From a virus, in the IMG/VR virus record IMGVR_UViG_3300046010_010555, positions 5,336 to 69,335 of that record: 64,000 bases of DNA. One strand, 5' to 3'. Positions 1 through 64,000 of the stretch are shown here, piece after piece. The position numbers were made by a program, and so were the translations under genes. How positions within the stretch are numbered: position 1 is the first letter of the stretch; every line of letters starts with the position of its first letter. The notes under the pieces are model-generated. The model did not search any database. It had not been told where the DNA came from and was given only the letters and a program-made list of their open reading frames with translations.

Positions 1-23
1 CGAGTTGCGATCAATTTAGTCAT
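1..23 (-). CDS. 5' end of the gene downstream of the major capsid gene (MTKLIAT..., runs off the window)
   Basis: ATG at 23-21 preceded by an AGGAG Shine-Dalgarno on the minus strand. Confidence 0.6.
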
Positions 24-50
24 TTCAAACTCCTAAAGCGGGTGTGGAGT

Positions 51-70
51 GAGCCCCTAAAAAGGGGCTC
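51..70 (-). terminator. Hairpin just after the capsid stop codon (weak terminator or mRNA-stabilising stem)
   Basis: GAGCCCCT-AAAA-AGGGGCTC perfect 8-bp stem; no clear U-tract on the minus strand. Confidence 0.45.
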
Positions 71-76
71 TCCCAA

Positions 77-1195
77 TTACTGTGCGGTGTAGACGCTTAT
101 GACGCCATGGTCTTCGACAGTTCCGCCGGAATACTGAGTGTAGAACTGCGGCTTGAGGAAGCCGACAATCTTCTGCACTGAGATACCCTGTTGGTTCTCG
201 TAGTCAAAGCCTTTTTCTACCCATTCTGGAGCTCCGATGTCGGCCATCCCCAGTGCCTGAGCGCCGCAGAACAAGATCTGACAGCCATCGACGGTACCAG
301 AGGAACCGTATTTGGAGCCAGAAGCTGCCAGACGGGTGTTAGGTACATGGCGGAACTCGTGGAAGTAGATGCCGTCGATTTTCACAGAAGTACCGGTGAA
401 CAGGTTGTTGCCGTCGCCGCGAGGCTGAGCATGACGCAGGTTCAACAGGTAGGTCTGGTCGAGCTTCAGCTTAGCCATAGCGGTCGGAGACAGGAAGCAA
501 TGGTAGGTTTCCTCACCGCCTGCTTCCTTCACACCACGGATGTAGTTGTCTTTGGCGAAAGCTTTCAGCTGTACGAACAGTTCCCAAGAAGGGGTGTCGG
601 TAGCAGCTACACCAGAAGACGCACCGCCAAGGATCAGAGACTTGGTAGAGCTGGTGCCATCCCAACGGAATACACGCTTGCTGGAAGGCGCTTTAACATC
701 GGCTGCGAACTCAAGATAGGGCATATCAGAACCGGTGCGGGTACCGCCAGAGTTCTTGTTACCGTATCCAATACCAGCCATGGTCAGGAACGCCAGCTGG
801 TCTAAGCGATCTGCCAACCAATAGGCCAGTACGTCGCGGCTGTTGTTACGAAACTCGACAATGGACTTCTGGTCAGCCATACGGCCTTCGTGACGATTAG
901 CATGACGCAGCTGATCAAGCTTAATAACCTGATCAAACGACTTCATTGCCTCTTCGTTACCTTCCAGCGTGCGATCCCCAGCAATACCATCTCCTTCGAG
1001 ATCGGTCAGCAGAGTAATAACAGCGCGTGCGCCTTTTTCTGACTTCTTCAGCTCGGTAATGTGCTGAATAATGCTATTGGAGTCTTTGCCCAGAAACTGG
1101 TTAACGAACGAATAGTTACGTGCCTGCTTCCACAGATCCAAAGACCATACGGTTTTCTGCTCAGAGGTGAGCAAACCAAAATTGGTTAATGCCAT
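77..1195 (-). CDS. Major capsid protein, N4-gp56/DUF4043 type
   Basis: 372 aa; motifs DLEGDGIAGDRTLEGNEE, DQLRHA, GAQALGMADIG, FDYENQQG and DHGVI; lies after portal and scaffold; AGGAG RBS. Confidence 0.9.
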   Translation of the reverse strand: MALTNFGLLTSEQKTVWSLDLWKQARNYSFVNQFLGKDSNSIIQHITELKKSEKGARAVITLLTDLEGDGIAGDRTLEGNEEAMKSFDQVIKLDQLRHANRHEGRMADQKSIVEFRNNSRDVLAYWLADRLDQLAFLTMAGIGYGNKNSGGTRTGSDMPYLEFAADVKAPSSKRVFRWDGTSSTKSLILGGASSGVAATDTPSWELFVQLKAFAKDNYIRGVKEAGGEETYHCFLSPTAMAKLKLDQTYLLNLRHAQPRGDGNNLFTGTSVKIDGIYFHEFRHVPNTRLAASGSKYGSSGTVDGCQILFCGAQALGMADIGAPEWVEKGFDYENQQGISVQKIVGFLKPQFYTQYSGGTVEDHGVISVYTAQ

Positions 1196-1325
1196 CGCGG
1201 CTTCTCCTAAAAAGAGGGATAGATAAGGTTATGTCTCCGTAGCCTTATCGCCGCCACCGCGAAGTTTCATTCGTGCGTGAATGACTCGAACCCTTATATC
1301 GCTAGGGGTTAATGCGTATAAGCCT

Positions 1326-1355
1326 ATGATATGCTCAAAAAAATAAAGGAGTCAA
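1326..1355 (-). promoter_or_regulatory. Sigma70-like promoter for the capsid gene
   Basis: Minus strand TTGACT (1355-1350), 18-nt spacer, TATCAT (1331-1326); overlaps the terminator hairpin. Confidence 0.5.
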
Positions 1356-1375
1356 GCGACTCCTTTATTTTTTTG
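1336..1375. terminator. Bidirectional intrinsic terminator after the scaffold gene
   Basis: 18-bp perfect inverted repeat CAAAAAAATAAAGGAGTC-AAGC-GACTCCTTTATTTTTTTG with A/T tracts on both sides. Confidence 0.8.
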
Positions 1376-1434
1376 TTATTTTGTGACTAATACCTAGCCA
1401 TCATCTAGTAAACTCGGTCATTCGACCTCAGGTA

Positions 1435-2415
1435 TCATACAAAATCACCACGCAGCTCAGAAAGTTTGGATTCTGGGAGTTTCACAAACTCGTCGTAGCT
1501 CATTTTCATAACAGCGGAAGAATCTAGCGGTCCACCAGTCTTGTCATGGTCCACACCCATAGCATTAGTACTAGCGGGCTGTTTATTCTTGGCTTCCAAG
1601 GCTTTCTTCACGGCTTCTTCTTTACGTCTGAGGCCTGATTCAGCCACTCTTTCTTTACCAGCGCTGTTCTTCTGAATAGGACCGAGGATGATTTCGACCG
1701 CTTCTTTAAGCGCCTGCGATGCTGACATACGTTCAGTCTGCATAAGACCAGACATCATCGCGGTCATCTTACGAACGGTTGCTTTGTCGAACTCCTCTGC
1801 ATCAGGATTAATCTGCGGGTAATCTGCTTCTAGCTTAGCAACTAGAGCTTCGTAGCGAACTTCCTCCTTAGCCTGATTTTTCGCAGCGCTGGCCTTAGCC
1901 TCGGCCTTGTGTTCCGCCATCTCAGCCTGCATCCCGAGGATCTGCTCCATAAGATCCGAAGCCTTCTCGAGTTCGCCATCAGCCAATAAGCTAGTATGCT
2001 GCTCAATCATCCCTCTTATGGCTTTTTGAGCCTTGGCGTAGTCAGCAGACGTCTCGCGCTGCGCTTCTCTGTCTTCATACTCCTTCAGACGCCGTGCAAA
2101 CTCTTCTTTTTCACCGCGCTCCTTTCTTACAGCCTCGTCGAAACGATCCTTGGGAATAAATCTGCCTTTATCTTCTTTGCCCTTAGCATTCTTGGGTTCT
2201 AGCTCATCTAGCTCTTCAGGTTCTTGGGGCTCCTCAGGCTCGGCAGGGTCTTCGACTTGCCCAAAGGGTTCAGAGTCCTCCGGAGCCTCCGGGACTTCAG
2301 AAACAGACTCAGAAATGAAATCTCCGCGATCTACTGCTCCACTACCTGCGCCATCCGCGCCAGCTTCTGCCATATATCCGTTCGCAATCAGTAGGGTTTT
2401 GAGTAAGGTACTCAC
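1435..2415 (-). CDS. Putative capsid scaffolding protein
   Basis: Acidic, Pro/Glu-rich N-terminus, IPKDRFDE motif, coiled coil, C-terminal MSYDEFVKLPE...LRGD; lies between portal and capsid. Confidence 0.7.
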   Translation of the reverse strand: MSTLLKTLLIANGYMAEAGADGAGSGAVDRGDFISESVSEVPEAPEDSEPFGQVEDPAEPEEPQEPEELDELEPKNAKGKEDKGRFIPKDRFDEAVRKERGEKEEFARRLKEYEDREAQRETSADYAKAQKAIRGMIEQHTSLLADGELEKASDLMEQILGMQAEMAEHKAEAKASAAKNQAKEEVRYEALVAKLEADYPQINPDAEEFDKATVRKMTAMMSGLMQTERMSASQALKEAVEIILGPIQKNSAGKERVAESGLRRKEEAVKKALEAKNKQPASTNAMGVDHDKTGGPLDSSAVMKMSYDEFVKLPESKLSELRGDFV

Positions 2416-4604
2416 TTGGTTTTCTCCTTAGGGGTTGTTTTGGCTCGTGCCGGTTGTTTAATCTGCTGGTTTTTGACGACTTCATGCGCTTCAGCCGACT
2501 GGGCCATATTCATGGCGTGCTGCTGCTCGTTATGCTCTAGCTTCTGCGCGGTCTGTGCAGCAGTGGCTTGAAGCTTGAGATCAAACTCCTGCCGCTTCAG
2601 TTCTAGCTCTTGCTTCTTGAAGGCTAATTCCATCTCCATTTCTTCGCGTCGTATCTGAAGCTCCTGCTGTGCTTTCTGGATCTCCATCTGCATCCGCTGC
2701 GTATCGGCTGGGTCGGCCTGAGACTGCTTCTGCGCCTTAACCATCTCCATCTGAGTCTTGGCTTGTTTAAGCCCAGCATCTGCTTCAATACGAGCTGATG
2801 CTGCCTTGAGATTAGCCAGTTCAAGTTCGGCCTGCATCCGCTGTAGTTGGGCTTGATACTGTGCTTCCGGAGCCTGCTGAGCGTCCTGCATCTTCTTGAT
2901 AATATCAGCCCGTCTATTCAGACGACTGTTCTCGATCAGGACATCATCAGGGATCTGAATGCCCAGTTCGCGTAGGTTGATCGCCTGCTCAAACTGACTG
3001 TCTTCAAGAGTTTCTCTATGCGGCGTGCTAGAGACTATAACGTCGTACTCACCCATCGTAAGATCGTTGAGGATCTCACCCGTGACTGGGTCTGGAGTGT
3101 TGATGTTAACCTGCTCTGCCTCTCCAGTGACGCGGTTTTTGACCACATTCATGATACGAGGCTCAGTATAGAACTCCTGAACTATATCGAGAATGTTACG
3201 AGCGAGAATATAGTCCGTACGAGAAATACCATCAAGCGGTTTTGACAGATTCAGGCTACCTCGGCTCTGATTAGCCACTACTGCCTTAGCCGAAACGTCC
3301 TCTCTCGCGTTACCAGCCATGTAGTCAGTTACGCCAGAAATACCCTTGATATGCTCTTCCGCTTTATAAGAGAATCGGTCTAATCCAGTCGGAGTCTGAT
3401 TTGGGTTAATCTTCTCGATAACTTCACGCGGAGATCCATCTACTTCAAGCACCAGCCCAGTTTCTGCGCCGCGCTGCTCCAACTCCTCAATCTGCATATT
3501 GCGGAGCTTACCCGTCTGAACAATCCAGCCCGAGTTAGCCGTAGTGTTGATAACGTGCAGCTCTTGGCTAGTGACTTTGTTGAGATACTCCTGCGGGCCG
3601 AGCAAGTTTTCGACCAATCCCACAGTCTTACCGCGACGGAAATACGGAAAGTACGGAACAACCGTGTAGTGCTTGTAGGGAGACCAGTCGTCGTGCAGCA
3701 CGATATTGTCAGCAGTGACGGTCCACCGGATGCGCTTAACTTTCTTAGTCGTGATAGCTAACCCAAACTGATCCATGACCAGCTTAATCTTCTCTCTGTC
3801 CCAACCATCGGGTACAGGTCTCATATCACCGGTCTTCAGATCGACAAAGTGTTTCTGGTTGTCTAGCAGCTTATACTGCCGCTCAATAACCCGTACATTT
3901 CGAATCACTTCGGCCTGATCCCAAGGACCCAAGTAATACCCCTTGTTATAGTAAAACCCAAACCGATCGCGCTCACGCTCGATGGAGTCATAGCCGTATG
4001 GGAAGAATGAACTACCGCGAGTTTTCAACAACTCGGCGTCTTCAGAGTTATAGAGCAGGGCAATGTCCTGCCAAGTCATCCACTTAGTTACGAATACATC
4101 GTTCCACGTATCGGGATCGTACTCCTCAGCATCCGGATCAATCAGAACGTTCTTAGGGTTGAGGTTGTCAATCTTCACCTCTCCTGTCATCGAATCTGTA
4201 AAGTCCAGCCGCACATCCAAAAAACCACGGCTGGTTATAACACCGTCGCAGAACATGTCGCTGCGCTTCCAATCCAGCTGGTTGTTGTCCGAGATCTGCC
4301 TGAACACTTTAGTGAGTGTTTCGGCAAGCTGAGGCGACGCACCTGAACGGGGCTGATAAGAAATATCACTCCGGTTGTGAATCTGCTCGCCCAATACATT
4401 CCCTATCGTACTGATGATCTTGTTAATCGTCAGTGCGGGGCGGCGCTGCGCCTGCAGCAGAGCCATGTCATTGGGGTCCCACTGCTGCCCGATAAAAAAG
4501 TTGTTGCACTTATCAGCCTTCTTTACGAAATCAGCGTGTCCGTTGTCACGAACAAACTGATAGCGCATCCACTGGTGCATCGAAGTTTTAGTGTCTATGG
4601 GCAT
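2412..4604 (-). CDS. Portal protein (P22/N4-gp59-like, with C-terminal coiled-coil barrel)
   Basis: 730 aa; FFIGQQW, RPALTINKI, IDPDA..YDP..W, PYFPY..G...G.V..L..PQ..LNK; Q/E-rich C-terminal helix. Confidence 0.9.
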   Translation of the reverse strand: MPIDTKTSMHQWMRYQFVRDNGHADFVKKADKCNNFFIGQQWDPNDMALLQAQRRPALTINKIISTIGNVLGEQIHNRSDISYQPRSGASPQLAETLTKVFRQISDNNQLDWKRSDMFCDGVITSRGFLDVRLDFTDSMTGEVKIDNLNPKNVLIDPDAEEYDPDTWNDVFVTKWMTWQDIALLYNSEDAELLKTRGSSFFPYGYDSIERERDRFGFYYNKGYYLGPWDQAEVIRNVRVIERQYKLLDNQKHFVDLKTGDMRPVPDGWDREKIKLVMDQFGLAITTKKVKRIRWTVTADNIVLHDDWSPYKHYTVVPYFPYFRRGKTVGLVENLLGPQEYLNKVTSQELHVINTTANSGWIVQTGKLRNMQIEELEQRGAETGLVLEVDGSPREVIEKINPNQTPTGLDRFSYKAEEHIKGISGVTDYMAGNAREDVSAKAVVANQSRGSLNLSKPLDGISRTDYILARNILDIVQEFYTEPRIMNVVKNRVTGEAEQVNINTPDPVTGEILNDLTMGEYDVIVSSTPHRETLEDSQFEQAINLRELGIQIPDDVLIENSRLNRRADIIKKMQDAQQAPEAQYQAQLQRMQAELELANLKAASARIEADAGLKQAKTQMEMVKAQKQSQADPADTQRMQMEIQKAQQELQIRREEMEMELAFKKQELELKRQEFDLKLQATAAQTAQKLEHNEQQHAMNMAQSAEAHEVVKNQQIKQPARAKTTPKEKTK

Positions 4605-4626
4605 GGGCTGTTTTCCTTATGCGAGA

Positions 4627-4992
4627 TTATTTCAAAAACCGGAGCTTGTACTGAGTCGACCTAATCAGGGCTACGATCTCATCAATAATATTCTGCAGAT
4701 AAGAATCATCTTCGTCACAGCAGTCATACCGATTCTCGTTTATCCACGAACCGAGATCGTTGATCATTTCTAGCGGTACGTCAGTATAGACGTACTTCTT
4801 AGGGTAATCCTCAATCAACCCGTAATCACCTTGGTACGCCTCGGCGAAGCTGTCGACCAGCGGTACTATCTCGTCGTAAAACTCATTTAGCGCCTTGTGC
4901 TGCGCGTAGGATTTCGTTTTAAGGTGCAAGACGTGAGCGGTAGTACGCGCATGAAAACAGCGCATGATCAATTCACCAGACTTCGAAATCAT
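4627..4992 (-). CDS. Ferritin/Dps-like four-helix protein (DUF5856-like)
   Basis: H.LHLKT.SYAQHKALNEFYD....D.FAEAYQG and NIIDEI......YKL; start MISKSG after a GGAG RBS. Confidence 0.7.
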   Translation of the reverse strand: MISKSGELIMRCFHARTTAHVLHLKTKSYAQHKALNEFYDEIVPLVDSFAEAYQGDYGLIEDYPKKYVYTDVPLEMINDLGSWINENRYDCCDEDDSYLQNIIDEIVALIRSTQYKLRFLK

Positions 4993-5014
4993 ATAATCTT
5001 CTCCAAATACGCAG

Positions 5015-6895
5015 TTATGCAGCCATCCAGCTGCCGTCACTACCGGCTATGTGCTGGCTTAATCTGTCTCTCCAGCTCTCAGGCACCTTAGCTTTAGGTG
5101 GGGGTTTAGGACTCTTACCCACACAAAGATTAACTGCCCATGCCATGGCGTCCACCATATCATCGTGGGCACCGGCCGGAAATCTCAAAAACTCCGTCTG
5201 TATGTCATTGAGCCACGAAGCATTTTGTGGGAAGTATACCCTACCCTGCTGCATACGTCCCTGCAAAGACCTAGCTCTGGCAAGTTTATCTGTCAGAGGC
5301 TTCAAAACTTCATAAGGCGGATACATATTACGCTCGGCCATACGTTTACTCAGCAGCGGCTTTATAGCTTTCCAAATCTGGCTATCCTCAAATCCAAGCG
5401 TCAAAGGTGCAGTAGGCTCCTGCCCCCAGCGCTCCGCAGCATTCAATATCTCCTCCACAATCGTGAAGCTGTCACCCTTAAACCGAATAACCTCTACAAC
5501 ATGCAGGAAGTCGTTCTCATCCTGTATCAACGTGACGCCTACAGTGAAGTCATTCACCTGCCTCTCACCGATAGCAAAGTCCCACGCTTGAAAAACATTT
5601 CTGTTGTAAGCAATGGGTGGCACAGACTCGAACTTAAAATACTCTCTCCTAAAGTACATACCCTCGTCTGGTACAGGGTTCTGCTGAAACAACGCAGACC
5701 ATATACGAGGCGGCTGGTTTGCCTTCATTGCGGCCATCATCTTCTCACTGTACCTCTCGGGGTGCAGGGCTTCTCCGGGCATACGCAGCAATTCGTACGT
5801 CTCCCCTAGATCAGAAGGTATACTAGTCCCTGCCTCCCTCTGCAGGAGGCGCACGCTCTGGTGTGCAAAGTCCAGCGCCTCGTCGTACCGCTCTATAAGA
5901 TCCGTCTCCTTATTCCTATACTCCCACTTCTCGGCAAGTGCCGGATACTTAATGATCAAAAACTGATCAGCCTCTGCATCAGTAATCATCTTCTGCTGCA
6001 GACGGCCTGCTAGATCATCATCGTGCCACCAAGTCTGTATAACAAGCACGCCGCCACCGGGGGCCAGACGCGTATACGCAGTAGACCAATACCAATCCCA
6101 CAGACTGTCGCGAGTAACGACAGAATCCGCTTCCTCCTGATTCTTAATCGGATCATCAATAATCAGAATCGTAGCCCCCTTACCCGTAATACCACCTCCT
6201 ACACCGGCAGCAGTAAATCCGCCACCTGCCGTCGTATTCCATGCTTCTGCACTCTGTGAGTCAGGGTCCATCTGAGTCGTCGTAAACAATGGGCTGAAGC
6301 CGGGGTCTCTCACAATCTCGCGTACTTTGCGAGAAAACTTCATAGGTAGGTCGAGGTTATATCCGCAGTTAATCACCTCCCATGCCGGATGATGACCCAG
6401 CACAAAAGCTGGAAAGCGAATGGACGCTAGCTCACTCTTACCGTGTCGAGGCGGCACTAACAACATCAGCCTAGGAGACAACTTCGCTTCCACATCCCGC
6501 ATGAACTGCTCAAGACGACGTGCAATATCGACATGCAGCCATCCGGGCTGATACGAAGGGTAGAACCGCTTGGTAAACTGAATAAGGCTACGCCGCGCAA
6601 GCACGCGCTTGGCCATCTCCAACTTAACCTTGGGGTCTAGCTGATCAATCGGTAAGTGAGGGTCCATCAAAACAGCTGTGTGTGGATCAGACTTCACAAG
6701 CTCTGCCGCATCTTTGGCTCGTTCCTTAGCCTGCTCTTCCCTGTACAGCTCTCTTAACCGAGCATTTCCTCTCTTAATCGGCAGTTCAGGCGCAGCTTTG
6801 GCCTTAGTCTTGGGCGTAGTCTTAGTCTTGGGCGTAGTCTTAGTCTTGGGCGTAGTCTTAGTCTTAGGCGTAGTCTTAGTCTTGGGCGTAGTCAT
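5015..6895 (-). CDS. terL: Terminase large subunit
   Basis: PPRHGKS Walker A, ITGKGA.ILIIDDP.KN Walker B, AWDFA nuclease Asp, FPAGAHDDMVDA. Confidence 0.95.
   Translation of the reverse strand: MTTPKTKTTPKTKTTPKTKTTPKTKTTPKTKAKAAPELPIKRGNARLRELYREEQAKERAKDAAELVKSDPHTAVLMDPHLPIDQLDPKVKLEMAKRVLARRSLIQFTKRFYPSYQPGWLHVDIARRLEQFMRDVEAKLSPRLMLLVPPRHGKSELASIRFPAFVLGHHPAWEVINCGYNLDLPMKFSRKVREIVRDPGFSPLFTTTQMDPDSQSAEAWNTTAGGGFTAAGVGGGITGKGATILIIDDPIKNQEEADSVVTRDSLWDWYWSTAYTRLAPGGGVLVIQTWWHDDDLAGRLQQKMITDAEADQFLIIKYPALAEKWEYRNKETDLIERYDEALDFAHQSVRLLQREAGTSIPSDLGETYELLRMPGEALHPERYSEKMMAAMKANQPPRIWSALFQQNPVPDEGMYFRREYFKFESVPPIAYNRNVFQAWDFAIGERQVNDFTVGVTLIQDENDFLHVVEVIRFKGDSFTIVEEILNAAERWGQEPTAPLTLGFEDSQIWKAIKPLLSKRMAERNMYPPYEVLKPLTDKLARARSLQGRMQQGRVYFPQNASWLNDIQTEFLRFPAGAHDDMVDAMAWAVNLCVGKSPKPPPKAKVPESWRDRLSQHIAGSDGSWMAA
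6803..6892 (-). repeat. Five tandem 18-bp repeats encoding (TTPKTK)5 at the TerL N-terminus
   Basis: CTTAGTCTTGGGCGTAGT x5, one copy with a synonymous change. Confidence 0.95.
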
Positions 6896-7476
6896 ACGCT
6901 ACTATCCGATAAGGTCTGCAGCTCATCCAGCACAAGGCTGGCCTCTCCTTCAATAATCGACCGGCTGTCTTCTACCATCTGCAGCAAGTCAGAATCGCTG
7001 AGAGTCTCCAATTTATCCACGATTCGCTTTGCGGTTACCGTAATATCCACCTTCTTCACTTCTGGTGCGTAATACCCGCACATTCGGCCTATTTCCCGCC
7101 AACCAGCAATCATATTTCCACTGTCAGCCTGCATTTTCGCCATATCAATAGCTTCCAAAAAGCCGTCCATAACCTTCTTCCGACTAACATCGGCGACTTT
7201 TTCATGCTTCTTGTGCAAATAAGCAATTGCGTCTCGGACTTTTCGGCTCAAAAGCACCTGAGTTCCGCTCTGGTGTGGAGAAGCGTATCCAGCAATTCGG
7301 GCTGAAACCACTGGGGATTTGCCCTGCATGATGCTTTCCACAAACAACTTCTGCTGGGGCGTCAAATAATGAAGCGGGGACGTGAGTTTGGTCACTTTTG
7401 GCGAGTACACCTCCTTGTTCTCCTCAGTATATGGAGCCGAGGTAATCTTTTTTCCTTCATTCTTTGGCCTAGCCAT
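6892..7476 (-). CDS. terS: Terminase small subunit
   Basis: LTPQQKLFV...SARIAGY HTH-type motif, directly upstream of terL; real start MARPK at 7476 with a GAGGA RBS (ORF track start 7812 is a read-through of non-coding repeats). Confidence 0.8.
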   Translation of the reverse strand: MARPKNEGKKITSAPYTEENKEVYSPKVTKLTSPLHYLTPQQKLFVESIMQGKSPVVSARIAGYASPHQSGTQVLLSRKVRDAIAYLHKKHEKVADVSRKKVMDGFLEAIDMAKMQADSGNMIAGWREIGRMCGYYAPEVKKVDITVTAKRIVDKLETLSDSDLLQMVEDSRSIIEGEASLVLDELQTLSDSSV

Positions 7477-7639
7477 GACAGTCCTCAAGTTTTTGAAAGA
7501 TCGGACATTATTTTGCCACAAAAAATTTACAAAATTTTTTTGAAATCTGAAATCGGAAAAATCCAACTCTCCAGTAGAGAAAAAACAGTTTCCGAAAACA
7601 AAATCGGCCCTCGCACTGAGCTGAACAGAAGAAGAACAA

Positions 7640-7740
7640 GGAGGCTGAGAACAAAGAAGAACTCGGAGGCTGAGAACAAGGAGGCTGAGAACAAAGAAGA
7701 ACTCGGAGGCTGAGAACAAAGAAGAACTCGGAGGCTGAGA
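7640..7740. repeat. Tandem 25/15-bp repeats with core GGAGGCTGAGA (5 copies)
   Basis: GGAGGCTGAGAACAAAGAAGAACTC x3 plus two truncated units in the divergent intergenic region. Confidence 0.9.
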
Positions 7741-7902
7741 AAAAGTGAGAAAAAACATAAGGTTGCGGGGGGATGACACCCCTCCCCCCGATCCCCAGAC
7801 CCCATACCCCACTTCGGATCGGCTTCGGCTCCCGGCCAGAAAGAATTCTTTGGGTTCGTCTATGCGAGCATATTCGCTCTAATCAAAAATCGGAGAGACA
7901 TC

Positions 7903-8088
7903 ATGACCGCAGACCAAATCCAAGACGCAGTGTTCGACTTCGCCACCAGCATCAGCGAGACTGGCCCGATTAGGGCTGCGCTACATGCAGCTAATTCAAA
8001 AGAGGTCATCGACTTCATAGAACAAAAGAACGAACTCACCAAGCAGGCGGCCATCCAGCGTCAGCTCGCTCGTCTGGCAGCGAGGTAA
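7903..8088 (+). CDS. Early hypothetical protein (61 aa)
   Basis: GGAGAG RBS; first plus-strand gene. Confidence 0.65.
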   Translation: MTADQIQDAVFDFATSISETGPIRAALHAANSKEVIDFIEQKNELTKQAAIQRQLARLAAR

Positions 8089-8093
8089 GCATC

Positions 8094-8195
8094 ATGACCA
8101 GAAGACAGATCAGCACCATCAAGACCGTGGCCATCTGGATCTTGGTCCTCATCATTTATAGCCTCGTATCCGATTCAGGATACCCGGCAATCTAG
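8094..8195 (+). CDS. Small single-TM peptide (33 aa)
   Basis: MTRRQISTIKTVAIWILVLIIYSLVSDSGYPAI; GAGG RBS; followed by a terminator. Confidence 0.5.
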   Translation: MTRRQISTIKTVAIWILVLIIYSLVSDSGYPAI

Positions 8196-8199
8196 CCAC

Positions 8200-8234
8200 A
8201 AGGGTATAGAGTCTTCGACTCTATACCCTTTTTT
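8200..8234 (+). terminator. Intrinsic terminator
   Basis: 14-bp stem AAGGGTATAGAGTC/GACTCTATACCCTT plus T-tract. Confidence 0.85.
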
Positions 8235-8398
8235 CATGCTCCGTCGCGGCCCGGGGCGGGGAATCCAACACACACACCCAGACACCAGACACCCAACACA
8301 CCGTGTCGATTGGTTGTTTTGAACCAATTTCTTTGGGTTCTTCTTAATAAGCCCTAGAAATAGGGTTCATATCAACCAAAAAATGGAGAGAGGTTCAA

Positions 8399-8755
8399 AT
8401 GAACCAGCACATCACCCAAGACCTAGCCAGTGTAGACCCTATCGTCAACGTATTTTTAACCATCGAAGGCTTCGACATCGCAATTTCCCACGATGTCAGA
8501 ACGTGGAGAACAAGGGTTCCGTACAACACTCTTAAGAGCATCATAGGAACCAAAAACGTACAAATCGAGTTCGGGGCCGAAGACGATCACTTGTTCCTGA
8601 TTATAGAAAAAGACAAGTACAGACTGCTGCAGAGACCCTCTGGACACTACTTCGGAGTACTCAGAAAACAAGCACCAAAAGCTGAAGCCTGCACAATGCA
8701 GGAAGCACGGAGACTTCATCAAGAAGCTCAAAAGCCAAAGAAACCGAAGAAATAG
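8399..8755 (+). CDS. Early hypothetical protein (118 aa)
   Basis: GGAGAGAGG RBS; own terminator. Confidence 0.7.
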   Translation: MNQHITQDLASVDPIVNVFLTIEGFDIAISHDVRTWRTRVPYNTLKSIIGTKNVQIEFGAEDDHLFLIIEKDKYRLLQRPSGHYFGVLRKQAPKAEACTMQEARRLHQEAQKPKKPKK

Positions 8756-8756
8756 C

Positions 8757-8794
8757 AAATAGCCTCTCAGACTTGCGTCTGAGAGGCTATTTTT
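8757..8794 (+). terminator. Intrinsic terminator
   Basis: 16-bp stem AAATAGCCTCTCAGAC/GTCTGAGAGGCTATTT plus T-tract. Confidence 0.85.
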
Positions 8795-8901
8795 ATGCTC
8801 CTAAAAAACCAAACCCCAGACGCTGACACACACATAGCCTATAGCGTTGGGTTTTTTATTGTGTAGGTTTCGTATTTGTTTATTTTCTATTGGAGTTTTC
8901 T

Positions 8902-9147
8902 ATGAGTATCTTACTTTCGCATATCGATTTCATGCCATTGATCTATGGCGTAATTATGTATCTTGGCATTTACGTCATGTGGTACAAACTCACTCACGGC
9001 AAGTGGATCAGCCTTCTAATCGACATCATCGTCTTTGCGCTAGTGTTCAAACTGCATGGCGGTTCAATGGCTGGTGGCTTCTCTGCCATGATAGCTTCCT
9101 TGCTCGCAGGAATTACATTTCCGTACATGATAGGCGTTCGGAAATAA
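8902..9147 (+). CDS. Small multi-pass membrane protein
   Basis: Three hydrophobic segments; GGAG RBS before ATG 8902. Confidence 0.7.
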   Translation: MSILLSHIDFMPLIYGVIMYLGIYVMWYKLTHGKWISLLIDIIVFALVFKLHGGSMAGGFSAMIASLLAGITFPYMIGVRK

Positions 9148-9153
9148 CCCAAT

Positions 9154-9195
9154 AAACCCAACACCCCCTAGAGGATACGTGTTGGGTTTTTCTTT
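9154..9195 (+). terminator. Terminator-like hairpin (part of the repeated early cassette motif)
   Basis: AAACCCAACAC/GTGTTGGGTTT 11-bp stem followed by T-rich run. Confidence 0.55.
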
Positions 9196-9228
9196 ATGTG
9201 TCGATATTGGCACATTCTGGAGGCAACA

Positions 9229-9375
9229 ATGGACGCAAACGACGAGTGGTTCGCATTCATAAGCGAATCAAAAATGCGTACATGGATGTTGGAAGTAGGT
9301 TGGGATCTTCCAGAGGGAGACCCGTTAGACATTTTAATCAATGAAGAGGAACAGAGAGATGAACAAAATTCTTAA
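9229..9375 (+). CDS. Small acidic hypothetical protein (48 aa)
   Basis: GGAGG RBS, MDANDEWFAF...; below the ORF-track cutoff. Confidence 0.55.
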   Translation: MDANDEWFAFISESKMRTWMLEVGWDLPEGDPLDILINEEEQRDEQNS

Positions 9376-10144
9376 AATGCATGAAGATATCCAAATGCTA
9401 GACTCAGGTACTCAGATCGCAATTCTGGGATCTTGGGGCTTCATGGTGAATTCGGCTTGCATAAACCAAGCCATGCGGTTCATACCAGACACACCAGAAA
9501 TAGAAGCAGGTCTAGATGGCATAGAAGGCTACACAGCCTACGAAGCAGCTAGACGCGAACTGTTCAAACAAGCAGGCAGTACTCAGCTGCCTGCCCTAAT
9601 CAATCTGCAGCGTCTAATCTTCCAATGGTTAGATACAGCAGGGGCTAGCGGTGACTTCATCGGTAGTTCAACTTGTGAGTACCTAGCAGGTACTCACAAG
9701 TTCCTGACTCGCAATCCACCGTCAAAAAGAGAAGTCGCAGACGAGTGGATAGCTCGGAAACGAGCAATGCCGAAGTTCTCAGTTCCAAAATCAATATTTT
9801 GTGAATATGAGTATCAACTTCGGAGTGATCAGTTCGCAAGACTGATTGCAAAAGGCGAAGACGCCTGCAGACTGTGCGACACGGTCACAATCGGAGGCCT
9901 TAGTGACGAAATCAGCGATTCATACGAGGAACGATTCGAGGAAAAAATGCGGGTCAAACTGCATGACCGATGGGAAAAGATAGAGATTCAAGGATCAAAC
10001 CCAAGACTAAAAAAGGAAAAAAGAGACCAGTTAATAGCAGATCAAATGATGATTAAACAATTATTACTTGATCGTTTCGATGAAGTTCCCGGTTGGGGAG
10101 ATGTAGCTGACGAAGCTGCAGAACTTGCCATGGACGGCGAATAA
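9341..10144 (+). CDS. Early hypothetical protein (~260 aa)
   Basis: Long ORF followed by a terminator; start may be 9359. Confidence 0.7.
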   Translation: MKRNREMNKILKMHEDIQMLDSGTQIAILGSWGFMVNSACINQAMRFIPDTPEIEAGLDGIEGYTAYEAARRELFKQAGSTQLPALINLQRLIFQWLDTAGASGDFIGSSTCEYLAGTHKFLTRNPPSKREVADEWIARKRAMPKFSVPKSIFCEYEYQLRSDQFARLIAKGEDACRLCDTVTIGGLSDEISDSYEERFEEKMRVKLHDRWEKIEIQGSNPRLKKEKRDQLIADQMMIKQLLLDRFDEVPGWGDVADEAAELAMDGE

Positions 10145-10150
10145 ACCAAG

Positions 10151-10182
10151 AAGCTCTCAGGCGTAAGCTTGAGAGCTTTTTT
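10151..10182 (+). terminator. Intrinsic terminator
   Basis: AAGCTCTCAGGC-GTAA-GCTTGAGAGCTT stem with GNRA loop plus T-tract. Confidence 0.85.
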
Positions 10183-10344
10183 CATGCTGCGGACTATCAA
10201 AAACCAAGCACTGACACATAAAAACAGGCTAGTAACAAAAATACATGATTAAAAACAAAGACTTACATAAAACACACAAACGCAGTAGAAACAGAAAGAC
10301 TATACATATCAATAACATACAAGAAGCAGCCGCTTTTTCTAAAA

Positions 10345-10528
10345 TGTAACTTTTTAAAACGACTCTCACCATAGTATGAAAAACACATACTTTTTATACA
10401 CTCTCTTTTTTTTCTATCGGATAACTTAATTTTTGGTTACATAGGTTACAAAGACTACAATTAATGAAAATCAATGACTTAGCTAAAAAAAATTTAGTTA
10501 CAAAACTACAAATGTAGTACTACATTTG
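10345..10528. repeat. Left copy of ~185-bp inverted repeat element (candidate replication origin)
   Basis: Reverse-complement match to 37689-37870; GTTACA repeats, IHF consensus 10469-10481, 20-bp palindrome 10509-10528. Confidence 0.9.
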
Positions 10529-10654
10529 CCTGTTTTTGCCCTTTTTCACAAAAAATCGATTTTGCGATCCCGCTCCCACCCCCTGTTTTCACCCCTAAAA
10601 AAGTTACATATGGTAGACTTCGCGCCCCGAATGTAACTTTTGGAGATAAGAAAA

Positions 10655-13114
10655 ATGCGTGTTTTTTTCCTCGCTGCCAGCTGCCCACTGACTAAAAAAT
10701 ACACAGCTAAAGAAAAAATTCCCTACCCCAATGTCTCCTCTTTTACTTCACACGAGCACACTATCCTGTCCCTTGCTCAATTTGCCAACCTAATAGAAGA
10801 CCATGCACGTCAAGGACACTGCCTTCTAAAAGGCACACTAGATCAACCCCTAAACAAAGAATCGCGGGCCGGACACACAAACAGCACCGCTCCTACTCAA
10901 TGGGTCTGTTTTGATCTTGATGGCATGACAAGCGTAAAAACCATAGACGATTTCATGGCAAAAGCAGGACTGGGAGACATCTCTTACATTCTTCAATGGA
11001 GTGCGTCTTATGGCGTGTATGGTAATTTCACCCTACGAGCGCACATCTTCTTCCTTCTAGATTCAGTCGCTCATCCTCCAGCTCTAAAAATCTGGCTCAA
11101 ACAGCTCAACCTGACAGTCTTCAAAGACGATCTTCGTTTAGCCCGTGGTAGCAAATCTCTAGTCTGGGGACTAGACATCACAACCTGCCAGAACGACAAA
11201 CTACTCTTTATAACAGAGCCCGACTGCAAACCCCCGTCTCTAAACAAATTTCAAGGCGAACGTATACAGATAATCAAAAAACAAGCAGACGTATTTGCAT
11301 TCAGCTCAGTTACGCTTCAGCCCATAAACGCAATACAGAAATTAGAAAGCGCTGCCCTCGACACTCTGCGTGAAGCAGCAGGAGAGCCCAAACTCAAAGC
11401 TTTTGAGCGAAAACTAAAGTCCACGTATCTAGCTGGAGACAAAGGCGAAAAAGTTGATTACATGCCCTCACCTAACGAGTGTTTTGTCTCTTCTAGCAAA
11501 ACAGAAAGAGGATTCACGTATCTCAATCTCAATGGCGGTGACTCATGGGGCTACTACCATCCAGAAGACAACGCCAAATTCATCCACAATTTCAAAGGTG
11601 AACCCCTCTATCTCACAAAAGAGTTGGTCCCCGACTACTGGGATGACTTGCAGAAACAGAAAAATCAAGCCAAAGCTCAAGCTAAACAAGCTCTGGTTCA
11701 AGCCACCAAACATAAAGTATTCATAGCCTTTCAAGAAAAAAATACCGCCTGCTATTACACAGCAATCTATGACACGACTGGCGACACACTAGAATTATCA
11801 GAAGTCAGAACTGAAAAGCAGATCAACAATTTTCTAGTACATCACGGACAAGCTGAAGTTGAACATCCTAGCCTCTGGGAGCTAACGTACGACCCTCAAG
11901 CACCTACTCTAGATTTGCTCAAAATGCAGGTCAACACCTACCAAGCGAGTACATATAAAAAGCAAGCTAAGCTCTTCGCCGCTCAGTACAACCCCAAAAC
12001 AAACACAGCTCCTGCGGCCACGCCTACCATCGACTATCTACTTTCTCATGTACTCGGTAACAACCCTGCAGTCGTAGAGTATTTTAAAAATTGGCTGGCC
12101 TTCTGCTTTAAAAACATGACCTTTTCTGGCACAGGCTGGATTCTTCACGGTGTGCAGGGTACGGGCAAAGGCGCTCTATTCAACAACGTACTTACGCCTC
12201 TTTTTGGAGAGAGCAATGTCACGTGTAAAGGCACGCATGTTCTCGAAGAAACGTTTAACCATTACCTAGAAAACAAAATAGTCTGCTTCATCGACGAAGT
12301 ACAAGTCTCAGAATCTAGTAAGTCCAAGTCCATTATGGAAAAAATCAAAATGGACATGGTTAGCCCGCGTATCTCCATACGCCGAATGAGGACTAACCAC
12401 TACGAGACTGCTAACTACACTAACTGGATTTTTGCTTCAAACATGCACGATCCTCTCATCCTAGACAGAGGCGAACGACGATTCAACGTAGGACACAGAC
12501 AAGAAACTCCTATAGCCCTTACAGACAAAGACTTCAAACAGATAGCCGCTGAGCTTCAAGACTTTGCCAACTATTTAGAAATCTATCAGGTCAACGAAGC
12601 CAAAGTTCGTAAACCGCTAGACAACGAAGCCAAGGAGTTGATGACGCGCAATTCCCAAAGCACATACGACGAAATCACTGACATCCTCAAATCAGGACAG
12701 CTACAGGATTTATGGGATTGGATACCCGACGAAGCTGAAATGATAGCTAAAAGACAAGGAGCCATAGTAGATCCTCAGAAAGATTTGATCACTGACGCCT
12801 ACATCGATTTGGTCGTTGATCTCATCAATTGCGGAGGTAGACATCTGTATGTTTCAGAACTTCGCACGATATTTGCTTACTGTACAGGTAACCGCAAGTT
12901 AAGCGACAAAATGACTTTTCAAAAATCACTAGCTCATAAGCACTTGTTTGTAAAAAGCGTACGCATCAACGGAACGGTGTGCAAAGGCTATTACGTAAAC
13001 TGGACTACAACAGCTGAAGAATTTGAACAGTTGAAACAAGACGCTGTCTCTCGCGGATTACTCAAAATAGACAACATCACTCCTATTTCCTCCATACAGA
13101 AATTTTTACCATGA
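10655..13114 (+). CDS. DNA primase(-polymerase)/SF3 helicase, NrS-1-polymerase-like (AEP N-terminus plus DUF5906 helicase)
   Basis: AEP-like CFDLDG, LRAHIF and later Asp; C-terminal ILHGVQGTGKG Walker A, FIDE Walker B, IFASN sensor, ERRF finger; GGAG RBS. Confidence 0.85.
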   Translation: MRVFFLAASCPLTKKYTAKEKIPYPNVSSFTSHEHTILSLAQFANLIEDHARQGHCLLKGTLDQPLNKESRAGHTNSTAPTQWVCFDLDGMTSVKTIDDFMAKAGLGDISYILQWSASYGVYGNFTLRAHIFFLLDSVAHPPALKIWLKQLNLTVFKDDLRLARGSKSLVWGLDITTCQNDKLLFITEPDCKPPSLNKFQGERIQIIKKQADVFAFSSVTLQPINAIQKLESAALDTLREAAGEPKLKAFERKLKSTYLAGDKGEKVDYMPSPNECFVSSSKTERGFTYLNLNGGDSWGYYHPEDNAKFIHNFKGEPLYLTKELVPDYWDDLQKQKNQAKAQAKQALVQATKHKVFIAFQEKNTACYYTAIYDTTGDTLELSEVRTEKQINNFLVHHGQAEVEHPSLWELTYDPQAPTLDLLKMQVNTYQASTYKKQAKLFAAQYNPKTNTAPAATPTIDYLLSHVLGNNPAVVEYFKNWLAFCFKNMTFSGTGWILHGVQGTGKGALFNNVLTPLFGESNVTCKGTHVLEETFNHYLENKIVCFIDEVQVSESSKSKSIMEKIKMDMVSPRISIRRMRTNHYETANYTNWIFASNMHDPLILDRGERRFNVGHRQETPIALTDKDFKQIAAELQDFANYLEIYQVNEAKVRKPLDNEAKELMTRNSQSTYDEITDILKSGQLQDLWDWIPDEAEMIAKRQGAIVDPQKDLITDAYIDLVVDLINCGGRHLYVSELRTIFAYCTGNRKLSDKMTFQKSLAHKHLFVKSVRINGTVCKGYYVNWTTTAEEFEQLKQDAVSRGLLKIDNITPISSIQKFLP

Positions 13115-13351
13115 CTCTAGATCTTTTTGTGCTTGTGTTCGTACTTATCCTTTTGATGCACACGGTGGATCTATGAGATTTTATTTTATGACTCCCTCTA
13201 ACGCTGACCATAAACCTCGACCGGGATTTCGATTTTGTGAATCCTGCAGAGCCTACAAACCGAAAGACAAAACAAAAGCAGTCAAGGGTTGGAAATGCTC
13301 AGACTGTCGCTTTGTACGTAAATAATACAACTTACCCCTAGGAGATACACA

Positions 13352-13552
13352 ATGCGCTTTTTTTCTGGCCTTCTAAAGATCTTCAGCGACAACTTCATGG
13401 AGACTATGATTATAATACTGGCTTTCACACTGACTGCTTTTGTAATTTCCTTACCCCATGTCGTGATTCTCAAAGAATCAATCTGGGAATGCACTCGTGC
13501 AGGTACACAAGGGCTAGACACGCAGTGTTTAGAATACAGGCACAAGCTCTAA
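13352..13552 (+). CDS. Small membrane-anchored protein with WECT..G..TQC.EY domain
   Basis: AGGAG RBS; N-terminal TM helix; paralogue of 17052-17258. Confidence 0.65.
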   Translation: MRFFSGLLKIFSDNFMETMIIILAFTLTAFVISLPHVVILKESIWECTRAGTQGLDTQCLEYRHKL

Positions 13553-13666
13553 GTATTTTGCCTTTCGCTAAAACAGATAAACTTTAGTTTGGAACCCTCT
13601 GTTTTAGCAGCCTAAGCCGCTCGGGTGAGTAGCGGCACTTCAAACTTTAGCACTTCTAACAAAAAC

Positions 13667-14002
13667 ATGACTACCGATAACAGCGGCGTATCTGATGGCT
13701 ATCACACGTTTGAAGAACTGTATAACCACAGACACTGCCTGTTTCTAGCTCTTATGCGGTCTCACCCTAAATTGTCATGGCGTGCAGTCTGTCACGCAGA
13801 CGGTACTCATTACAAAGGCTGGATAATTTGCGGCATGCACTTACCCACAGGCGATATTACCTATCACCTGCCAGCCGTATTGTGGTCAAAGCTAAACGGA
13901 TGCGGCATTACCACTTCAACTCGTGCGCCCGAATGGGACGGACACACTTCACAAGACGTAATAACCAGACTCGACAAATGGTTAAGCTACAACATGCCCT
14001 AG
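13667..14002 (+). CDS. WDGH-domain phage protein
   Basis: SDGYHTFEELY.HR, LPTGDITYHLP and APEWDGHT motifs. Confidence 0.75.
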   Translation: MTTDNSGVSDGYHTFEELYNHRHCLFLALMRSHPKLSWRAVCHADGTHYKGWIICGMHLPTGDITYHLPAVLWSKLNGCGITTSTRAPEWDGHTSQDVITRLDKWLSYNMP

Positions 14003-14053
14003 AATTTGTAGACTAGTGCGCTTAACTCTCTGTCGTAACCTCGGAGATGACAG

Positions 14054-14326
14054 ATGAATAAAGCAGCACAACCAGTAGCTTACATAACAAACATACACGA
14101 CGGTTTTTTCACGGCCGCATCTTTAGATCACAGTGTAATTCTAAAGTCCGGCACTGTTTTGTATCTTGAATCACCAGAACAAAAAATCAGAAGATGCGCA
14201 AAAGCACTACTTGAAGCGCTTGATACTAAACTCCCATTATTTCAAAGTCATTATGGGGCTGCAGAACGATTCAACTTAAGACTGGCTTTGGACATAGACA
14301 CAACGCCAAATGAAGAAAACATCTAA
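14054..14326 (+). CDS. Hypothetical protein
   Basis: GGAG RBS; QPVAY motif. Confidence 0.6.
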   Translation: MNKAAQPVAYITNIHDGFFTAASLDHSVILKSGTVLYLESPEQKIRRCAKALLEALDTKLPLFQSHYGAAERFNLRLALDIDTTPNEENI

Positions 14327-14339
14327 GTAACTAAACTCT

Positions 14340-14816
14340 ATGAATATCTTTGTACTTGATACCGATCCACTTATTGCCGCTCAATATCATTGCGATAAAC
14401 ATATCAGCAAAATGATTCTTGAAAGTGCCCAGATGCTGAGCACTGTGCTCAAAGGACCGTATAGATCTACTCACGTACATCATCCGTGTACAAAATGGGT
14501 AGCGCAATCTCAAGCTAATGCCCTATGGCTGTGGCACTTAATGGTGCACTTAAACGGAGAATACATCACACGATGGAATAAAGACGATAATCACTTGGCG
14601 TATAGCAAATGCGCCCACCTCATCTCATCTTTACATGTTTTGCCTAATACAGAGCTAACTCCATTTGCTTTGGCTATGCCAGAGCAATACAAAAACGACG
14701 ATCCGGTACTAGCGTATCGCGCTTACTACCGATCAAAATCTTTTGCTGTATGGCGTAACGGCGCACCAAGCTGGTGGCAAGACCACAAGTTGCGTCAAAA
14801 TCCATCAACGCTTTAA
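14340..14816 (+). CDS. denV: Pyrimidine-dimer DNA glycosylase / endonuclease V-like protein
   Basis: MNIFVLD.DP..AAQYHCDKH..KMILESAQML, HHPCTKW, AMP..YK..DPV.AYR.YY. Confidence 0.75.
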   Translation: MNIFVLDTDPLIAAQYHCDKHISKMILESAQMLSTVLKGPYRSTHVHHPCTKWVAQSQANALWLWHLMVHLNGEYITRWNKDDNHLAYSKCAHLISSLHVLPNTELTPFALAMPEQYKNDDPVLAYRAYYRSKSFAVWRNGAPSWWQDHKLRQNPSTL

Positions 14817-14833
14817 CGAGAGAAAAAACAACT

Positions 14834-15133
14834 ATGGAAAATGTAATTATCAACGGTGTTGAGTATGCGCCTGTAACCAGAAACACTGGGAACAGGGCTG
14901 TTGTGGTGGTCGACAGAGGATGGGTATTTGCGGGCGATGTTGAGCGCAGGGATGGGCGTATATACCTGACCAACGCAGTATGGGTTTTTCGGTGGGAGTT
15001 GATTGGGTTTGATGGGGTAATTGCCAACCCAAAGTCAGACAAGGTGACCATCAAGCCAATGCCGACGGGTGTGGATATTCCAGAAGGTTCAGAAATCTTT
15101 TCTGTGCCAGTCGAAGCTAATTGGGGCTTGTGA
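14834..15133 (+). CDS. Small beta-rich phage protein (DUF6948-like)
   Basis: IINGVEYAPV...VVVVDRGWVFAG...L.NA..V.RW; translationally coupled to the Gly-rich peptide. Confidence 0.6.
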   Translation: MENVIINGVEYAPVTRNTGNRAVVVVDRGWVFAGDVERRDGRIYLTNAVWVFRWELIGFDGVIANPKSDKVTIKPMPTGVDIPEGSEIFSVPVEANWGL

Positions 15134-15348
15134 TGTTTAAGCCAATCGGCTCCGGCTACAGCTTCGGCTACGGCGACGGATTAGGCTGCGGCTCCGGCTA
15201 CAGCTTCGGCTACGGCGACGGATTAGGCTTCGGCTACGGCGACGGCGACGGCGACGGCTACGGAGACGGCTTCGGCGACGGCGACGGCTACGGCGACGGC
15301 TACGGCTACGGCACGCCAAATCTTGCCACCAAACAACGGAGAAGGTGA
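15133..15348 (+). CDS. Gly-rich (GYGDG)n repeat peptide, copy 1
   Basis: MFKPIG-(Gly-X)n-TPNLATKQRRR; TGATG overlap with the upstream gene. Confidence 0.6.
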   Translation: MFKPIGSGYSFGYGDGLGCGSGYSFGYGDGLGFGYGDGDGDGYGDGFGDGDGYGDGYGYGTPNLATKQRRR

Positions 15349-15452
15349 TGTTTAAGCCAATCGGCTCCGGCTTCGGCTACGGAGACGGCTCCGGCTCCGG
15401 CTACGAAGACGGCTACAACACACCAAAAATGAATATCAAACGCCGAAGGTAA
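15348..15452 (+). CDS. Gly-rich repeat peptide, copy 2 (34 aa)
   Basis: MFKPIGSGFGYGDGSGSGYEDGYNTPKMNIKRRR; TGATG overlap; 28-bp 5' block identical to copy 1. Confidence 0.5.
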   Translation: MFKPIGSGFGYGDGSGSGYEDGYNTPKMNIKRRR

Positions 15453-15503
15453 GATCGCATAGCCAGCCGCGTTAGCGCTGGCACTTTAATAAGGTAGGTA
15501 GAA

Positions 15504-15815
15504 ATGAACGATAGAGAACTATTAGAACTAGCGGCGAAAGCTGCGGAAATAAGTGCGGATTATTGGACGGTTGACGGTTGGAACCCCCTATATGACGATG
15601 GTGACGCTTTGTTTCTTGCGGTTAAGCTGGGGATAAACATATCTTTTCCCCCCTATATGAAGCACGAACGCCCAGTTGTTCATGCCGGTAAGTATTGGGA
15701 CAACAGCGATGATTGCTGGTATCCATTTGAAGAATTGCTAGACATAAACCCCTACGCCGCAACACGCAGGGCCATCGTTAGAGCCGCTGCTGAAATTGGA
15801 AAAGGGATAAAGTGA
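15504..15815 (+). CDS. Phage protein MNDRELLELAA family, copy 1
   Basis: WNPL.DDGDAL.LAVKL and ATRRAIVRAAAEIG motifs. Confidence 0.75.
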   Translation: MNDRELLELAAKAAEISADYWTVDGWNPLYDDGDALFLAVKLGINISFPPYMKHERPVVHAGKYWDNSDDCWYPFEELLDINPYAATRRAIVRAAAEIGKGIK

Positions 15816-16213
15816 AAACCAAAACGTACACCCTAACCGGAAGCGCCCTTGATTGGGCAGTGGCTAAATGTGAAGGGGCCACAGATGCGTGGTGTTCTGA
15901 TGCGCCGTTCTTTTGGGATGGTGCTCATCCCTGCATACGCATCGGTGGCCACGACGTGAACTACAGCCCCTCGACCGATTGGTCACTCGGCGGGCCTATC
16001 ATTGAGCGAGAGGGAATAGAGGTGCTGTGCAATTTGTCCCTTGCACAGGCAAAAGCCTTCAAGCAGGCAAACCCTGATTGGTTTGCCTGCCGGAAGCAAA
16101 GAAGGTCTGACCACTTTCACGGCCTAACCCCGCTCATAGCAGCTATGCGCTGCTATGTGACTTCAAAACTTGGTACAGAAATAGATGTACCGGAGGAATT
16201 GGTAGACTTATGA
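15812..16213 (+). CDS. DUF2591/NinX-like phage protein
   Basis: LTG.ALDWAVAKCEG, YSPSTDW..GGPIIEREGI, TPLIAAMRCYV.SKLG. Confidence 0.75.
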   Translation: MKTKTYTLTGSALDWAVAKCEGATDAWCSDAPFFWDGAHPCIRIGGHDVNYSPSTDWSLGGPIIEREGIEVLCNLSLAQAKAFKQANPDWFACRKQRRSDHFHGLTPLIAAMRCYVTSKLGTEIDVPEELVDL

Positions 16214-16791
16214 ACAAGTTTAAAACATTCAAAAAAGTGTATGAGGAAGCCGTTGAAAGTATTCATCGGTTCATTGACGACCCTTCTGATATGAATGAGC
16301 TTGCAGCTTGGTTAATGGATACTGATGCTAGCCCTTATTCTTATTTACAGGAAGGTTATGCGGGCATGATGTCTACCGCCGAGGGTTGTGATGGTCTATT
16401 AGCAACAATACATCATGCTGTGTACGACGACGGCGATATAACGTTTGTTAAAGTAGATGATGCACCTAGGATAGTATTTGCCCACAAGCACGACGATGAC
16501 TTTAGAAAATTAGTTTTATCTGTTCAAGAGCAAGAAATAGAGAAACGTCTTATATTCGGCAAAACTAGGCAATACGAGATAGAAGTGTTAAGCATTAAAC
16601 CAAATGACTTTCCTAAAATTTATAACGCTTATCAACTAAAAGAACTTCAGAGATGCTTTTCTTGTGATGCAGGTCGTAACGGCATAGATTTCGCAGTTGA
16701 GCATTATAAGAAATATGCTTGTTTCAGTGAAGATTGGGTCAAGATATGTGCCGATGAAATTACCAAATGGGCTACTTTTTACAACGGGTAA
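16210..16791 (+). CDS. Hypothetical protein
   Basis: 193-aa ORF, ATGA-coupled to the upstream gene. Confidence 0.7.
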   Translation: MNKFKTFKKVYEEAVESIHRFIDDPSDMNELAAWLMDTDASPYSYLQEGYAGMMSTAEGCDGLLATIHHAVYDDGDITFVKVDDAPRIVFAHKHDDDFRKLVLSVQEQEIEKRLIFGKTRQYEIEVLSIKPNDFPKIYNAYQLKELQRCFSCDAGRNGIDFAVEHYKKYACFSEDWVKICADEITKWATFYNG

Positions 16792-16799
16792 ACAGAAAA

Positions 16800-17042
16800 A
16801 TGACAAAACCATTGAACCTATACATTTGCGATTTGCCTGTTGAATTTCCTCGTTCTGAATACGGCGGGATGGTTGCAGTGATAGCCGAGTCTCCCAAACA
16901 ATGCGGAAAGATACTGACTGAGCGATTCAAGGGGAACGAACTGTACTTTGACTTACGCATAGCTATGCGCTCACCCAAGGAGTTTAAGCTAGATCCAGCC
17001 GTAACCTACGAACCCGGCATAGTAGCGTCGTTTGAAACTTGA
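16800..17042 (+). CDS. Hypothetical protein
   Basis: SEYGG.V.VIA motif; ATG 16800. Confidence 0.6.
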   Translation: MTKPLNLYICDLPVEFPRSEYGGMVAVIAESPKQCGKILTERFKGNELYFDLRIAMRSPKEFKLDPAVTYEPGIVASFET

Positions 17043-17051
17043 GGGATTGAT

Positions 17052-17258
17052 ATGAAAAATATAATAGATTTTGCGAAAAATTACAGTTTTGAATTATTTA
17101 TGTATGGTTCCATTGTTTTTGGAATTATCATCATTAGTGGCATACGTTATTTTGCTCCTGAGTGTGTTCAGCTATCAAGCAAAGAGTGGGTATGCACCAA
17201 GTCCGCACCGAATGGGTTGGCTACTCAGTGTAATGAGTACCAGCGGGAGATGAAATGA
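17052..17258 (+). CDS. Small membrane-anchored protein, paralogue of 13352-13552
   Basis: TM helix then L.SKEWVCT....GLATQC.EY. Confidence 0.65.
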   Translation: MKNIIDFAKNYSFELFMYGSIVFGIIIISGIRYFAPECVQLSSKEWVCTKSAPNGLATQCNEYQREMK

Positions 17259-17566
17259 ACGATAGAGAACTATTAGAGCTAGCAGCGACAGCTGCTGGGA
17301 TTGATTACGGATGGCAACACATTTTTGATGACTACGAGGGTTGTACAGCGGATACATGGGACTGGAACCCCCTAACCAACGATGGTGACGCTTTGCGCCT
17401 CGCGGTAAAGCTGCACTTAACCGTATATCAATGGAATCACGAAGTTTGCGTGTGTAATAAATCAGGCACGGTCAATGAAAGTGAAACTGACATTACCGAC
17501 TTTTACACCGCAACCCGTAAGGCAATTGTAAAAGCCGCTGCTCAAATTGGGAGGGAGATGAGATGA
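17255..17566 (+). CDS. Phage protein MNDRELLELAA family, copy 2
   Basis: Shares three conserved blocks with 15504-15815. Confidence 0.75.
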   Translation: MNDRELLELAATAAGIDYGWQHIFDDYEGCTADTWDWNPLTNDGDALRLAVKLHLTVYQWNHEVCVCNKSGTVNESETDITDFYTATRKAIVKAAAQIGREMR

Positions 17567-17676
17567 ACGATATTATTATGTCTTTGTTAGGAGCTGCGTT
17601 TTTCGGAGTATTAGCTGGCACTTTTGCCGGAGCACTGTACATAGTCCTTAAGTTTTTCGTATGGGTAATCTCATGA
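17563..17676 (+). CDS. Small hydrophobic peptide (37 aa)
   Basis: ATGA overlaps at both ends; single TM segment. Confidence 0.5.
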   Translation: MNDIIMSLLGAAFFGVLAGTFAGALYIVLKFFVWVIS

Positions 17677-17903
17677 ACAAAGCACCGAAGAAGATTTGGG
17701 TTGGTGACATGGGTGCTTGGTTTGAAAATGAGAGTTCTCATGACATTCCATACATCCGCGCAGACTTAGTGGATGAGTTGGTCGAGGCGTTGAAGACCTG
17801 CCGCTTTAGTGGATACACCGATATAGATGGTGATTACATAACCACACAGCATTTTGATAACCCAAAAGTCAGAGCCGCACTGAAAGCGTTGGAGGAAGAA
17901 TGA
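17673..17903 (+). CDS. Hypothetical protein
   Basis: MNKAPKKIW...YIRADLVDELVEAL; coupled ORF. Confidence 0.65.
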   Translation: MNKAPKKIWVGDMGAWFENESSHDIPYIRADLVDELVEALKTCRFSGYTDIDGDYITTQHFDNPKVRAALKALEEE

Positions 17904-18049
17904 ACAGATATTGCAAAGGCTGCAAACATCACCACGTTGCCAAGGCTGCAAAAGAATGGTGTTGCTTGTATGGGGTAGCGGCTAGAAAAGCCGAAGGTCA
18001 GTGCAAATTGAAAAACGGTAAAGTGATGGAGGAAGAAAATGGGAACTAA
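17900..18049 (+). CDS. Small Cys-rich protein (49 aa)
   Basis: MNRYCKGCKHH...WCC...QC; GGAGG RBS; ATGA overlap. Confidence 0.5.
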   Translation: MNRYCKGCKHHHVAKAAKEWCCLYGVAARKAEGQCKLKNGKVMEEENGN

Positions 18050-18335
18050 GCACAAACACTACGATGTGATCGTTGCGTGGGCGGCAGGGAAGGAGATTGA
18101 GTTCCTTTGGGACGGTGAATGGGAAGAGTACACAGAGTCTTGTCCTTCTTTTCTTGCCTCCCAAGAGTGGCGCGTCAAACCCAAGATTGTAAAGAAGGAG
18201 GGATGGATAAATGTTTACTACAGTAGCAAAGCTGAATACAAAGCTTACATTCACGCCACTAAAGAAATAGCGGATGAAAAAGCAACTTCATATAGAAAAG
18301 CCTGTGTCCACGTTGAATGGGAGGAAGAAGAATGA
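18039..18335 (+). CDS. Hypothetical phage protein
   Basis: HKH..VI.AWA.G..IE...WRVKP motif; GGAGG RBS. Confidence 0.7.
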   Translation: MGTKHKHYDVIVAWAAGKEIEFLWDGEWEEYTESCPSFLASQEWRVKPKIVKKEGWINVYYSSKAEYKAYIHATKEIADEKATSYRKACVHVEWEEEE

Positions 18336-18892
18336 GCAATCCGGTTGAACTGTTGAGGCGGGCGCTTGATTACATAGATCGAAACTACAACAGAGGCTTG
18401 CAACTGCATGAAGAAATCCGCGCTTTCCTCGATGCCGAGCCAGAAGCGGAGCCAGATACATGGCAAGACCTGACAGATGAGGAGATAGATGACTGTAAAC
18501 CCGTAGGTGGAATTGCGCCCCTAAACGATGGATACAAGGTAGATGGGCTGTGGATGTACGATTTTGCCGATGCTGTTCAAGAAGCGGTGCAGGAAAAAAA
18601 CTCCCCGCCAAAACCCGAGCAAGAAGCGGAGCCTGTGGCGTGGGGTTATAAAGATAGATCGGGAGAGATAAGCGCTTGCATAAGCAGACAGTCAGCAGAA
18701 GATGCGGGTACGCAAGGTGATTATAAGATTCCCCTTTACACCAGACCCGAGCCGAAAAGAAAGCCGATGACGGAGGAGGAGATTACTGATGAGTTTGGAA
18801 TCCCAAGAAGCGGTGCATATTTTATTGAAGGAGTTTTTGCTGGCGTCCGTTTTGCAGAGAAGTATCACAAGATAGGAGATAAAGATGGTTAA
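18332..18892 (+). CDS. Mosaic protein with WQDLTDEE, EPVAW and PLYT micro-motifs
   Basis: Coupled ORF; motifs recur in neighbouring ORFs. Confidence 0.65.
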   Translation: MSNPVELLRRALDYIDRNYNRGLQLHEEIRAFLDAEPEAEPDTWQDLTDEEIDDCKPVGGIAPLNDGYKVDGLWMYDFADAVQEAVQEKNSPPKPEQEAEPVAWGYKDRSGEISACISRQSAEDAGTQGDYKIPLYTRPEPKRKPMTEEEITDEFGIPRSGAYFIEGVFAGVRFAEKYHKIGDKDG

Positions 18893-19043
18893 GAAAGACA
18901 AACTGGATTTGCTAATGCTGCTGTCGGCATTAGAATCATGGGGGTTTTCAACAAACCATCCATTTCCCGATTACTTGCATGAAAACCTTTCCGACGCAAT
19001 TGATCTGATACGCAAAGATATTTTGAACGAGGAGATAAAATGA
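18885..19043 (+). CDS. Small hypothetical protein (52 aa)
   Basis: AGGAG RBS; LL.LLSALESW motif; ATGA overlap with the tad1-like gene. Confidence 0.55.
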   Translation: MVKKDKLDLLMLLSALESWGFSTNHPFPDYLHENLSDAIDLIRKDILNEEIK

Positions 19044-19390
19044 GAAAGTTAGAAATTGGAACCGAAAAATACACTCAGGTATTTGCTACCGACGAACGCG
19101 GTGCTGGTAATGCAAATCACATTTACAGTGTTGCATCTGTAAAGACAGGAGAAGTTCTGCAAGTTGTTTGTTTCCAGAACGGCCCGATCAAGGAGTCGGG
19201 TGTGAACGGCGTGATGAATGAAGATTTGCTCGCTATAGTAATTGATAGACTAGATGGATTTCAAGCAGGTAAATTCGCGTGCAAAGAAAACGCGCTTGTT
19301 GTTTCCTGTCTTGAGGAGGCGCTGTTTTGGTTAAGAAGAAGAACGACTGACCGCGAAGTGCGCGGCGTCGAAGGCACCCACGAAGTGTAA
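19040..19390 (+). CDS. tad1: Tad1-family anti-Thoeris cyclic-nucleotide sponge protein
   Basis: G.GNANH.Y, FQNGP..E..NGV..EDLL.IV.DRL..FQAG.F.C.ENA.....EEAL.W..RR..DR..R.V.GT follows the Tad1 pattern along its whole length. Confidence 0.85.
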   Translation: MRKLEIGTEKYTQVFATDERGAGNANHIYSVASVKTGEVLQVVCFQNGPIKESGVNGVMNEDLLAIVIDRLDGFQAGKFACKENALVVSCLEEALFWLRRRTTDREVRGVEGTHEV

Positions 19391-19409
19391 CAATCAAGGA
19401 GAATACAAG

Positions 19410-19700
19410 ATGAAGAAATACAAAGTACAGCTGATATTAGACGCTCAGCAGTTGATAGCCAATGATCACTTTTATGAAGCGCTAAGCAATGTCATACAAT
19501 TTCTTGGAGATTTTGTAAACGATGTTCCCGAAACAGATTTCGGGAACATAGCTGGAAGCCGCAAGTGGCAAGGGCTGACAGATGAAGAGATGTTGGACTG
19601 TCTACTGCAAGACAACGAGAAATTGGCGAGTTTGCCGCTAGGAGCTAAGCTATATGCTCAGGCTATCGAGAGAGCTTTACGAGAAAAAAACAATGGGTGA
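19410..19700 (+). CDS. Hypothetical protein with C-terminal WQGLTDEE...AIERALREKN module
   Basis: AGGAG RBS; shared micro-domain. Confidence 0.65.
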   Translation: MKKYKVQLILDAQQLIANDHFYEALSNVIQFLGDFVNDVPETDFGNIAGSRKWQGLTDEEMLDCLLQDNEKLASLPLGAKLYAQAIERALREKNNG

Positions 19701-19980
19701 CGTCACAATCTCCGTACCTGAACTTGAATGCAGGCTACTACTTGCTGCATTCATGGTCGATTGCAACTCCGTCGGACCCGAGTCTGCCGGAGCAAATCTT
19801 CAAGTTTCTATGAAATCACTTTTGAACAGGATGAAGTATGGTCTGTTGAAAACAGAGTTATCCGAAAACGAGATTGAAGATGGATTCTTCAAAATTAGCG
19901 ACACTTTTGAATACGACTACTCATATTTCAGAGCAGGCGTACGTTTTGCAGAACAGCAGCGTGTAAAAAATCTAGAGTAA
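19693..19980 (+). CDS. Hypothetical protein
   Basis: C-terminal LSENEI...FRAGVRFAE module shared with 18332-18892. Confidence 0.6.
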   Translation: MGDVTISVPELECRLLLAAFMVDCNSVGPESAGANLQVSMKSLLNRMKYGLLKTELSENEIEDGFFKISDTFEYDYSYFRAGVRFAEQQRVKNLE

Positions 19981-19992
19981 TCAGGAGATAAA

Positions 19993-20190
19993 ATGCTACG
20001 TCCAATAGACAGCGCATCGACAGATCTCAAAATAATAGGCAACGTACGTATAGAAAGAATCAACACAAAATTCTTTGTAGACTACGAAGTAGAAGGCGGA
20101 TGGAAAAACTACGCCGTCTGCAAATCTAGAAACGAAAGCTTAAAAATTGCTGCACTTCTAAGACAGCATACGGTAAACTGGTCCACTTAA
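19993..20190 (+). CDS. Hypothetical protein
   Basis: AGGAG RBS. Confidence 0.55.
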   Translation: MLRPIDSASTDLKIIGNVRIERINTKFFVDYEVEGGWKNYAVCKSRNESLKIAALLRQHTVNWST

Positions 20191-20350
20191 GCACTAATAG
20201 AGCTAGTGCCTACATCTCCCAAAAGCAAGAAATTTTTTTTCAATCGCGATGGCAGCGACGCTTGATGTAGACACTAGCTCTGTTGGTGTTTTATTTTTTC
20301 AAGTGGCATCGAGAGGAACAATACCAACATGACAGATCGGAAAGACGATC
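20191..20350 (+). ncRNA. Candidate structured RNA or RNase III-type long stem
   Basis: 26-bp stem 20191-20216/20264-20289 with three G-U pairs; downstream GATCG-GAAAGA-CGATC hairpin. Confidence 0.4.
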
Positions 20351-20380
20351 ACTCTCTTTCTTTTTTACGAGTGCTTATCT

Positions 20381-20602
20381 ATGGCAATAAAAATCAAAGC
20401 AATCAAAACAACACCGCCACCACCGCAGCCTAAACCCCCAATATTAGAACCTTCAGACGCACCTTTGATCGTCTGGCTAAAAGACAATGGCATCTCAATT
20501 AGAGAAATTGCTAAGAAATTTGAAGTCAGCCCTCAGACTATACGAAGAGTTATTGCAGGTACGCATGCTTGCTGCAGAGGAAACATCCATGCCGACCTTT
20601 GA
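20381..20602 (+). CDS. Small HTH DNA-binding protein
   Basis: GISIREIAKKFEVSPQTIRRVI helix-turn-helix. Confidence 0.7.
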   Translation: MAIKIKAIKTTPPPPQPKPPILEPSDAPLIVWLKDNGISIREIAKKFEVSPQTIRRVIAGTHACCRGNIHADL

Positions 20603-20804
20603 AGTTGAGATGCGAGTTCATACAGTTGCTAAATACATGGTCGTTGCAGACACTCGTGAAGAAGCTGAACAGCGCGCACGAATCAAGCACATGACTGATC
20701 CTAATTCAATTACATGTAGCTCATATGTAACTGAAGTAAACACTAGCATGAGCGCAGAGGTGATTCCCAATGACAACTTTTTACATCAACGATCATCCTG
20801 TTGA
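20589..20804 (+). CDS. Hypothetical protein
   Basis: MPTFEV...V.ADTREEAE..A motif; GAGG RBS. Confidence 0.6.
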   Translation: MPTFEVEMRVHTVAKYMVVADTREEAEQRARIKHMTDPNSITCSSYVTEVNTSMSAEVIPNDNFLHQRSSC

Positions 20805-21063
20805 CGTACGGTACAGTCTTACTCGAGGCAGACAGGGCAACTTTCACTTTTTACCAACTGAACACGACGAGTTAGAAATTACGGAAGTATTGTGGGAAGT
20901 CACAATGCCGATAAAAATCCCGCTGTCCAGTCCATCTTGGCCCGGACTTGTAACTCCCCCAGTTCCTATCCGTGTAGACATACTGCCGCTACTTACTGAA
21001 GATCAGATAAGTCAGTTAGAGACCGACATATTCACTTGCGAAAACAATATATACGAGGACTAA
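20770..21063 (+). CDS. Hypothetical protein
   Basis: GAGGTG RBS. Confidence 0.55.
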   Translation: MTTFYINDHPVDVRYSLTRGRQGNFHFLPTEHDELEITEVLWEVTMPIKIPLSSPSWPGLVTPPVPIRVDILPLLTEDQISQLETDIFTCENNIYED

Positions 21064-21065
21064 CT

Positions 21066-21266
21066 ATGTTTCCCGAAAACAATGAATGCCTAGATCTGTA
21101 CGGTCTTAAACTGTACAGAAACAAGCTGCTGTATAAATTTTCACTAACTCCAAAAACAGAAGGGCAGATTTTTAGAGTCAAAAATAGATTTTTCAAAGTG
21201 TACCGTCGATACTTACCGTTTGTGTACTTAGTGACGGAGTACAAACCTCATTTGATAAACAGGTGA
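21066..21266 (+). CDS. Hypothetical protein
   Basis: GAGG RBS before ATG 21066. Confidence 0.5.
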   Translation: MFPENNECLDLYGLKLYRNKLLYKFSLTPKTEGQIFRVKNRFFKVYRRYLPFVYLVTEYKPHLINR

Positions 21267-21273
21267 TAGAATT

Positions 21274-21486
21274 GTGATTTGCCTTTCACCCGCAATCGCT
21301 ATGTCTATCATCAATCTTTTTGTAATTCCTTCAACCGGCGAATGGTATAAGCAGAACGAGATTCGCCATCAAGATCTCCCTGCTGAAAGTATGACTGTTG
21401 TAGTTCATGACTACTGGTCAGAAGACATGATAGACAGGCATGTTACTAAAATTCTCGAAGCTAAAAGAGGAAGTAATAATGGCTGA
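21274..21486 (+). CDS. Hypothetical protein
   Basis: AGGTG RBS, GTG start. Confidence 0.5.
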   Translation: MICLSPAIAMSIINLFVIPSTGEWYKQNEIRHQDLPAESMTVVVHDYWSEDMIDRHVTKILEAKRGSNNG

Positions 21487-21706
21487 CGATGTAGATAGAA
21501 CTAACGAACGAGAGTTTTCGCTGCAGCATCTTATGGAAGAATCTAGAAGATCTTCCTACAGCACTAGAAAGCGCGAGATTGTACCAACAGGCATATGCTA
21601 CGAGTGCGAAGAACTTGTAGCCGAGGCTCGTTTATTTTGTGATACAGACTGTAGAGACATGTATGAAAAGAGAAAAAAAATCGCACTCATCAACAACACT
21701 TGGTGA
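21479..21706 (+). CDS. DksA/TraR-like Zn-finger small protein
   Basis: MADDVDR N-terminus and C..C...FC..DC Cys4 motif. Confidence 0.65.
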   Translation: MADDVDRTNEREFSLQHLMEESRRSSYSTRKREIVPTGICYECEELVAEARLFCDTDCRDMYEKRKKIALINNTW

Positions 21707-22049
21707 CCTGTCTGTCGTCGGAGTTAAATTCGACGAGGGAAAACCCAGAACAGATCTTTTAGATCCTTTTGCTATAGAGCAGCTTTCTAAAGTATTGGGT
21801 TTTGGAGCCATGAAGTATGCTCCTGAAAACTGGAGACGCGGTATAGCTTACAGTCGGCTTATAGCGGCTGCGCTAAGACATATATTTGCTTTTATGAGAG
21901 GAGAGAACACTGACCCTGAATCAAATCTTTCGCATATAGCTCACGCTATGTGCTGCATGATGTTTCTACTATGGATGGTAGAAAATAAACCAACCTTGGA
22001 CGACCGATGGAAGTCCTCTAATGAACATACTGACCGATCCCAGCAATGA
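21663..22049 (+). CDS. dATP/dGTP diphosphohydrolase domain protein (DUF5664-like)
   Basis: KFDEGKPR.DLL, GAMKYAPENWRRG, AALRH...GE..DPES.LSH.AHA; start uncertain. Confidence 0.8.
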   Translation: MKREKKSHSSTTLGDLSVVGVKFDEGKPRTDLLDPFAIEQLSKVLGFGAMKYAPENWRRGIAYSRLIAAALRHIFAFMRGENTDPESNLSHIAHAMCCMMFLLWMVENKPTLDDRWKSSNEHTDRSQQ

Positions 22050-22317
22050 AGCAAGGAAGATACGCTTTGATGCATTCCTTTACCAAAGAGCCCGTAAAAA
22101 CGGGCTTTTTCGTATCGTCGAGGCTAAAAACCCAATAACTAGAATAATTGAGTCTCTGTCTTCTGATGATAAAGACGAGCTCAATGCAGCCTACCTTGCT
22201 TCTCTAAGAATGCAAGGCATAGAACTTCCTCCTGCAAAAAACTATAGATTGTTGAACTCAGCAATCTGTTGGAAGCTGGAATTCGAGTTCAAAAAGAAAC
22301 CTTTTACTACCCCCTAA
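22021..22317 (+). CDS. Hypothetical protein
   Basis: 98-aa ORF in operon. Confidence 0.55.
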   Translation: MNILTDPSNEARKIRFDAFLYQRARKNGLFRIVEAKNPITRIIESLSSDDKDELNAAYLASLRMQGIELPPAKNYRLLNSAICWKLEFEFKKKPFTTP

Positions 22318-22333
22318 CCTAGGAGATACTTTT

Positions 22334-23314
22334 ATGAGACCTTCAGTCGCAGCTGACGCTATTACCAAGTGCATTCAAGTCAAACAACCTCTTTTTCTAT
22401 GGGGGCAACCCGGTGTCGGAAAATCAGCCGTTACAAAACAAGTGGCTCGAGATGCTAATCTTGAGCTTGTTGATCTTCGTTTGTCTCTGTTGGATTCTGT
22501 TGACCTTCGCGGTTTCCCGCATATGGTCGCTAATCGCATGCATTTTGCAGTTCCTGTTTTTCTGCCTGTCGATCCCGATAGTAGCGGTATTCTATTTCTT
22601 GACGAGATGAATGCAGCGCCCCCAGCCGTTCAATCTGCTGCGTATCAACTTGTACTTGACCGACGTATTGGCGAATACAAACTACCTGACAACTGGGCAA
22701 TTATCGCTGCTGGCAATCGCGAAACTGATCAAGGCGTTACATACACAATGCCTGCGCCTCTAGCCAATCGATTTACGCATATTGATTTCGATCCCAACTT
22801 CGACGACTGGCGTACGTGGGCTTTGCAGAACGGCATCAAGCCAGAAATTGTTAACTTCATCAATTTCCGCCCCGGTTTGCTTAACGATTTTGATCCCGAC
22901 AAGCGTGCATTTCCTACTCCGCGTTCGTGGGAATTCGTTAGCAAAATCACAGACAGCTCCGCGTCAATTGAAGTTGAACGTGGGCTGATCGCAGGCTCTA
23001 TTGGCGAAGGCGCGGCTGCTGAGTTGGCAGGTTTCCTCAAAATCTACAGAAATCTGCCTAATCCTGACGCCGTGCTTCTCAATCCCAAAACAGCCGATGT
23101 CCCGACTGATCCAGCCACGCTGTATGCTTTATGCGGTGCCTTGTCTGTACGTGCTTCGGAAGCCAACTTTGATCGCCTTGTTGAGTATTGCGGCCGCATG
23201 AAACCAGAATTTCAAGTTTTGTGTATTCGCGATTCTGTTACTCGAGCACGTGAGCTAGCACATACTGCTGCATTCAGCACTTGGGCAATTCAAAACTCTA
23301 GCATATTGATTTAG
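22334..23314 (+). CDS. MoxR-family AAA+ ATPase
   Basis: GQPGVGKS Walker A, DLRG.P, ILFLDEMN Walker B, AAGNR, LANRF, TPRSWE. Confidence 0.9.
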   Translation: MRPSVAADAITKCIQVKQPLFLWGQPGVGKSAVTKQVARDANLELVDLRLSLLDSVDLRGFPHMVANRMHFAVPVFLPVDPDSSGILFLDEMNAAPPAVQSAAYQLVLDRRIGEYKLPDNWAIIAAGNRETDQGVTYTMPAPLANRFTHIDFDPNFDDWRTWALQNGIKPEIVNFINFRPGLLNDFDPDKRAFPTPRSWEFVSKITDSSASIEVERGLIAGSIGEGAAAELAGFLKIYRNLPNPDAVLLNPKTADVPTDPATLYALCGALSVRASEANFDRLVEYCGRMKPEFQVLCIRDSVTRARELAHTAAFSTWAIQNSSILI

Positions 23315-23375
23315 TCATCGGATGACTCATAGCTCATGGACGAGCTCTTTTATACTTTTTCAGACAGGTGTATTT

Positions 23376-23849
23376 ATGGGATGCGACATACATGTTGTTT
23401 TAGAAACTAAGCGAACAGAGGGGATATCATCGCCTAAGTGGATAGGAACAAACGCCTACAATGTTATCCCAAGCTTAGGGATATCATGCGACGATACCGA
23501 AACATGGTTTTACTGGAGAATAGCAGGCAGAAACTATGGCTTTTTTTCCCAATTAGCAGGTGTGCGAGGGGAAGGTCCTAAGCCTAGAGGATTACCAGAA
23601 GATGTATCTGATATGGCCTTGTGGCTTTCCGATAGTTGGGGATATGACGGTCATAGCCACAGCTGGGGGACTCTAGAAGAGATAGGGGGACTAATCGTAG
23701 CACACTATCTACCTGATTTTATAATGGAAAGTCACGCAGCACGCACAGAAGCCCTTCTGGATTTTCTTGGCGTGGTAAACTACAGAGCTATAGACGACCT
23801 CCCTAAAGTTTTAGCAAACCATAGACTTGTCTATTGGTTTGATAACTAG
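23376..23849 (+). CDS. MGCDIH-family phage protein
   Basis: MGCDIH, RNY..F..LAGVR, PRGLP.D.S, DGHSHSW, RLVYWFDN. Confidence 0.75.
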   Translation: MGCDIHVVLETKRTEGISSPKWIGTNAYNVIPSLGISCDDTETWFYWRIAGRNYGFFSQLAGVRGEGPKPRGLPEDVSDMALWLSDSWGYDGHSHSWGTLEEIGGLIVAHYLPDFIMESHAARTEALLDFLGVVNYRAIDDLPKVLANHRLVYWFDN

Positions 23850-23982
23850 ATATCAACAACCCCAGCGGGCGGTGGGTTAATAACACCCGCAATTAGCGAT
23901 ACTTTGTGTATCTCCGATACCCTTCTCTCTGAGTAGGCGCTAATCGTTGGTCACGTAATGACTGGTTTGTTCTCTACCTTAT

Positions 23983-24014
23983 ACCCTCGAGCAAAGCTCC
24001 TCGAGGGTTTTTTT
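23983..24014 (+). terminator. Intrinsic terminator ending a structured intergenic region
   Basis: ACCCTCGAG/CTCGAGGGT stem plus T7. Confidence 0.8.
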
Positions 24015-24030
24015 GTTTTAGGAGATAGGT

Positions 24031-24192
24031 ATGTCTACGTATGAAGAATTACGTACTGCACTAGGAGATCTTCTTCTTGTGCTTAATCGTGATAAAGACG
24101 GCGGATGGTTTGTGTGCGAAGAAGCTCGCGACATAATCGATTCCGCTGCATCTGTGTATAACAAAGCTCCTGAGGAAACATCATGTATGTAA
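24031..24192 (+). CDS. Small hypothetical protein (53 aa)
   Basis: AGGAG RBS, MSTYEELR... Confidence 0.55.
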   Translation: MSTYEELRTALGDLLLVLNRDKDGGWFVCEEARDIIDSAASVYNKAPEETSCM

Positions 24193-24809
24193 AGAACACA
24201 AAAACTATTTGGGCTAACGTAGAAGGAGAAATAAATAACTTATTTACCAAGCGCTTAGAGTACGCTTCCGCATGGGAAAATTATGGCGTATCGCTTCAGG
24301 ATTTTAAAAGCCACTGTCTAGATATTTTAATGCCTCCTGAAGATAGAGTATTGGTAGAAAAGCTAGGCTCTAGGTACTTTAGCAAGATATCTCAAACCAG
24401 AGTATTTCTTATATTTTATGACGGGCCTTTACAAAGAAAGGAATCTTTTGTAGTTGATTTTGCAGACAAAATTTTAGCTCCAAGTTTATGGGAACATGGA
24501 AATTATTATAGCCAAATACCAGAGATTACTTCGCCTTTAATTCAAGAAATAGCATCAAAGCGTGACAAAGCAATCAGGCAGATTAAAGATGACAAAGACG
24601 CAATGATAAAGTCTATGAAAGAATTATACGAAAGTCATCCTAGTGTTAATTCAATACTCAAAACATTTCCATCGTTTAGTGATTTTTTACCAAACACTGT
24701 TATGCAGACTGTGGCTCAAAAAACAAAAACTCCCGAGAAACGAGAGCTGCCTCTTAATGACGTATCTGATTTAGCTACACAAATGCTCAAAGCGAAGGTT
24801 CTAAAATGA
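24183..24809 (+). CDS. Hypothetical protein, possibly Nmad5-like
   Basis: C-terminal SVNSILKTFPSF..FLP resembles the Nmad5 signature (weak). Confidence 0.45.
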   Translation: MYVKNTKTIWANVEGEINNLFTKRLEYASAWENYGVSLQDFKSHCLDILMPPEDRVLVEKLGSRYFSKISQTRVFLIFYDGPLQRKESFVVDFADKILAPSLWEHGNYYSQIPEITSPLIQEIASKRDKAIRQIKDDKDAMIKSMKELYESHPSVNSILKTFPSFSDFLPNTVMQTVAQKTKTPEKRELPLNDVSDLATQMLKAKVLK

Positions 24810-25291
24810 CTACTCCAACTACCAAAAAAACTGTTACTCCGAAACTTAAAAATACTTTATCTGATATCGAGAAACGAGTTAACGACGAAATCAAAAAACA
24901 AATTTTACTTGAGTGGACGCCTCTGCAAATAGAAATGAAAGTAAAAAAAACTTTAGAGAAAAATTTTGACAGTATTTTATCTCACCATCTTGGATTTACT
25001 AATTATTGGGCAGGGGGTACTTCGTGGGAAATCGATTCGTGTAACGAAAATAGACCTATAGTTCAGCTAATTCGCCAGCATAGCGAAGCAGTACTAAAGG
25101 ATCTTGTTTATAAAAGCTGCGAAGCAGACCAATTTAAGCTTTCACCAGAAATGATCAATAAGATCATAAGACTATTTAACAAATCGGTGACTTCCTATGA
25201 ATGCGAAAGAGTAATCCACCAGCATGCAAAAGAGCAAGTCACTAAACTACTTACTATTCTGAACGGCACTCTTTCGGGAGCTTCAAAATGA
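24806..25291 (+). CDS. Hypothetical protein
   Basis: ATGA-coupled 161-aa ORF. Confidence 0.65.
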   Translation: MTTPTTKKTVTPKLKNTLSDIEKRVNDEIKKQILLEWTPLQIEMKVKKTLEKNFDSILSHHLGFTNYWAGGTSWEIDSCNENRPIVQLIRQHSEAVLKDLVYKSCEADQFKLSPEMINKIIRLFNKSVTSYECERVIHQHAKEQVTKLLTILNGTLSGASK

Positions 25292-26133
25292 GCATTGCAC
25301 AATCGTCAATATTAGTTAAATTTAGAATTCGTCGCTGGGATGGATTTGTATCTGACAAAAAAGTCTCTGAAACTGCTGACAAAGTATTCAACACTACTGT
25401 AAAGGGCGGTAATTTTAACAAGCGTATCTTAAGTAAACGTTTTTTAAAATCAGTTAATGCCATATTAAGCAGAGCTCATTCAGAACACAAGCGGCTTACT
25501 TTTCCGTGGCAATACGACGGAGTCGATATTTTACCTAGCGAGCTGTATTTTTCGTACTCACTCGTTATGCGCAATTTAAGAGAGCTACTTGATGCTGAGC
25601 TTCAAAATATGCAGACGCAGTATCCGATAGAAATTACAGAACGCAAACCACAACTCAACGGTATGTTCAATCCGGGTGACTATCCTTCTTCAGAAGCATT
25701 AAGCGGTCGATTTGGAATAGACATCATGTTTTACCCTGTCCCAACGGCTGATCATTTTGTGCTTGATATGGAAAAGAAAGAACAGGATCGCATAAAAGCC
25801 GACTTTCAGGTACGCATGGATACCCTAAGCGCAGTCACTTTATCTGAACTGTATAACCGCGTATTAAGAATCATAGATCATCTGCACGATCGGCTAAGCG
25901 ATCCAGAGAATAGATTTTGTGTATCGTTAATTGATCATGTTAACAACCTCGCAGAAAGTCTGCCCGGATTGAATATATTCAATGATCCTATTCTTACGCA
26001 GGTTTCGGATGCGATTAACGAAAAACTGACTGATTTAAATGCTGCTGAGCTTCGTACCGACATGAATGTACGTCGGGAAATTGCCAAACACGCTTTCGAC
26101 GTAGCTTCTATATTGCGTGGGAACATGCCATGA
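25288..26133 (+). CDS. DUF3150-like protein, commonly linked to MoxR/VWA loci
   Basis: H..LT.PW...G..ILP, LNGMFNP.DYP, LP.LNI.NDP.L motifs. Confidence 0.55.
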   Translation: MSIAQSSILVKFRIRRWDGFVSDKKVSETADKVFNTTVKGGNFNKRILSKRFLKSVNAILSRAHSEHKRLTFPWQYDGVDILPSELYFSYSLVMRNLRELLDAELQNMQTQYPIEITERKPQLNGMFNPGDYPSSEALSGRFGIDIMFYPVPTADHFVLDMEKKEQDRIKADFQVRMDTLSAVTLSELYNRVLRIIDHLHDRLSDPENRFCVSLIDHVNNLAESLPGLNIFNDPILTQVSDAINEKLTDLNAAELRTDMNVRREIAKHAFDVASILRGNMP

Positions 26134-26324
26134 ACTATGAATTTACTCCCTTAGAAATAGTCAGTATGGTTTCGTTTGGGATCATGTATATCCTAAACAC
26201 TAAGCAACAGAACAAAATCAACTTTTATAACTTTATTCTCGGAGGAATTGCAGACAAGAAAGCCAAACTTTTACGTGATCACAACGGAAGCATACGCATT
26301 CAACCTTTAGACAATGAGCACTAA
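26130..26324 (+). CDS. Small hypothetical protein
   Basis: Coupled ORF with an N-terminal hydrophobic segment. Confidence 0.5.
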   Translation: MNYEFTPLEIVSMVSFGIMYILNTKQQNKINFYNFILGGIADKKAKLLRDHNGSIRIQPLDNEH

Positions 26325-26327
26325 GCA

Positions 26328-27479
26328 ATGAGTACAAAAATTACTGACAAGAAGACTGCAGACCAGATAACCAAAGCTATCGCCGCTATCGTTCTCGACG
26401 ATCCGTTTTACGGCTACATGCTACTGCGTCAGGAAATAATCGAAGCTCCTAATTCAGGCACTGCTGCGACAAATGGCTTTCGAATCAGCTACGATCCTGA
26501 GTTTATGAAAAAGCTCTCTTTGGCCGAAATCAAAGGTGTGCTCAAACACGAAGTGATGCACATCGCTTCTATGCATCATTTACGTAGGCAAAATCGAGAC
26601 CCTAAAAAATGGAATATAGCTGCCGACTATGTAATCAATGCTCTTTTAGTGGAAGAGGGAGTGACTCTCCCACAAGGCGTATTGGCCGATGCAAAGTACA
26701 AAGATTTCTCTACCGAGCATGTTTACGAAATACTCCCAGATAATAAAGGCAATGGCGGCAACGACGGCAGTAACGAAAGCGACGTAGGGTGGAACATCGG
26801 CGGTGTTGAAGACGCTCCCGGCATACAAGACCCTGCAACACGCGATCAGATAGAACAAGATACCAAAGTAGATGTTATCCAAGCTGCAAATGCAGCAAAA
26901 CTTATGGGTAAATTACCTGCCCACATCGAGCGACTTGTAGATTCTATTCGAGAGTCCCGCATGCCATGGCGACAAATCCTAGCGAGGTTTTTCCGTGCGA
27001 CCGCAAAAGCTGATTACTCTTGGCTTCGGCCTAACCGTCGTTTTCTCGCTAGCGGATTGTATCTCCCTAGCTTGCATAGTGACTCTCTTGGCCCAGTCGT
27101 GGTCGCTGTGGATACTTCTGGTTCCGTAGGCGGCGAGGAGCTTGAGCAGTTCTTTGGCTGCATCAACGCAATTCTTCGCCAAGCCAAACCCGAAGCTGTT
27201 CATGTTGTTTATTGCGACGCCGAGGTTCAGAACATACAAGTTTTTAGGGAGCGCGACTACCCAATCAAGCTTAATTCGTTTAAGCCCAAAGGCGGTGGCG
27301 GTACCGATTTCAGACCTGTGTTCAAGTACGTAAAAGATAAACGGCTCAACCCCGAAGTGCTGCTGTATCTCACTGATATGCACGGTGCTTTTCCGTCCAC
27401 TCCATCTAGATTTCCGACTATCTGGTGTGCGACGTCTAAAGAAATAGGCCCGTTTGGTAAGACTATAGAAATCAAATGA
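26328..27479 (+). CDS. DUF2201-type metallopeptidase-VWA protein
   Basis: HEVMH zincin motif, WNIAAD..IN, VAVDTSGS MIDAS, GGGGTDF.PVF, YLTD. Confidence 0.9.
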   Translation: MSTKITDKKTADQITKAIAAIVLDDPFYGYMLLRQEIIEAPNSGTAATNGFRISYDPEFMKKLSLAEIKGVLKHEVMHIASMHHLRRQNRDPKKWNIAADYVINALLVEEGVTLPQGVLADAKYKDFSTEHVYEILPDNKGNGGNDGSNESDVGWNIGGVEDAPGIQDPATRDQIEQDTKVDVIQAANAAKLMGKLPAHIERLVDSIRESRMPWRQILARFFRATAKADYSWLRPNRRFLASGLYLPSLHSDSLGPVVVAVDTSGSVGGEELEQFFGCINAILRQAKPEAVHVVYCDAEVQNIQVFRERDYPIKLNSFKPKGGGGTDFRPVFKYVKDKRLNPEVLLYLTDMHGAFPSTPSRFPTIWCATSKEIGPFGKTIEIK

Positions 27480-27655
27480 GAGTACCAAAGCTTGGAGTTA
27501 AGAACGGACGCGCCAAGCTTACTAATAACGACATTCTACTAATCAGACAGATGCTGATTAGTAGAACACCAATTCGCGAGATAGCAAAAAAATTTGGTGT
27601 CTCCTCCACAACTATTTTTCGAATTAACCACAAACTTACGTGGGTGCATGTATGA
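27476..27655 (+). CDS. Stand-alone HTH protein resembling the DNA-binding tail of HNH homing endonucleases (59 aa)
   Basis: G.KNGRAKLT..DI..IR...IREIAKKFGVS.TTI.RI....TW.HV; ATGA overlaps at both ends. Confidence 0.65.
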   Translation: MRVPKLGVKNGRAKLTNNDILLIRQMLISRTPIREIAKKFGVSSTTIFRINHKLTWVHV

Positions 27656-28521
27656 ATATAAGACCTTTTCTAAATTTCAAAAATCTCGAAAACAATAATT
27701 TTGATTCCGAAGAGTGTGAATTTGGGATACCGACTGGCAGAGGGTGTTTTATACACAAAGAAGAAAATTATTTTATTGTCTCCTACCGAGGCGCTAGAAT
27801 TTTAGAAATTTACCCTGACGACGTCTACAACCTAATAATCCCTAAATTTTTTTCATGCGGTACTACAACCAGATGGTCTTATTTCTTTTCCCATGCTATT
27901 TTTTCAGCAAAGAGGAAAGTTAGTACGGCTGGAGTAGTATCTTATAAAATATCTTCAGAGTATGGTGGAGAAAAAAATTTCTCTGTGTCTACTACATCTA
28001 GAAAAATTACTCTGGTCATAAATCCAAACACTAATAAAATTTCTCACACAGTTCAAGATACTTCTTGCGAACCAGTAGTTGAAAAAGACGACGCTAAATA
28101 CAAACTGTTTACCGCGCACATGAAAAAACTAAAAATTATTATGCTTACGCAGGCAAAAATGAATTTGTATGATGCCTATAGTGACAGAGGACGCAAACTT
28201 AGTTTTTCGGACGACCCCTATGTTCCTGCAAGCGCTGCTTTGTCAGAAGCATTTAGGCGCTGTGTCGAATGGATAGAAACTCAAGACTCAGATCTTGTAC
28301 CGGAAATAGCTGAGTGTTTTTTGTACAAAAGCTACATAGACTACCGTTGGGACAAGTCGCTCTCTGCAAATATACAGCGGCACTTGCTTCGCGGCTTCAA
28401 AAAAGTTCAAAACCTGTACCTCCGTAACCAGTGCGTTACAATACACGCTCAACATAACTCTCTGAGTCTAAATAATGAGCACCATAAAAACAGTCAGCTT
28501 CTCACGTCTTCAGGACTTTGA
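27652..28521 (+). CDS. Hypothetical protein (AT-rich)
   Basis: ~289-aa coupled ORF. Confidence 0.65.
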   Translation: MNIRPFLNFKNLENNNFDSEECEFGIPTGRGCFIHKEENYFIVSYRGARILEIYPDDVYNLIIPKFFSCGTTTRWSYFFSHAIFSAKRKVSTAGVVSYKISSEYGGEKNFSVSTTSRKITLVINPNTNKISHTVQDTSCEPVVEKDDAKYKLFTAHMKKLKIIMLTQAKMNLYDAYSDRGRKLSFSDDPYVPASAALSEAFRRCVEWIETQDSDLVPEIAECFLYKSYIDYRWDKSLSANIQRHLLRGFKKVQNLYLRNQCVTIHAQHNSLSLNNEHHKNSQLLTSSGL

Positions 28522-29236
28522 AAAATGTCAGCATCTTGCCAAACTCAAATACGTAGAGCGCGTTCCTGAGCCAGAACGCCCTCTTCCTTCAGGTAAAAAA
28601 GAGCATGCTAACGATAGAGGAACTAGAGTGCACGATGCTGCCGAACTATACGTACGCGGCAAAGTAGAGTTGATCTCTGAGCTTGAAGAATTTGAGACTG
28701 ACTTTGACGAGCTAAAACGTCTTTTTGCAGAAGGAGCTGTCTCGCTTGAAGGAGAATGGGCTGTTAATCGCAACTGGGAACCCGTAGCATGGGCTTCTTC
28801 TGACGCATGGTGCCGGATGAAGCTAGACGCCATGGTAAGAACTTCACCGACTTCAGCTCGCGTAATTGACTACAAAACCGGCAAACGCTATGGGAACGAG
28901 GTTAAACACACCGAGCAAGGTCAGGTGTATCAGCTAGCTACGTTTTTACGTTTTCCAGAACTAGAACATATAGTTGTCGAGTTTTGGTACACAGATTTAG
29001 GAGAAAAAGATTTCAAAGTCTACACCAGAGCACAAGGTACATCATATTTTGATAAATACGACGCTCGCTTTGCTTCAGTAACCGAATGCACTGAATTTAA
29101 ACCCAACCCCAATGCATTTTCATGCAAATGGTGTCCCTACAAAGGAAACGCATGTGAATACGGACTCACGGGAGTGCCCAACAATTCGGCACAGGCTCGC
29201 ATTAAGCAGTCTAAACGAGAATATACAATTAGATGA
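28475..29236 (+). CDS. PD-(D/E)XK (RecB/Cas4-like) exonuclease
   Basis: SFSRL..FE.C, RGT.VH, LD...VIDYKTG, Q..Y, C.WCPY...C. Confidence 0.85.
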   Translation: MSTIKTVSFSRLQDFEKCQHLAKLKYVERVPEPERPLPSGKKEHANDRGTRVHDAAELYVRGKVELISELEEFETDFDELKRLFAEGAVSLEGEWAVNRNWEPVAWASSDAWCRMKLDAMVRTSPTSARVIDYKTGKRYGNEVKHTEQGQVYQLATFLRFPELEHIVVEFWYTDLGEKDFKVYTRAQGTSYFDKYDARFASVTECTEFKPNPNAFSCKWCPYKGNACEYGLTGVPNNSAQARIKQSKREYTIR

Positions 29237-29237
29237 T

Positions 29238-29447
29238 TTGGCAAAAATGCTTTCCTTTGCTTGCAAAGAAGCTCGCATTGAAGGGCATGAACCAATGTTT
29301 GATCCAGCAGTGGCTATCATTGCTGGTCGTATCGGACTGTTCTCTCCCACAGACACCATGTCTTATGAAACATGGTCTTCTCTGGTCTCTATATGTGAAG
29401 AAGGCCTAACTGCCAAAATAGTTATTTCTAACAACGCGGTCCAATAG
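29238..29447 (+). CDS. Hypothetical protein
   Basis: Fills the gap between nuclease and helicase; start uncertain. Confidence 0.4.
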   Translation: MAKMLSFACKEARIEGHEPMFDPAVAIIAGRIGLFSPTDTMSYETWSSLVSICEEGLTAKIVISNNAVQ

Positions 29448-29469
29448 GCCGCGTTTTTCATGAGGTCTT

Positions 29470-30876
29470 ATGAAAACCCTTCCTCTTTTTGACCACCAAC
29501 GCCAATCATTGGAGTTTATTCGTGAGCGATCTAGAGTCTTTGATGCGAGCGATCCGGGCACTGGAAAGACACGCGTCGCTATTGAATCGTTCAGCGAACG
29601 ACGTCTACGTGGCGGAGGTGCGGCGCTTATTATTGCTCCAAAATCTCTCCTTAAAGCAGCATGGCAAACTGACATACGAAAGTTTGCGCCTCATCTCAAA
29701 ACATCAGTCGCTTATTCGGAAAACAGAGATGCTGCTTTTGCTGCTGAAGCAGACTGCTACATCACAAATCATGACGCGGTCAAATGGCTACTTAAACAAA
29801 AAGCGCCGTTTTTCAAAAACTTCGATACGCTTATTATTGATGAAATCGGGGCGTTCAAACATAGCACGAGCCAGCGCAGTAAAGCGCTCAACAAAATCAA
29901 AAAATACTTTTCCCATCGGTTAGGTATGAATGGCACACCGACACCTAACTCAGTCACTGAGCTGTGGAATCAGCTTTTTGTCATTGACGACGGTGCTCGG
30001 CTGGGTCCTAGCTTTTTTGGTTTTCGTGCTGCAGTCTGCAAACCACAGCAGACCGGTCCTTCTGCTTCTATGCTTAAGTGGATCGACAAAGAAGGCGCAT
30101 CAAATGCAGTGACTAAGCTGATTGAAGACATTACAATACGCCACAAATTTGAAGACTGCATCGACATTCCGGAAAATCACAAGTACGCAGTTCCTTACGA
30201 ATTGTCTCCGACACAACGTAGCGCGTACGACCAGATGGAGAGAGATCAGATTTCTCTGTTGTTCGGCTCCATTGAAAGTGCGGTAAGGAGCAAATTTACT
30301 AAAGAAGCACCTACAAAAGTAGTTTCGGCTGTGAACGCTGCTGTAGCGGCAACTAAACTTTTACAAATAGCTTCTGGAGCAGTCTATGAGGATTCTGATA
30401 CTTACCATCTCATCGATACTGGTCGCTATAATCTTGTTCTTGATATTGCCGAAGAAAGAAAACACTCCGTCATCTTTTTCCTCTGGAAACATCAAAAAGA
30501 TTATCTTATCGCAGAAGCAGAAAAACGCGGATTAACGTACTGCGTTATAGACGGTTCAGTCAATATAACTAAAAGAAATGAAGACGTTGATTATTTCCAA
30601 AAAGGATTATATCGCCTTTGTTTTGTACATCCTCAGTCTGGTGCGCACGGTCTTACACTGACTAGAGGTACAACTACCATCTGGCCTAGCCCCACATACA
30701 ACCTTGAGCATTATCAACAAGGTCTTAAGCGTATCTATCGAGCAGGACAGACACAAAAAACTGAAACAATCACTATTGTAGCTAACGGAACAATCGAAGA
30801 TCGAGTGTGGGCAGCGTTACAAAATAAAAGTGTGCGTATGGAAGATTTACTAAGTCAATTGGAGAATACAAAGTAA
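29470..30876 (+). CDS. SNF2-like SF2 helicase
   Basis: DPGTGKT, IIDE, NGTP.PN, GAHGLTL, Q...RIYRAGQ. Confidence 0.9.
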   Translation: MKTLPLFDHQRQSLEFIRERSRVFDASDPGTGKTRVAIESFSERRLRGGGAALIIAPKSLLKAAWQTDIRKFAPHLKTSVAYSENRDAAFAAEADCYITNHDAVKWLLKQKAPFFKNFDTLIIDEIGAFKHSTSQRSKALNKIKKYFSHRLGMNGTPTPNSVTELWNQLFVIDDGARLGPSFFGFRAAVCKPQQTGPSASMLKWIDKEGASNAVTKLIEDITIRHKFEDCIDIPENHKYAVPYELSPTQRSAYDQMERDQISLLFGSIESAVRSKFTKEAPTKVVSAVNAAVAATKLLQIASGAVYEDSDTYHLIDTGRYNLVLDIAEERKHSVIFFLWKHQKDYLIAEAEKRGLTYCVIDGSVNITKRNEDVDYFQKGLYRLCFVHPQSGAHGLTLTRGTTTIWPSPTYNLEHYQQGLKRIYRAGQTQKTETITIVANGTIEDRVWAALQNKSVRMEDLLSQLENTK

Positions 30877-31511
30877 TGAGTGAAGTAAAACTTGTCTGGA
30901 TTACTCCAGATGCCGAGGATTTGATTGCTTACATGGCACGCGTCAGCAATCCTCAAAATCAAGACAACCCTGATATTCAAGGGTTGATTGCTTATATGCT
31001 GCGCATGAAGCACGTATCCCCTTTTGAAATGGTTACTGCTGTCTTTGAAATCACAACAACTCGTGACATTTCACGACAAATACTACGACATAGATCTTTT
31101 TCTTTTCAAGAATTTAGCCAGCGCTATCAATCGGTAACTGAGCTACCAGAATGTGAGCTCAAAGAATGCCGTATGCAGGACAATAAAAATCGGCAGAGCA
31201 GCTATCCCTCGCATGATGTCGTTTTAAACAACACTTGGGAAAACATTCAGAAGGCTGTGCAGGATTTAGCTATTGCTGGATACAAAGAAGCTCTTGCTAT
31301 GGGTATAGCCAAAGAACAAGCACGAGCTTTGCTGCCCGAAGGTTTAACAACGACTCGCTTGTATATGAGCGGTACCCTGCGCAGCTGGATACATTACGTC
31401 TTAACGCGTTCAGATCCTAGTACTCAAAAAGAGCATAGAGAGATAGCTAACAAAATAGGCGAAATCATGATTGAGCACATACCTACTGTTTGGGAAGCTG
31501 TTCGTAGCTAA
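30876..31511 (+). CDS. thyX: FAD-dependent thymidylate synthase
   Basis: H.SPFE, RHRSFSFQEFSQRY ThyX motif, TQKEHR. Confidence 0.95.
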   Translation: MSEVKLVWITPDAEDLIAYMARVSNPQNQDNPDIQGLIAYMLRMKHVSPFEMVTAVFEITTTRDISRQILRHRSFSFQEFSQRYQSVTELPECELKECRMQDNKNRQSSYPSHDVVLNNTWENIQKAVQDLAIAGYKEALAMGIAKEQARALLPEGLTTTRLYMSGTLRSWIHYVLTRSDPSTQKEHREIANKIGEIMIEHIPTVWEAVRS

Positions 31512-31516
31512 TCACA

Positions 31517-33427
31517 ATGAAATATACCCAGATCGTTACGTTGGATTTTGAGACATATTTCTCAAAAACCTATTCTCTAAAATCAAAGGTGTTAAACACT
31601 AGTGAATATATACGACACTCCGAATTTAAAGCGCAGTGCGTCGGCATTAAACTTGGCGACGAACCAGTCAGCTGGTACAGAGATCGACACGTGGATTCAG
31701 CTATTCGCAGTATTGACTGGAGCACCACTGCTCTTCTGTGCCATCACACTGCTTTTGACGGTCTCATTCTTAGTCACCATTACGGGGTTGTGCCTGCGTA
31801 TTATTTGGACACTCTGTCGATGGCCAGAGCGCTTCATTCGAATTCTATTGGTGCTGGACTAGACGAAGTAGCCAAATACTACAAAATAGGTAACAAACTC
31901 CCTAACGTATTGACCAAGACAAAAAATGTTCGGGATCTCCCCGATGATCTAATGGTCAGTCTTGGTCAATATTGTGCAGTAGACGTAGAGCTTTGCCATA
32001 TCCTGTACACAAAAATGATCGAGAACTTTCCAGATAAAGAACTCGATCTTATAGACATGACAACGCGAATGTTCTGCGAGCCTATCCTTGAGATAGATAT
32101 CCCTAGAGTAGAGAAAGCACTACTTCGTGAACAGAAGATAAAAGAGCGCAAGATTTTTGTATCTGGCGTTCCGATGGAGGTTCTTTCGTCTTCAGAAAAG
32201 TTTGCTGCTGCTCTTACAGACTCGGGGCTAGCAGTCATACCTACTAAGATCTCCCCAGCTACAAATAAACTGACCTATGCTTTCAGTAAAACGGATCTCG
32301 ACTTTATCGAACTTGGAAATAGCCCAGATAAAAAAATACGTCGACTCGTCGCTGGACGTCTTGCCGCCAAATCTACTATTGGAGAATCCAGAGCAATCAG
32401 ATTCCTTGAAGCAGGCGCGGAAAAGAAAAAACTCCCAGTCTACTTGCGATACTTCGGAGCTCACACAGGGAGATGGAGTGGAGGTAACAAGATGAATCTT
32501 CAGAACCTAAAACGCGGTGGCGAACTCAGGAAGTCTATTATGGCTCCAGAAGGGCATGTCATTGTCGTAGCAGACTCTTCTCAAATAGAAGTTAGGGTTA
32601 ATGCGTGGTTAGCCGGAGATTTAGAACTTCTTGAGTTGTTTAAGACCGGTGTAGACCCATACATAGTGATGGCTTCTCAAATTTACAGCACTCCATTTGA
32701 GAACATTACTAAGCAGCAAAGGTTTGTTGGCAAGGTAGCCGTATTGGGTTTGGGATATGGGATGGGGTGGAAGAAGTTCAAAAACACGCTTGAGACTGGG
32801 GCTATGGGACCTCCTGTTAGCCTAGATGACAGTGTCTGTAATCGCGCCGTACGTGTTTATCGAAAAAACAGATCCTGTATCGTCGATCTTTGGAAGAAGA
32901 TGGACGGTGTTTTATACGGCCTAGTTAATAAAAGAAAAGGCTCTTTGGGACCTTTAACATATGACGACACGTGCAAAATATGGCTTCCTAATGGTCTGTA
33001 CCTTGAATATCCGTTTATCACAGCTTCGTATGATGATCACACAGAAGAACTGACTGACTATAGATATTATGACTACGAAGACGGTGTTAGACGACTATTA
33101 GGGATCAGAGTAGATGAAAAAAAGGCTCACCGCATATACGGAGGATTACTTACCGAAAATGTAGTTCAGGCACTGGCTCGTATTATCGTCAGCGATCAAA
33201 TGCTAACGATAGGGACGAAGCTAAAGGAGAGGGGAGATCTTGTATCTGGACCTCCATACAGGAGAATTGTCACTATGACGCACGATGAAATTGTAGCGTG
33301 CGTACCAGAAGATGAAGCTGAGCAAACTCTTTCAATGATGATTGATGTTATGAGCACTCCGCCTAACTGGTGTAGCGACCTTCCTCTTGGCGCGGAAGGA
33401 GGATTCGACCGCGTTTATAGCAAATAG
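31517..33427 (+). CDS. Family A DNA polymerase with 3'-5' exonuclease
   Basis: LDFETY exo I, HTGRWSG, NLQNL, ADSSQIEVR motif A, RFVGKVAVLGLGYG motif B, HDEIV motif C. Confidence 0.95.
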   Translation: MKYTQIVTLDFETYFSKTYSLKSKVLNTSEYIRHSEFKAQCVGIKLGDEPVSWYRDRHVDSAIRSIDWSTTALLCHHTAFDGLILSHHYGVVPAYYLDTLSMARALHSNSIGAGLDEVAKYYKIGNKLPNVLTKTKNVRDLPDDLMVSLGQYCAVDVELCHILYTKMIENFPDKELDLIDMTTRMFCEPILEIDIPRVEKALLREQKIKERKIFVSGVPMEVLSSSEKFAAALTDSGLAVIPTKISPATNKLTYAFSKTDLDFIELGNSPDKKIRRLVAGRLAAKSTIGESRAIRFLEAGAEKKKLPVYLRYFGAHTGRWSGGNKMNLQNLKRGGELRKSIMAPEGHVIVVADSSQIEVRVNAWLAGDLELLELFKTGVDPYIVMASQIYSTPFENITKQQRFVGKVAVLGLGYGMGWKKFKNTLETGAMGPPVSLDDSVCNRAVRVYRKNRSCIVDLWKKMDGVLYGLVNKRKGSLGPLTYDDTCKIWLPNGLYLEYPFITASYDDHTEELTDYRYYDYEDGVRRLLGIRVDEKKAHRIYGGLLTENVVQALARIIVSDQMLTIGTKLKERGDLVSGPPYRRIVTMTHDEIVACVPEDEAEQTLSMMIDVMSTPPNWCSDLPLGAEGGFDRVYSK

Positions 33428-33463
33428 GAATACTTGTACACTTACTAATGAGAAAACAAGCTT

Positions 33464-33835
33464 ATGAGCACTACACAAGATTTGTTACAATCACTTTGTG
33501 ACTTGCATCGAATAGAAAAAGAGCTTAACGCAAAGGTTAAAGCTACTAAGAAAAGCATTGCTCTCCTAGAGCTTGAGCTTATGAGAGCGATGGACAACGA
33601 CGGTATTACAGAGACCGGCAACAAAGCTATCGGAAAAGTTGTGTTGTCAGAATCTGTCTATCCCCAAGTTGAAAACTGGGATGAATTTGGCGACTACATA
33701 ATCACCAACAGATATATTCATCTTCTTGAACGTAGACCGGCTGTGCTGGCTTATCGAGAATTACTCAATCTAGGCCGCGTAGTTCCGGGTACACTACCGT
33801 TCACAAAACGTAAACTTTCATTCAAGGAATCCTAA
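33464..33835 (+). CDS. Conserved phage replication-module protein (N-terminal coiled coil)
   Basis: V.NWDEF..YI.....HLLERR..VPG motif; lies between polymerase and SSB-like gene. Confidence 0.6.
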   Translation: MSTTQDLLQSLCDLHRIEKELNAKVKATKKSIALLELELMRAMDNDGITETGNKAIGKVVLSESVYPQVENWDEFGDYIITNRYIHLLERRPAVLAYRELLNLGRVVPGTLPFTKRKLSFKES

Positions 33836-33839
33836 TACA

Positions 33840-34550
33840 ATGAGCACTGATTTAACGGCTATTTCTAACAACCTTCCCGACGACATTCGTGCTTCTCTTG
33901 CAGCGGAAATTGCTGCAGATATAGGTCGTATTGGCTCTACTGGCGGCAAAGACGTTATACGTATTACTAACAGAAAGACGTTTGAGCTCCCCAACGGTGA
34001 TTCTGTTAACGAGCTCAACGCAGTCATCGTAGATTTTGTGTATCGCAACAAATACTACCTAACTGCATACAATGCCAAAAAGATAGAGTCTCCCGCGTGC
34101 TTTGCTATCTCCGAATCAGCTTCGGGAATGGCTCCTTCGCCAAACTCACCGCTGCAGCAAGGCGATATGTGCACGACGTGTCAGCAAAATCAATTCGGTT
34201 CTAGCCCTACCGGCGAAGGCAAAGCATGCAAAAACACTGTACTGCTAGCTGTTTTGCCAACTGACGCAACAGACGATACTCCAATCTGGTTAATCGAATC
34301 ATCTCCAACGGCAATCAAGCACTTTAACTCGTACGTTACTAAAGTAGCTCGTACTGCCAAAGTACCGATTAACGCGGTCACTACAAAAATCTTCTTCGAC
34401 CCTGATAGTACGTACGCATCTTTGCGTTTTGAAGCCGAAGCTATCAATCCAATCTACGAACTGACAAGACAACGTCGTGACGAAGCCAACGATCGGCTCA
34501 AACAAGAGCCCGACGTGTCCGGATTCGAACTTCCGGCCTCAAAGCGGTAA
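33840..34550 (+). CDS. Putative ssDNA-binding or annealing protein
   Basis: P.CFA, C..C..NQFGS....GKACKN motif typical of phage SSB-like proteins next to PolA; own terminator. Confidence 0.55.
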   Translation: MSTDLTAISNNLPDDIRASLAAEIAADIGRIGSTGGKDVIRITNRKTFELPNGDSVNELNAVIVDFVYRNKYYLTAYNAKKIESPACFAISESASGMAPSPNSPLQQGDMCTTCQQNQFGSSPTGEGKACKNTVLLAVLPTDATDDTPIWLIESSPTAIKHFNSYVTKVARTAKVPINAVTTKIFFDPDSTYASLRFEAEAINPIYELTRQRRDEANDRLKQEPDVSGFELPASKR

Positions 34551-34576
34551 TCTTTTCCTTAGCAGTCGCACCCCTT

Positions 34577-34603
34577 GCCCCGATTCTCCGTCGGGGCTTT
34601 TTT
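34577..34603 (+). terminator. Intrinsic terminator
   Basis: GCCCCGA/TCGGGGC stem plus T6. Confidence 0.8.
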
Positions 34604-34612
34604 ATTCTCCTT

Positions 34613-34825
34613 ATGTCCCCATCCACATCACGTAAGTTATTTCATGCTCTTTGGCTTGCTGACGTGCGCTTCTATTTAACAGGAGAGGAACATAAGCCGT
34701 ATCTTCAAAAATTAGCTACTAAGCACATAGGAGAAACAAAAAGAGAACTTCTTCGTGTTGCTTCTCTGGGAAAGGATATCCCTAAATTTTTAGACATATT
34801 TTTCCAAGAGGTACTTGATGAATGA
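34613..34825 (+). CDS. Hypothetical protein
   Basis: 70-aa ORF. Confidence 0.5.
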   Translation: MSPSTSRKLFHALWLADVRFYLTGEEHKPYLQKLATKHIGETKRELLRVASLGKDIPKFLDIFFQEVLDE

Positions 34826-35351
34826 CGTAATGGTCGATATAGAAACACTCAATACAGCTGCAAACTCTATAGTGCTATCTGTCGCAGCAGTTCGATTTGA
34901 TAGATCGAAACTCGATGTGTTCGGAGAGACTTTTCACGAGCACATAAGCATAGACTCAAACATAAAGTACGGCAGAACGTTCTCCGAATCTACTGTACTG
35001 TGGTGGTTTGAGCAGAGTCTCGAAGCACGAACAGCTATTTCACGAGCTTCTAGAATTCCGCTTGAAGAAGCGGTACTAAGGCTGTCGAAATTTATAAAGA
35101 GGGACGACAGAATATGGGGCAATGGAGCTGCTTTTGATAACGCTATCCTTAGCAGTATGTTCAAGGATGTAGGTATAGAACGTCCTTGGTTATTCAGAAA
35201 CGACATGTGCTACAGGACTCTAAAAGAGCTGTATCCTAATGTTCAAAAGCCTGAATTCATCGGCGTTGCTCACGACGCTTTGGCTGACGCGTATTACCAA
35301 GCAGCCCACACCCAAAGAATATTTGCACGTAAAAATGAGCTCGAAGCCTGA
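34818..35351 (+). CDS. DEDDh 3'-5' exonuclease (Rv2179c/DUF5051-like)
   Basis: VMVDIETL, WGNGAAFD, HDALADA.YQA. Confidence 0.85.
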   Translation: MNDVMVDIETLNTAANSIVLSVAAVRFDRSKLDVFGETFHEHISIDSNIKYGRTFSESTVLWWFEQSLEARTAISRASRIPLEEAVLRLSKFIKRDDRIWGNGAAFDNAILSSMFKDVGIERPWLFRNDMCYRTLKELYPNVQKPEFIGVAHDALADAYYQAAHTQRIFARKNELEA

Positions 35352-35742
35352 AACAACCTACTATCTTGCAGTAAATAAGCTTCTACCTAAGAGTCTTCAC
35401 AAGGAAAAAATGCATAATCCGTACAGAGGAGGTACGGCTGACTTTTGGTATTCAGGAAACTTAGATGATCTGTGGGTAGAGTACAAGTACATAGCAAAAC
35501 TCCCAAAACGAGATGACAGCCCTTGCAAACTTGATTTGTCTCAGCTACAGCTGCAGTGGCTACGTGGTAGACACGATGAAGGTAGGAATGTAGTTGTTAT
35601 TCTAGGAACTCCGTTAGGAAGTTGGGTATATACAGGACTTGAATGGGAGACAAAGCTAGTGACAAGACCTGACATTATTCAAACCGGATTGACTAAACAA
35701 AACGTGGCAAATTACATAAGGAGGAGAACTATGATTACATGA
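35335..35742 (+). CDS. PD-(D/E)XK nuclease, VRR-NUC or resolvase-like
   Basis: GTAD..Y.....WVEYK, LSQLQ..WL. Confidence 0.7.
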   Translation: MSSKPETTYYLAVNKLLPKSLHKEKMHNPYRGGTADFWYSGNLDDLWVEYKYIAKLPKRDDSPCKLDLSQLQLQWLRGRHDEGRNVVVILGTPLGSWVYTGLEWETKLVTRPDIIQTGLTKQNVANYIRRRTMIT

Positions 35743-35852
35743 AACTAATCGGGTTGCTGGCTAAAGCTACACAAATAACGAGCCTTACATACAGGCTCGT
35801 TTTTACATCTGTGATGCTGTATCAGCTTATCAAGACAGCAAGTAAAAAATAA
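35739..35852 (+). CDS. Small hydrophobic peptide (37 aa)
   Basis: ATGA overlap with the upstream gene. Confidence 0.4.
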   Translation: MKLIGLLAKATQITSLTYRLVFTSVMLYQLIKTASKK

Positions 35853-35879
35853 CGGGAGCGTAGGCTCCCACTGGAGCCT

Positions 35880-36515
35880 ATGCGCCTTACTATCAAACAA
35901 GCCGAAAACATAGCTGGTAGCCTATCCGCCCCTAGTAAAATGCCCGGATATGGCTATGGATTACCCGCACTCACTTCATGCACCGTGGGGAGTATATTAG
36001 CGACAATACCAAACTCTGTCTGTTCGAAATGCTACGCATGTAAAGGCCGGTACATTATGCCGGTGACACAAGCTGCGCAGCTAAAACGTCTACGCGCTGT
36101 CACAAACAATCCTTTGTGGGAGCAAGCCATGATTGCCCTTATTTCAAGGAAGAAAGAAAAATATTTTCGTTGGCATGATTCAGGTGATTTGCTCGGGCTT
36201 TGGCATCTAGAAAAAATCTGTCGTATTGCCGTGGCTCTACCGGATTTCAAATTCTGGCTTCCTACTAACGAGCACAAAATAGTCAAAGACTACGTAGCTG
36301 CTAACCAGCTATTCCCACCTAATCTAGTCGTACGTATCAGCACACCGATGATTGATAGCAAGCCTATCAACTCGTCGTTCTGCACTTCTTCTGTACACAA
36401 AGACAAACCCGCTAATGGGTATGAGTGTCAGGCCCCACTTCACAACAACACATGCGGTCCTTGCCGTGCGTGTTGGAATCCAAACATTAAGAACGTTAGC
36501 TATCACAGTCACTAG
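35880..36515 (+). CDS. Gp88-like Cys-rich (radical-SAM-related) protein
   Basis: LS.PSKMPG, C..GS.L....SVC..CYA.KG.Y, FRWHDSGD, WLPT, C.A.....C..CRACW. Confidence 0.75.
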   Translation: MRLTIKQAENIAGSLSAPSKMPGYGYGLPALTSCTVGSILATIPNSVCSKCYACKGRYIMPVTQAAQLKRLRAVTNNPLWEQAMIALISRKKEKYFRWHDSGDLLGLWHLEKICRIAVALPDFKFWLPTNEHKIVKDYVAANQLFPPNLVVRISTPMIDSKPINSSFCTSSVHKDKPANGYECQAPLHNNTCGPCRACWNPNIKNVSYHSH

Positions 36516-36526
36516 GATTACATACT

Positions 36527-36937
36527 ATGAGCACCTCCAAGAAACAGAAACATCCGCCCATTCTTCAAGCTTCTTTAGATAAAATGATATCGGATTGGAA
36601 AACCGAGTATACAAACATTGCTATAGATCTCTGCTGCAGACTTCAGTACATTGACGGAGGGCTTTTTAGATATTACGCAAAGAAACGAGGACTGGAAAAC
36701 CCAACCACTCATAACCAATGGGTAGCTATGGTAAGCGTGTTACAGAAACTAGGTTATATAGCAAAGACAGACCTGTCTATCAAGTCACGTAGTCCATACA
36801 ATCACATGAACGCAGCACCCGTGTGGGAAAGTAGATTATTCACCGGCACAAGAGAAGATTGGGATGTTCATAAGTACGATAGCTATGTATCTCTCTATGT
36901 TGGTCCTTTAAGGAGACGAAAAAAATATGAATCCTAA
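36527..36937 (+). CDS. Hypothetical protein
   Basis: 136-aa ORF in operon. Confidence 0.6.
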   Translation: MSTSKKQKHPPILQASLDKMISDWKTEYTNIAIDLCCRLQYIDGGLFRYYAKKRGLENPTTHNQWVAMVSVLQKLGYIAKTDLSIKSRSPYNHMNAAPVWESRLFTGTREDWDVHKYDSYVSLYVGPLRRRKKYES

Positions 36938-37361
36938 ACATGTCAAATTTATCGCAATCGCAGACGCAATCGCTCAACTTTCGAAGGATAGATCGACCAA
37001 AGTCGGAGCAATCGCCATTGGCCCGAATGGCGAGATCAGGGCTATGGGATATAACGGAATGCCCAGAGGCTGCGATGATACGGCTGAAGCCAGACATGTG
37101 CGTCCTGAGAAGTACCTATGGTTCGAACATGCTGAACGAAATCTCATTTATAACGCTGCCAGAGTGGGCGTTGGACTCGAAGGCTGCACTATTATCGTGT
37201 CGGGATTGTATCCGTGTATGGACTGTGCGAGAGCGATTGTCCAATCCGGGATTCGAGAAATCATTGCGCCACCTGTGCATACCGACAACAGATGGATGGA
37301 TATGGCTATCAAGTCTTCTGAACTCTTCAAAGAATGTGGAGTGATCACACATGAATATTGA
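36927..37361 (+). CDS. dCMP deaminase
   Basis: SKD.STKVGA, GYNG.PRG, HAE.N, PC..C. Confidence 0.9.
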   Translation: MNPKHVKFIAIADAIAQLSKDRSTKVGAIAIGPNGEIRAMGYNGMPRGCDDTAEARHVRPEKYLWFEHAERNLIYNAARVGVGLEGCTIIVSGLYPCMDCARAIVQSGIREIIAPPVHTDNRWMDMAIKSSELFKECGVITHEY

Positions 37362-37590
37362 AAACAAAGCGACAAACTGGGTGCTCATATCGACAAGCAA
37401 TTACAACGATGCCCTAGCTATCCCCATCGAACAGCTAGAGCAGTTCTTTAACACAGCTGTGTTCATGGTAAAGGGCTACGAAAATGGTGAGGTCACATGG
37501 ACACCCAAGGATTCATATCCAGCTATACAGTTCATGTCGAGTGAGCAGATGAAGGTCGCACAAATGCGTGCAAAAATGACTACAAAGTAG
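37351..37590 (+). CDS. Hypothetical protein
   Basis: GGAG RBS; last plus-strand gene. Confidence 0.6.
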   Translation: MNIENKATNWVLISTSNYNDALAIPIEQLEQFFNTAVFMVKGYENGEVTWTPKDSYPAIQFMSSEQMKVAQMRAKMTTK

Positions 37591-37598
37591 AAAAAATG

Positions 37599-37623
37599 TA
37601 CCCTCGATTTCGGGGGTATTTTT
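37599..37623 (+). terminator. Terminator of the plus-strand block
   Basis: TACCCTCG/CGGGGGTA stem (one G-U) plus T5. Confidence 0.6.
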
Positions 37624-37688
37624 GGTTACACCCGTGCCTCGTAGCCCCTTCCTATGCCTAACCCTACGGAACCCCACACATTTTGGCG

Positions 37689-37870
37689 AAATGTAGTACT
37701 ACATTTAGTGTTTTGTAACTAAATTTTTTTTAGCTAAGTTTTTGATTTCTCTCTTTTTTGTATTTTGTAACCTATGTAACCAAAAATTAAGTTATCCGAT
37801 AGAAAAAAGAGAGGGTATATAAAAAACGTAAAATTCATACTATGGTGGAAAGCGGCTTGAAAAAGTTACA
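37689..37870. repeat. Right copy of ~185-bp inverted repeat element (candidate replication origin)
   Basis: 45-bp and 29-bp blocks identical (reverse complement) to the left copy; palindrome 37689-37706; IHF consensus 37735-37747. Confidence 0.9.
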
Positions 37871-40800
37871 CCCCCTGCTGTACGAATGTTTGATCATAGA
37901 CCACCGAGAACGGGCCTGATTTTACTAACCAGTTCCACATTTGAGTGTCATCGCCACTAGCCAGAGCTTTTACACCTCGTTGCATCTGCCCCAGCGTAGG
38001 ACCTACAAAGCTCTCCACTCCACTACCTCCTCTAGTCATGTCATCTTTAGCTTCCACAAAAAACTGACCTGTCCCTGTAAGGCCTGATCTCTTAACCCCG
38101 TGTTCTACGTAGTCGACTACGCCCCAGTCCTTTTTGTATGGAGGCTCTTCACCTGCATTACTCACCATGTCTTTTATGAAGTCAGCCGCTATCATCCCCG
38201 GTACGTAAGCCGTAGCTAGTAGTACAGGTTTGTAGTTCTCGTTCTCCATCTCATGCAACACCTGTTTTGTGATCGTAGCGTTGAAGGCCCACACGAAGTT
38301 CTTGAGATGAGCTATCGGAGCTAGATAGGGGTTGCTAGCCCAGTTGGGTAGTTCAGCCGACGAGGGGTTCAGAAGCGCCTGCCTCACAAATTTATCCGTA
38401 GCATTACGTAGTCTGGTTTCTATCTCAGCTGCTTCAGCTTCGGATTTACCTGACGCTACCAGTTCTTCTGCCGACAGAAGTATCCGCCCCAGCTTCTTGT
38501 CGTACACAACATCATCCACAGACAGCCCTAGCTCCTCCAGATGACGCTTTCCGTGCTTACCGAAGGTCTCGGTAGCACTGCGGTAGAAGAAGCGCTGAGC
38601 GGCCTTCACAGCCATGATGGTGTTGTTTCTGATCCAGCCGTTCAGCAAGTTGTACTTGAACAGTTTATCGTTCAGATCTTTAGTCGTACCGCGCAAAGTC
38701 ACGCCTTCGAACATATTCTGAGCGTTGATGGTGGTTCCAGCGTCTTCGATAATCCCCCAGTCCTCCGCAATCGCCTCCCATTCGTCTCGCGTGTAATCCT
38801 TTTTCCATTCCTTAAAGAGATTCTTTATTGAGTAGGAGAAAGTCTCGAAGGCATCCTGCATGCTGTTCGAACGAATGGCCACACCCATGGGGTCTACCAG
38901 AGAACTCAGCAAGCTGAACGGCAAGAGTCTGTAGTTCTGGTAGACGCTCAACGCCCCATACAAGTCTTTGAGTTCACGACTCATACCTACTTCCTTATTA
39001 CCCAGCAGGCCATCTATATAGTCTTTAGTCAGGGCTATTTCGTCGACCGAGGCTCCGTATTTTGAGGATGCGTCAGATACGAGTTTCTTGAGTTCAGATC
39101 CGCCCTTGCCATACGAGCGCACAAATTCTGTTTGGCGCACAGCCTGCTTGATGTAGCGCACTACAGTATGCACAGGATCGTCGGTCATAAACTCTCTTCT
39201 GTCTTCCCTAGATATGAACCCCAGAGTTCTTCTATGTGATGCTTCTGACACAGGCTCGCTGTTGGTACCCATGATGTTAACCAACTCATCTCCTCTGTCG
39301 ACATAGGATACGATTCCGTCCCAGATTTCGTTGGGCGTCTTCATTAGCCTCTTCATCTGTGCGACATATTCTGGTTTCTCTAGCATGCGGAAGAAGGCAT
39401 CCCTATTTTTCATCACCTTCTCAGCATCCCATACTAACGGGTAGTACTCACCGCCATCCGTATGAACACCTATATCTACATCAGCGTCTTTCTGATAATC
39501 AAACATCTCCCTAAAGAAGGCGTTGTACTTAATCTGTCTAGCACGAACTTCCGCATCCGCTGCAGGAGTGTCCAGAATCATGGCATTGTGTAACGCTAGC
39601 ATCTGCTCATCAGATAACCCTTTAAAGATTCTATTCGCCTTATTGAGCAAGCGTTTGTTTTCAGACATGATACGCTGCACCATGCCTGCCTCGTTTCCAG
39701 CTTCACCGACGGCGGAGTATCCGAGCTTGGCAATTTTCTCCAGCATCGGATTTTCCATATTGAGCATCCGTTCGTACGTGCTGGTCAGGCCCATATCGTA
39801 GAAATTTCCGAGGATCTTACCTATATCCCTCGCCATCTTCTGAGCTCTTTCATCCCAAGGACGATCTTTATCCAGAATACGCTGTAAAGGAGAAGTGCCT
39901 TCTCGCTCTCTAACTCCATCTCTGAAGTCTCTAAGGATGATCTCGGCTTTCTCCTCCGGAGTTAGTGCGCCTACTAGCTTCATCAACCATGTCTTGAATC
40001 TCTGGAACAAGTTTTGAGTTTGCTGACCCACTTTCAGAAACTCAGGATTGTACATCCAGACTTGAAAGCCATAGGCCGCAGCTTCTTCCGGATCTTCGAG
40101 CTGTTTAAGCACCGTGGGTTCGTCCTTGAAGTATTCCCTCAGACGACGCGCTACTAGCCCCCGCGTAAAAGCTGTCGTTAAAATTCGCCGCTCTTCTTTA
40201 CTGAAGAAGAAACTAAACGCTCCGTGAAATGCTTCGTGTTCCGCCAGCCCGGCCATATCAGTACGTCCTGCTGCCACGTCGATAAAACCAAGTATTGCTA
40301 CGTCGTCAAGAATCTCCTTTTCTTGTATCTCGAGCTCAGCAATTGCAGCATCAAGCGATGCGTCTGATTCTTTGCCCGGGCGATCACTGGCTTTCTTTTT
40401 TCGCAACCGTACTAATTTACGCCTCTCGTTAGTCACTTCTTCAAGTGCGTCGTCGCGAGATTTATATCCTGCTGCTATCCCTTTTGAACCATACATCAGA
40501 TTATCAAAACGTACGGCTACGCGATTTCCCACTAGCTTCTTAACTATTGCTACAAATTTTTCGCGGGCTGCTTCAGATAATTCAGCTTCTTCAGCTGCTG
40601 TCTCTTTAGCTTTCTTTCTCTCGGCCCTTTTATCCGCTTCTTCTTTAGCTGCTTTTTTAACTGCTTCTTCTCTTTCAGCAGCTTCCTTCTCCTCAGCTTT
40701 TTTCTTAGCAGCTTCCTTTTCAGCAACTACCTGTGCATCTGCTGCCTTCATAGCAGCCGCCATCTTCTTCAGCTCTCCCAAAAGAGCTGTGTAGTCTGAT

Positions 40801-43800
40801 TTTTGCTGATTCGACAGGCGCTCCGGAGCCTTTAAAGCTCGCTGCAATCTTCTATAGGCTTTGTTCAACCTGTTCCTATCACCGGCTGCAGCGAGCTGCT
40901 TGAATCTACGTAACGACCGAACGTAGAAAGAATCCTTATTGGTACTCTCCCTATCTGCATTTGCCATCTCTACGGCAAGATCGAACACAGGAGTAGATCT
41001 GTAATTTTTAAAGGCCTTGTCTGCCTCGTCATTACTTGTCTCGCCTTTTTGCGATACTTCCAGATTACTAATTCGCTGAGTTTCGATCCAGTCAGCAACC
41101 GCATCTTGCAGCGCAACCGCTTGTTCCTGAGGGCGTAGAGTGATCGGCTCGAGGTCTAGAGCTTCCAGCGTCTCTCGCGCAGCAGTGGCTACTTCTGAGT
41201 TTGGATCGTACTCCGCCGCGTTGCTGTAGAACTCTACTAGGTTGTCCAGCTCCTCGAGCGATAGATTGTCACCGAAAAACTCGTTCTTTAGGGCACGCAG
41301 TTCTTCCTCAGACTGCCGCTTACGGACATTCTCAGCGAATCCAGCGGTGTACTGTTTGCCCCACTCGTTCAACTTGCCAGTGTTAACTAGGGAAATAGTT
41401 TTCCTGAGACGGACCACCGCTGCTTTTTTACGAAGTAAGTCTAGCCGCGCACGCGACTGATTTTTCGGAATTTTAGTAAGCTTGGTGGATATAGTTCTGT
41501 AGTAGCTATCTAATTTATTGGTAGCTCCAACAAAGACGCCATTGAAAGAATCTAATAAGCGCTTGTACTGCAGCATGTCCTTAAGCGTCGGACCGCTCTT
41601 TTTGCCCGTTTTTTCCGTCTTGTACTTTCTGATTGTGTAGGGTTCCTGATCTTTCACCCTTCTAATTATCAGATCGTCTTTCAGAACTCCTTTTTCTGCG
41701 TCCACAGATATGTGGATAGGTTCTACCGAAGAATCGGTGCCTACGTCGATATCAATGCCGTTAGTCAGCAACTCTGTAAACATTCCGCTAAACGCATTGC
41801 CAGCGTTTTTGTTTACACTAGCGCCGCTATCGTACTCGAGTCTATGCGCTTCAGAGGCTTTCCTGTACGCGGGAGATCGAGACATGCTAGCCAGAGACAT
41901 AGGGCTTATGTTCAGCACTAGCTTTCCATTTTTAATCACAGGCTTCTTGATCGCGCTCGTAACCCCGTTGTATTTTTGAGTAAACAGTTTGGCCAGTTCC
42001 GCAGCCGGAATAGGAGCTCCTGTTTTATCCAGCGCCGACAATTGGATTGGAATATGAGAGTTACCTTTCGAAGTAAACTTTGCATCTGCAATTACTTCGT
42101 TGATTCGCTCCGGAGTGAAAAATGCCCCATGCGGTTTTTCAACATCCATGACATCGCCGTCAGCGTCTCTGTACTCACCCTCGCTATCCTGATAGCTAGC
42201 TTCTCTTCCATAAGATGCATCGGATGTGTAAAGAGGGCTTGCGCTTATAAGACTGCTATCAGCAGGCAGCGTCTGCTCCAATCTTTCCTTATCAAGGAGA
42301 GATGACTCGCTCTTACCGGCTTTTGCATCTAGTGCAGAGTTGTACTGCCTCTGTAATTTTGCAAAGAGAACCTCTCCATTCTCTTCACCGGTTTGAGCAG
42401 CCAGCTTAGATAGCATGCCTTTTTGAGGAGCAGTTAACGCCGCATGAGTGTCAACACCAAGTGCTGCAGTAATACGCGGAGCAATGGAGCTCTTGAGGTT
42501 CTTAGATTGCAGAAAATCTGCCACCACCTCGTCGCGCACAGGTTCAGTTATCGACGATGTGCGGTTGGATACAGCTACAGCCATGCTATCGCTGAAGGAG
42601 TGATGCGTGTCTGCTTCCCATGCTTTAGCAAAAGCATGCAGCGGATGTTCGGGATCACTCTCAGCCTGACGCATTTGAGCTACAGTACCGTTCTCAGCGG
42701 CGTCGGCAAACATACTCAAAATCGTAGTTCTGTCTGCTGCGGGCATATTCTTGATCTTGGAATACACTCCGTCGTATTCCGGCGTGTTGAAGGAATCAAG
42801 AATTGATTTGTAGACAGCCTTGCGACTCTCCGGAGTCTGCGTGCTGAACTTACCTGCTAAGTTTTCTACTGCACCTTTACCAAAATCCTTAGCCCATGCA
42901 GTCAGATTGGACGCACCCTTACCTGCACTACGCCCCGTAGTAAACAGGTACATCGCCATGTCCTGTTTGAACGAATCTACGTCTTTAGCGCGGAGTGCGT
43001 CTTTTAGAATACCCAGTTCTGCATCAGACGAACTGTTTATCTTGTCTAGCGCCCACGCTTGATCCGCAGGGTCTGAAACATTGCGAAGTACATACTCGCC
43101 CAGTGTGTCTTTTATGGCGTTGTTGAGTTCTTGACCTCGCTCAATACCAGAAGCAGCAGCCTCACCAGCAGTCTGCAGCGCTGGAGCTATACGAGGCTTC
43201 AAGGTTTCATATAGCTCGCCCAGATTGCCAGCGGTGGCAATGGCTTTAGAAATACCCGATACTACTGAGTCGCTAGCCTGTTTACCGACTTGCTCAGGAT
43301 TATCGCTGAACTGCCGCAGCCTACTAACCACAGCATTGGCGTCAAAATCAGGCTGAAAACTCTGTGCTTGTTGTTCAGCAGTAGTTACTCCGGACGGCTC
43401 TCTGTTGGAGGCTGCAGCTTGAATACCTCCAGCTACGCCGCCACTCATGGCTCCACCAACCGCGCCCGCCAGACCTGCTTCATTAGCCTGAGCCAGATCA
43501 ATTGCCCGAGCAGGATTAGCTACTTTGAGCGCAGCCTGTCCGAGTAGATCTTGTGAAGCTTCGGTGCCATATTCTGTGGCTGCGTCTTTTGCAGCTAGTG
43601 AACCTATAGTCTGCAGCGCTGGTTTGACACCCGCGCCCACGCCTGCACGTAGAGCCGATTTTAGTGCCGGAGCCAGAATCGTCTGCGGCCCTACATTTTC
43701 CAGAATGGCGCTACCAAGTCCTCGTCCGAGAGTAAGACCGGTTCTTTCAAGAGGCGTTGTATTAGCCATAGCCGCTGGATCGTCCCGCAGCTCCATGGCG

Positions 43801-44303
43801 GTCTCACCGCCTTCCAGAGGCACCATAGTAGCCACAGCACCTAACGGCCCGCCAGCCAGATATCCAGCACCCATAGCAGCAAGAGAAGGCACTGCTTCAC
43901 CGGCTGCGCCTGCAATCTTGTTCATTACGCCGCCGAAGCCGCCTTTATCTTTAGCTTCGGCAAATGTCTGGTAGGTAGGCCGTAAGCTGACCGGCATCTC
44001 CTCCATGTCCTGCTTGGCTGATTGAGTCAGTTGATTCGAATACTCAGGCGCTACCGATTCGAGCATCTGCCCGCCGAAAGCTTTAGCAGCAGGCGCTAAG
44101 CTATACCCCGCAGCTCTCAACCCCGTCATGAACTCATTACCTGACGTTAACGCGTCCATATCCAGCTGCTGGCTCTCGGCGGGATCTACCTGCTCTCCCT
44201 GAGCAAGTCGTCCCATTAGCTGAGAGCGTCGAGTGAATGTATCCGTTGCAGGTGTACTTGACGGCAGAGGCGCTACAGGAAAACTTCTGAGTGAATCAAC
44301 CAT
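37866..44303 (-). CDS. Large internal virion/ejection protein with zincin-like HExxH domain
   Basis: 2145 aa; Ala/Gly-rich N-terminus, coiled-coil middle, AEHEAFH...EEAAA motif; last gene of the virion block. Confidence 0.7.
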   Translation of the reverse strand: MVDSLRSFPVAPLPSSTPATDTFTRRSQLMGRLAQGEQVDPAESQQLDMDALTSGNEFMTGLRAAGYSLAPAAKAFGGQMLESVAPEYSNQLTQSAKQDMEEMPVSLRPTYQTFAEAKDKGGFGGVMNKIAGAAGEAVPSLAAMGAGYLAGGPLGAVATMVPLEGGETAMELRDDPAAMANTTPLERTGLTLGRGLGSAILENVGPQTILAPALKSALRAGVGAGVKPALQTIGSLAAKDAATEYGTEASQDLLGQAALKVANPARAIDLAQANEAGLAGAVGGAMSGGVAGGIQAAASNREPSGVTTAEQQAQSFQPDFDANAVVSRLRQFSDNPEQVGKQASDSVVSGISKAIATAGNLGELYETLKPRIAPALQTAGEAAASGIERGQELNNAIKDTLGEYVLRNVSDPADQAWALDKINSSSDAELGILKDALRAKDVDSFKQDMAMYLFTTGRSAGKGASNLTAWAKDFGKGAVENLAGKFSTQTPESRKAVYKSILDSFNTPEYDGVYSKIKNMPAADRTTILSMFADAAENGTVAQMRQAESDPEHPLHAFAKAWEADTHHSFSDSMAVAVSNRTSSITEPVRDEVVADFLQSKNLKSSIAPRITAALGVDTHAALTAPQKGMLSKLAAQTGEENGEVLFAKLQRQYNSALDAKAGKSESSLLDKERLEQTLPADSSLISASPLYTSDASYGREASYQDSEGEYRDADGDVMDVEKPHGAFFTPERINEVIADAKFTSKGNSHIPIQLSALDKTGAPIPAAELAKLFTQKYNGVTSAIKKPVIKNGKLVLNISPMSLASMSRSPAYRKASEAHRLEYDSGASVNKNAGNAFSGMFTELLTNGIDIDVGTDSSVEPIHISVDAEKGVLKDDLIIRRVKDQEPYTIRKYKTEKTGKKSGPTLKDMLQYKRLLDSFNGVFVGATNKLDSYYRTISTKLTKIPKNQSRARLDLLRKKAAVVRLRKTISLVNTGKLNEWGKQYTAGFAENVRKRQSEEELRALKNEFFGDNLSLEELDNLVEFYSNAAEYDPNSEVATAARETLEALDLEPITLRPQEQAVALQDAVADWIETQRISNLEVSQKGETSNDEADKAFKNYRSTPVFDLAVEMANADRESTNKDSFYVRSLRRFKQLAAAGDRNRLNKAYRRLQRALKAPERLSNQQKSDYTALLGELKKMAAAMKAADAQVVAEKEAAKKKAEEKEAAEREEAVKKAAKEEADKRAERKKAKETAAEEAELSEAAREKFVAIVKKLVGNRVAVRFDNLMYGSKGIAAGYKSRDDALEEVTNERRKLVRLRKKKASDRPGKESDASLDAAIAELEIQEKEILDDVAILGFIDVAAGRTDMAGLAEHEAFHGAFSFFFSKEERRILTTAFTRGLVARRLREYFKDEPTVLKQLEDPEEAAAYGFQVWMYNPEFLKVGQQTQNLFQRFKTWLMKLVGALTPEEKAEIILRDFRDGVREREGTSPLQRILDKDRPWDERAQKMARDIGKILGNFYDMGLTSTYERMLNMENPMLEKIAKLGYSAVGEAGNEAGMVQRIMSENKRLLNKANRIFKGLSDEQMLALHNAMILDTPAADAEVRARQIKYNAFFREMFDYQKDADVDIGVHTDGGEYYPLVWDAEKVMKNRDAFFRMLEKPEYVAQMKRLMKTPNEIWDGIVSYVDRGDELVNIMGTNSEPVSEASHRRTLGFISREDRREFMTDDPVHTVVRYIKQAVRQTEFVRSYGKGGSELKKLVSDASSKYGASVDEIALTKDYIDGLLGNKEVGMSRELKDLYGALSVYQNYRLLPFSLLSSLVDPMGVAIRSNSMQDAFETFSYSIKNLFKEWKKDYTRDEWEAIAEDWGIIEDAGTTINAQNMFEGVTLRGTTKDLNDKLFKYNLLNGWIRNNTIMAVKAAQRFFYRSATETFGKHGKRHLEELGLSVDDVVYDKKLGRILLSAEELVASGKSEAEAAEIETRLRNATDKFVRQALLNPSSAELPNWASNPYLAPIAHLKNFVWAFNATITKQVLHEMENENYKPVLLATAYVPGMIAADFIKDMVSNAGEEPPYKKDWGVVDYVEHGVKRSGLTGTGQFFVEAKDDMTRGGSGVESFVGPTLGQMQRGVKALASGDDTQMWNWLVKSGPFSVVYDQTFVQQGV

Positions 44304-44309
44304 GTGCTA

Positions 44310-46496
44310 TTACCCTTTGTATCCAAATTTGCGCAGCAAATCTTTGTCAATACCGCCGTCAGGTCTGCGAGCTAGTCTATCCAGTCGACCTACTGCTTTA
44401 CCCGATCTGTCTCTTAGTACGGTGTCTTCATAAGTACCATCTCTTGCCGGGATCGATCGCAAGTAGTCCATAAGCGTAACGGGAGTGTTTTTATCGAATA
44501 CGTCATTGGAGCGTATCGTATCCGGCCTAAAATCACTCGCATTAGGGATATCGTTTGAAACAGGAGCGAGATCACCCATAGCCTTTCTCGCTTCTCTGTT
44601 CAAGTTATCCCGCAGATTAATGTTAGGTTCTAAGAACTTATGTACAGTCCTCCACTCCTCAGGCGTGTATGAGCGAATATCGCGCCGTTGGTCAGGCGGT
44701 AGTTTTTCGTTCATCGTATCCACATACTGCTGAGCCTGCTGCATATAGCGCTCTGCTGCAACCGGATCTTCTCTGGTCCTGCCCGTAGGCATTCCTTTGG
44801 AGTCCATCTCAGGCACAGCAGTTATGCGACTAACCGTGTCTTGCGCTTGCTTATAATTAGCTTGATTACGATCGTAGTTTTGTTTTTCAGCAACAGCTGC
44901 AACATTTTTTAGATCTTGATCTCTAGTATATTCGAACGTTCGATCAAGATTAGCTTGGCTCTGCTGTCTTTCCAACTTATGTTTTTGCAGATCGACGTTC
45001 TTCATCTGAGCCTCAAGCACATCCTTCATAGATAACTTTCCGTCTCTGACGGCTTTATCAACAGCGGCGTTCTTGTTCCTCTCAGTGATTCCTTTGATAT
45101 AAGCTTGTCTTTTCTCCGGATTAGTCACTATATCGGCAGCATACCCACTAAGACCTGCCGCTTTCTCTGGGGACATTCCCGCACCAATAGCCTTGTAGTA
45201 CAAACCATCAGCAATCTCAGCCAGTCTGGCTTTTCCATATGCCTTACTATCATAGGTAGAGAGCTTGTTGCCGTATTTGCCCAGATCATTACCGACACTA
45301 GCCAGCCCAGCCTTGATACGGCGCAGGCCTTCAGGGTTATCTGACGACGAAATTGTACCTACCGGAGCGCCGGTATCCTTAGCCGTGAGAGTGAGCCCAT
45401 TACCGGTGCTTCCTACATTGACGGGTCTGTCAGGCTCTAGCTTGGTGGGACCAGATCGCAGACCTGCTATACCATCGTTGGTCACGAGCGGTAGAGATTC
45501 TGCAGCTTTAGGCGTAGCTGCAGGCGTAGCTGCAGGCGTAGCTGCAGGCGTAGCTACCGGAGCTGTACTCGGAGCTGTACTCGGAGCGGCCGCAGGTGTT
45601 TTCGTCGCTGCAACTGCGTCCGAAGGAGAGAGAAACGACGACACTTTGTTTCGTGCCTGCCGCGCCGTATCGAGCAGCCTTGAAGCGTAATACCCAGATA
45701 CTGCACCAGCAGGACCAGCTAGCTTTGCACCAGCTCGGGTAAACGAAGAAGCCAGCGCGTCAGAAGGGTTGTTGAGGTCAACCTTGTTATCTTTCTGTGC
45801 TCGATTTACAGAATAAGCTTCGCCAGCTACAGCCAGCGGAGTCAAGACTCTACCGGCTACATCAATCGCTGTGTTGGCAGCCCCTCGTAGACCGCGAAAA
45901 TTCAATTCGCTAGTAGGCCTACCTGTCCACGAATCTGTGCTAGGGCTAGGGCTAGCAGTGCCCTCCGCAGCAGTGAAAGAAGCTTCCGGTGCAGCGCTAG
46001 GTCTCGGAGTCCCGCTAAGTCGAGCTCTGACCTCAGCTTGCCTATCTCGCGCAGCCAATAGATCTCTGGTCGAGGCTGCGCCATCAGGCTCGACATACAT
46101 TGTAGGTCTTGTAGCAGCGGTGGCTTCGGCCTGTCTCTGGTTAGCGGCCTCTCGGAAAAAATTCATGTTGGAGTCAACAGCGCCGCTATTAACGAACCCC
46201 CTCAGGCTACCCAGATCGACAGCTCCCGGTTCTACACCGGTAGCTTGTCGAACGAGAGCGTTGAGCTGGCGCACACCATTAGCGTGGTCATTACCACCGA
46301 TGAACTTCACCGCCTCAGGATTAAGCATGTACTCACCCGGTCTGACCTTGGCGTCGATAGTATCCACACCGTGATCTTTAGCGACATTCCCAATCACACC
46401 GCCGTTCTTGTAGCCCATCTTAGGCACGCGCATAGTCATCTTGGTTACAACGCCGCCTTTTCTGTAGCCCTTCTTGGATTTGCAATTCATAGCCAT
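44310..46496 (-). CDS. Putative internal virion/ejection protein
   Basis: N-terminal YxxGG and D.I.A.V.PGEY.L..EAV motif; low-complexity AATP linker. Confidence 0.6.
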   Translation of the reverse strand: MAMNCKSKKGYRKGGVVTKMTMRVPKMGYKNGGVIGNVAKDHGVDTIDAKVRPGEYMLNPEAVKFIGGNDHANGVRQLNALVRQATGVEPGAVDLGSLRGFVNSGAVDSNMNFFREAANQRQAEATAATRPTMYVEPDGAASTRDLLAARDRQAEVRARLSGTPRPSAAPEASFTAAEGTASPSPSTDSWTGRPTSELNFRGLRGAANTAIDVAGRVLTPLAVAGEAYSVNRAQKDNKVDLNNPSDALASSFTRAGAKLAGPAGAVSGYYASRLLDTARQARNKVSSFLSPSDAVAATKTPAAAPSTAPSTAPVATPAATPAATPAATPKAAESLPLVTNDGIAGLRSGPTKLEPDRPVNVGSTGNGLTLTAKDTGAPVGTISSSDNPEGLRRIKAGLASVGNDLGKYGNKLSTYDSKAYGKARLAEIADGLYYKAIGAGMSPEKAAGLSGYAADIVTNPEKRQAYIKGITERNKNAAVDKAVRDGKLSMKDVLEAQMKNVDLQKHKLERQQSQANLDRTFEYTRDQDLKNVAAVAEKQNYDRNQANYKQAQDTVSRITAVPEMDSKGMPTGRTREDPVAAERYMQQAQQYVDTMNEKLPPDQRRDIRSYTPEEWRTVHKFLEPNINLRDNLNREARKAMGDLAPVSNDIPNASDFRPDTIRSNDVFDKNTPVTLMDYLRSIPARDGTYEDTVLRDRSGKAVGRLDRLARRPDGGIDKDLLRKFGYKG

Positions 46497-46511
46497 ATTT
46501 GTACCTGCTGA

Positions 46512-47525
46512 TTAGGCTTCGCCTTGATAAGAGTAGCTTGTGCTGGCAGATTGGCTCTGACTCAGCCCCGCGCTGGCGTGTAACGAATTAAGTGCTGATG
46601 CTGCCTGCACGCCCAAAGATTTAGCTGCTTCTGTAGCCGCGTCGACTCTCAGTTTAGCTTTCTCCATACGATAGTCTTTGTTCTTCAGCTCAGCCTGTTG
46701 AGCAAACTCAGCATTAGACAGACTAGCTTTCAATTTGAGATCCTCTACACTGATTCTCGCTCGATAATATTCAGACGCCGCGCCAATCAGCTTGGACTGA
46801 GAATCTGTAATAGACGGCACGACCTGCATAGAGGCTGTATACCCGATAGACACAGATCTTATGTACTCCATAGCCGCTTGAGTGGCTGAGTTATAAAGCA
46901 GCACAGACTGTTGTACTGCAAACCTAATGTTTTCTATCTCGATATCTATGTTTTTTATAGCCTGTTGTCTCGAAGACTCCGCGATCTTTTCATAGGCAGA
47001 CTGATTAATCATAAGGGCTTGGTGGGTAGCAGCACCCGGCGGCATAGGGAATCTACGCGCAGCCCATGTGCTGATCGTCTCGTCCACCAACCGGTCAGCT
47101 TCCTTTAGGATGCGAGACCGATCTCCCTCCCATATCTGGGTCTGAATCTTTGACGGGATACCAGTACCGCCGTTTTTTATGGTTGAGTACAACCACGACT
47201 CTGTTTCTGTCAGGTACGCAGAGTCATCGGGGAAGTACGTAGTCATATACTCGGCAAATTTTGCCGATAGCTGAGTAATAACAGTCGTAGCCAGCTCGTT
47301 AAACTTAGCTACACTCGCGCCTTCCGCCTGAGAGGGGATGTTGACCTGAGGCTCTATAACCGTAGGGGTGAAGCCGGTGGTGACAGGAACTACAGTCGGA
47401 GCTTCACCAGTAGCAGAAACAGCCTGATCTAAGTAGTTGTTAGACTCGACAGCCTTTTGTGTGCCGTACGCCCACGCTTGATTAAAGATGTCGTCTACAT
47501 ACGGAGCCCATTCTATAGTCGCCAT
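46512..47525 (-). CDS. Putative virion (ejection) protein
   Basis: Helical Ala-rich protein in the virion operon; RRFPMPPG motif. Confidence 0.55.
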   Translation of the reverse strand: MATIEWAPYVDDIFNQAWAYGTQKAVESNNYLDQAVSATGEAPTVVPVTTGFTPTVIEPQVNIPSQAEGASVAKFNELATTVITQLSAKFAEYMTTYFPDDSAYLTETESWLYSTIKNGGTGIPSKIQTQIWEGDRSRILKEADRLVDETISTWAARRFPMPPGAATHQALMINQSAYEKIAESSRQQAIKNIDIEIENIRFAVQQSVLLYNSATQAAMEYIRSVSIGYTASMQVVPSITDSQSKLIGAASEYYRARISVEDLKLKASLSNAEFAQQAELKNKDYRMEKAKLRVDAATEAAKSLGVQAASALNSLHASAGLSQSQSASTSYSYQGEA

Positions 47526-49450
47526 CAGATTCTCCTATCCAGCACTACGGCTGCAAACTCAACGGTAGACAAATCAAAATCACACCCGTCGCTATTATAA
47601 ACCTCAAACTGAAAGTAATTGGCTCTAAGGCCTTTACCAACATCAACTCGTTGTATTTTAAGCGAAGAATCATCTCTACGTGCAGAATAAATGTACTCAC
47701 TGCCTTCTACCGTAACTTTTAAATACATGGTTCCGCTAGAAGAGACACCCATGTAGCAGTTGCTTATCCTCTTAAGCTCAGAGCGACCGAAATTCTGCAG
47801 GCCGAAATTGACTGAAGATCGTATAGGTAGTCCATCATCAGTGTCGCCTTCCAGAAGATACAGACCGTCGGACTTACACCCGTAGTACCTGCTATCTAGC
47901 ATAGCAAAACTGTTATATCCAAAATTTTCGTAGGTTGAGTTAGCTTTGGTATCAGCGTTAAGGACCCAGACTTCACTCGTATTATCGAAGAGAGGTACGC
48001 TGAAACCAGCCAGAACTGTAGATCTGAGAATAGCTTCAAGGATAGAAGTGCTGCTGAGAGCAGTAGTGGTTGTGACAGCGCTGATTACATTGTCGTCTTT
48101 CAATGACTGCAAAGCCATGACAGTCGATATCTGCATATCGCTGTTCATTATCACTACGACGGTGTAATCGTCTATCCACGAGCTGAACAGACCTACATTC
48201 GAGTGCAGAGTAGCACTTGTATTCCCTTCGTATGCACTAGCGTAGTTGGTCAGGCTTTCAAATCTTGTAGAGCTTGACCCGTAAACATGATTAGAAGATA
48301 CAGCGTACATATACCCGAACGAGACAGTTGCGCCGCCTACAGAACCGCTTAGACTGGTAGCAGATATAGTCATAGGTACAAAGAACACATCTGAGATAGC
48401 GTAGCTAGGGACTAGCAGCCCTACTTCGATAATAGTCTTCAGAGGTTCAAACGCTGCATACGAGCCGCCATATAGGTAATCTCCGCCTATAGAAATGAGA
48501 GCGGAAAAATCAGCTGCGCCTTTGCTCGCCTTAGAACTAGTCGTAGTCAGAGGCAGAAACTGCGTAACGCTATAGCGATAGGCATAATTAGCTGCAGTTG
48601 ACTGTAGCGGTAAGAAAAACGCCCCATGCTGACCTAGACTGAGTATCTCTGCTTCCGTGCCGCTAGGAATAGTGACAACGCCGGAAGATGCTACGGAATA
48701 GAACGATGGGTCATAGATCGTATCGTCTGCAGAATACATTGATACATCTAGGAATAATACTTCTGCACTAGTCGCGGAGCTAACATAGACAACAGACCCG
48801 TTACGTTTGTAGCGAATGACTGAGCTGCCGCGCTCGACAGAAAAAATATCTCCGTCAGCAAACTGACCTACATATAATTTCTGTACGCCGTTCTCATAGA
48901 TTTGGGCAATGCCTCTAGACAAGTACCACGCAAAATTGATGTTCGTGTAACCCGCGTCGGAATCTTCCTCGTTCAGACCTGCAACTACACCCATAGAGGA
49001 TACAGGCACTTTGAAGGACACGCCGCCGTTACCAGAAATAAATCCTATTGATCTAGCGCCGGAATTCCATCCGAAATTCCAATCAATTAAGAGCTGCGCC
49101 GGAACCGCTGGTTTAGCAAGCGTAGGAGGTACGTACTGCTGCTCAGGTATGCGTACGGACACAAGCGTGTCTTTGCAGACGTAAGACGTACTAACTTTAT
49201 ACGAACTTAGTACATAGCCGTAAGCATCCACGGCCTGCAGGACATATCCGGTATCTGCGCTGCCCGGGTCTTTACGGAATACCCACGTTAGCGCTACCGC
49301 TGGAGGAGCAAGAGTCTCTTCAAAGGCACATACTTCCTTGTGTTCGTATGTTATGTACGCTTTTCTATACGGTTGCCCGGGGTTATATTCTACCGCTGCC
49401 TCACCCGGAACGTAGGTAGTTACTTTTTGTTTTCTGAGGATATTTTGCAT
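47525..49450 (-). CDS. Virion structural (tail) protein
   Basis: Beta-rich; C-terminal W.LN......Y.N.G.NSFA...G.DDG..I...GKGLRANY.QF block. Confidence 0.55.
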   Translation of the reverse strand: MQNILRKQKVTTYVPGEAAVEYNPGQPYRKAYITYEHKEVCAFEETLAPPAVALTWVFRKDPGSADTGYVLQAVDAYGYVLSSYKVSTSYVCKDTLVSVRIPEQQYVPPTLAKPAVPAQLLIDWNFGWNSGARSIGFISGNGGVSFKVPVSSMGVVAGLNEEDSDAGYTNINFAWYLSRGIAQIYENGVQKLYVGQFADGDIFSVERGSSVIRYKRNGSVVYVSSATSAEVLFLDVSMYSADDTIYDPSFYSVASSGVVTIPSGTEAEILSLGQHGAFFLPLQSTAANYAYRYSVTQFLPLTTTSSKASKGAADFSALISIGGDYLYGGSYAAFEPLKTIIEVGLLVPSYAISDVFFVPMTISATSLSGSVGGATVSFGYMYAVSSNHVYGSSSTRFESLTNYASAYEGNTSATLHSNVGLFSSWIDDYTVVVIMNSDMQISTVMALQSLKDDNVISAVTTTTALSSTSILEAILRSTVLAGFSVPLFDNTSEVWVLNADTKANSTYENFGYNSFAMLDSRYYGCKSDGLYLLEGDTDDGLPIRSSVNFGLQNFGRSELKRISNCYMGVSSSGTMYLKVTVEGSEYIYSARRDDSSLKIQRVDVGKGLRANYFQFEVYNSDGCDFDLSTVEFAAVVLDRRI

Positions 49451-49457
49451 AAATCAC

Positions 49458-50867
49458 CTAGTCCAGAGGTGGTGAAACGGACGAATTGGATACCCATGGT
49501 GCGCCGGGAGTCGATGCTGCAGATCCTCCAGTTCTATCTCTGAAGCGATTTACTATCTGAAAAGCATTCGATAATTCAGGAGTCGTAGCGCTTATCGTGC
49601 TCCGAAAAGTCCATGTATCACCCAGATCTTTACTTATATACAGATTATACGCGCCATCCCAAGCAGGGCACATAATAGTAGACGGGTCGAGCCACGCTAC
49701 TTGCCCTGTATGCGCAGCAGACCACGGTAGCAATTTCGTGGTCCACGTGTATCCGCCATCAACAGACACAATTATCGAGTATGTATCGTTTGACGCGCCG
49801 GGAAAACCAAACTGTAAAACAATAGTGTCTTTTGGCCCCGGCCCCGCGTTGTCTACGATGTACGCTTGCTCTGCCACAGCAGGAGTGTAAGGTATCGTCG
49901 ATATCAACGTCATAGACGAACCGACTAATTCGTAGACTTCATAATCAGCATATGGAAAAGACGAATAGTTATCTATGGCAGGTATGAGACAAACTACTCG
50001 ATTCGGCGTCATGGGAAGAAAGACAGATCCATCTACTGTATCAATCATATTGACATCAGATATAGACCGCCCAGTCATGAATCCTGAAGGCAGGAATATC
50101 TGAGTCCACGAAGCCCCGCCGTCTGTAGACTTCTGTAGTATTGGAGCTAATGGCGTGGATGACGAACCCAAAGTCCCATAGTGAAGAAGGGGAAGGAAAG
50201 CTAGCAATGAAGACGGCTCTATTCGTCTTACCTTCGGCCTATAAGAAGCATAAGTCGAACTTTGGATAACATTACCGACAACCCATCCGCCGTTCTCGAA
50301 ACGAAGATACGTCCCGTAGAACTTTGAAGTTGTAGCGTTATACAGCGTTACAGATACGCCGAACATTGGGATACTTCGTGACCAACTACTATCGACAGCA
50401 GCATCAATCAACTCCCACTGGTAACTACCGTATCCCGATATGAACGTAGAATAAAACGCTGGAATTTGCGTAAAGCGTATGCCGTCACGAGACAAATTGA
50501 ACGTGAACGTAACAGAGTCGATTTTATACGCCAGAGCGCCCCAACCACCGCCTATGTAATTGAAGTTTGGAAGAGCAAAATCCGACCCGCTAACAGGTGT
50601 ACGGGAGACACGAAAAAACCTGCCAGCGTATTGAGCCGCGTGGATATAGGATTGTTGGGAAGTGAGCGCTTCTCCTAAAGTGAAGAAGCTGTAGAACTCT
50701 TCAGCTTTAGCTTCCGCCTTAGTAACGGACACACTAGATAGTCCTATCCGCGTCGATGCACTAAAGTCTGGACCAGACGCGGTCAGGAAAGGTCTTCCGA
50801 GAGTTTCTAAATGCCTAGCTTTAGCCTCTCCGACAGCATGAGGACCATCAAAAAGCTTAGGTTTCAC
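49458..50867 (-). CDS. BNR/Asp-box beta-propeller protein (putative receptor-binding)
   Basis: STDGGASW, SVDGGYTW, SKDLGDTW repeats. Confidence 0.65.
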   Translation of the reverse strand: MKPKLFDGPHAVGEAKARHLETLGRPFLTASGPDFSASTRIGLSSVSVTKAEAKAEEFYSFFTLGEALTSQQSYIHAAQYAGRFFRVSRTPVSGSDFALPNFNYIGGGWGALAYKIDSVTFTFNLSRDGIRFTQIPAFYSTFISGYGSYQWELIDAAVDSSWSRSIPMFGVSVTLYNATTSKFYGTYLRFENGGWVVGNVIQSSTYASYRPKVRRIEPSSLLAFLPLLHYGTLGSSSTPLAPILQKSTDGGASWTQIFLPSGFMTGRSISDVNMIDTVDGSVFLPMTPNRVVCLIPAIDNYSSFPYADYEVYELVGSSMTLISTIPYTPAVAEQAYIVDNAGPGPKDTIVLQFGFPGASNDTYSIIVSVDGGYTWTTKLLPWSAAHTGQVAWLDPSTIMCPAWDGAYNLYISKDLGDTWTFRSTISATTPELSNAFQIVNRFRDRTGGSAASTPGAPWVSNSSVSPPLD

Positions 50868-51891
50868 TGAGAACTTCGTAGGAAGAAACGAAGTTCTGCC
50901 AGAACTCTGAAATAGTGACTACGACAGTCCCGCTCTTGAAAAGAAACATGTACGGCACACTATTACTGTCGTCACTAATCACTTCTGTCCAAGATGTACC
51001 AGTTGTAGAAGCTTTAAGTCCTCGATTTCCATACAGATACGTCGTAGCGATAAGAGTATCGTCTATGCTTTGTAGAGAACAGTTTGTCTGTAAGTCGTAA
51101 GCAACAAGTGAGCTGGCAACTACGACGCTTGACCAACTAACTCCGTCAGCAGACTTTAGAAGTTTTACTGCGGCGGTCCCGGAAGGTGTGGTAGGACGCC
51201 AATAGAGTATCCAGTAAAAACCGCCAGCATAAGTTACGATATTATCCCCATCCATCAATCGGATATTATTGTAATCGCTGAGCGTATCTAGTTCGGTCGT
51301 AGTCCAAGTAGTCCCGTTAGTAGAGGTTGCTATCGTAGTAGCATACACCTCGAACGCATTATTAACGGCTATAAGCTGACCGTTCAGAAAATGAATGCGT
51401 GCTGCTGAAAACCCCGATGGTCCCGTCACCGTCCCTTCGCTACTTCCATCTGCAAGATAGAGCATATCTTCGCTAGTTGCGAAAACAAGCGCCCCAGACA
51501 CACCTGCTACATCATATAAACCCAGTCCAGTTGAAGATACAACCACAGATGTCCACGAACTACCGGTGGAGGATATTAATGCTTCGCCGTACGTAGAACA
51601 GATGACGAACTTATTATTGACGTACTTGATTGTGAAGACGTCGAGTCCCGGATACCCCGTGTTAACAGTAGTCCATGTACTACCACCATCCATAGATCTA
51701 CGTACATACTGACTATCGCTCGTAAGAAGAACAATAGTATCCCCGCTTGCATCGCAAGCTGCTCCACGCAAATAGACATTGGGGGTATCCATCAGTGCGG
51801 ATGCCCACGAAGCGCCATCAGAAGACGAGGCTAAAAGTCCATTACCGGCGTAGGACTCTACTCTGTCTTGAATTGCGTAAAGCTTAGTCAT
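50857..51891 (-). CDS. Asp-box beta-propeller virion protein
   Basis: SSDGASW, SMDGGSTW, STNGTTW, SADGVSW repeats. Confidence 0.65.
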   Translation of the reverse strand: MTKLYAIQDRVESYAGNGLLASSSDGASWASALMDTPNVYLRGAACDASGDTIVLLTSDSQYVRRSMDGGSTWTTVNTGYPGLDVFTIKYVNNKFVICSTYGEALISSTGSSWTSVVVSSTGLGLYDVAGVSGALVFATSEDMLYLADGSSEGTVTGPSGFSAARIHFLNGQLIAVNNAFEVYATTIATSTNGTTWTTTELDTLSDYNNIRLMDGDNIVTYAGGFYWILYWRPTTPSGTAAVKLLKSADGVSWSSVVVASSLVAYDLQTNCSLQSIDDTLIATTYLYGNRGLKASTTGTSWTEVISDDSNSVPYMFLFKSGTVVVTISEFWQNFVSSYEVLSET

Positions 51892-51894
51892 GGA

Positions 51895-52335
51895 TTACAG
51901 CGTCGGCAGAGCCACAGAGTAGTAGTCTATGGTCTGCGTGGCACCACTAGTCAGGCTCACAGAGGATAGATTCAGCTCTGCGCCGACCAGCCCTACAGCT
52001 CCTTGAAGACGTACAGCTGTAGTTGAGAGTGTACCGTCATCACTTGAAGCAACGTGTCTGTAGTAAGAGGCCGTTCCAGTGGCGACGTTAACTCCAGACC
52101 ACACTTCAGAAGTAGCCTTAGACAACACACCGCCCGATGCAGCAGTGTCGAAATTAATGCCGGTGCCAGCACTATTGATCGATATAGTGCAAAGCAGCGT
52201 GCCAGTCACAGCAGCGTCGGCGGTAGCAGGTACAGTGCCGGAATAGATTTTGATGAAGCCCGCAGTAAGAGCGGATTTGAGAGATCCGCTGCTCAGCATA
52301 CTGTTTCGAGCGCCGGTAGAAGTTTTAAAAGCCAT
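51895..52335 (-). CDS. Virion structural protein
   Basis: IYSGTVPATAD, GTA.Y.R, RLQG.VG..GAELNL motifs. Confidence 0.65.
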   Translation of the reverse strand: MAFKTSTGARNSMLSSGSLKSALTAGFIKIYSGTVPATADAAVTGTLLCTISINSAGTGINFDTAASGGVLSKATSEVWSGVNVATGTASYYRHVASSDDGTLSTTAVRLQGAVGLVGAELNLSSVSLTSGATQTIDYYSVALPTL

Positions 52336-52347
52336 GATGATGTTCCT

Positions 52348-52848
52348 TTATGCAGAAGCCATAGTAAATCCAGCGGTTACGCGCAACACGCTGCCGCTGT
52401 CCACAGATTTCGGTGAACCGAATCTAACAACCGATAAGAGAGTACCTGAGGTGCTGCTCTTCGCAGAAGCTGAACTTATAAATCCGCCGTAGACCGTCTT
52501 GGTCGCGTTGAAAGTAAATTCAGCCTTGTTACTAGAATTATCAACGCCACCTGCCGTCACAGTACCTGAGGTGAACGTCAAACGCGTTGACGCAGTATAA
52601 GCCACGGTCTCAGTAGCGGCGACTGGAAACGTCGCCATAACATCGCTGCTAGTAGGAGTGTAGTTGCCTTCGTACAAACCGATGTACCAAGTGCTTACCT
52701 GAGCTTCTCCTTTCAGAAGAACGCCCAGCGTGTGATTAATACCTGCCGTCGGCATTAGATTGGTTACGACTTCGCTGTCAGTGACAGTTCCATCGGCAGA
52801 TACGACTTCTACCAGATAGGTAAAGCCCGCTTTCATAGTCTCGTTCAT
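52348..52848 (-). CDS. Virion structural protein
   Basis: NL.P..G.NH.L, WYIGL, TVYGGF......GTL.SVVRF motifs. Confidence 0.65.
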   Translation of the reverse strand: MNETMKAGFTYLVEVVSADGTVTDSEVVTNLMPTAGINHTLGVLLKGEAQVSTWYIGLYEGNYTPTSSDVMATFPVAATETVAYTASTRLTFTSGTVTAGGVDNSSNKAEFTFNATKTVYGGFISSASAKSSTSGTLLSVVRFGSPKSVDSGSVLRVTAGFTMASA

Positions 52849-54098
52849 AGAACTGTCTCCTTGCGAATAACTTCAGCGTCCATAAACGAGCTAGCCGCCA
52901 TGACGGTGCTCTGAGGACCAAATAGTGTGGATATCATCTGTTTCAAACCGTCCTGCTCTCGAAATAAAGACGCCCCGCTTACTGCCGGAGCTACGGCTAC
53001 ATTCTTCTCCTGAAGATTCAAAGCCTGTCCGTCTTGTGAAGCTACAACCATGCCGCGCTCTGACATCCACCATACATCGTTAGTATTCGGAATGACGCCG
53101 CTAGTACCGTATATAGCTCTATATGGTAAAACCGGATTGAGGTCAGCTCGTGGTAAATCGCCGTCAATCCAATAAGTCTGATCCGCTGACAGATAAAAAC
53201 CGTTCTGTCTAGGTTCGACCATGGTAATCGGCTCTGGGAACGGAATGTAATTCTGAGCCGGATTATACAGGGAATAAGCATAGGGCTCTGAATAGAATAA
53301 GAAATTTCCAGAGGCTACTAGCAATCGACCATTCAGCAGTCGAACTATGTTCCCCGCAGGCGTAGGAGCTAAAAGAAACCCAACAGGGCGTGATTTTTGA
53401 TCAGGTAGAGCTGAAAAAGTCAGGGTGCTAGAGCTGACAGTCGCCGCTGCATAAAACTGATCTCCGTTTGTACCCGTCATGTATACAGTGGTAGCATACC
53501 CGTCGAGTAGAGGAATATCCTGTAGTTCTATACGGCTGGTGTCAGAAGAAACCTCTATCACGATAGGCGTCGATGTTCCGCCTTCCTCTCCAGAAGGCAA
53601 CTCGTGCGAGACCGCAAGCTGGTATCTGCCAGAAGGAATACTACCTTGAGTGCTTTGGACAGTGACACTAGGATTCTTACACGGCAGAGGGATAACAGCC
53701 GGTGAAATAACTCCGGAAGAGCTTATTCGAAAGAACTGCACACCGTTGGACGCGTAAATATCCAGCGGAGTCTTGCAGTAAGAAAACCCAAGCCCCGGCG
53801 TAACGGAGGCCAATACTGTCGGTGAGAAGGAAGACGTAACACGATAGAGCTTATCGTAGTCTACATAGAAGGCAGCGTCATCGCTGTAATCGCTCCAGAA
53901 CGAATGGCACTCCCCGCCTGACACAACTTTGTCAGCTCCTTTACGACGCTGCAGGGTACCCGCATCTGTGATATCGACGTTGGCAGCGGCAGTGACGAAG
54001 ACACCAGAGGCTTCCGCGCTATTCATCCTGAGCTTATCAGGAGGAAGTCGGTTATTGACTCCGAGAATAGAGGCTAGAGAAACAGTAGGAACGCTCAC
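52845..54098 (-). CDS. Virion structural protein, putative tail nozzle-like
   Basis: GVNNRLP, A.NVD....G.L.RR.G, GRL.VA.G..L.YSEP; GTG start overlapping the upstream stop. Confidence 0.6.
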   Translation of the reverse strand: MSVPTVSLASILGVNNRLPPDKLRMNSAEASGVFVTAAANVDITDAGTLQRRKGADKVVSGGECHSFWSDYSDDAAFYVDYDKLYRVTSSFSPTVLASVTPGLGFSYCKTPLDIYASNGVQFFRISSSGVISPAVIPLPCKNPSVTVQSTQGSIPSGRYQLAVSHELPSGEEGGTSTPIVIEVSSDTSRIELQDIPLLDGYATTVYMTGTNGDQFYAAATVSSSTLTFSALPDQKSRPVGFLLAPTPAGNIVRLLNGRLLVASGNFLFYSEPYAYSLYNPAQNYIPFPEPITMVEPRQNGFYLSADQTYWIDGDLPRADLNPVLPYRAIYGTSGVIPNTNDVWWMSERGMVVASQDGQALNLQEKNVAVAPAVSGASLFREQDGLKQMISTLFGPQSTVMAASSFMDAEVIRKETVL

Positions 54099-54277
54099 TT
54101 GCCGTCGAACCAAGTGGCGATCTTATCCATTCCAAACAAGGAAACGATCGCTATACCAAAAGCTACAATCCATTTAGCTGATTTACTTAGCTGAGCCAGC
54201 TGCTTCAGTTCCTTCAACTCTTCTTTGGTAAGAGCCTCTGAAGTATCCAAAACTTCCAGTGAGTTGCGATCTGTCAT
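54095..54277 (-). CDS. Small membrane protein (holin or antiholin candidate)
   Basis: Single C-terminal TM helix in the lysis cassette. Confidence 0.45.
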   Translation of the reverse strand: MTDRNSLEVLDTSEALTKEELKELKQLAQLSKSAKWIVAFGIAIVSLFGMDKIATWFDGK

Positions 54278-54281
54278 AGCC

Positions 54282-54446
54282 TTACTTCCTTGTTAAAACT
54301 ATGGCTAGCAGACTAGCGACACTCGCCCCGGCTTCCGCGATTTTTAACGTAAGCTCTGGATCTAGGTTGATCCCTATTAAGGTCATAAGTCCTATAATTC
54401 CAGCCCACGTAGATGGGTCTTTGAGGGAGATCGCTATTTTATACAT
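54282..54446 (-). CDS. Putative holin (54 aa, 2 TM)
   Basis: LKDPSTWAGIIGLMTLIG motif; directly downstream of the endolysin. Confidence 0.6.
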   Translation of the reverse strand: MYKIAISLKDPSTWAGIIGLMTLIGINLDPELTLKIAEAGASVASLLAIVLTRK

Positions 54447-54448
54447 TC

Positions 54449-54865
54449 TTAAATTCTCGCTAACTGAAAATGCATGCCGTCCTTTTTAGTCCAGTCTCCA
54501 CCCCAATCAAAACCCGCGTCTTTGAAACATTTCACAAAGCCAGCAGACATGGTTGGTTGTTTTCCAAACCCATTCCAAGCGGCGTTAACATCTATGGCGA
54601 TCCCCCAAGAATGCAGGGAACTGCTTGATGCACCACGTTTTTTTCTAATGTTAAAGCATCCGTCCCACGTACGCAATTCTTTAACGTTTCCCGTAGATAT
54701 CAAGTTTTCAAAGGCTTTTGCCAACGGAGCAATCATATCTTTGTTGCAATATATCCGCTTAGGGATAGATCCAATCTCCAGCTCTGTAGGCACATCCCAC
54801 AAGGTCATATGGGCCTCAGACTCAGGAGCGCCGTACTTTTTCAAACACTGTTGTGACGTAACCAT
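54449..54865 (-). CDS. Endolysin, M15-family peptidase
   Basis: GCFNIR, SLHSWGIAIDVN, FDWGG.W..KDGMHFQ. Confidence 0.9.
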   Translation of the reverse strand: MVTSQQCLKKYGAPESEAHMTLWDVPTELEIGSIPKRIYCNKDMIAPLAKAFENLISTGNVKELRTWDGCFNIRKKRGASSSSLHSWGIAIDVNAAWNGFGKQPTMSAGFVKCFKDAGFDWGGDWTKKDGMHFQLARI

Positions 54866-54903
54866 ACGAACTCCCGAATCATGAAAGGCTACTGCCAATA
54901 AAG

Positions 54904-55080
54904 TTAAGCAGTGGTGGAATGCGAATCCTGCGTTATCTCCGTACTAGAAGGAGCAGCTTCCGCTTGCTGCTTAATCTTCATTATCAACGGGAACACACCC
55001 GTTTTTGTTGGTAAGTCACCAAGTACAGTGATAATTGCGTTTATTTCTTCGACAGTAAGGGTCAAATGTATTTCGTTCAT
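54904..55080 (-). CDS. Small tail-fibre-associated protein (58 aa)
   Basis: LTLTVEEINAI...LG.LP......LI.KI..QA; below the ORF-track cutoff. Confidence 0.6.
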   Translation of the reverse strand: MNEIHLTLTVEEINAIITVLGDLPTKTGVFPLIMKIKQQAEAAPSSTEITQDSHSTTA

Positions 55081-55084
55081 CTTC

Positions 55085-55438
55085 TTAGGTGATTTGGTTA
55101 GTGTCAGTAGTAGGTATCCACGACGGGGTTAGCGACTGTGAACTTAGCCGCGCAACACGCTGTCGTTCTATTTGCTCGATAACACGGTTTTCGAGGTCCC
55201 TTACTTTATCGCCTAGAGCTGTTTTTGTCCATGCAACGGCCTGTTCACTAGTCACCTGTTCGAGCGGAGTAAATCCGTCAGGATCAGTATCACCAAGTGA
55301 CGCACCGCTCTGGATGAAAGCCTGCAGGTCTCCGTCTACTCCCTTAATGTCGAAATGCGTTCGGATAACGACGTTAGAAAGGTCATCTTTATTTATTACT
55401 TCAAACCGAGTGATGATCCACTCGAGTGCGATAGCCAT
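55085..55438 (-). CDS. Tail-fibre-associated protein
   Basis: W.I......L.NVV, F.P....T.EQ...W motif; directly after the tail fibre. Confidence 0.6.
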   Translation of the reverse strand: MAIALEWIITRFEVINKDDLSNVVIRTHFDIKGVDGDLQAFIQSGASLGDTDPDGFTPLEQVTSEQAVAWTKTALGDKVRDLENRVIEQIERQRVARLSSQSLTPSWIPTTDTNQIT

Positions 55439-55454
55439 GTGTAATCCTCAAAAA

Positions 55455-58382
55455 TTAGGCCATTAAGACTTTTTTCCACGCGCCATTGTATACATAAAAG
55501 TTGTTATTCGTAGTGTCGTAATACATAGGAACGCAACCTGATACAGCAGTTGGTACGCCAGTAGGTGCGCCAGCCGCAGAAGGTATGTAGAAAAATCCGT
55601 TAGTCATAGCTGCCGTTCCAGCCGTACCATAGATATTACCCGCGCTGGATACAGTCATTCGCACGGTATCAGCGGTGTATAGCAAGAGACTCGAACTCTC
55701 TCTGTTTCTTACAACAGCTTCGCCTGTACTTGCCAAACCTATCAATAGACCATCGGTAGCCGTTGTACCCGTTCCTGAAGTAAGGTACTGGGTGTAAGCA
55801 TTACTGGCTTCATACACTGTATGCACCCAGTTTCTGATGGTGGTTGTACCAACACTAACAGTAGAGCCGTTCTGAACAGCCCCGTTGAAACGATTCGGTG
55901 CATCGCCGTTAGCGTAAAAATTGTATACCTGACTAGGCGTCACTGTCCCCGACGCGGTGATAGCGGCGAAGGTAGCGGTAATCGAAGATCCGTATGTGAA
56001 CTGAGTGGCGTTGACAACCGTCACGCCCATACTAGAACCCTGTTGATTTACTCTGACCGTACCAGTTCCCGAACCCGCACCAGTAGCCGTAAAGCTCACT
56101 CCCACAGTGTTCGAACTAGCGCCTATAAGCGTGAAATTGGTAGTCCCGACGGTCAAAATAGTACATGTAACTCCAGACAACAGCGCTGTAGCATTCGCCG
56201 TTAGTGGTACTGTTACGCGCTGGCCAGTGGTTAGACCGTGAGCGGCTGCGGTGGTAATCGTGACGACAGTACCAGCAGACGCTACCGAACTAACCGAGGA
56301 GGAAGCTGTGCCTCCGGAGGTAAGACTTACTGAGTTGGCAAAAAAACAATAGCTGGTGGTGGCGTCTAAGGCGTTGCAATAGTACCCCCACTGAGTGTTT
56401 ATAATCAGCCCGCCACTTGTATTACCGCCTAAGTTCCCTAAGTTAGCATGATAGTGGTATATCGTACCGCCTGTACTCGACGCTGCTGACTGGATGGTCG
56501 GACTAGACGAAAATGCATAGGCGAAATAGTTCGCGGCTACGCTCACCGGCACCAGCTGCGTGTTCCTGATCCCGTACCTTGTGGATGCCCCCGTAAGATC
56601 TTTAGAGATTAAGAGCGTCGTACCCGTAGATGTAGTATTTCCAATCCCCACTTCGCCCGTGCTATCAATCCTAAATCTTTCAGTATTAGCTGTGTAGACC
56701 TGAAAATTTGAAGACCCCAATCGCAAAAGTAAGTTTTGCGTAGCAGCACCTGTCTTCTGGGCGAATTCAAATGAAATCCCAGCATTGTCATAAAGATTTA
56801 CGAGGTTGCTCTCCGCGCTACCAGAGGTTCTATTCCAATAGACAGCCATTCCGCCGCTGCTATCAGAAGCGGGCAGCGTCGTTGTGTTATGCGCTCCTAT
56901 AACCGAGTATCCTCCCTTTACGTGCAGTTTGTAGGACGGAGCCAACAAGCCAATTCCGACATTACCATTAGCGTCAATAACAAAAGGCGAACTATCTGGA
57001 TTGGTATCGTCTTCAATCAGAAGAGCATTGCCAGCGCCAGTCTGCGTGATGCGTAGAGCGGCAGAAGTTGAAGAGGTGCTTACTGTTACGGGGCCACCAA
57101 AATAGTTGTCAGCAGTGCCAGCAGCGTAGAAATTCCATCGCCCTGTGCCGGAGGCTACAGTTGAATAGAATCCGAAGTTGTTAGTGCCGTTCGTTAGCGG
57201 ATCGCATTGAAACCCGAAAAGATTCGTTATGATAGACCCAGCACCTTTTGTGCCTTGCGCCGCACGAAAGTTTTGAACCGCGTTAAGCGTAAACGCTGTT
57301 GCTGCGGTGTTTATAGTAGATAGGTACCCGACACCTTCAGCCGTAACAGTGCTACCGTAGGTGGGCGTATTGTTTATATTGTAGCTGTAGGCATTCACCG
57401 GGGAACCTGTTATATACAAGGTTCCGTCATTTCCGGGTGTCCTACCAATCCCCACCCTACCCGCGTTATCAATCCGCATCCGCTCCGTAGGAGTAGAAGC
57501 ACCATCAGCCGTTGTGCTGAACACCAGCCTTCCGGGCATGTCGTTGGTGCCGGGAGTGCCGTCTACTGAGGATACTATTGCGGCTGCTTGTATATATGCA
57601 GTGCCATCGTACCCGAAAAATTGAGTGTCCCCAATCGAATCTCCCGATACGACTACAAGCGGAGATGCGTTTGTACCCCTTGCTTTTCTAAAGGAAACAA
57701 CTGACTGATTAGCGTCGGTGCTGGCGCGTGTAAGTTGCAGAAAGTTTCTGCCGTCAGCAACCAAATTCAAGTTTTCTGTGGCTGTCGTTGCCCCAATAGC
57801 AACTTTTCCGCTTGCATCAACAATAAACGGCGTGCTATCAGGATTTGCACTATCCTCAACGACCAAAGCATTGCCAGCGCCCGTTTGTGTGATGCGTAGG
57901 GCATCTGAGGCGGAAGCGGCTACGACGTTTAGTCGCGCCCCCGGAGAAATAGTCCCGATTCCCACATTGCCAGAAGTGTCGATGCGTACTTGTTCAGCAC
58001 CGCCCGTGTAGAACGTGATAGGCAGGTACGTGCCCGCACCGTAGTAGTCGGAAGTCAGACGAACATCGTTATCGGAACCCGACACGCGCAGATCAAAGTA
58101 CGAGGCATTGGTCAGAGTCGAGCTGTTGACGCCATAGATACCTGAAGTGCTGCCAGTGCCGTTAGGCATGATCCCAACAAGCGTAGTGCTGTTAGCCGTT
58201 GAGGTTTGGAACAGCAGGCGATTGGTTGCGATAGGGTCACTGAAATTAGCCTTTATCCTAGCGCCGGTACCCGTGAACGTCAGGTCTCCTGAGATAGACG
58301 CTGAGGTGAAGTCGATAGAGTCAGCGGGTTGAAGCTCTTCAATGGTATTGCCGTTCAGGACTAGGGGGTAACGAATTGCCAT
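55455..58382 (-). CDS. Tail fibre protein (beta-repeat modules)
   Basis: Repeated ERMRID..GNVGIG and ALRITQTGAGNAL modules; DMPGRLVFST. Confidence 0.85.
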   Translation of the reverse strand: MAIRYPLVLNGNTIEELQPADSIDFTSASISGDLTFTGTGARIKANFSDPIATNRLLFQTSTANSTTLVGIMPNGTGSTSGIYGVNSSTLTNASYFDLRVSGSDNDVRLTSDYYGAGTYLPITFYTGGAEQVRIDTSGNVGIGTISPGARLNVVAASASDALRITQTGAGNALVVEDSANPDSTPFIVDASGKVAIGATTATENLNLVADGRNFLQLTRASTDANQSVVSFRKARGTNASPLVVVSGDSIGDTQFFGYDGTAYIQAAAIVSSVDGTPGTNDMPGRLVFSTTADGASTPTERMRIDNAGRVGIGRTPGNDGTLYITGSPVNAYSYNINNTPTYGSTVTAEGVGYLSTINTAATAFTLNAVQNFRAAQGTKGAGSIITNLFGFQCDPLTNGTNNFGFYSTVASGTGRWNFYAAGTADNYFGGPVTVSTSSTSAALRITQTGAGNALLIEDDTNPDSSPFVIDANGNVGIGLLAPSYKLHVKGGYSVIGAHNTTTLPASDSSGGMAVYWNRTSGSAESNLVNLYDNAGISFEFAQKTGAATQNLLLRLGSSNFQVYTANTERFRIDSTGEVGIGNTTSTGTTLLISKDLTGASTRYGIRNTQLVPVSVAANYFAYAFSSSPTIQSAASSTGGTIYHYHANLGNLGGNTSGGLIINTQWGYYCNALDATTSYCFFANSVSLTSGGTASSSVSSVASAGTVVTITTAAAHGLTTGQRVTVPLTANATALLSGVTCTILTVGTTNFTLIGASSNTVGVSFTATGAGSGTGTVRVNQQGSSMGVTVVNATQFTYGSSITATFAAITASGTVTPSQVYNFYANGDAPNRFNGAVQNGSTVSVGTTTIRNWVHTVYEASNAYTQYLTSGTGTTATDGLLIGLASTGEAVVRNRESSSLLLYTADTVRMTVSSAGNIYGTAGTAAMTNGFFYIPSAAGAPTGVPTAVSGCVPMYYDTTNNNFYVYNGAWKKVLMA

Positions 58383-58394
58383 GTATATTCCTTG

Positions 58395-58829
58395 TTAGGT
58401 CGCTGTGATTACTGCTGTCGTGCTGGTGGCGGGAGGGAACTGCACCGTGAATGTGTTGTTGGTCGGCATGTATGTGCCGCCGAAGTTGAGCACCGCTACC
58501 GCTGGTTTGCCTACGGCTGAGTCGTTGTAGATCATAGCCCCTGCCGCAGAGAACGACGCGGCTAGCCACACGGAGTCATCAAAGTCTACGAAAATGGTAG
58601 TCCCCGCTTGACCGACGCTTTGACCTGTTAAGACATTCCCGCCTGTAGTGTATCCACTGCCGTTAGGCACCTCACCCGTGGTGCCCGTGTAGCTTACCGT
58701 AGAAGAGTTCAGATCGGCGCTAGCCGTGTATAAGGCAATCTTGAATGTGTCTCCGCCAGTGGCGAAGTTGTGCACGCCTTGGAATAGTTCGGATTTGAAT
58801 GTCGAAACAATACTTTGGGTAATAGCCAT
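58395..58829 (-). CDS. Virion structural protein
   Basis: MAITQ....FK.EL..G.HNF....FKIALYT, GYTTGG, AVAVL.FG. Confidence 0.7.
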   Translation of the reverse strand: MAITQSIVSTFKSELFQGVHNFATGGDTFKIALYTASADLNSSTVSYTGTTGEVPNGSGYTTGGNVLTGQSVGQAGTTIFVDFDDSVWLAASFSAAGAMIYNDSAVGKPAVAVLNFGGTYMPTNNTFTVQFPPATSTTAVITAT

Positions 58830-59464
58830 TACGTCACCATATCCCTGACTTGCCCTTTACGGTATGTATCACCTCTATTCTTACCATCACCCAACTGTTT
58901 CAGTTCTGCCATAGCTTCTTGGAATTTGGCTTGATAGGTTTGAATCAGTTCAGGCTCGCCTTTGAGGTAGATGTACGCTTCGACTAGCGTACCCCAGAGC
59001 AGCACATTGGAGAAGTTGACTCCCAGCCAGCTCGTCCCTGCGGTTACGATACTCGGTGGGTAAGCGTAGTAATTTACGTTCAGCGAGTAGACGGCATTAG
59101 GCGTCGGCCCCAGCGCTATTTGAGTTGCGTCGTTCAGCGCATAGGTTGTGGGAAGGCCGGTAGTCGCTGGAAACGGATAGGCTTCTCTGATGTAGTTCAC
59201 ATCCTTGTTCAGCAGGTATACGTACCCCTCTGTAGGGCTGATGACGGCTACCGAGAACATAGACAAAAAGCCAGAAGGCAGCGTTACATACTGATTGCTT
59301 GCTACGGTCGATAGAGTGGCAGTCTGCCTAAACGCAGGGAGCTGGACGCTGTTGTTTACTATTACCTCGGTGTTCTGAACAAACACAGGGATGTTAGCGA
59401 CGAACGTAGGTTCGTCAACTTCTGTGAATTGCTGTATGGCAGTTCTAAGGCTAAGATAGTCCAT
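58829..59464 (-). CDS. Head-tail adaptor-like protein
   Basis: Y..L..AI..F.E, LL.KD...IRE.YP, PTP...Y....Y, LL.G.LVEAY..KG. Confidence 0.7.
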   Translation of the reverse strand: MDYLSLRTAIQQFTEVDEPTFVANIPVFVQNTEVIVNNSVQLPAFRQTATLSTVASNQYVTLPSGFLSMFSVAVISPTEGYVYLLNKDVNYIREAYPFPATTGLPTTYALNDATQIALGPTPNAVYSLNVNYYAYPPSIVTAGTSWLGVNFSNVLLWGTLVEAYIYLKGEPELIQTYQAKFQEAMAELKQLGDGKNRGDTYRKGQVRDMVT

Positions 59465-59466
59465 AG

Positions 59467-60282
59467 CTAAATCTGTCCGACTAAAGAATAAAGACCTTTT
59501 ATTTTATGCGGTTTTGTTATAGCGCAATGGATAGTCTCTCTAGTCACACCAAAATGCGCTGCTGCATGTTTTCTGGATATAAATGTTACTTGAAGTTCTG
59601 GGCAGTACACAGGCTTGTATTTTGCCCTAGCCGTCCTATCCCTAGCCTCTTTTGGTTGTGGTTTCTGTAAATTCAGTAGTAATTTAGCCTTAACCGCTGG
59701 ATCGCTGACCGCTTTTTTTATCCCTTCTATCCGCTTGGCCCGCACATTCTGATCGCCCCATGACTTCTTAACGGTTTCAGAACGAGACTTTAGCGTGCGT
59801 CCTTTTTTCACATGCCCTTCCCAACGTTTAACCCCACCCTTGAATTGTATCAGCTTTTTGCCTTGCTCCTGCTTAGCCTCTAAAGAGACAGCAGCGGCCA
59901 TTTTAGCTATAGTGGTCGCCCTCCATTTAGGATCAGCCCAGCGCTTTTTAGCGGCGTAAGAGCGCTTTGCGCGTAACTCATAAGGAGTTATTCTAATGGG
60001 ACTACCCGCACCACCTTTAGTCATGTTGTAAGCGGGGGCCAAATCCGCTATCAACGCTACTTCAGCAGCATCAAGCCCATTTTTGTCAAAAGCTATGTAG
60101 GCTTCCACTATGCTAAAGGCACGCTCGCCATAAATGCTAATCGCTCTACTAATGTCAAATTTGGGTTTTTTTGCGTTTGCTACATGCGCCCGCCATCTAG
60201 CTTTTACAGGCTGGATCGTCTGCCCCACGTACTGACAATGGGTGATTCGATTAGTCAAAATATAGACGCTCCCGTACCTCAT
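59467..60282 (-). mobile_element. Free-standing GIY-YIG homing endonuclease gene
   Basis: SVYILTN....QYVGQT...RW..H, E...I..L...YNM..GG; basic NUMOD-like C-terminus. Confidence 0.85.
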
Positions 60283-60285
60283 ATT

Positions 60286-60465
60286 TTAGCCTAGTTTATT
60301 GCTGCACTTGGTGCCTTTGGTGGCTGCGCCCGTACCGCGAATCTTAACCGTCTTGGTGTTCGGTATGTTGTTCGGGTAGCCGTTACCATGCGGCTGCGGT
60401 ACGTCCTTGATGCCGCGATACTCTTCAGTACCCTCAGTGTGCTTGCTGGTGTCGTATTTAGCCAT
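60286..60465 (-). CDS. Small basic protein (59 aa)
   Basis: MAKYDT...KIRGTGAATKGTK; TAATG overlap. Confidence 0.6.
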   Translation of the reverse strand: MAKYDTSKHTEGTEEYRGIKDVPQPHGNGYPNNIPNTKTVKIRGTGAATKGTKCSNKLG

Positions 60466-60701
60466 TAGCGACCTCTTCCAGAAGATTTCTGATTCATCGC
60501 ACGAGACATGTTCTTGCCGAATTTCTTGCGATCCATAGAAGTCGGGCCACCTTTCTTCAGACCTTTCATAGACTTCTGTTTGTCGTGCTTCTTATCCATC
60601 GGGGACTTCTCCCAGTCACTGAAAGACATCTTGTGTTTCTTCGCAAGCTTTTTGTCCTGCGAAATGTCTTTGCTGGAACCTTCCCACATATCTTTAGCCA
60701 T
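60465..60701 (-). CDS. Small Lys-rich protein
   Basis: LKKGG...G.NM.R..NQ; GAGG RBS. Confidence 0.65.
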
Positions 60702-60712
60702 TTCAATTACCT

Positions 60713-61039
60713 CTAAGTAATTTTAACAAATACATCGTTCAACGTAAAATCAACCTGCTGAGTATCGACAGGATTGAAAGCAAAAAACCCACGGGAAGCA
60801 TTGAGGTTTGTATCGGGTCTTGGATTGCGTAGTGCTTGCGGATCATCTGCGGCCTTACGGGAGCCTATAATACCGACCCAGTTTTGCGGGTGGTCTATTT
60901 CCCAGCACTCAGGACAAACCCTCTGGTTTATGATCTTGCCAAGGACTACGTACGTTTTGAGCTTCGGTAAGTCGTATCTGAACCCGCAACGGTCACAGAA
61001 ACCAAACGCTCTTTTCTCACTGGCAAATCTGCCGCCCAT
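60713..61039 (-). CDS. Zn-ribbon phage protein
   Basis: FAS.K.A...CDRCGFRY...VCPECW..DHPQ...[11 protein letters not shown]. Confidence 0.7.
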
Positions 61040-61744
61040 TTACCAACCCCTGCCGCCAACGTAGCCGATATGCGGGATAAACCGCACCGGAGCGCGATCT
61101 CTGTCTTCCTGCGCGGCTAGGTCATACGCCTCATCATACAGCTCTTTCAACGCCGCAATACGATCCATAGCGTCAGGAGTCTTCAATGCCAGATAATAGG
61201 CTAACCCTGCGATGAGGGCGGGCGTAAACCTAAACGGTATATCCATTGTGTTAGCACCTGATTGTCCTGCATCTTGGATGCGACGTAAGCGCCAATAGAC
61301 AAGAGTGTAACTATTATCACTAGCAGTAGGCCATATTTTAACGTGCGGTATAGGAGAGACTCGATCCACATAGATTTGTATAGGTCTTCCGGTAGCTAGC
61401 TTATTGGGGATAGATGCGTAGGTCGGTAACGCAACTCGGGCTATCTGAAGGTCAACTTGGTTCGCGACACTGCCGGGGTTCTGCCGAATTACATGCTCAA
61501 TGATGTCTACGGTATCTTCAGGTAGGTTGTACTGCACAGTGCCTGCGGTCAACGAGATTTGTCCCTGCTCTATAGTCCAGAGATTGAGTCCTTTGTTGGC
61601 CCACTCTTGAAACAATAGGTTGAGGCTGCGTCTTGCTGTGCGGAACTGGTATCCTGTCCTGACCTCGACTCCGCATCTTTCAAATGCTTCCTCGATGATC
61701 TCGGTCATGTCTGGGTTCCACGATGCCGTACCTGATGTGCTCAT
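61040..61744 (-). CDS. Head-tail connector or tail tubular-like protein
   Basis: EIIEEAFERCG.E.RTGY...TARRSLNLL..EWAN.G.NLWT, IPNK...GRP.Q, PFRF.P....GLAYY. Confidence 0.7.
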   Translation of the reverse strand: MSTSGTASWNPDMTEIIEEAFERCGVEVRTGYQFRTARRSLNLLFQEWANKGLNLWTIEQGQISLTAGTVQYNLPEDTVDIIEHVIRQNPGSVANQVDLQIARVALPTYASIPNKLATGRPIQIYVDRVSPIPHVKIWPTASDNSYTLVYWRLRRIQDAGQSGANTMDIPFRFTPALIAGLAYYLALKTPDAMDRIAALKELYDEAYDLAAQEDRDRAPVRFIPHIGYVGGRGW

Positions 61745-61745
61745 G

Positions 61746-62006
61746 TCAGCAGTTCCATGCTCTCAAAGATTTATTGATGCGGCTGTTCGGGTCTTTAGCA
61801 GTTTTCGCAGAAGTGTTGACTTTCTTCATGCCTTCCATGCGAGCGCAGAATGATTTCCTGCGGCTGGCGTCCTTCTTGGTTTTCGGTTTCGGCGCAGGGG
61901 GTTTCAGGTTCATACCCTGAGCTTTAGCGCTAGCGCGACCCTTTGCGTTGAGACCACCCTTCGGGTTCTTACCTTCTGCTCTAGTCCATGCTGGTGACTT
62001 AGCCAT
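61746..62006 (-). CDS. Small basic protein (DUF6321-like)
   Basis: AW.R.EGKNP.GGLN.KGR, RRKSFCARM, DPNSRINK.LR.W.C. Confidence 0.7.
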   Translation of the reverse strand: MAKSPAWTRAEGKNPKGGLNAKGRASAKAQGMNLKPPAPKPKTKKDASRRKSFCARMEGMKKVNTSAKTAKDPNSRINKSLRAWNC

Positions 62007-62164
62007 TATTTCTTCCTCGCAGCTCTCATGTTATCAACGAGATTCGGATACGGACGCCCTGCTTTCTTAGCCATAGCCTTAGCCGCAGTCTTCTTAGCCG
62101 AGCTTAGTTTCTTTGGCTTGTCCAACCCTTTCGGTCTTGGTTTGTCCCAGATTGCTTTAGCCAT
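62006..62164 (-). CDS. Small basic protein (52 aa)
   Basis: WDKPRPK...AK.AGRPYPNLVDNM; TAATG overlaps. Confidence 0.65.
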   Translation of the reverse strand: MAKAIWDKPRPKGLDKPKKLSSAKKTAAKAMAKKAGRPYPNLVDNMRAARKK

Positions 62165-62955
62165 TAGGTTTGCCCATCGTTCTTAATGAGGATCATACCA
62201 AAATAAGAGGATACTGTATTGGTACCGCTAGATGTGATTGCTCTAGCCTCTATGTCAGATTTCTCTGGTATAGCAATAGGATAAGGAAAGTCATAGTTGA
62301 CCTGCCCTGTGGCAAACACTGTTACGGCTGATGTTATGAATGGCGAACCTTGGTTGCTAATTACCAATCGACCCGTAACATACCCAGCACCAGTGTCCTG
62401 CCCTGATAACCCGCCTACTCTGAAATAAGCCGTGTAGCCTGCGGGAACGGTGTAAACTCCTGATGCTTCTTTGTTGAAGCCGGGAGGAACCAATTCGTGC
62501 ACAACAGCCGGTACGCCTGTGGTTACAGTACCAGTGCCTACATAAAGCGTGCCGACGTTGCCGCCATTTACGCCCTTGTCAATGACCGTGACCCCTATTA
62601 CGCGCAGGTAGGTCTTAGTCGTAGCTACCGCTGTTTGCCCTGCTAGCGTGACCTGCTCTGAGATTGGGTTGTAGTTTTGATCCAAGCCTTCAATCAGAAC
62701 AATGTGTGCACCTGTACCAGAAGGGGATGTGTCGTTAGCTGAACTCGATGATACAGTCATCGTTGCAGCGGTAGTCCGGTACACGCGGGCAGCGGCTAAA
62801 TTCCAGATGGGGATTAAGGCACCGTCTACTACTGTAGAGTACCCAAACTTATAGACCGTTGTGTGCCCTGTAATCTGCCCACGAGAAACCTGCAAGTCGA
62901 AAGGCTCGTAGCGCCCAACTCTTGAGATAGAAGAAACAATACTTCCTGATGCCAT
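62164..62955 (-). CDS. Virion protein (beta-rich)
   Basis: LQVSRGQI.GH....KFG, SSSANDT...GTGA....I.GLD, YTVPAG, IPEKSDIE.RA. Confidence 0.65.
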   Translation of the reverse strand: MASGSIVSSISRVGRYEPFDLQVSRGQITGHTTVYKFGYSTVVDGALIPIWNLAAARVYRTTAATMTVSSSSANDTSPSGTGAHIVLIEGLDQNYNPISEQVTLAGQTAVATTKTYLRVIGVTVIDKGVNGGNVGTLYVGTGTVTTGVPAVVHELVPPGFNKEASGVYTVPAGYTAYFRVGGLSGQDTGAGYVTGRLVISNQGSPFITSAVTVFATGQVNYDFPYPIAIPEKSDIEARAITSSGTNTVSSYFGMILIKNDGQT

Positions 62956-62961
62956 TATCGG

Positions 62962-63426
62962 CTACCTTTGTTGAGGTCTTCGCACAAGCATTGCGTTAGG
63001 GTCGCCTTGAATTTGCAGTCCTTGTGGAGACATGTATTGACTGAGGCTGGGTGGCTTCCCCCACTGTTGTAGTGGGTTCTGCATTTGGTCGGCAGGATGA
63101 CCGCCGACGCCACCATCGCTACCGCTTTGGTCAAACCCCATTTCTACAGGTGGGTATGGCACTCCAGTATCCGGGCCGCCGACGTTTTGCACAGGCGGTA
63201 CATTGTTGTTCAACGCCGGAGGGTTCGGTTGGTTGGGTTGCCCTTGCTGTGGGTACTGCATGAAGTTCGAGTTGGGCGAAGCGAAATTGTTATACCCCGA
63301 TTGCGTATTGAACTGGGGCATAGGGTTCACTTGCTTACCGAACTGCAATGGCGCGTTTAGCGGCCCGCCCCCGGCGTAGCCGGGGGGTTGTTGGGCCTGT
63401 CCTTGTGGTTGTCCACCGCCAGCCAT
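62962..63426 (-). CDS. Gln/Pro/Gly-rich low-complexity protein
   Basis: Start MAGGG at 63426 via TAATG overlap. Confidence 0.55.
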
Positions 63427-64000
63427 TACCGCATCTTCCCTTTGCCCCAACCCTTCTGGGCTAGGCCAACACCGCGTGGTTTACCACCTTTGCCTTTTTC
63501 CATTCCCTTGTTGCCACCCAGCGACGCGATACCGCCTTTCTTCAGAAGCTGGCGAGCACCGAAGTCGTGCATCCCTCTGACTCCCGCAGGAGGCGGTGGA
63601 AGCGCTGTAGGCGTTGTAGGCGCAGTAGGCGCTACCGGCTTAACAGGCGTTGTAGGCGCAGTAGGCGTTACCGGCTTAACAGGCGTAGTAGGCGTTACCG
63701 GCTTAACAGGCGTAGTAGGCGTAGTAGGCGTAGTAGGCGTTACCGGCTTAACAGGCGTAGTAGGCGTTACCGGCTTAACAGGCGTAGTAGGCGCTACCGG
63801 CTTAACAGGCGTAGTAGGCGCAGTAGGCGTTACCGGCTTAACAGGCGTAGTAGGCGTTACCGGAGGCTGCGGAACAGGAGCCGGAGGCTGCGGAACAGGA
63901 GCCGGAGGCTGCGGAACAGGAGCCGGAGGCTGCGGAGCTACCGGTGGCTGCGGAGCAGGAGTAGGTGTTGTCGCTGTAGGCGGCTTAACTCCTTTCCTTC
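63426..64000 (-). CDS. Pro/Thr-rich repeat protein (partial, 5' end outside the window)
   Basis: Open frame from 63998 to TAA at 63428-63426; ends LLKKGG...[17 protein letters not shown]. Confidence 0.65.
63600..63960 (-). repeat. Tandem coding repeats (PTTPVKPVT)n and (PPAPVPQ)3
   Basis: 27-bp GGCGTAGTAGGCGTTACCGGCTTAACA units and 21-bp GGAGGCTGCGGAACAGGAGCC units. Confidence 0.9.

Follow-up and report, generated by a model that had tools for sequence, protein, structure and literature searches.

The origins of the plasmids pSC101 and R6K (gamma) combine iterons, an AT-rich region and a bend induced by IHF, with inverted iterons over the initiator promoter for autoregulation. Satellite phage P4 has the alpha primase-helicase as its initiator and two cis sites, ori and crr, which lie apart from each other and have their short repeats in common; both are required in cis. 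The presence of crr in addition to the origin in P4 is noted in PMC9942202. According to the accounts in PMC6316719 and PMC3485210, Bacillus phage SPP1 has two similar origins that combine direct repeats with an AT-rich unwinding element and are both bound by gp38; one lies inside the initiator gene and the other is intergenic in the late region. The same accounts give the proposal that oriR stalls forks and triggers the switch to concatemer synthesis. SaPI Reps, as described in PMC9371898, are self-loading SF3 initiators whose C-terminal winged helix binds iterons of five or six nucleotides; beside the rep gene, these iterons flank an AT-rich center on either side with opposed directions, and in SaPI5 the SF3 helicase is fused to a primase. 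For phage NrS-1, PMC8718748 reports that the enzyme starts synthesis at 5'-TTTGGTTA-3', as a preliminary description of the DNA studied here had stated, and that GTG sites are used more efficiently.

Here, we report a pair of similar 185-base non-coding elements in a lake-water phage that look like replication origins. Coordinates refer to the window, the 64,000-nucleotide stretch that was analyzed from the 69,335-bp phage record. The inverted repeat proposed in the preliminary description was confirmed by reading both strands together with repeat finding, by a similarity search of the record against itself (84% over 183 nt, E 1.6e-50), by a whole-record self-BLAST (10345-10528 matching the reverse complement of 37689-37870 over 191 nt at 85.3%, E 4.4e-48) and by global alignment. 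The record contains two copies only, and their homology ends at 10528 and 37688. The global alignment yields identical blocks of 11 nt (10345-10355/37860-37870), 14 nt (10367-10380/37834-37847), 44 nt (10408-10451/37765-37808) and 30 nt (10477-10506/37710-37739), along with an 18-nt palindrome common to both copies (10510-10527/37689-37706); the 11-, 14- and 18-nt lengths are as first described, whereas blocks originally given as 45 and 29 bp are 44 and 30 nt. The left element, copy L, lies upstream of the AEP-primase/DUF5906 helicase gene, as noted earlier, ending 127 nt before the ATG of this 819-aa protein. The right element, copy R, abuts the stop of a gene for a 2145-aa protein.

Table 1. 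Features of the two elements and their surroundings, in window coordinates
Feature	Position	Strand	Description
Candidate iteron-binding protein	9341-10144	+	ORF of 267 aa without a known family, close upstream of copy L
Copy L	10345-10528	+	origin-like module upstream of primase-helicase gene; 85% identity to reverse complement of 37689-37870
Outer iteron	10345-10350	-	TGTAAC (GTTACA on minus strand), left of AT/pyrimidine arm
AT-rich arm	10381-10419	+	pyrimidine-rich, top strand 28% purine; candidate unwinding region
TTTGGTTA and tandem iterons	10432-10450	+	TTTGGTTA, then a tandem pair of GGTTACA iterons at a 9-bp spacing; within 44-nt identical block
IHF consensus, copy L	10469-10481	+	AATCAATGACTTA; extended form AAATCAAnnACTTAG kept in relatives
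Iteron 4	10497-10502	+	GTTACA, preceded by A8 tract
Palindrome	10510-10527		perfect, 18 bp, AAATGTAGTACTACATTT; final common block
Inverted iterons	10599-10641	+	AAAAGTTACAT/ATGTAACTTTT around -10-like TGGTAGACT, beside primase ribosome-binding site; candidate operator
Primase-helicase	10655-13114	+	819 aa
Terminator-like hairpin	37598-37630		T-runs on both sides, ends plus-strand block; then GGTTACA 37624-37630
Copy R	37689-37870	-	same module inverted, where two gene blocks converge; from repeat search and alignment
IHF consensus, copy R	37735-37747	-	AATCAAAAACTTA
Tandem iterons, copy R	37766-37780	-	TGTAAC at 37766 and 37775 on plus strand
Virion protein	37866-44303	-	2145 aa, phrog_30152

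In each copy, perfect GTTACA hexamers in opposite orientation flank an AT-rich stretch within which the top strand passes from pyrimidine-rich to purine-rich, a switch that makes each copy internally symmetric. Genome-wide, the switch in copy R (G000 position 43059) is the strongest and that in copy L (15718) ranks third. GTTACA shows no overall enrichment in the window (31 observed versus 35 expected); it is clustered at the elements, with six matches in 10345-10637 (binomial p 6e-8) and five in 37625-37870, in line with the several hexamers per copy originally noted. All of these clustered sites are perfect, with no one-mismatch variants. Copy R has additional iterons at 37714 (minus strand) and 37865 (plus strand), the latter overlapping the stop of the 2145-aa gene, while the inverted pair at 10599-10641 lies outside the shared repeat. 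An IHF consensus sits between the inner and outer iterons of each copy; WATCAANNNNTTR occurs three times in the window (10469-10481, 37735-37747 on the minus strand, and 9789), and its retention in both copies despite differing N4 cores (TGAC and AAAC) holds true on the sequence. TTTGGTTA is likewise present in both copies at the positions first given, with six occurrences in the window against approximately 2.5 expected from base composition, a weak enrichment. The match may be merely a T-run followed by an iteron, and relatives carry TTTTGGAAG or a similar word in its place rather than TTTGGTTA. GC skew has no consistent extreme at the elements.

We compared 18 genomes, comprising the present one, 15 of 22 near-complete relatives, Pseudomonas KPP25 and Aeromonas phiA008. 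The same pair is found in 10 of these, the first copy only in six, and neither copy in two. Within a pair, the first copy precedes the primase-helicase gene, or in KPP25 occupies the early region, and the second always follows closely on the stop codon of the gene for the giant virion protein. Eight of the 10 pairs were recognized through a BLAST-detectable non-coding repeat linking both places, and the remaining two (G004 and G013) through AT-rich islands, the pyrimidine-to-purine switch and common iterons at both. Where BLAST provides the relative orientation, four pairs are inverted and four direct, and the sister genomes G007 and G016 have opposite orientations.

All lineages examined share one layout: iterons, a TATATAGG-like box, a pyrimidine tract, an AT center, a purine tract composed of degenerate inverted iterons, AAATCAAnnACTTAG, which matches the IHF consensus, and iterons again. 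In 14 of the 18 genomes, an element holds the top-ranking pyrimidine-to-purine switch of the whole genome, and ATCAANNNNTTAG falls within elements in 10 of its 12 occurrences in this set. The iteron word varies by lineage (GTTACA here, GTTACGA in KPP25, and CTTCCAA, GTTCCA, TAGAGGG, GTCTTTTGATC or CTAGCA in others) and is the same in both copies of one genome, a hallmark of a single specific DNA-binding protein. Iterons over the primase promoter or start are present in this phage and also in L153/L151. The recurrence of the pair in 10 of 18 genomes, the word common to both copies of a genome and the retention of an IHF-consensus motif from lineage to lineage support the view that the elements are origin-like and under selection rather than products of chance, as the preliminary description had suggested. 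Since six of the 18 genomes lack the second copy and two further genomes lack both, copy 2 is dispensable in some lineages.

The primase-helicase comprises an N-terminal domain (invariant D87/D89/H130/D181), an SF3 helicase (DUF5906) and a C-terminal helix-helix-beta-hairpin domain. Its best structural match is the C-terminal region of NrS-1 (6k9c; Foldseek E 1e-25; VIA-align Z 30.1, rmsd 4.5, 390 aligned). SaPI5 PriRep5 (7ola; Z 17.3, rmsd 5.0, 357 aligned), vaccinia D5 (Z 15.4, rmsd 7.5, 348 aligned) and PriRep1 with dsDNA (7pds; Z 13.9, rmsd 5.3, 298 aligned) also align, the alignments extending through the C-terminal domain; identity to the SaPI proteins is 12-14%. The predicted fold is of the SF3 primase-helicase class of NrS-1, poxvirus D5 and the self-loading SaPI Reps, which bears out the earlier identification of DUF5906 as an NrS-1-like helicase. 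In sequence, the match to NrS-1 is restricted to the C-terminal region, with none between the N-terminal domain and the NrS-1 Prim/Pol domain. A model of the isolated C-terminal domain yields weak winged-helix-type matches. Its putative recognition helix, KFTSLLKHHRIH, is almost invariant among genomes with differing iterons, so the primase-helicase is not clearly the specificity determinant. In most relatives the slot of the 267-aa ORF is occupied by a fast-evolving ORF of 330-390 aa.

We propose that the two elements are paired iteron-type replication-origin modules resembling SPP1 oriL and oriR, a reading to which we give about half of our confidence. Counting against it, a single iteron rather than two lies left of the AT region in the window, and the GC skew, the almost invariant recognition helix, the weak winged-helix-type matches and the genomes without one or both copies speak against it as well. 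We infer that a phage protein reading the lineage-specific hexamer would bind the iterons. The likeliest binder is the adjacent self-loading primase/SF3-helicase, acting via its winged-helix-like C-terminal domain; otherwise, this part may fall to the product of the fast-evolving ORF that precedes copy L. IHF would bend the DNA, the AT-rich center would melt, and two helicase hexamers could load outward, both moving 3'-to-5' on the pyrimidine-rich strand. SaPI origins likewise have opposed iterons flanking an AT-rich center and adjoin an SF3 helicase gene. However, there is one SaPI origin, downstream of rep, whereas here there are two copies, one preceding the gene and the other 27 kb off, each with an IHF site; moreover, the SaPI winged helix reads the iterons, but the putative recognition helix here does not co-vary with them. 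Copy L would represent the origin beside the initiator gene, and autoregulation would come from the additional pair of inverted iterons located over the primase promoter. The pSC101 and R6K gamma origins share the iterons, AT-rich region, IHF site and inverted iterons at the initiator promoter; they belong to plasmids, in which a small winged-helix Rep recruits host DnaB, and the present phage is lytic.

A serious rival, possible though on balance unlikely, is that the elements are duplicated transcription-control modules, in which the hexamers are operators for a phage regulator, IHF supplies a bend and the AT-rich part acts as promoter, UP element or insulator. On this view, the primase (middle) operon would be activated or repressed through copy L, and the target of copy R would be the end of the late operon or, in relatives, the genes after the giant gene. 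AT-rich islands in phage genomes are typical of promoters too, and in several genomes terminator-like hairpins close the early transcription units before copy L, so the primase operon needs its own nearby promoter. The inverted iteron pair at 10599-10641 flanks a -10-like box, and both window copies retain a weak promoter-like GTTACA-N18-TACATT preceded by an A-tract. At both KPP25 copies the iteron-bearing unit points to the downstream gene (three tandem units toward gp31 at the first, one inverted unit toward gp88 at the second), which fits a promoter or operator role. Against this, a sigma-70 consensus scan found no sites in either element, and copy R in the window has no gene to drive, lying between converging blocks approximately 70 nt from a terminator hairpin capable of acting in both directions. 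Between sister genomes the second copy flips with respect to its neighbors, which a one-way promoter would not tolerate, and roughly 100 nt of AT-rich sequence with a symmetric strand switch exceeds the needs of a promoter. The two roles can coexist, as they do in autoregulated replicons; in iteron replicons of this type, iterons lie over the initiator promoter.

It is improbable that the elements form an obligate two-site system, whether as opposed origins each priming one strand (RSF1010 ssi-like) or as a looped bipartite origin (P4 ori/crr-like), as had been suggested. The sharing of iterons by two sites, one of them next to a primase-helicase gene, does recall P4, and a single protein on both sites could bridge them, but the P4 sites are a few kilobases apart rather than 27 kb, and six of the 18 genomes have only the primase-side copy, which goes against an obligate bipartite origin. 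The four direct pairs among the eight with BLAST orientation rule out a fixed opposed pair, and the G007/G016 difference and the internal symmetry of each copy also argue against strand-specific priming. Self-priming hairpins fare no better, since single-strand folds of the elements do not surpass shuffles (z -1.5 and -1.95). The deep-sea phage NrS-1 shares the DUF5906 helicase region, and its primase site TTTGGTTA is in both elements; the weakly enriched word overlaps the lineage-specific iteron here and is not retained in relatives.

We give little credence to another DNA transaction at an IHF bend, such as small-terminase recognition (lambda cosB-like), partition or condensation (P1 parS-like) or an injection stop. 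Lambda cosB and P1 parS do have iterons around an IHF site, and orientation-independent function and conserved positions at the borders of early, middle and late blocks would suit such sites. Yet neither copy lies near the terminase genes (5015-7812), two packaging starts 27 kb apart would cut up the genome, a scan of 38 ORFs detected no ParB-like protein, and the constant place beside the primase-helicase gene better fits replication. It is very improbable that the repeats serve to invert the 27-kb block or that they represent a neutral duplication or an assembly artifact: the inverted 44-nt identical core could allow rare homologous recombination, but no recombinase was detected among the 38 window ORFs scanned, in agreement with the first statement, the phage with both copies occurs in contigs from four runs of four studies, the single bridging contigs for copy L (X9) and copy R (X16) have parental flanks with no recombinant junction among the contigs listed, the direct repeats in four of eight cases could not invert a block, and conserved blocks, diverged spacers and family recurrence speak against neutrality or artifact.

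For paired origins, the lytic phage SPP1 offers a close parallel in layout, with two elements of short repeats and AT-rich sequence, one in the replication block and one in the late (structural) block. The two phages have no protein homology. SPP1 relies on gp38, a loader, a DnaB-type helicase and host polymerases, whereas the present phage encodes an AEP-like primase-SF3 fusion and its own family A polymerase; its elements differ from those of SPP1 in having inverted hexamers around a symmetric strand switch and an IHF site, and its first copy is not within the gene but upstream of it. Copy R, at the end of the late operon, would function in either orientation and may serve as an auxiliary second origin, as an initiator-bound replication-fork barrier, or as both, comparable to what is proposed for SPP1 oriR. 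This paired, origin-like layout recurs across a large family of related phages, and a known parallel is Bacillus phage SPP1.

Self-BLAST of the 69,335-bp source record, which IMG/VR rates as 100% complete, confirmed the inverted non-coding pair noted in the preliminary description as a 191-nt match with 85.3% identity (E 4.4e-48). The same pair was seen by reading both strands and by a repeat search, and the record holds only these two copies, here called copy L and copy R. Global alignment reproduced the identical blocks reported earlier (11, 14, 44, 30, and 18 nt, with diverged spacers between) and placed a sharp end of homology at 10528/37688. Both copies match the IHF consensus WATCAANNNNTTR despite different N4 cores, and the short repeated word GTTACA, or iteron, is indeed present several times per element, with six occurrences in 10345-10637 and five in 37625-37870. 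The word is not enriched in the window overall (31 seen, 35 expected); all element occurrences are perfect matches, and one-mismatch variants have a background of about 2.4 per 300 nt. In both copies, an AT/pyrimidine arm is flanked by one TGTAAC on its left and by three or four GTTACA on its right; the elements of relatives carry two or three iterons per side. The purine content of the window element is 25–28% in the left arm and 59–65% in the right arm. AT-rich islands of up to 0.82 AT occur at both elements (15720-15863 and 43023-43130 of the whole record), and likewise in at least 10 relatives. As single-stranded DNA, the copies do not fold clearly better than shuffled sequences (z −1.49 and −1.95), and their central parts give z values of +1.04 and −1.04; it is the palindromes alone that fold. 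An Rfam scan of the window yielded no family at or above its gathering score, and a strict scan for the sigma-70 consensus detected none in copy L or copy R.

The genome in the window is podophage-like, and its genes are organized in two blocks (see table). These blocks converge, and copy R therefore sits at a convergent junction. One of its ends overlaps the stop of the gene encoding the 2145-aa virion protein, and some 70 nt separate the other from a hairpin that has T-runs on either side. Among annotated phages, the nearest are KPP25 and phiR18 of Pseudomonas (genus Kochitakasuvirus), with a primase identity of 36%, and phiA008 of Aeromonas (27%); DNA of the window phage was found in lake and freshwater metagenome contigs from 18 studies. 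Open frames homologous to the giant virion protein gene, 2022–3360 aa in length, are present in 22 of 22 related records queried; the protein might be an ejection protein or a polymerase, but with respect to the idea of an N4-like virion RNA polymerase, it has no Pfam match, and PDB sequences gave none with an E value under 0.09. Elsewhere in the genome, two small genes of the early/middle block have a 44-nt stretch (93%) and a 64-nt stretch (77%) in common and are probably paralogues. The tail-fibre gene region contains one copy of a 124-nt direct repeat (85%), the other copy of which is at the start of the record (24-147 of the whole record, outside the window), with a second repeat pair of 58 nt nearby.

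Coordinates of the elements, gene blocks, and other features in the window
Feature	Position (strand)	Content or remark
Late block	8054 down to 77, wraps, 64000 down to 37866 (−)	Small and large terminase, portal, major head protein; 2145-aa virion protein last
Plus-strand block	8383 to 37590 (+)	Few small early genes, copy L, 819-aa DUF5906 protein, AAA ATPase, DUF2201 protein, exonucleases, SNF2 helicase, thymidylate synthase, family A DNA polymerase, dCMP deaminase
Copy L	10345-10528 (+)	
Copy R	37689-37870 (−)	Same module, inverted
Inverted iteron pair	10599-10641	Around a −10-like box, at the primase start
Primase-helicase gene	10655-13114 (+)	819-aa protein
ORF upstream of copy L	9341-10144 (+)	267 aa
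Giant virion protein gene	37866-44303 (−)	2145 aa; phrog_30152
Coding tandem repeats in small-terminase gene	6785-6896	18-nt repeats
Coding tandem repeats near small-terminase gene start	7629-7745	25/15-nt repeats
Coding tandem repeats in small ORFs	15130-15420	Gly-X-like, 12/18-nt period
Small related genes	15501-15642 and 17252-17426	1.75 kb apart
Direct repeat, window copy	57445-57568	Tail-fibre gene region
Homing-endonuclease-like ORF	59467-60282 (−)	phrog_314, E 3e-12; inserted among late genes
Coding tandem repeat	63549-63975	9-nt period, 21 copies; window's end

A primase profile search returned 186 viral-contig loci, 80 of which were kept. The comparison set comprised 18 genomes: the window's own, KPP25, phiA008, and 15 whole genomes out of 22 near-complete records of relatives. 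In eight of the 18, self-BLAST detects a non-coding repeat connecting a place just upstream of the primase gene (first element) with one just past the giant gene stop (second element). The repeat is inverted in the window's genome and in relatives G005, G007, and G018 and direct in G012, G016, G020, and KPP25; in KPP25, a distance of 12 kb separates the first copy, which belongs to the early region, from the primase gene that follows. Genomes G004 and G013 display AT-rich islands, a strand switch, and common iterons at both places without a BLAST match. In total, a pair is present in 10 of 18 genomes, with the first element only in six (G001, G002, G003, G010, G017, and phiA008) and no recognizable element in two (G011 and G015). 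The pair recurs across the phage family, beyond the observation in the window. Sister genomes G007 (inverted) and G016 (direct), joined with full support in the primase tree, have little DNA in common around the second copy except the element itself, which is flipped. Where present, the second element always directly follows the giant gene. Direct repeats of 114–260 nt, often exactly 127 nt, were also found at the record ends of G001–G005, G010–G012, G017, and G020; these look like circular-assembly overlaps, not physical terminal repeats.

The elements of all lineages follow a common order: two or three iterons, then a TATATAGG-like box and a 30–60-nt pyrimidine tract, a short AT center, a purine tract of degenerate inverted iterons at 8–9-bp spacing, AAATCAAnnACTTAG, and more iterons. 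The iteron word is particular to the lineage (GTTACA in the window, GTTACGA in KPP25, and CTTCCAA, GTTCCA/GTTCCGA, TAGAGGG, GTCTTTTGATC, or CTAGCA in others) and is the same in both copies within a genome. The sequence ATCAANNNNTTAG fits the IHF consensus and represents a predicted IHF site at a conserved position; ten of its 12 instances across the 18 genomes are inside elements. When genomes were scanned throughout, and blind to orientation, for pyrimidine-to-purine switches, an element ranked first in 14 of 18 and both elements were among the top three in eight. At two loci (L153 and L151), three or four iterons directly precede the primase ATG. KPP25 has three tandem repeats of 79–88 bp before gp31 (locus L006, 26618-26833), each with a 49-nt conserved iteron-carrying core, and its second element (locus L007, ~28275-28320, equal to 58275-58320 of the KPP25 record) contains one inverted copy of this core, toward gp88. 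The tandem units and the inverted core look like promoter or operator units.

The assignment of the 819-aa primase-helicase to DUF5906, the NrS-1 C-terminal helicase region, is upheld by Pfam (PF19263, E 1.2e-18), by hmmsearch against 6k9c (E 7e-49), and by VIA-align of its model (pLDDT 84) to the NrS-1 C-terminal region (6k9c; Z 30.1, rmsd 4.5, 390 aligned). Structural alignment also matched the model to the SaPI5 primase-helicase (7ola; Z 17.3, rmsd 5.0, 357 aligned), vaccinia D5 (8apl; Z 15.4, rmsd 7.5, 348 aligned), PriRep1 with double-stranded DNA (7pds; Z 13.9, rmsd 5.3, 298 aligned), and the papillomavirus E1 and AAV Rep helicases (Z about 11, rmsd 3.6–3.7, 184–197 aligned); full-length D5 aligned over residues 1–668 with an rmsd of 18.5. 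The alignments extend to residue 782–789, through a C-terminal helix-helix-beta-hairpin. Folded alone, the C-terminal 130 aa yielded a mediocre model (pLDDT 65) with only weak winged-helix-type matches, such as the MCM8 WH (Z 3.3, rmsd 5.9, 63 aligned); for this isolated model, Foldseek gave E values of 0.16 or worse (none ≤0.001) and VIA-align nothing at Z ≥5. Residues 1–350 have no Pfam or PDB sequence match, and the N-terminal domain, a putative AEP Prim/Pol domain, contains invariant D87, D89, H130, and D181, which fit AEP motifs. The NrS-1 initiation word TTTGGTTA was given correctly in the preliminary description; in the elements, it amounts to a T-run followed by an iteron, shows only slight enrichment, and is not conserved among relatives.

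Which protein binds the iterons is less simple than a role for the primase-helicase would imply, because the putative recognition helix of its C-terminal domain is nearly invariant across genomes with different iterons. Co-variation between this helix and the iteron (Arg to other residues in GTTAC-type genomes) was considered and rejected, as two genomes were left after G015 proved to be without an element. Just upstream of the first element is a fast-evolving ORF of no known family, shorter in the window than in most relatives (330–390 aa; for example, L104:2704-3696 [−] and L147:91-1191 [−]). Its product is a candidate lineage-specific DNA-binding protein and may be an alternative iteron binder. 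The 330–390-aa ORFs, obtained by naive ORF calling in GC-rich genomes, form only loose similarity clusters; none of the 10 tested has a Pfam match, and the window's ORF matches none of them.

Most likely, the pair represents an iteron-type origin module present twice. We base this reading on the opposed short repeats around a symmetric AT-rich strand switch, the conserved predicted IHF site, the place beside an SF3 primase-helicase gene, the extra iterons over the promoter of that gene, and the recurrence of the same word at an orientation-free second site. The main rival is a purely transcription-regulatory role. AT-rich islands also house promoters, and iteron-binding initiators often double as repressors; moreover, the longer iteron-carrying unit of KPP25 points toward the downstream gene at both copies. 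Such a role fits the free orientation of the elements poorly, and copy R of the window likewise, because there is nothing to transcribe there. For an iteron-type origin, the SaPI Reps offer a known parallel: in PMC9371898, they are described as self-loading SF3 initiators with a winged helix at the C-terminus that recognizes iterons of five or six nucleotides, which run in opposite directions around an AT-rich center next to rep. Both window elements have an AT-rich center, too, and copy L lies beside an SF3 helicase gene. The SaPI-like layout has at least two iterons per side, whereas the left side in the window has one. If hexamers of a 3′-to-5′ helicase moved outward from this center, each would travel on the pyrimidine-rich strand. 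Cumulative GC skew, proposed earlier as a guide, has its extremes at inconsistent places relative to the first element across the 18 genomes and is uninformative on origins.

The preliminary description was right about the kind of element, origin-like, and wrong about its specific mechanisms. An obligate bipartite origin such as that of P4, in which a second site (crr) is required in cis in addition to ori, is unlikely on comparative evidence, since six of the 18 genomes have the primase-side element only. Two comparative observations contradict inversion of the block between the copies: the orientation is direct in half of the genomes with a BLAST-detected repeat, and it flips between sister genomes. 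In addition, a scan of 38 of the window ORFs turned up no recombinase, and the contigs bridging copy L (one) and copy R (one) both have parental flanks; rare isomers could go undetected in contigs. Contigs from four sequencing runs break at the common 44/45-nt block, as expected for k-mer assemblies, and linkage across the elements is therefore unreadable in runs X8 and X14. Both of these runs contain a variant strain that differs by ~4% upstream of ~10064 (42 changes and seven gaps in 1138 nt; 9300-10437) and by <0.5% downstream (2–4 changes in 878 nt; 10423-11300), a pattern suggestive of a mosaic boundary near copy L. Opposed strand-specific priming is contradicted by the same direct orientation and sister-genome flip.

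For two copies of an origin, the closest precedent by analogy is phage SPP1. As described in PMC6316719 and PMC3485210, oriL lies in the initiator gene and oriR is intergenic in the late genes, both consist of repeats and an AT-rich unwinding element, and both are bound by gp38, which at oriR is proposed to stall a fork and bring about a switch to concatemer synthesis. The window phage similarly has two related sequences of repeats and AT-rich DNA, at the putative initiator gene and in the late region. Unlike SPP1, which employs gp38, a loader, and a DnaB-type helicase, it encodes an SF3 primase-helicase, an SNF2 helicase, a family A polymerase, and exonucleases; the likeness is therefore one of working, not of membership in the SPP1 family. 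We consider it possible, if rather doubtful, that a symmetric iteron/IHF origin pair drives replication throughout a widespread family of ~65–70 kb podophages, which includes uncultured phages of fresh water and soil as well as the Pseudomonas genus Kochitakasuvirus of therapeutic interest, with the primase/SF3-helicase self-loading at both copies. The second copy, always placed after the giant gene and free to flip, would serve as a second origin or a programmed barrier to the fork and would time the switch from circle-to-circle replication to concatemers. SPP1-like logic would then have an independent evolutionary origin, based on machinery of the eukaryotic-virus-like D5/E1 type.

Origins built of iterons and dual origins of the SPP1 kind are both already known. 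In the literature searched on Kochitakasuvirus and KPP25, we found no description of the present elements, and passages of PMC13730344 and PMC13340246 mention neither origins nor non-coding repeats. Several Pseudomonas aeruginosa phages now under study for therapy (KPP25, phiR18, A1002, and CRPAP1904) belong to the family, as do many uncultured relatives. We know of no replication origin identified in this family, and the conserved iteron/IHF pair provides concrete candidates that can be tested in KPP25 or phiR18. The pair is also a candidate for the DNA-binding specificity of a self-loading primase-helicase of the D5/NrS-1/SaPI-Rep-like type. In practical terms, the elements could supply cis sites for mini-replicons and for engineering phages of this family in laboratory hosts. 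Should the second copy work like oriR of SPP1, a design of two origins, one of them serving as a fork barrier, would have arisen twice, with unrelated machinery.
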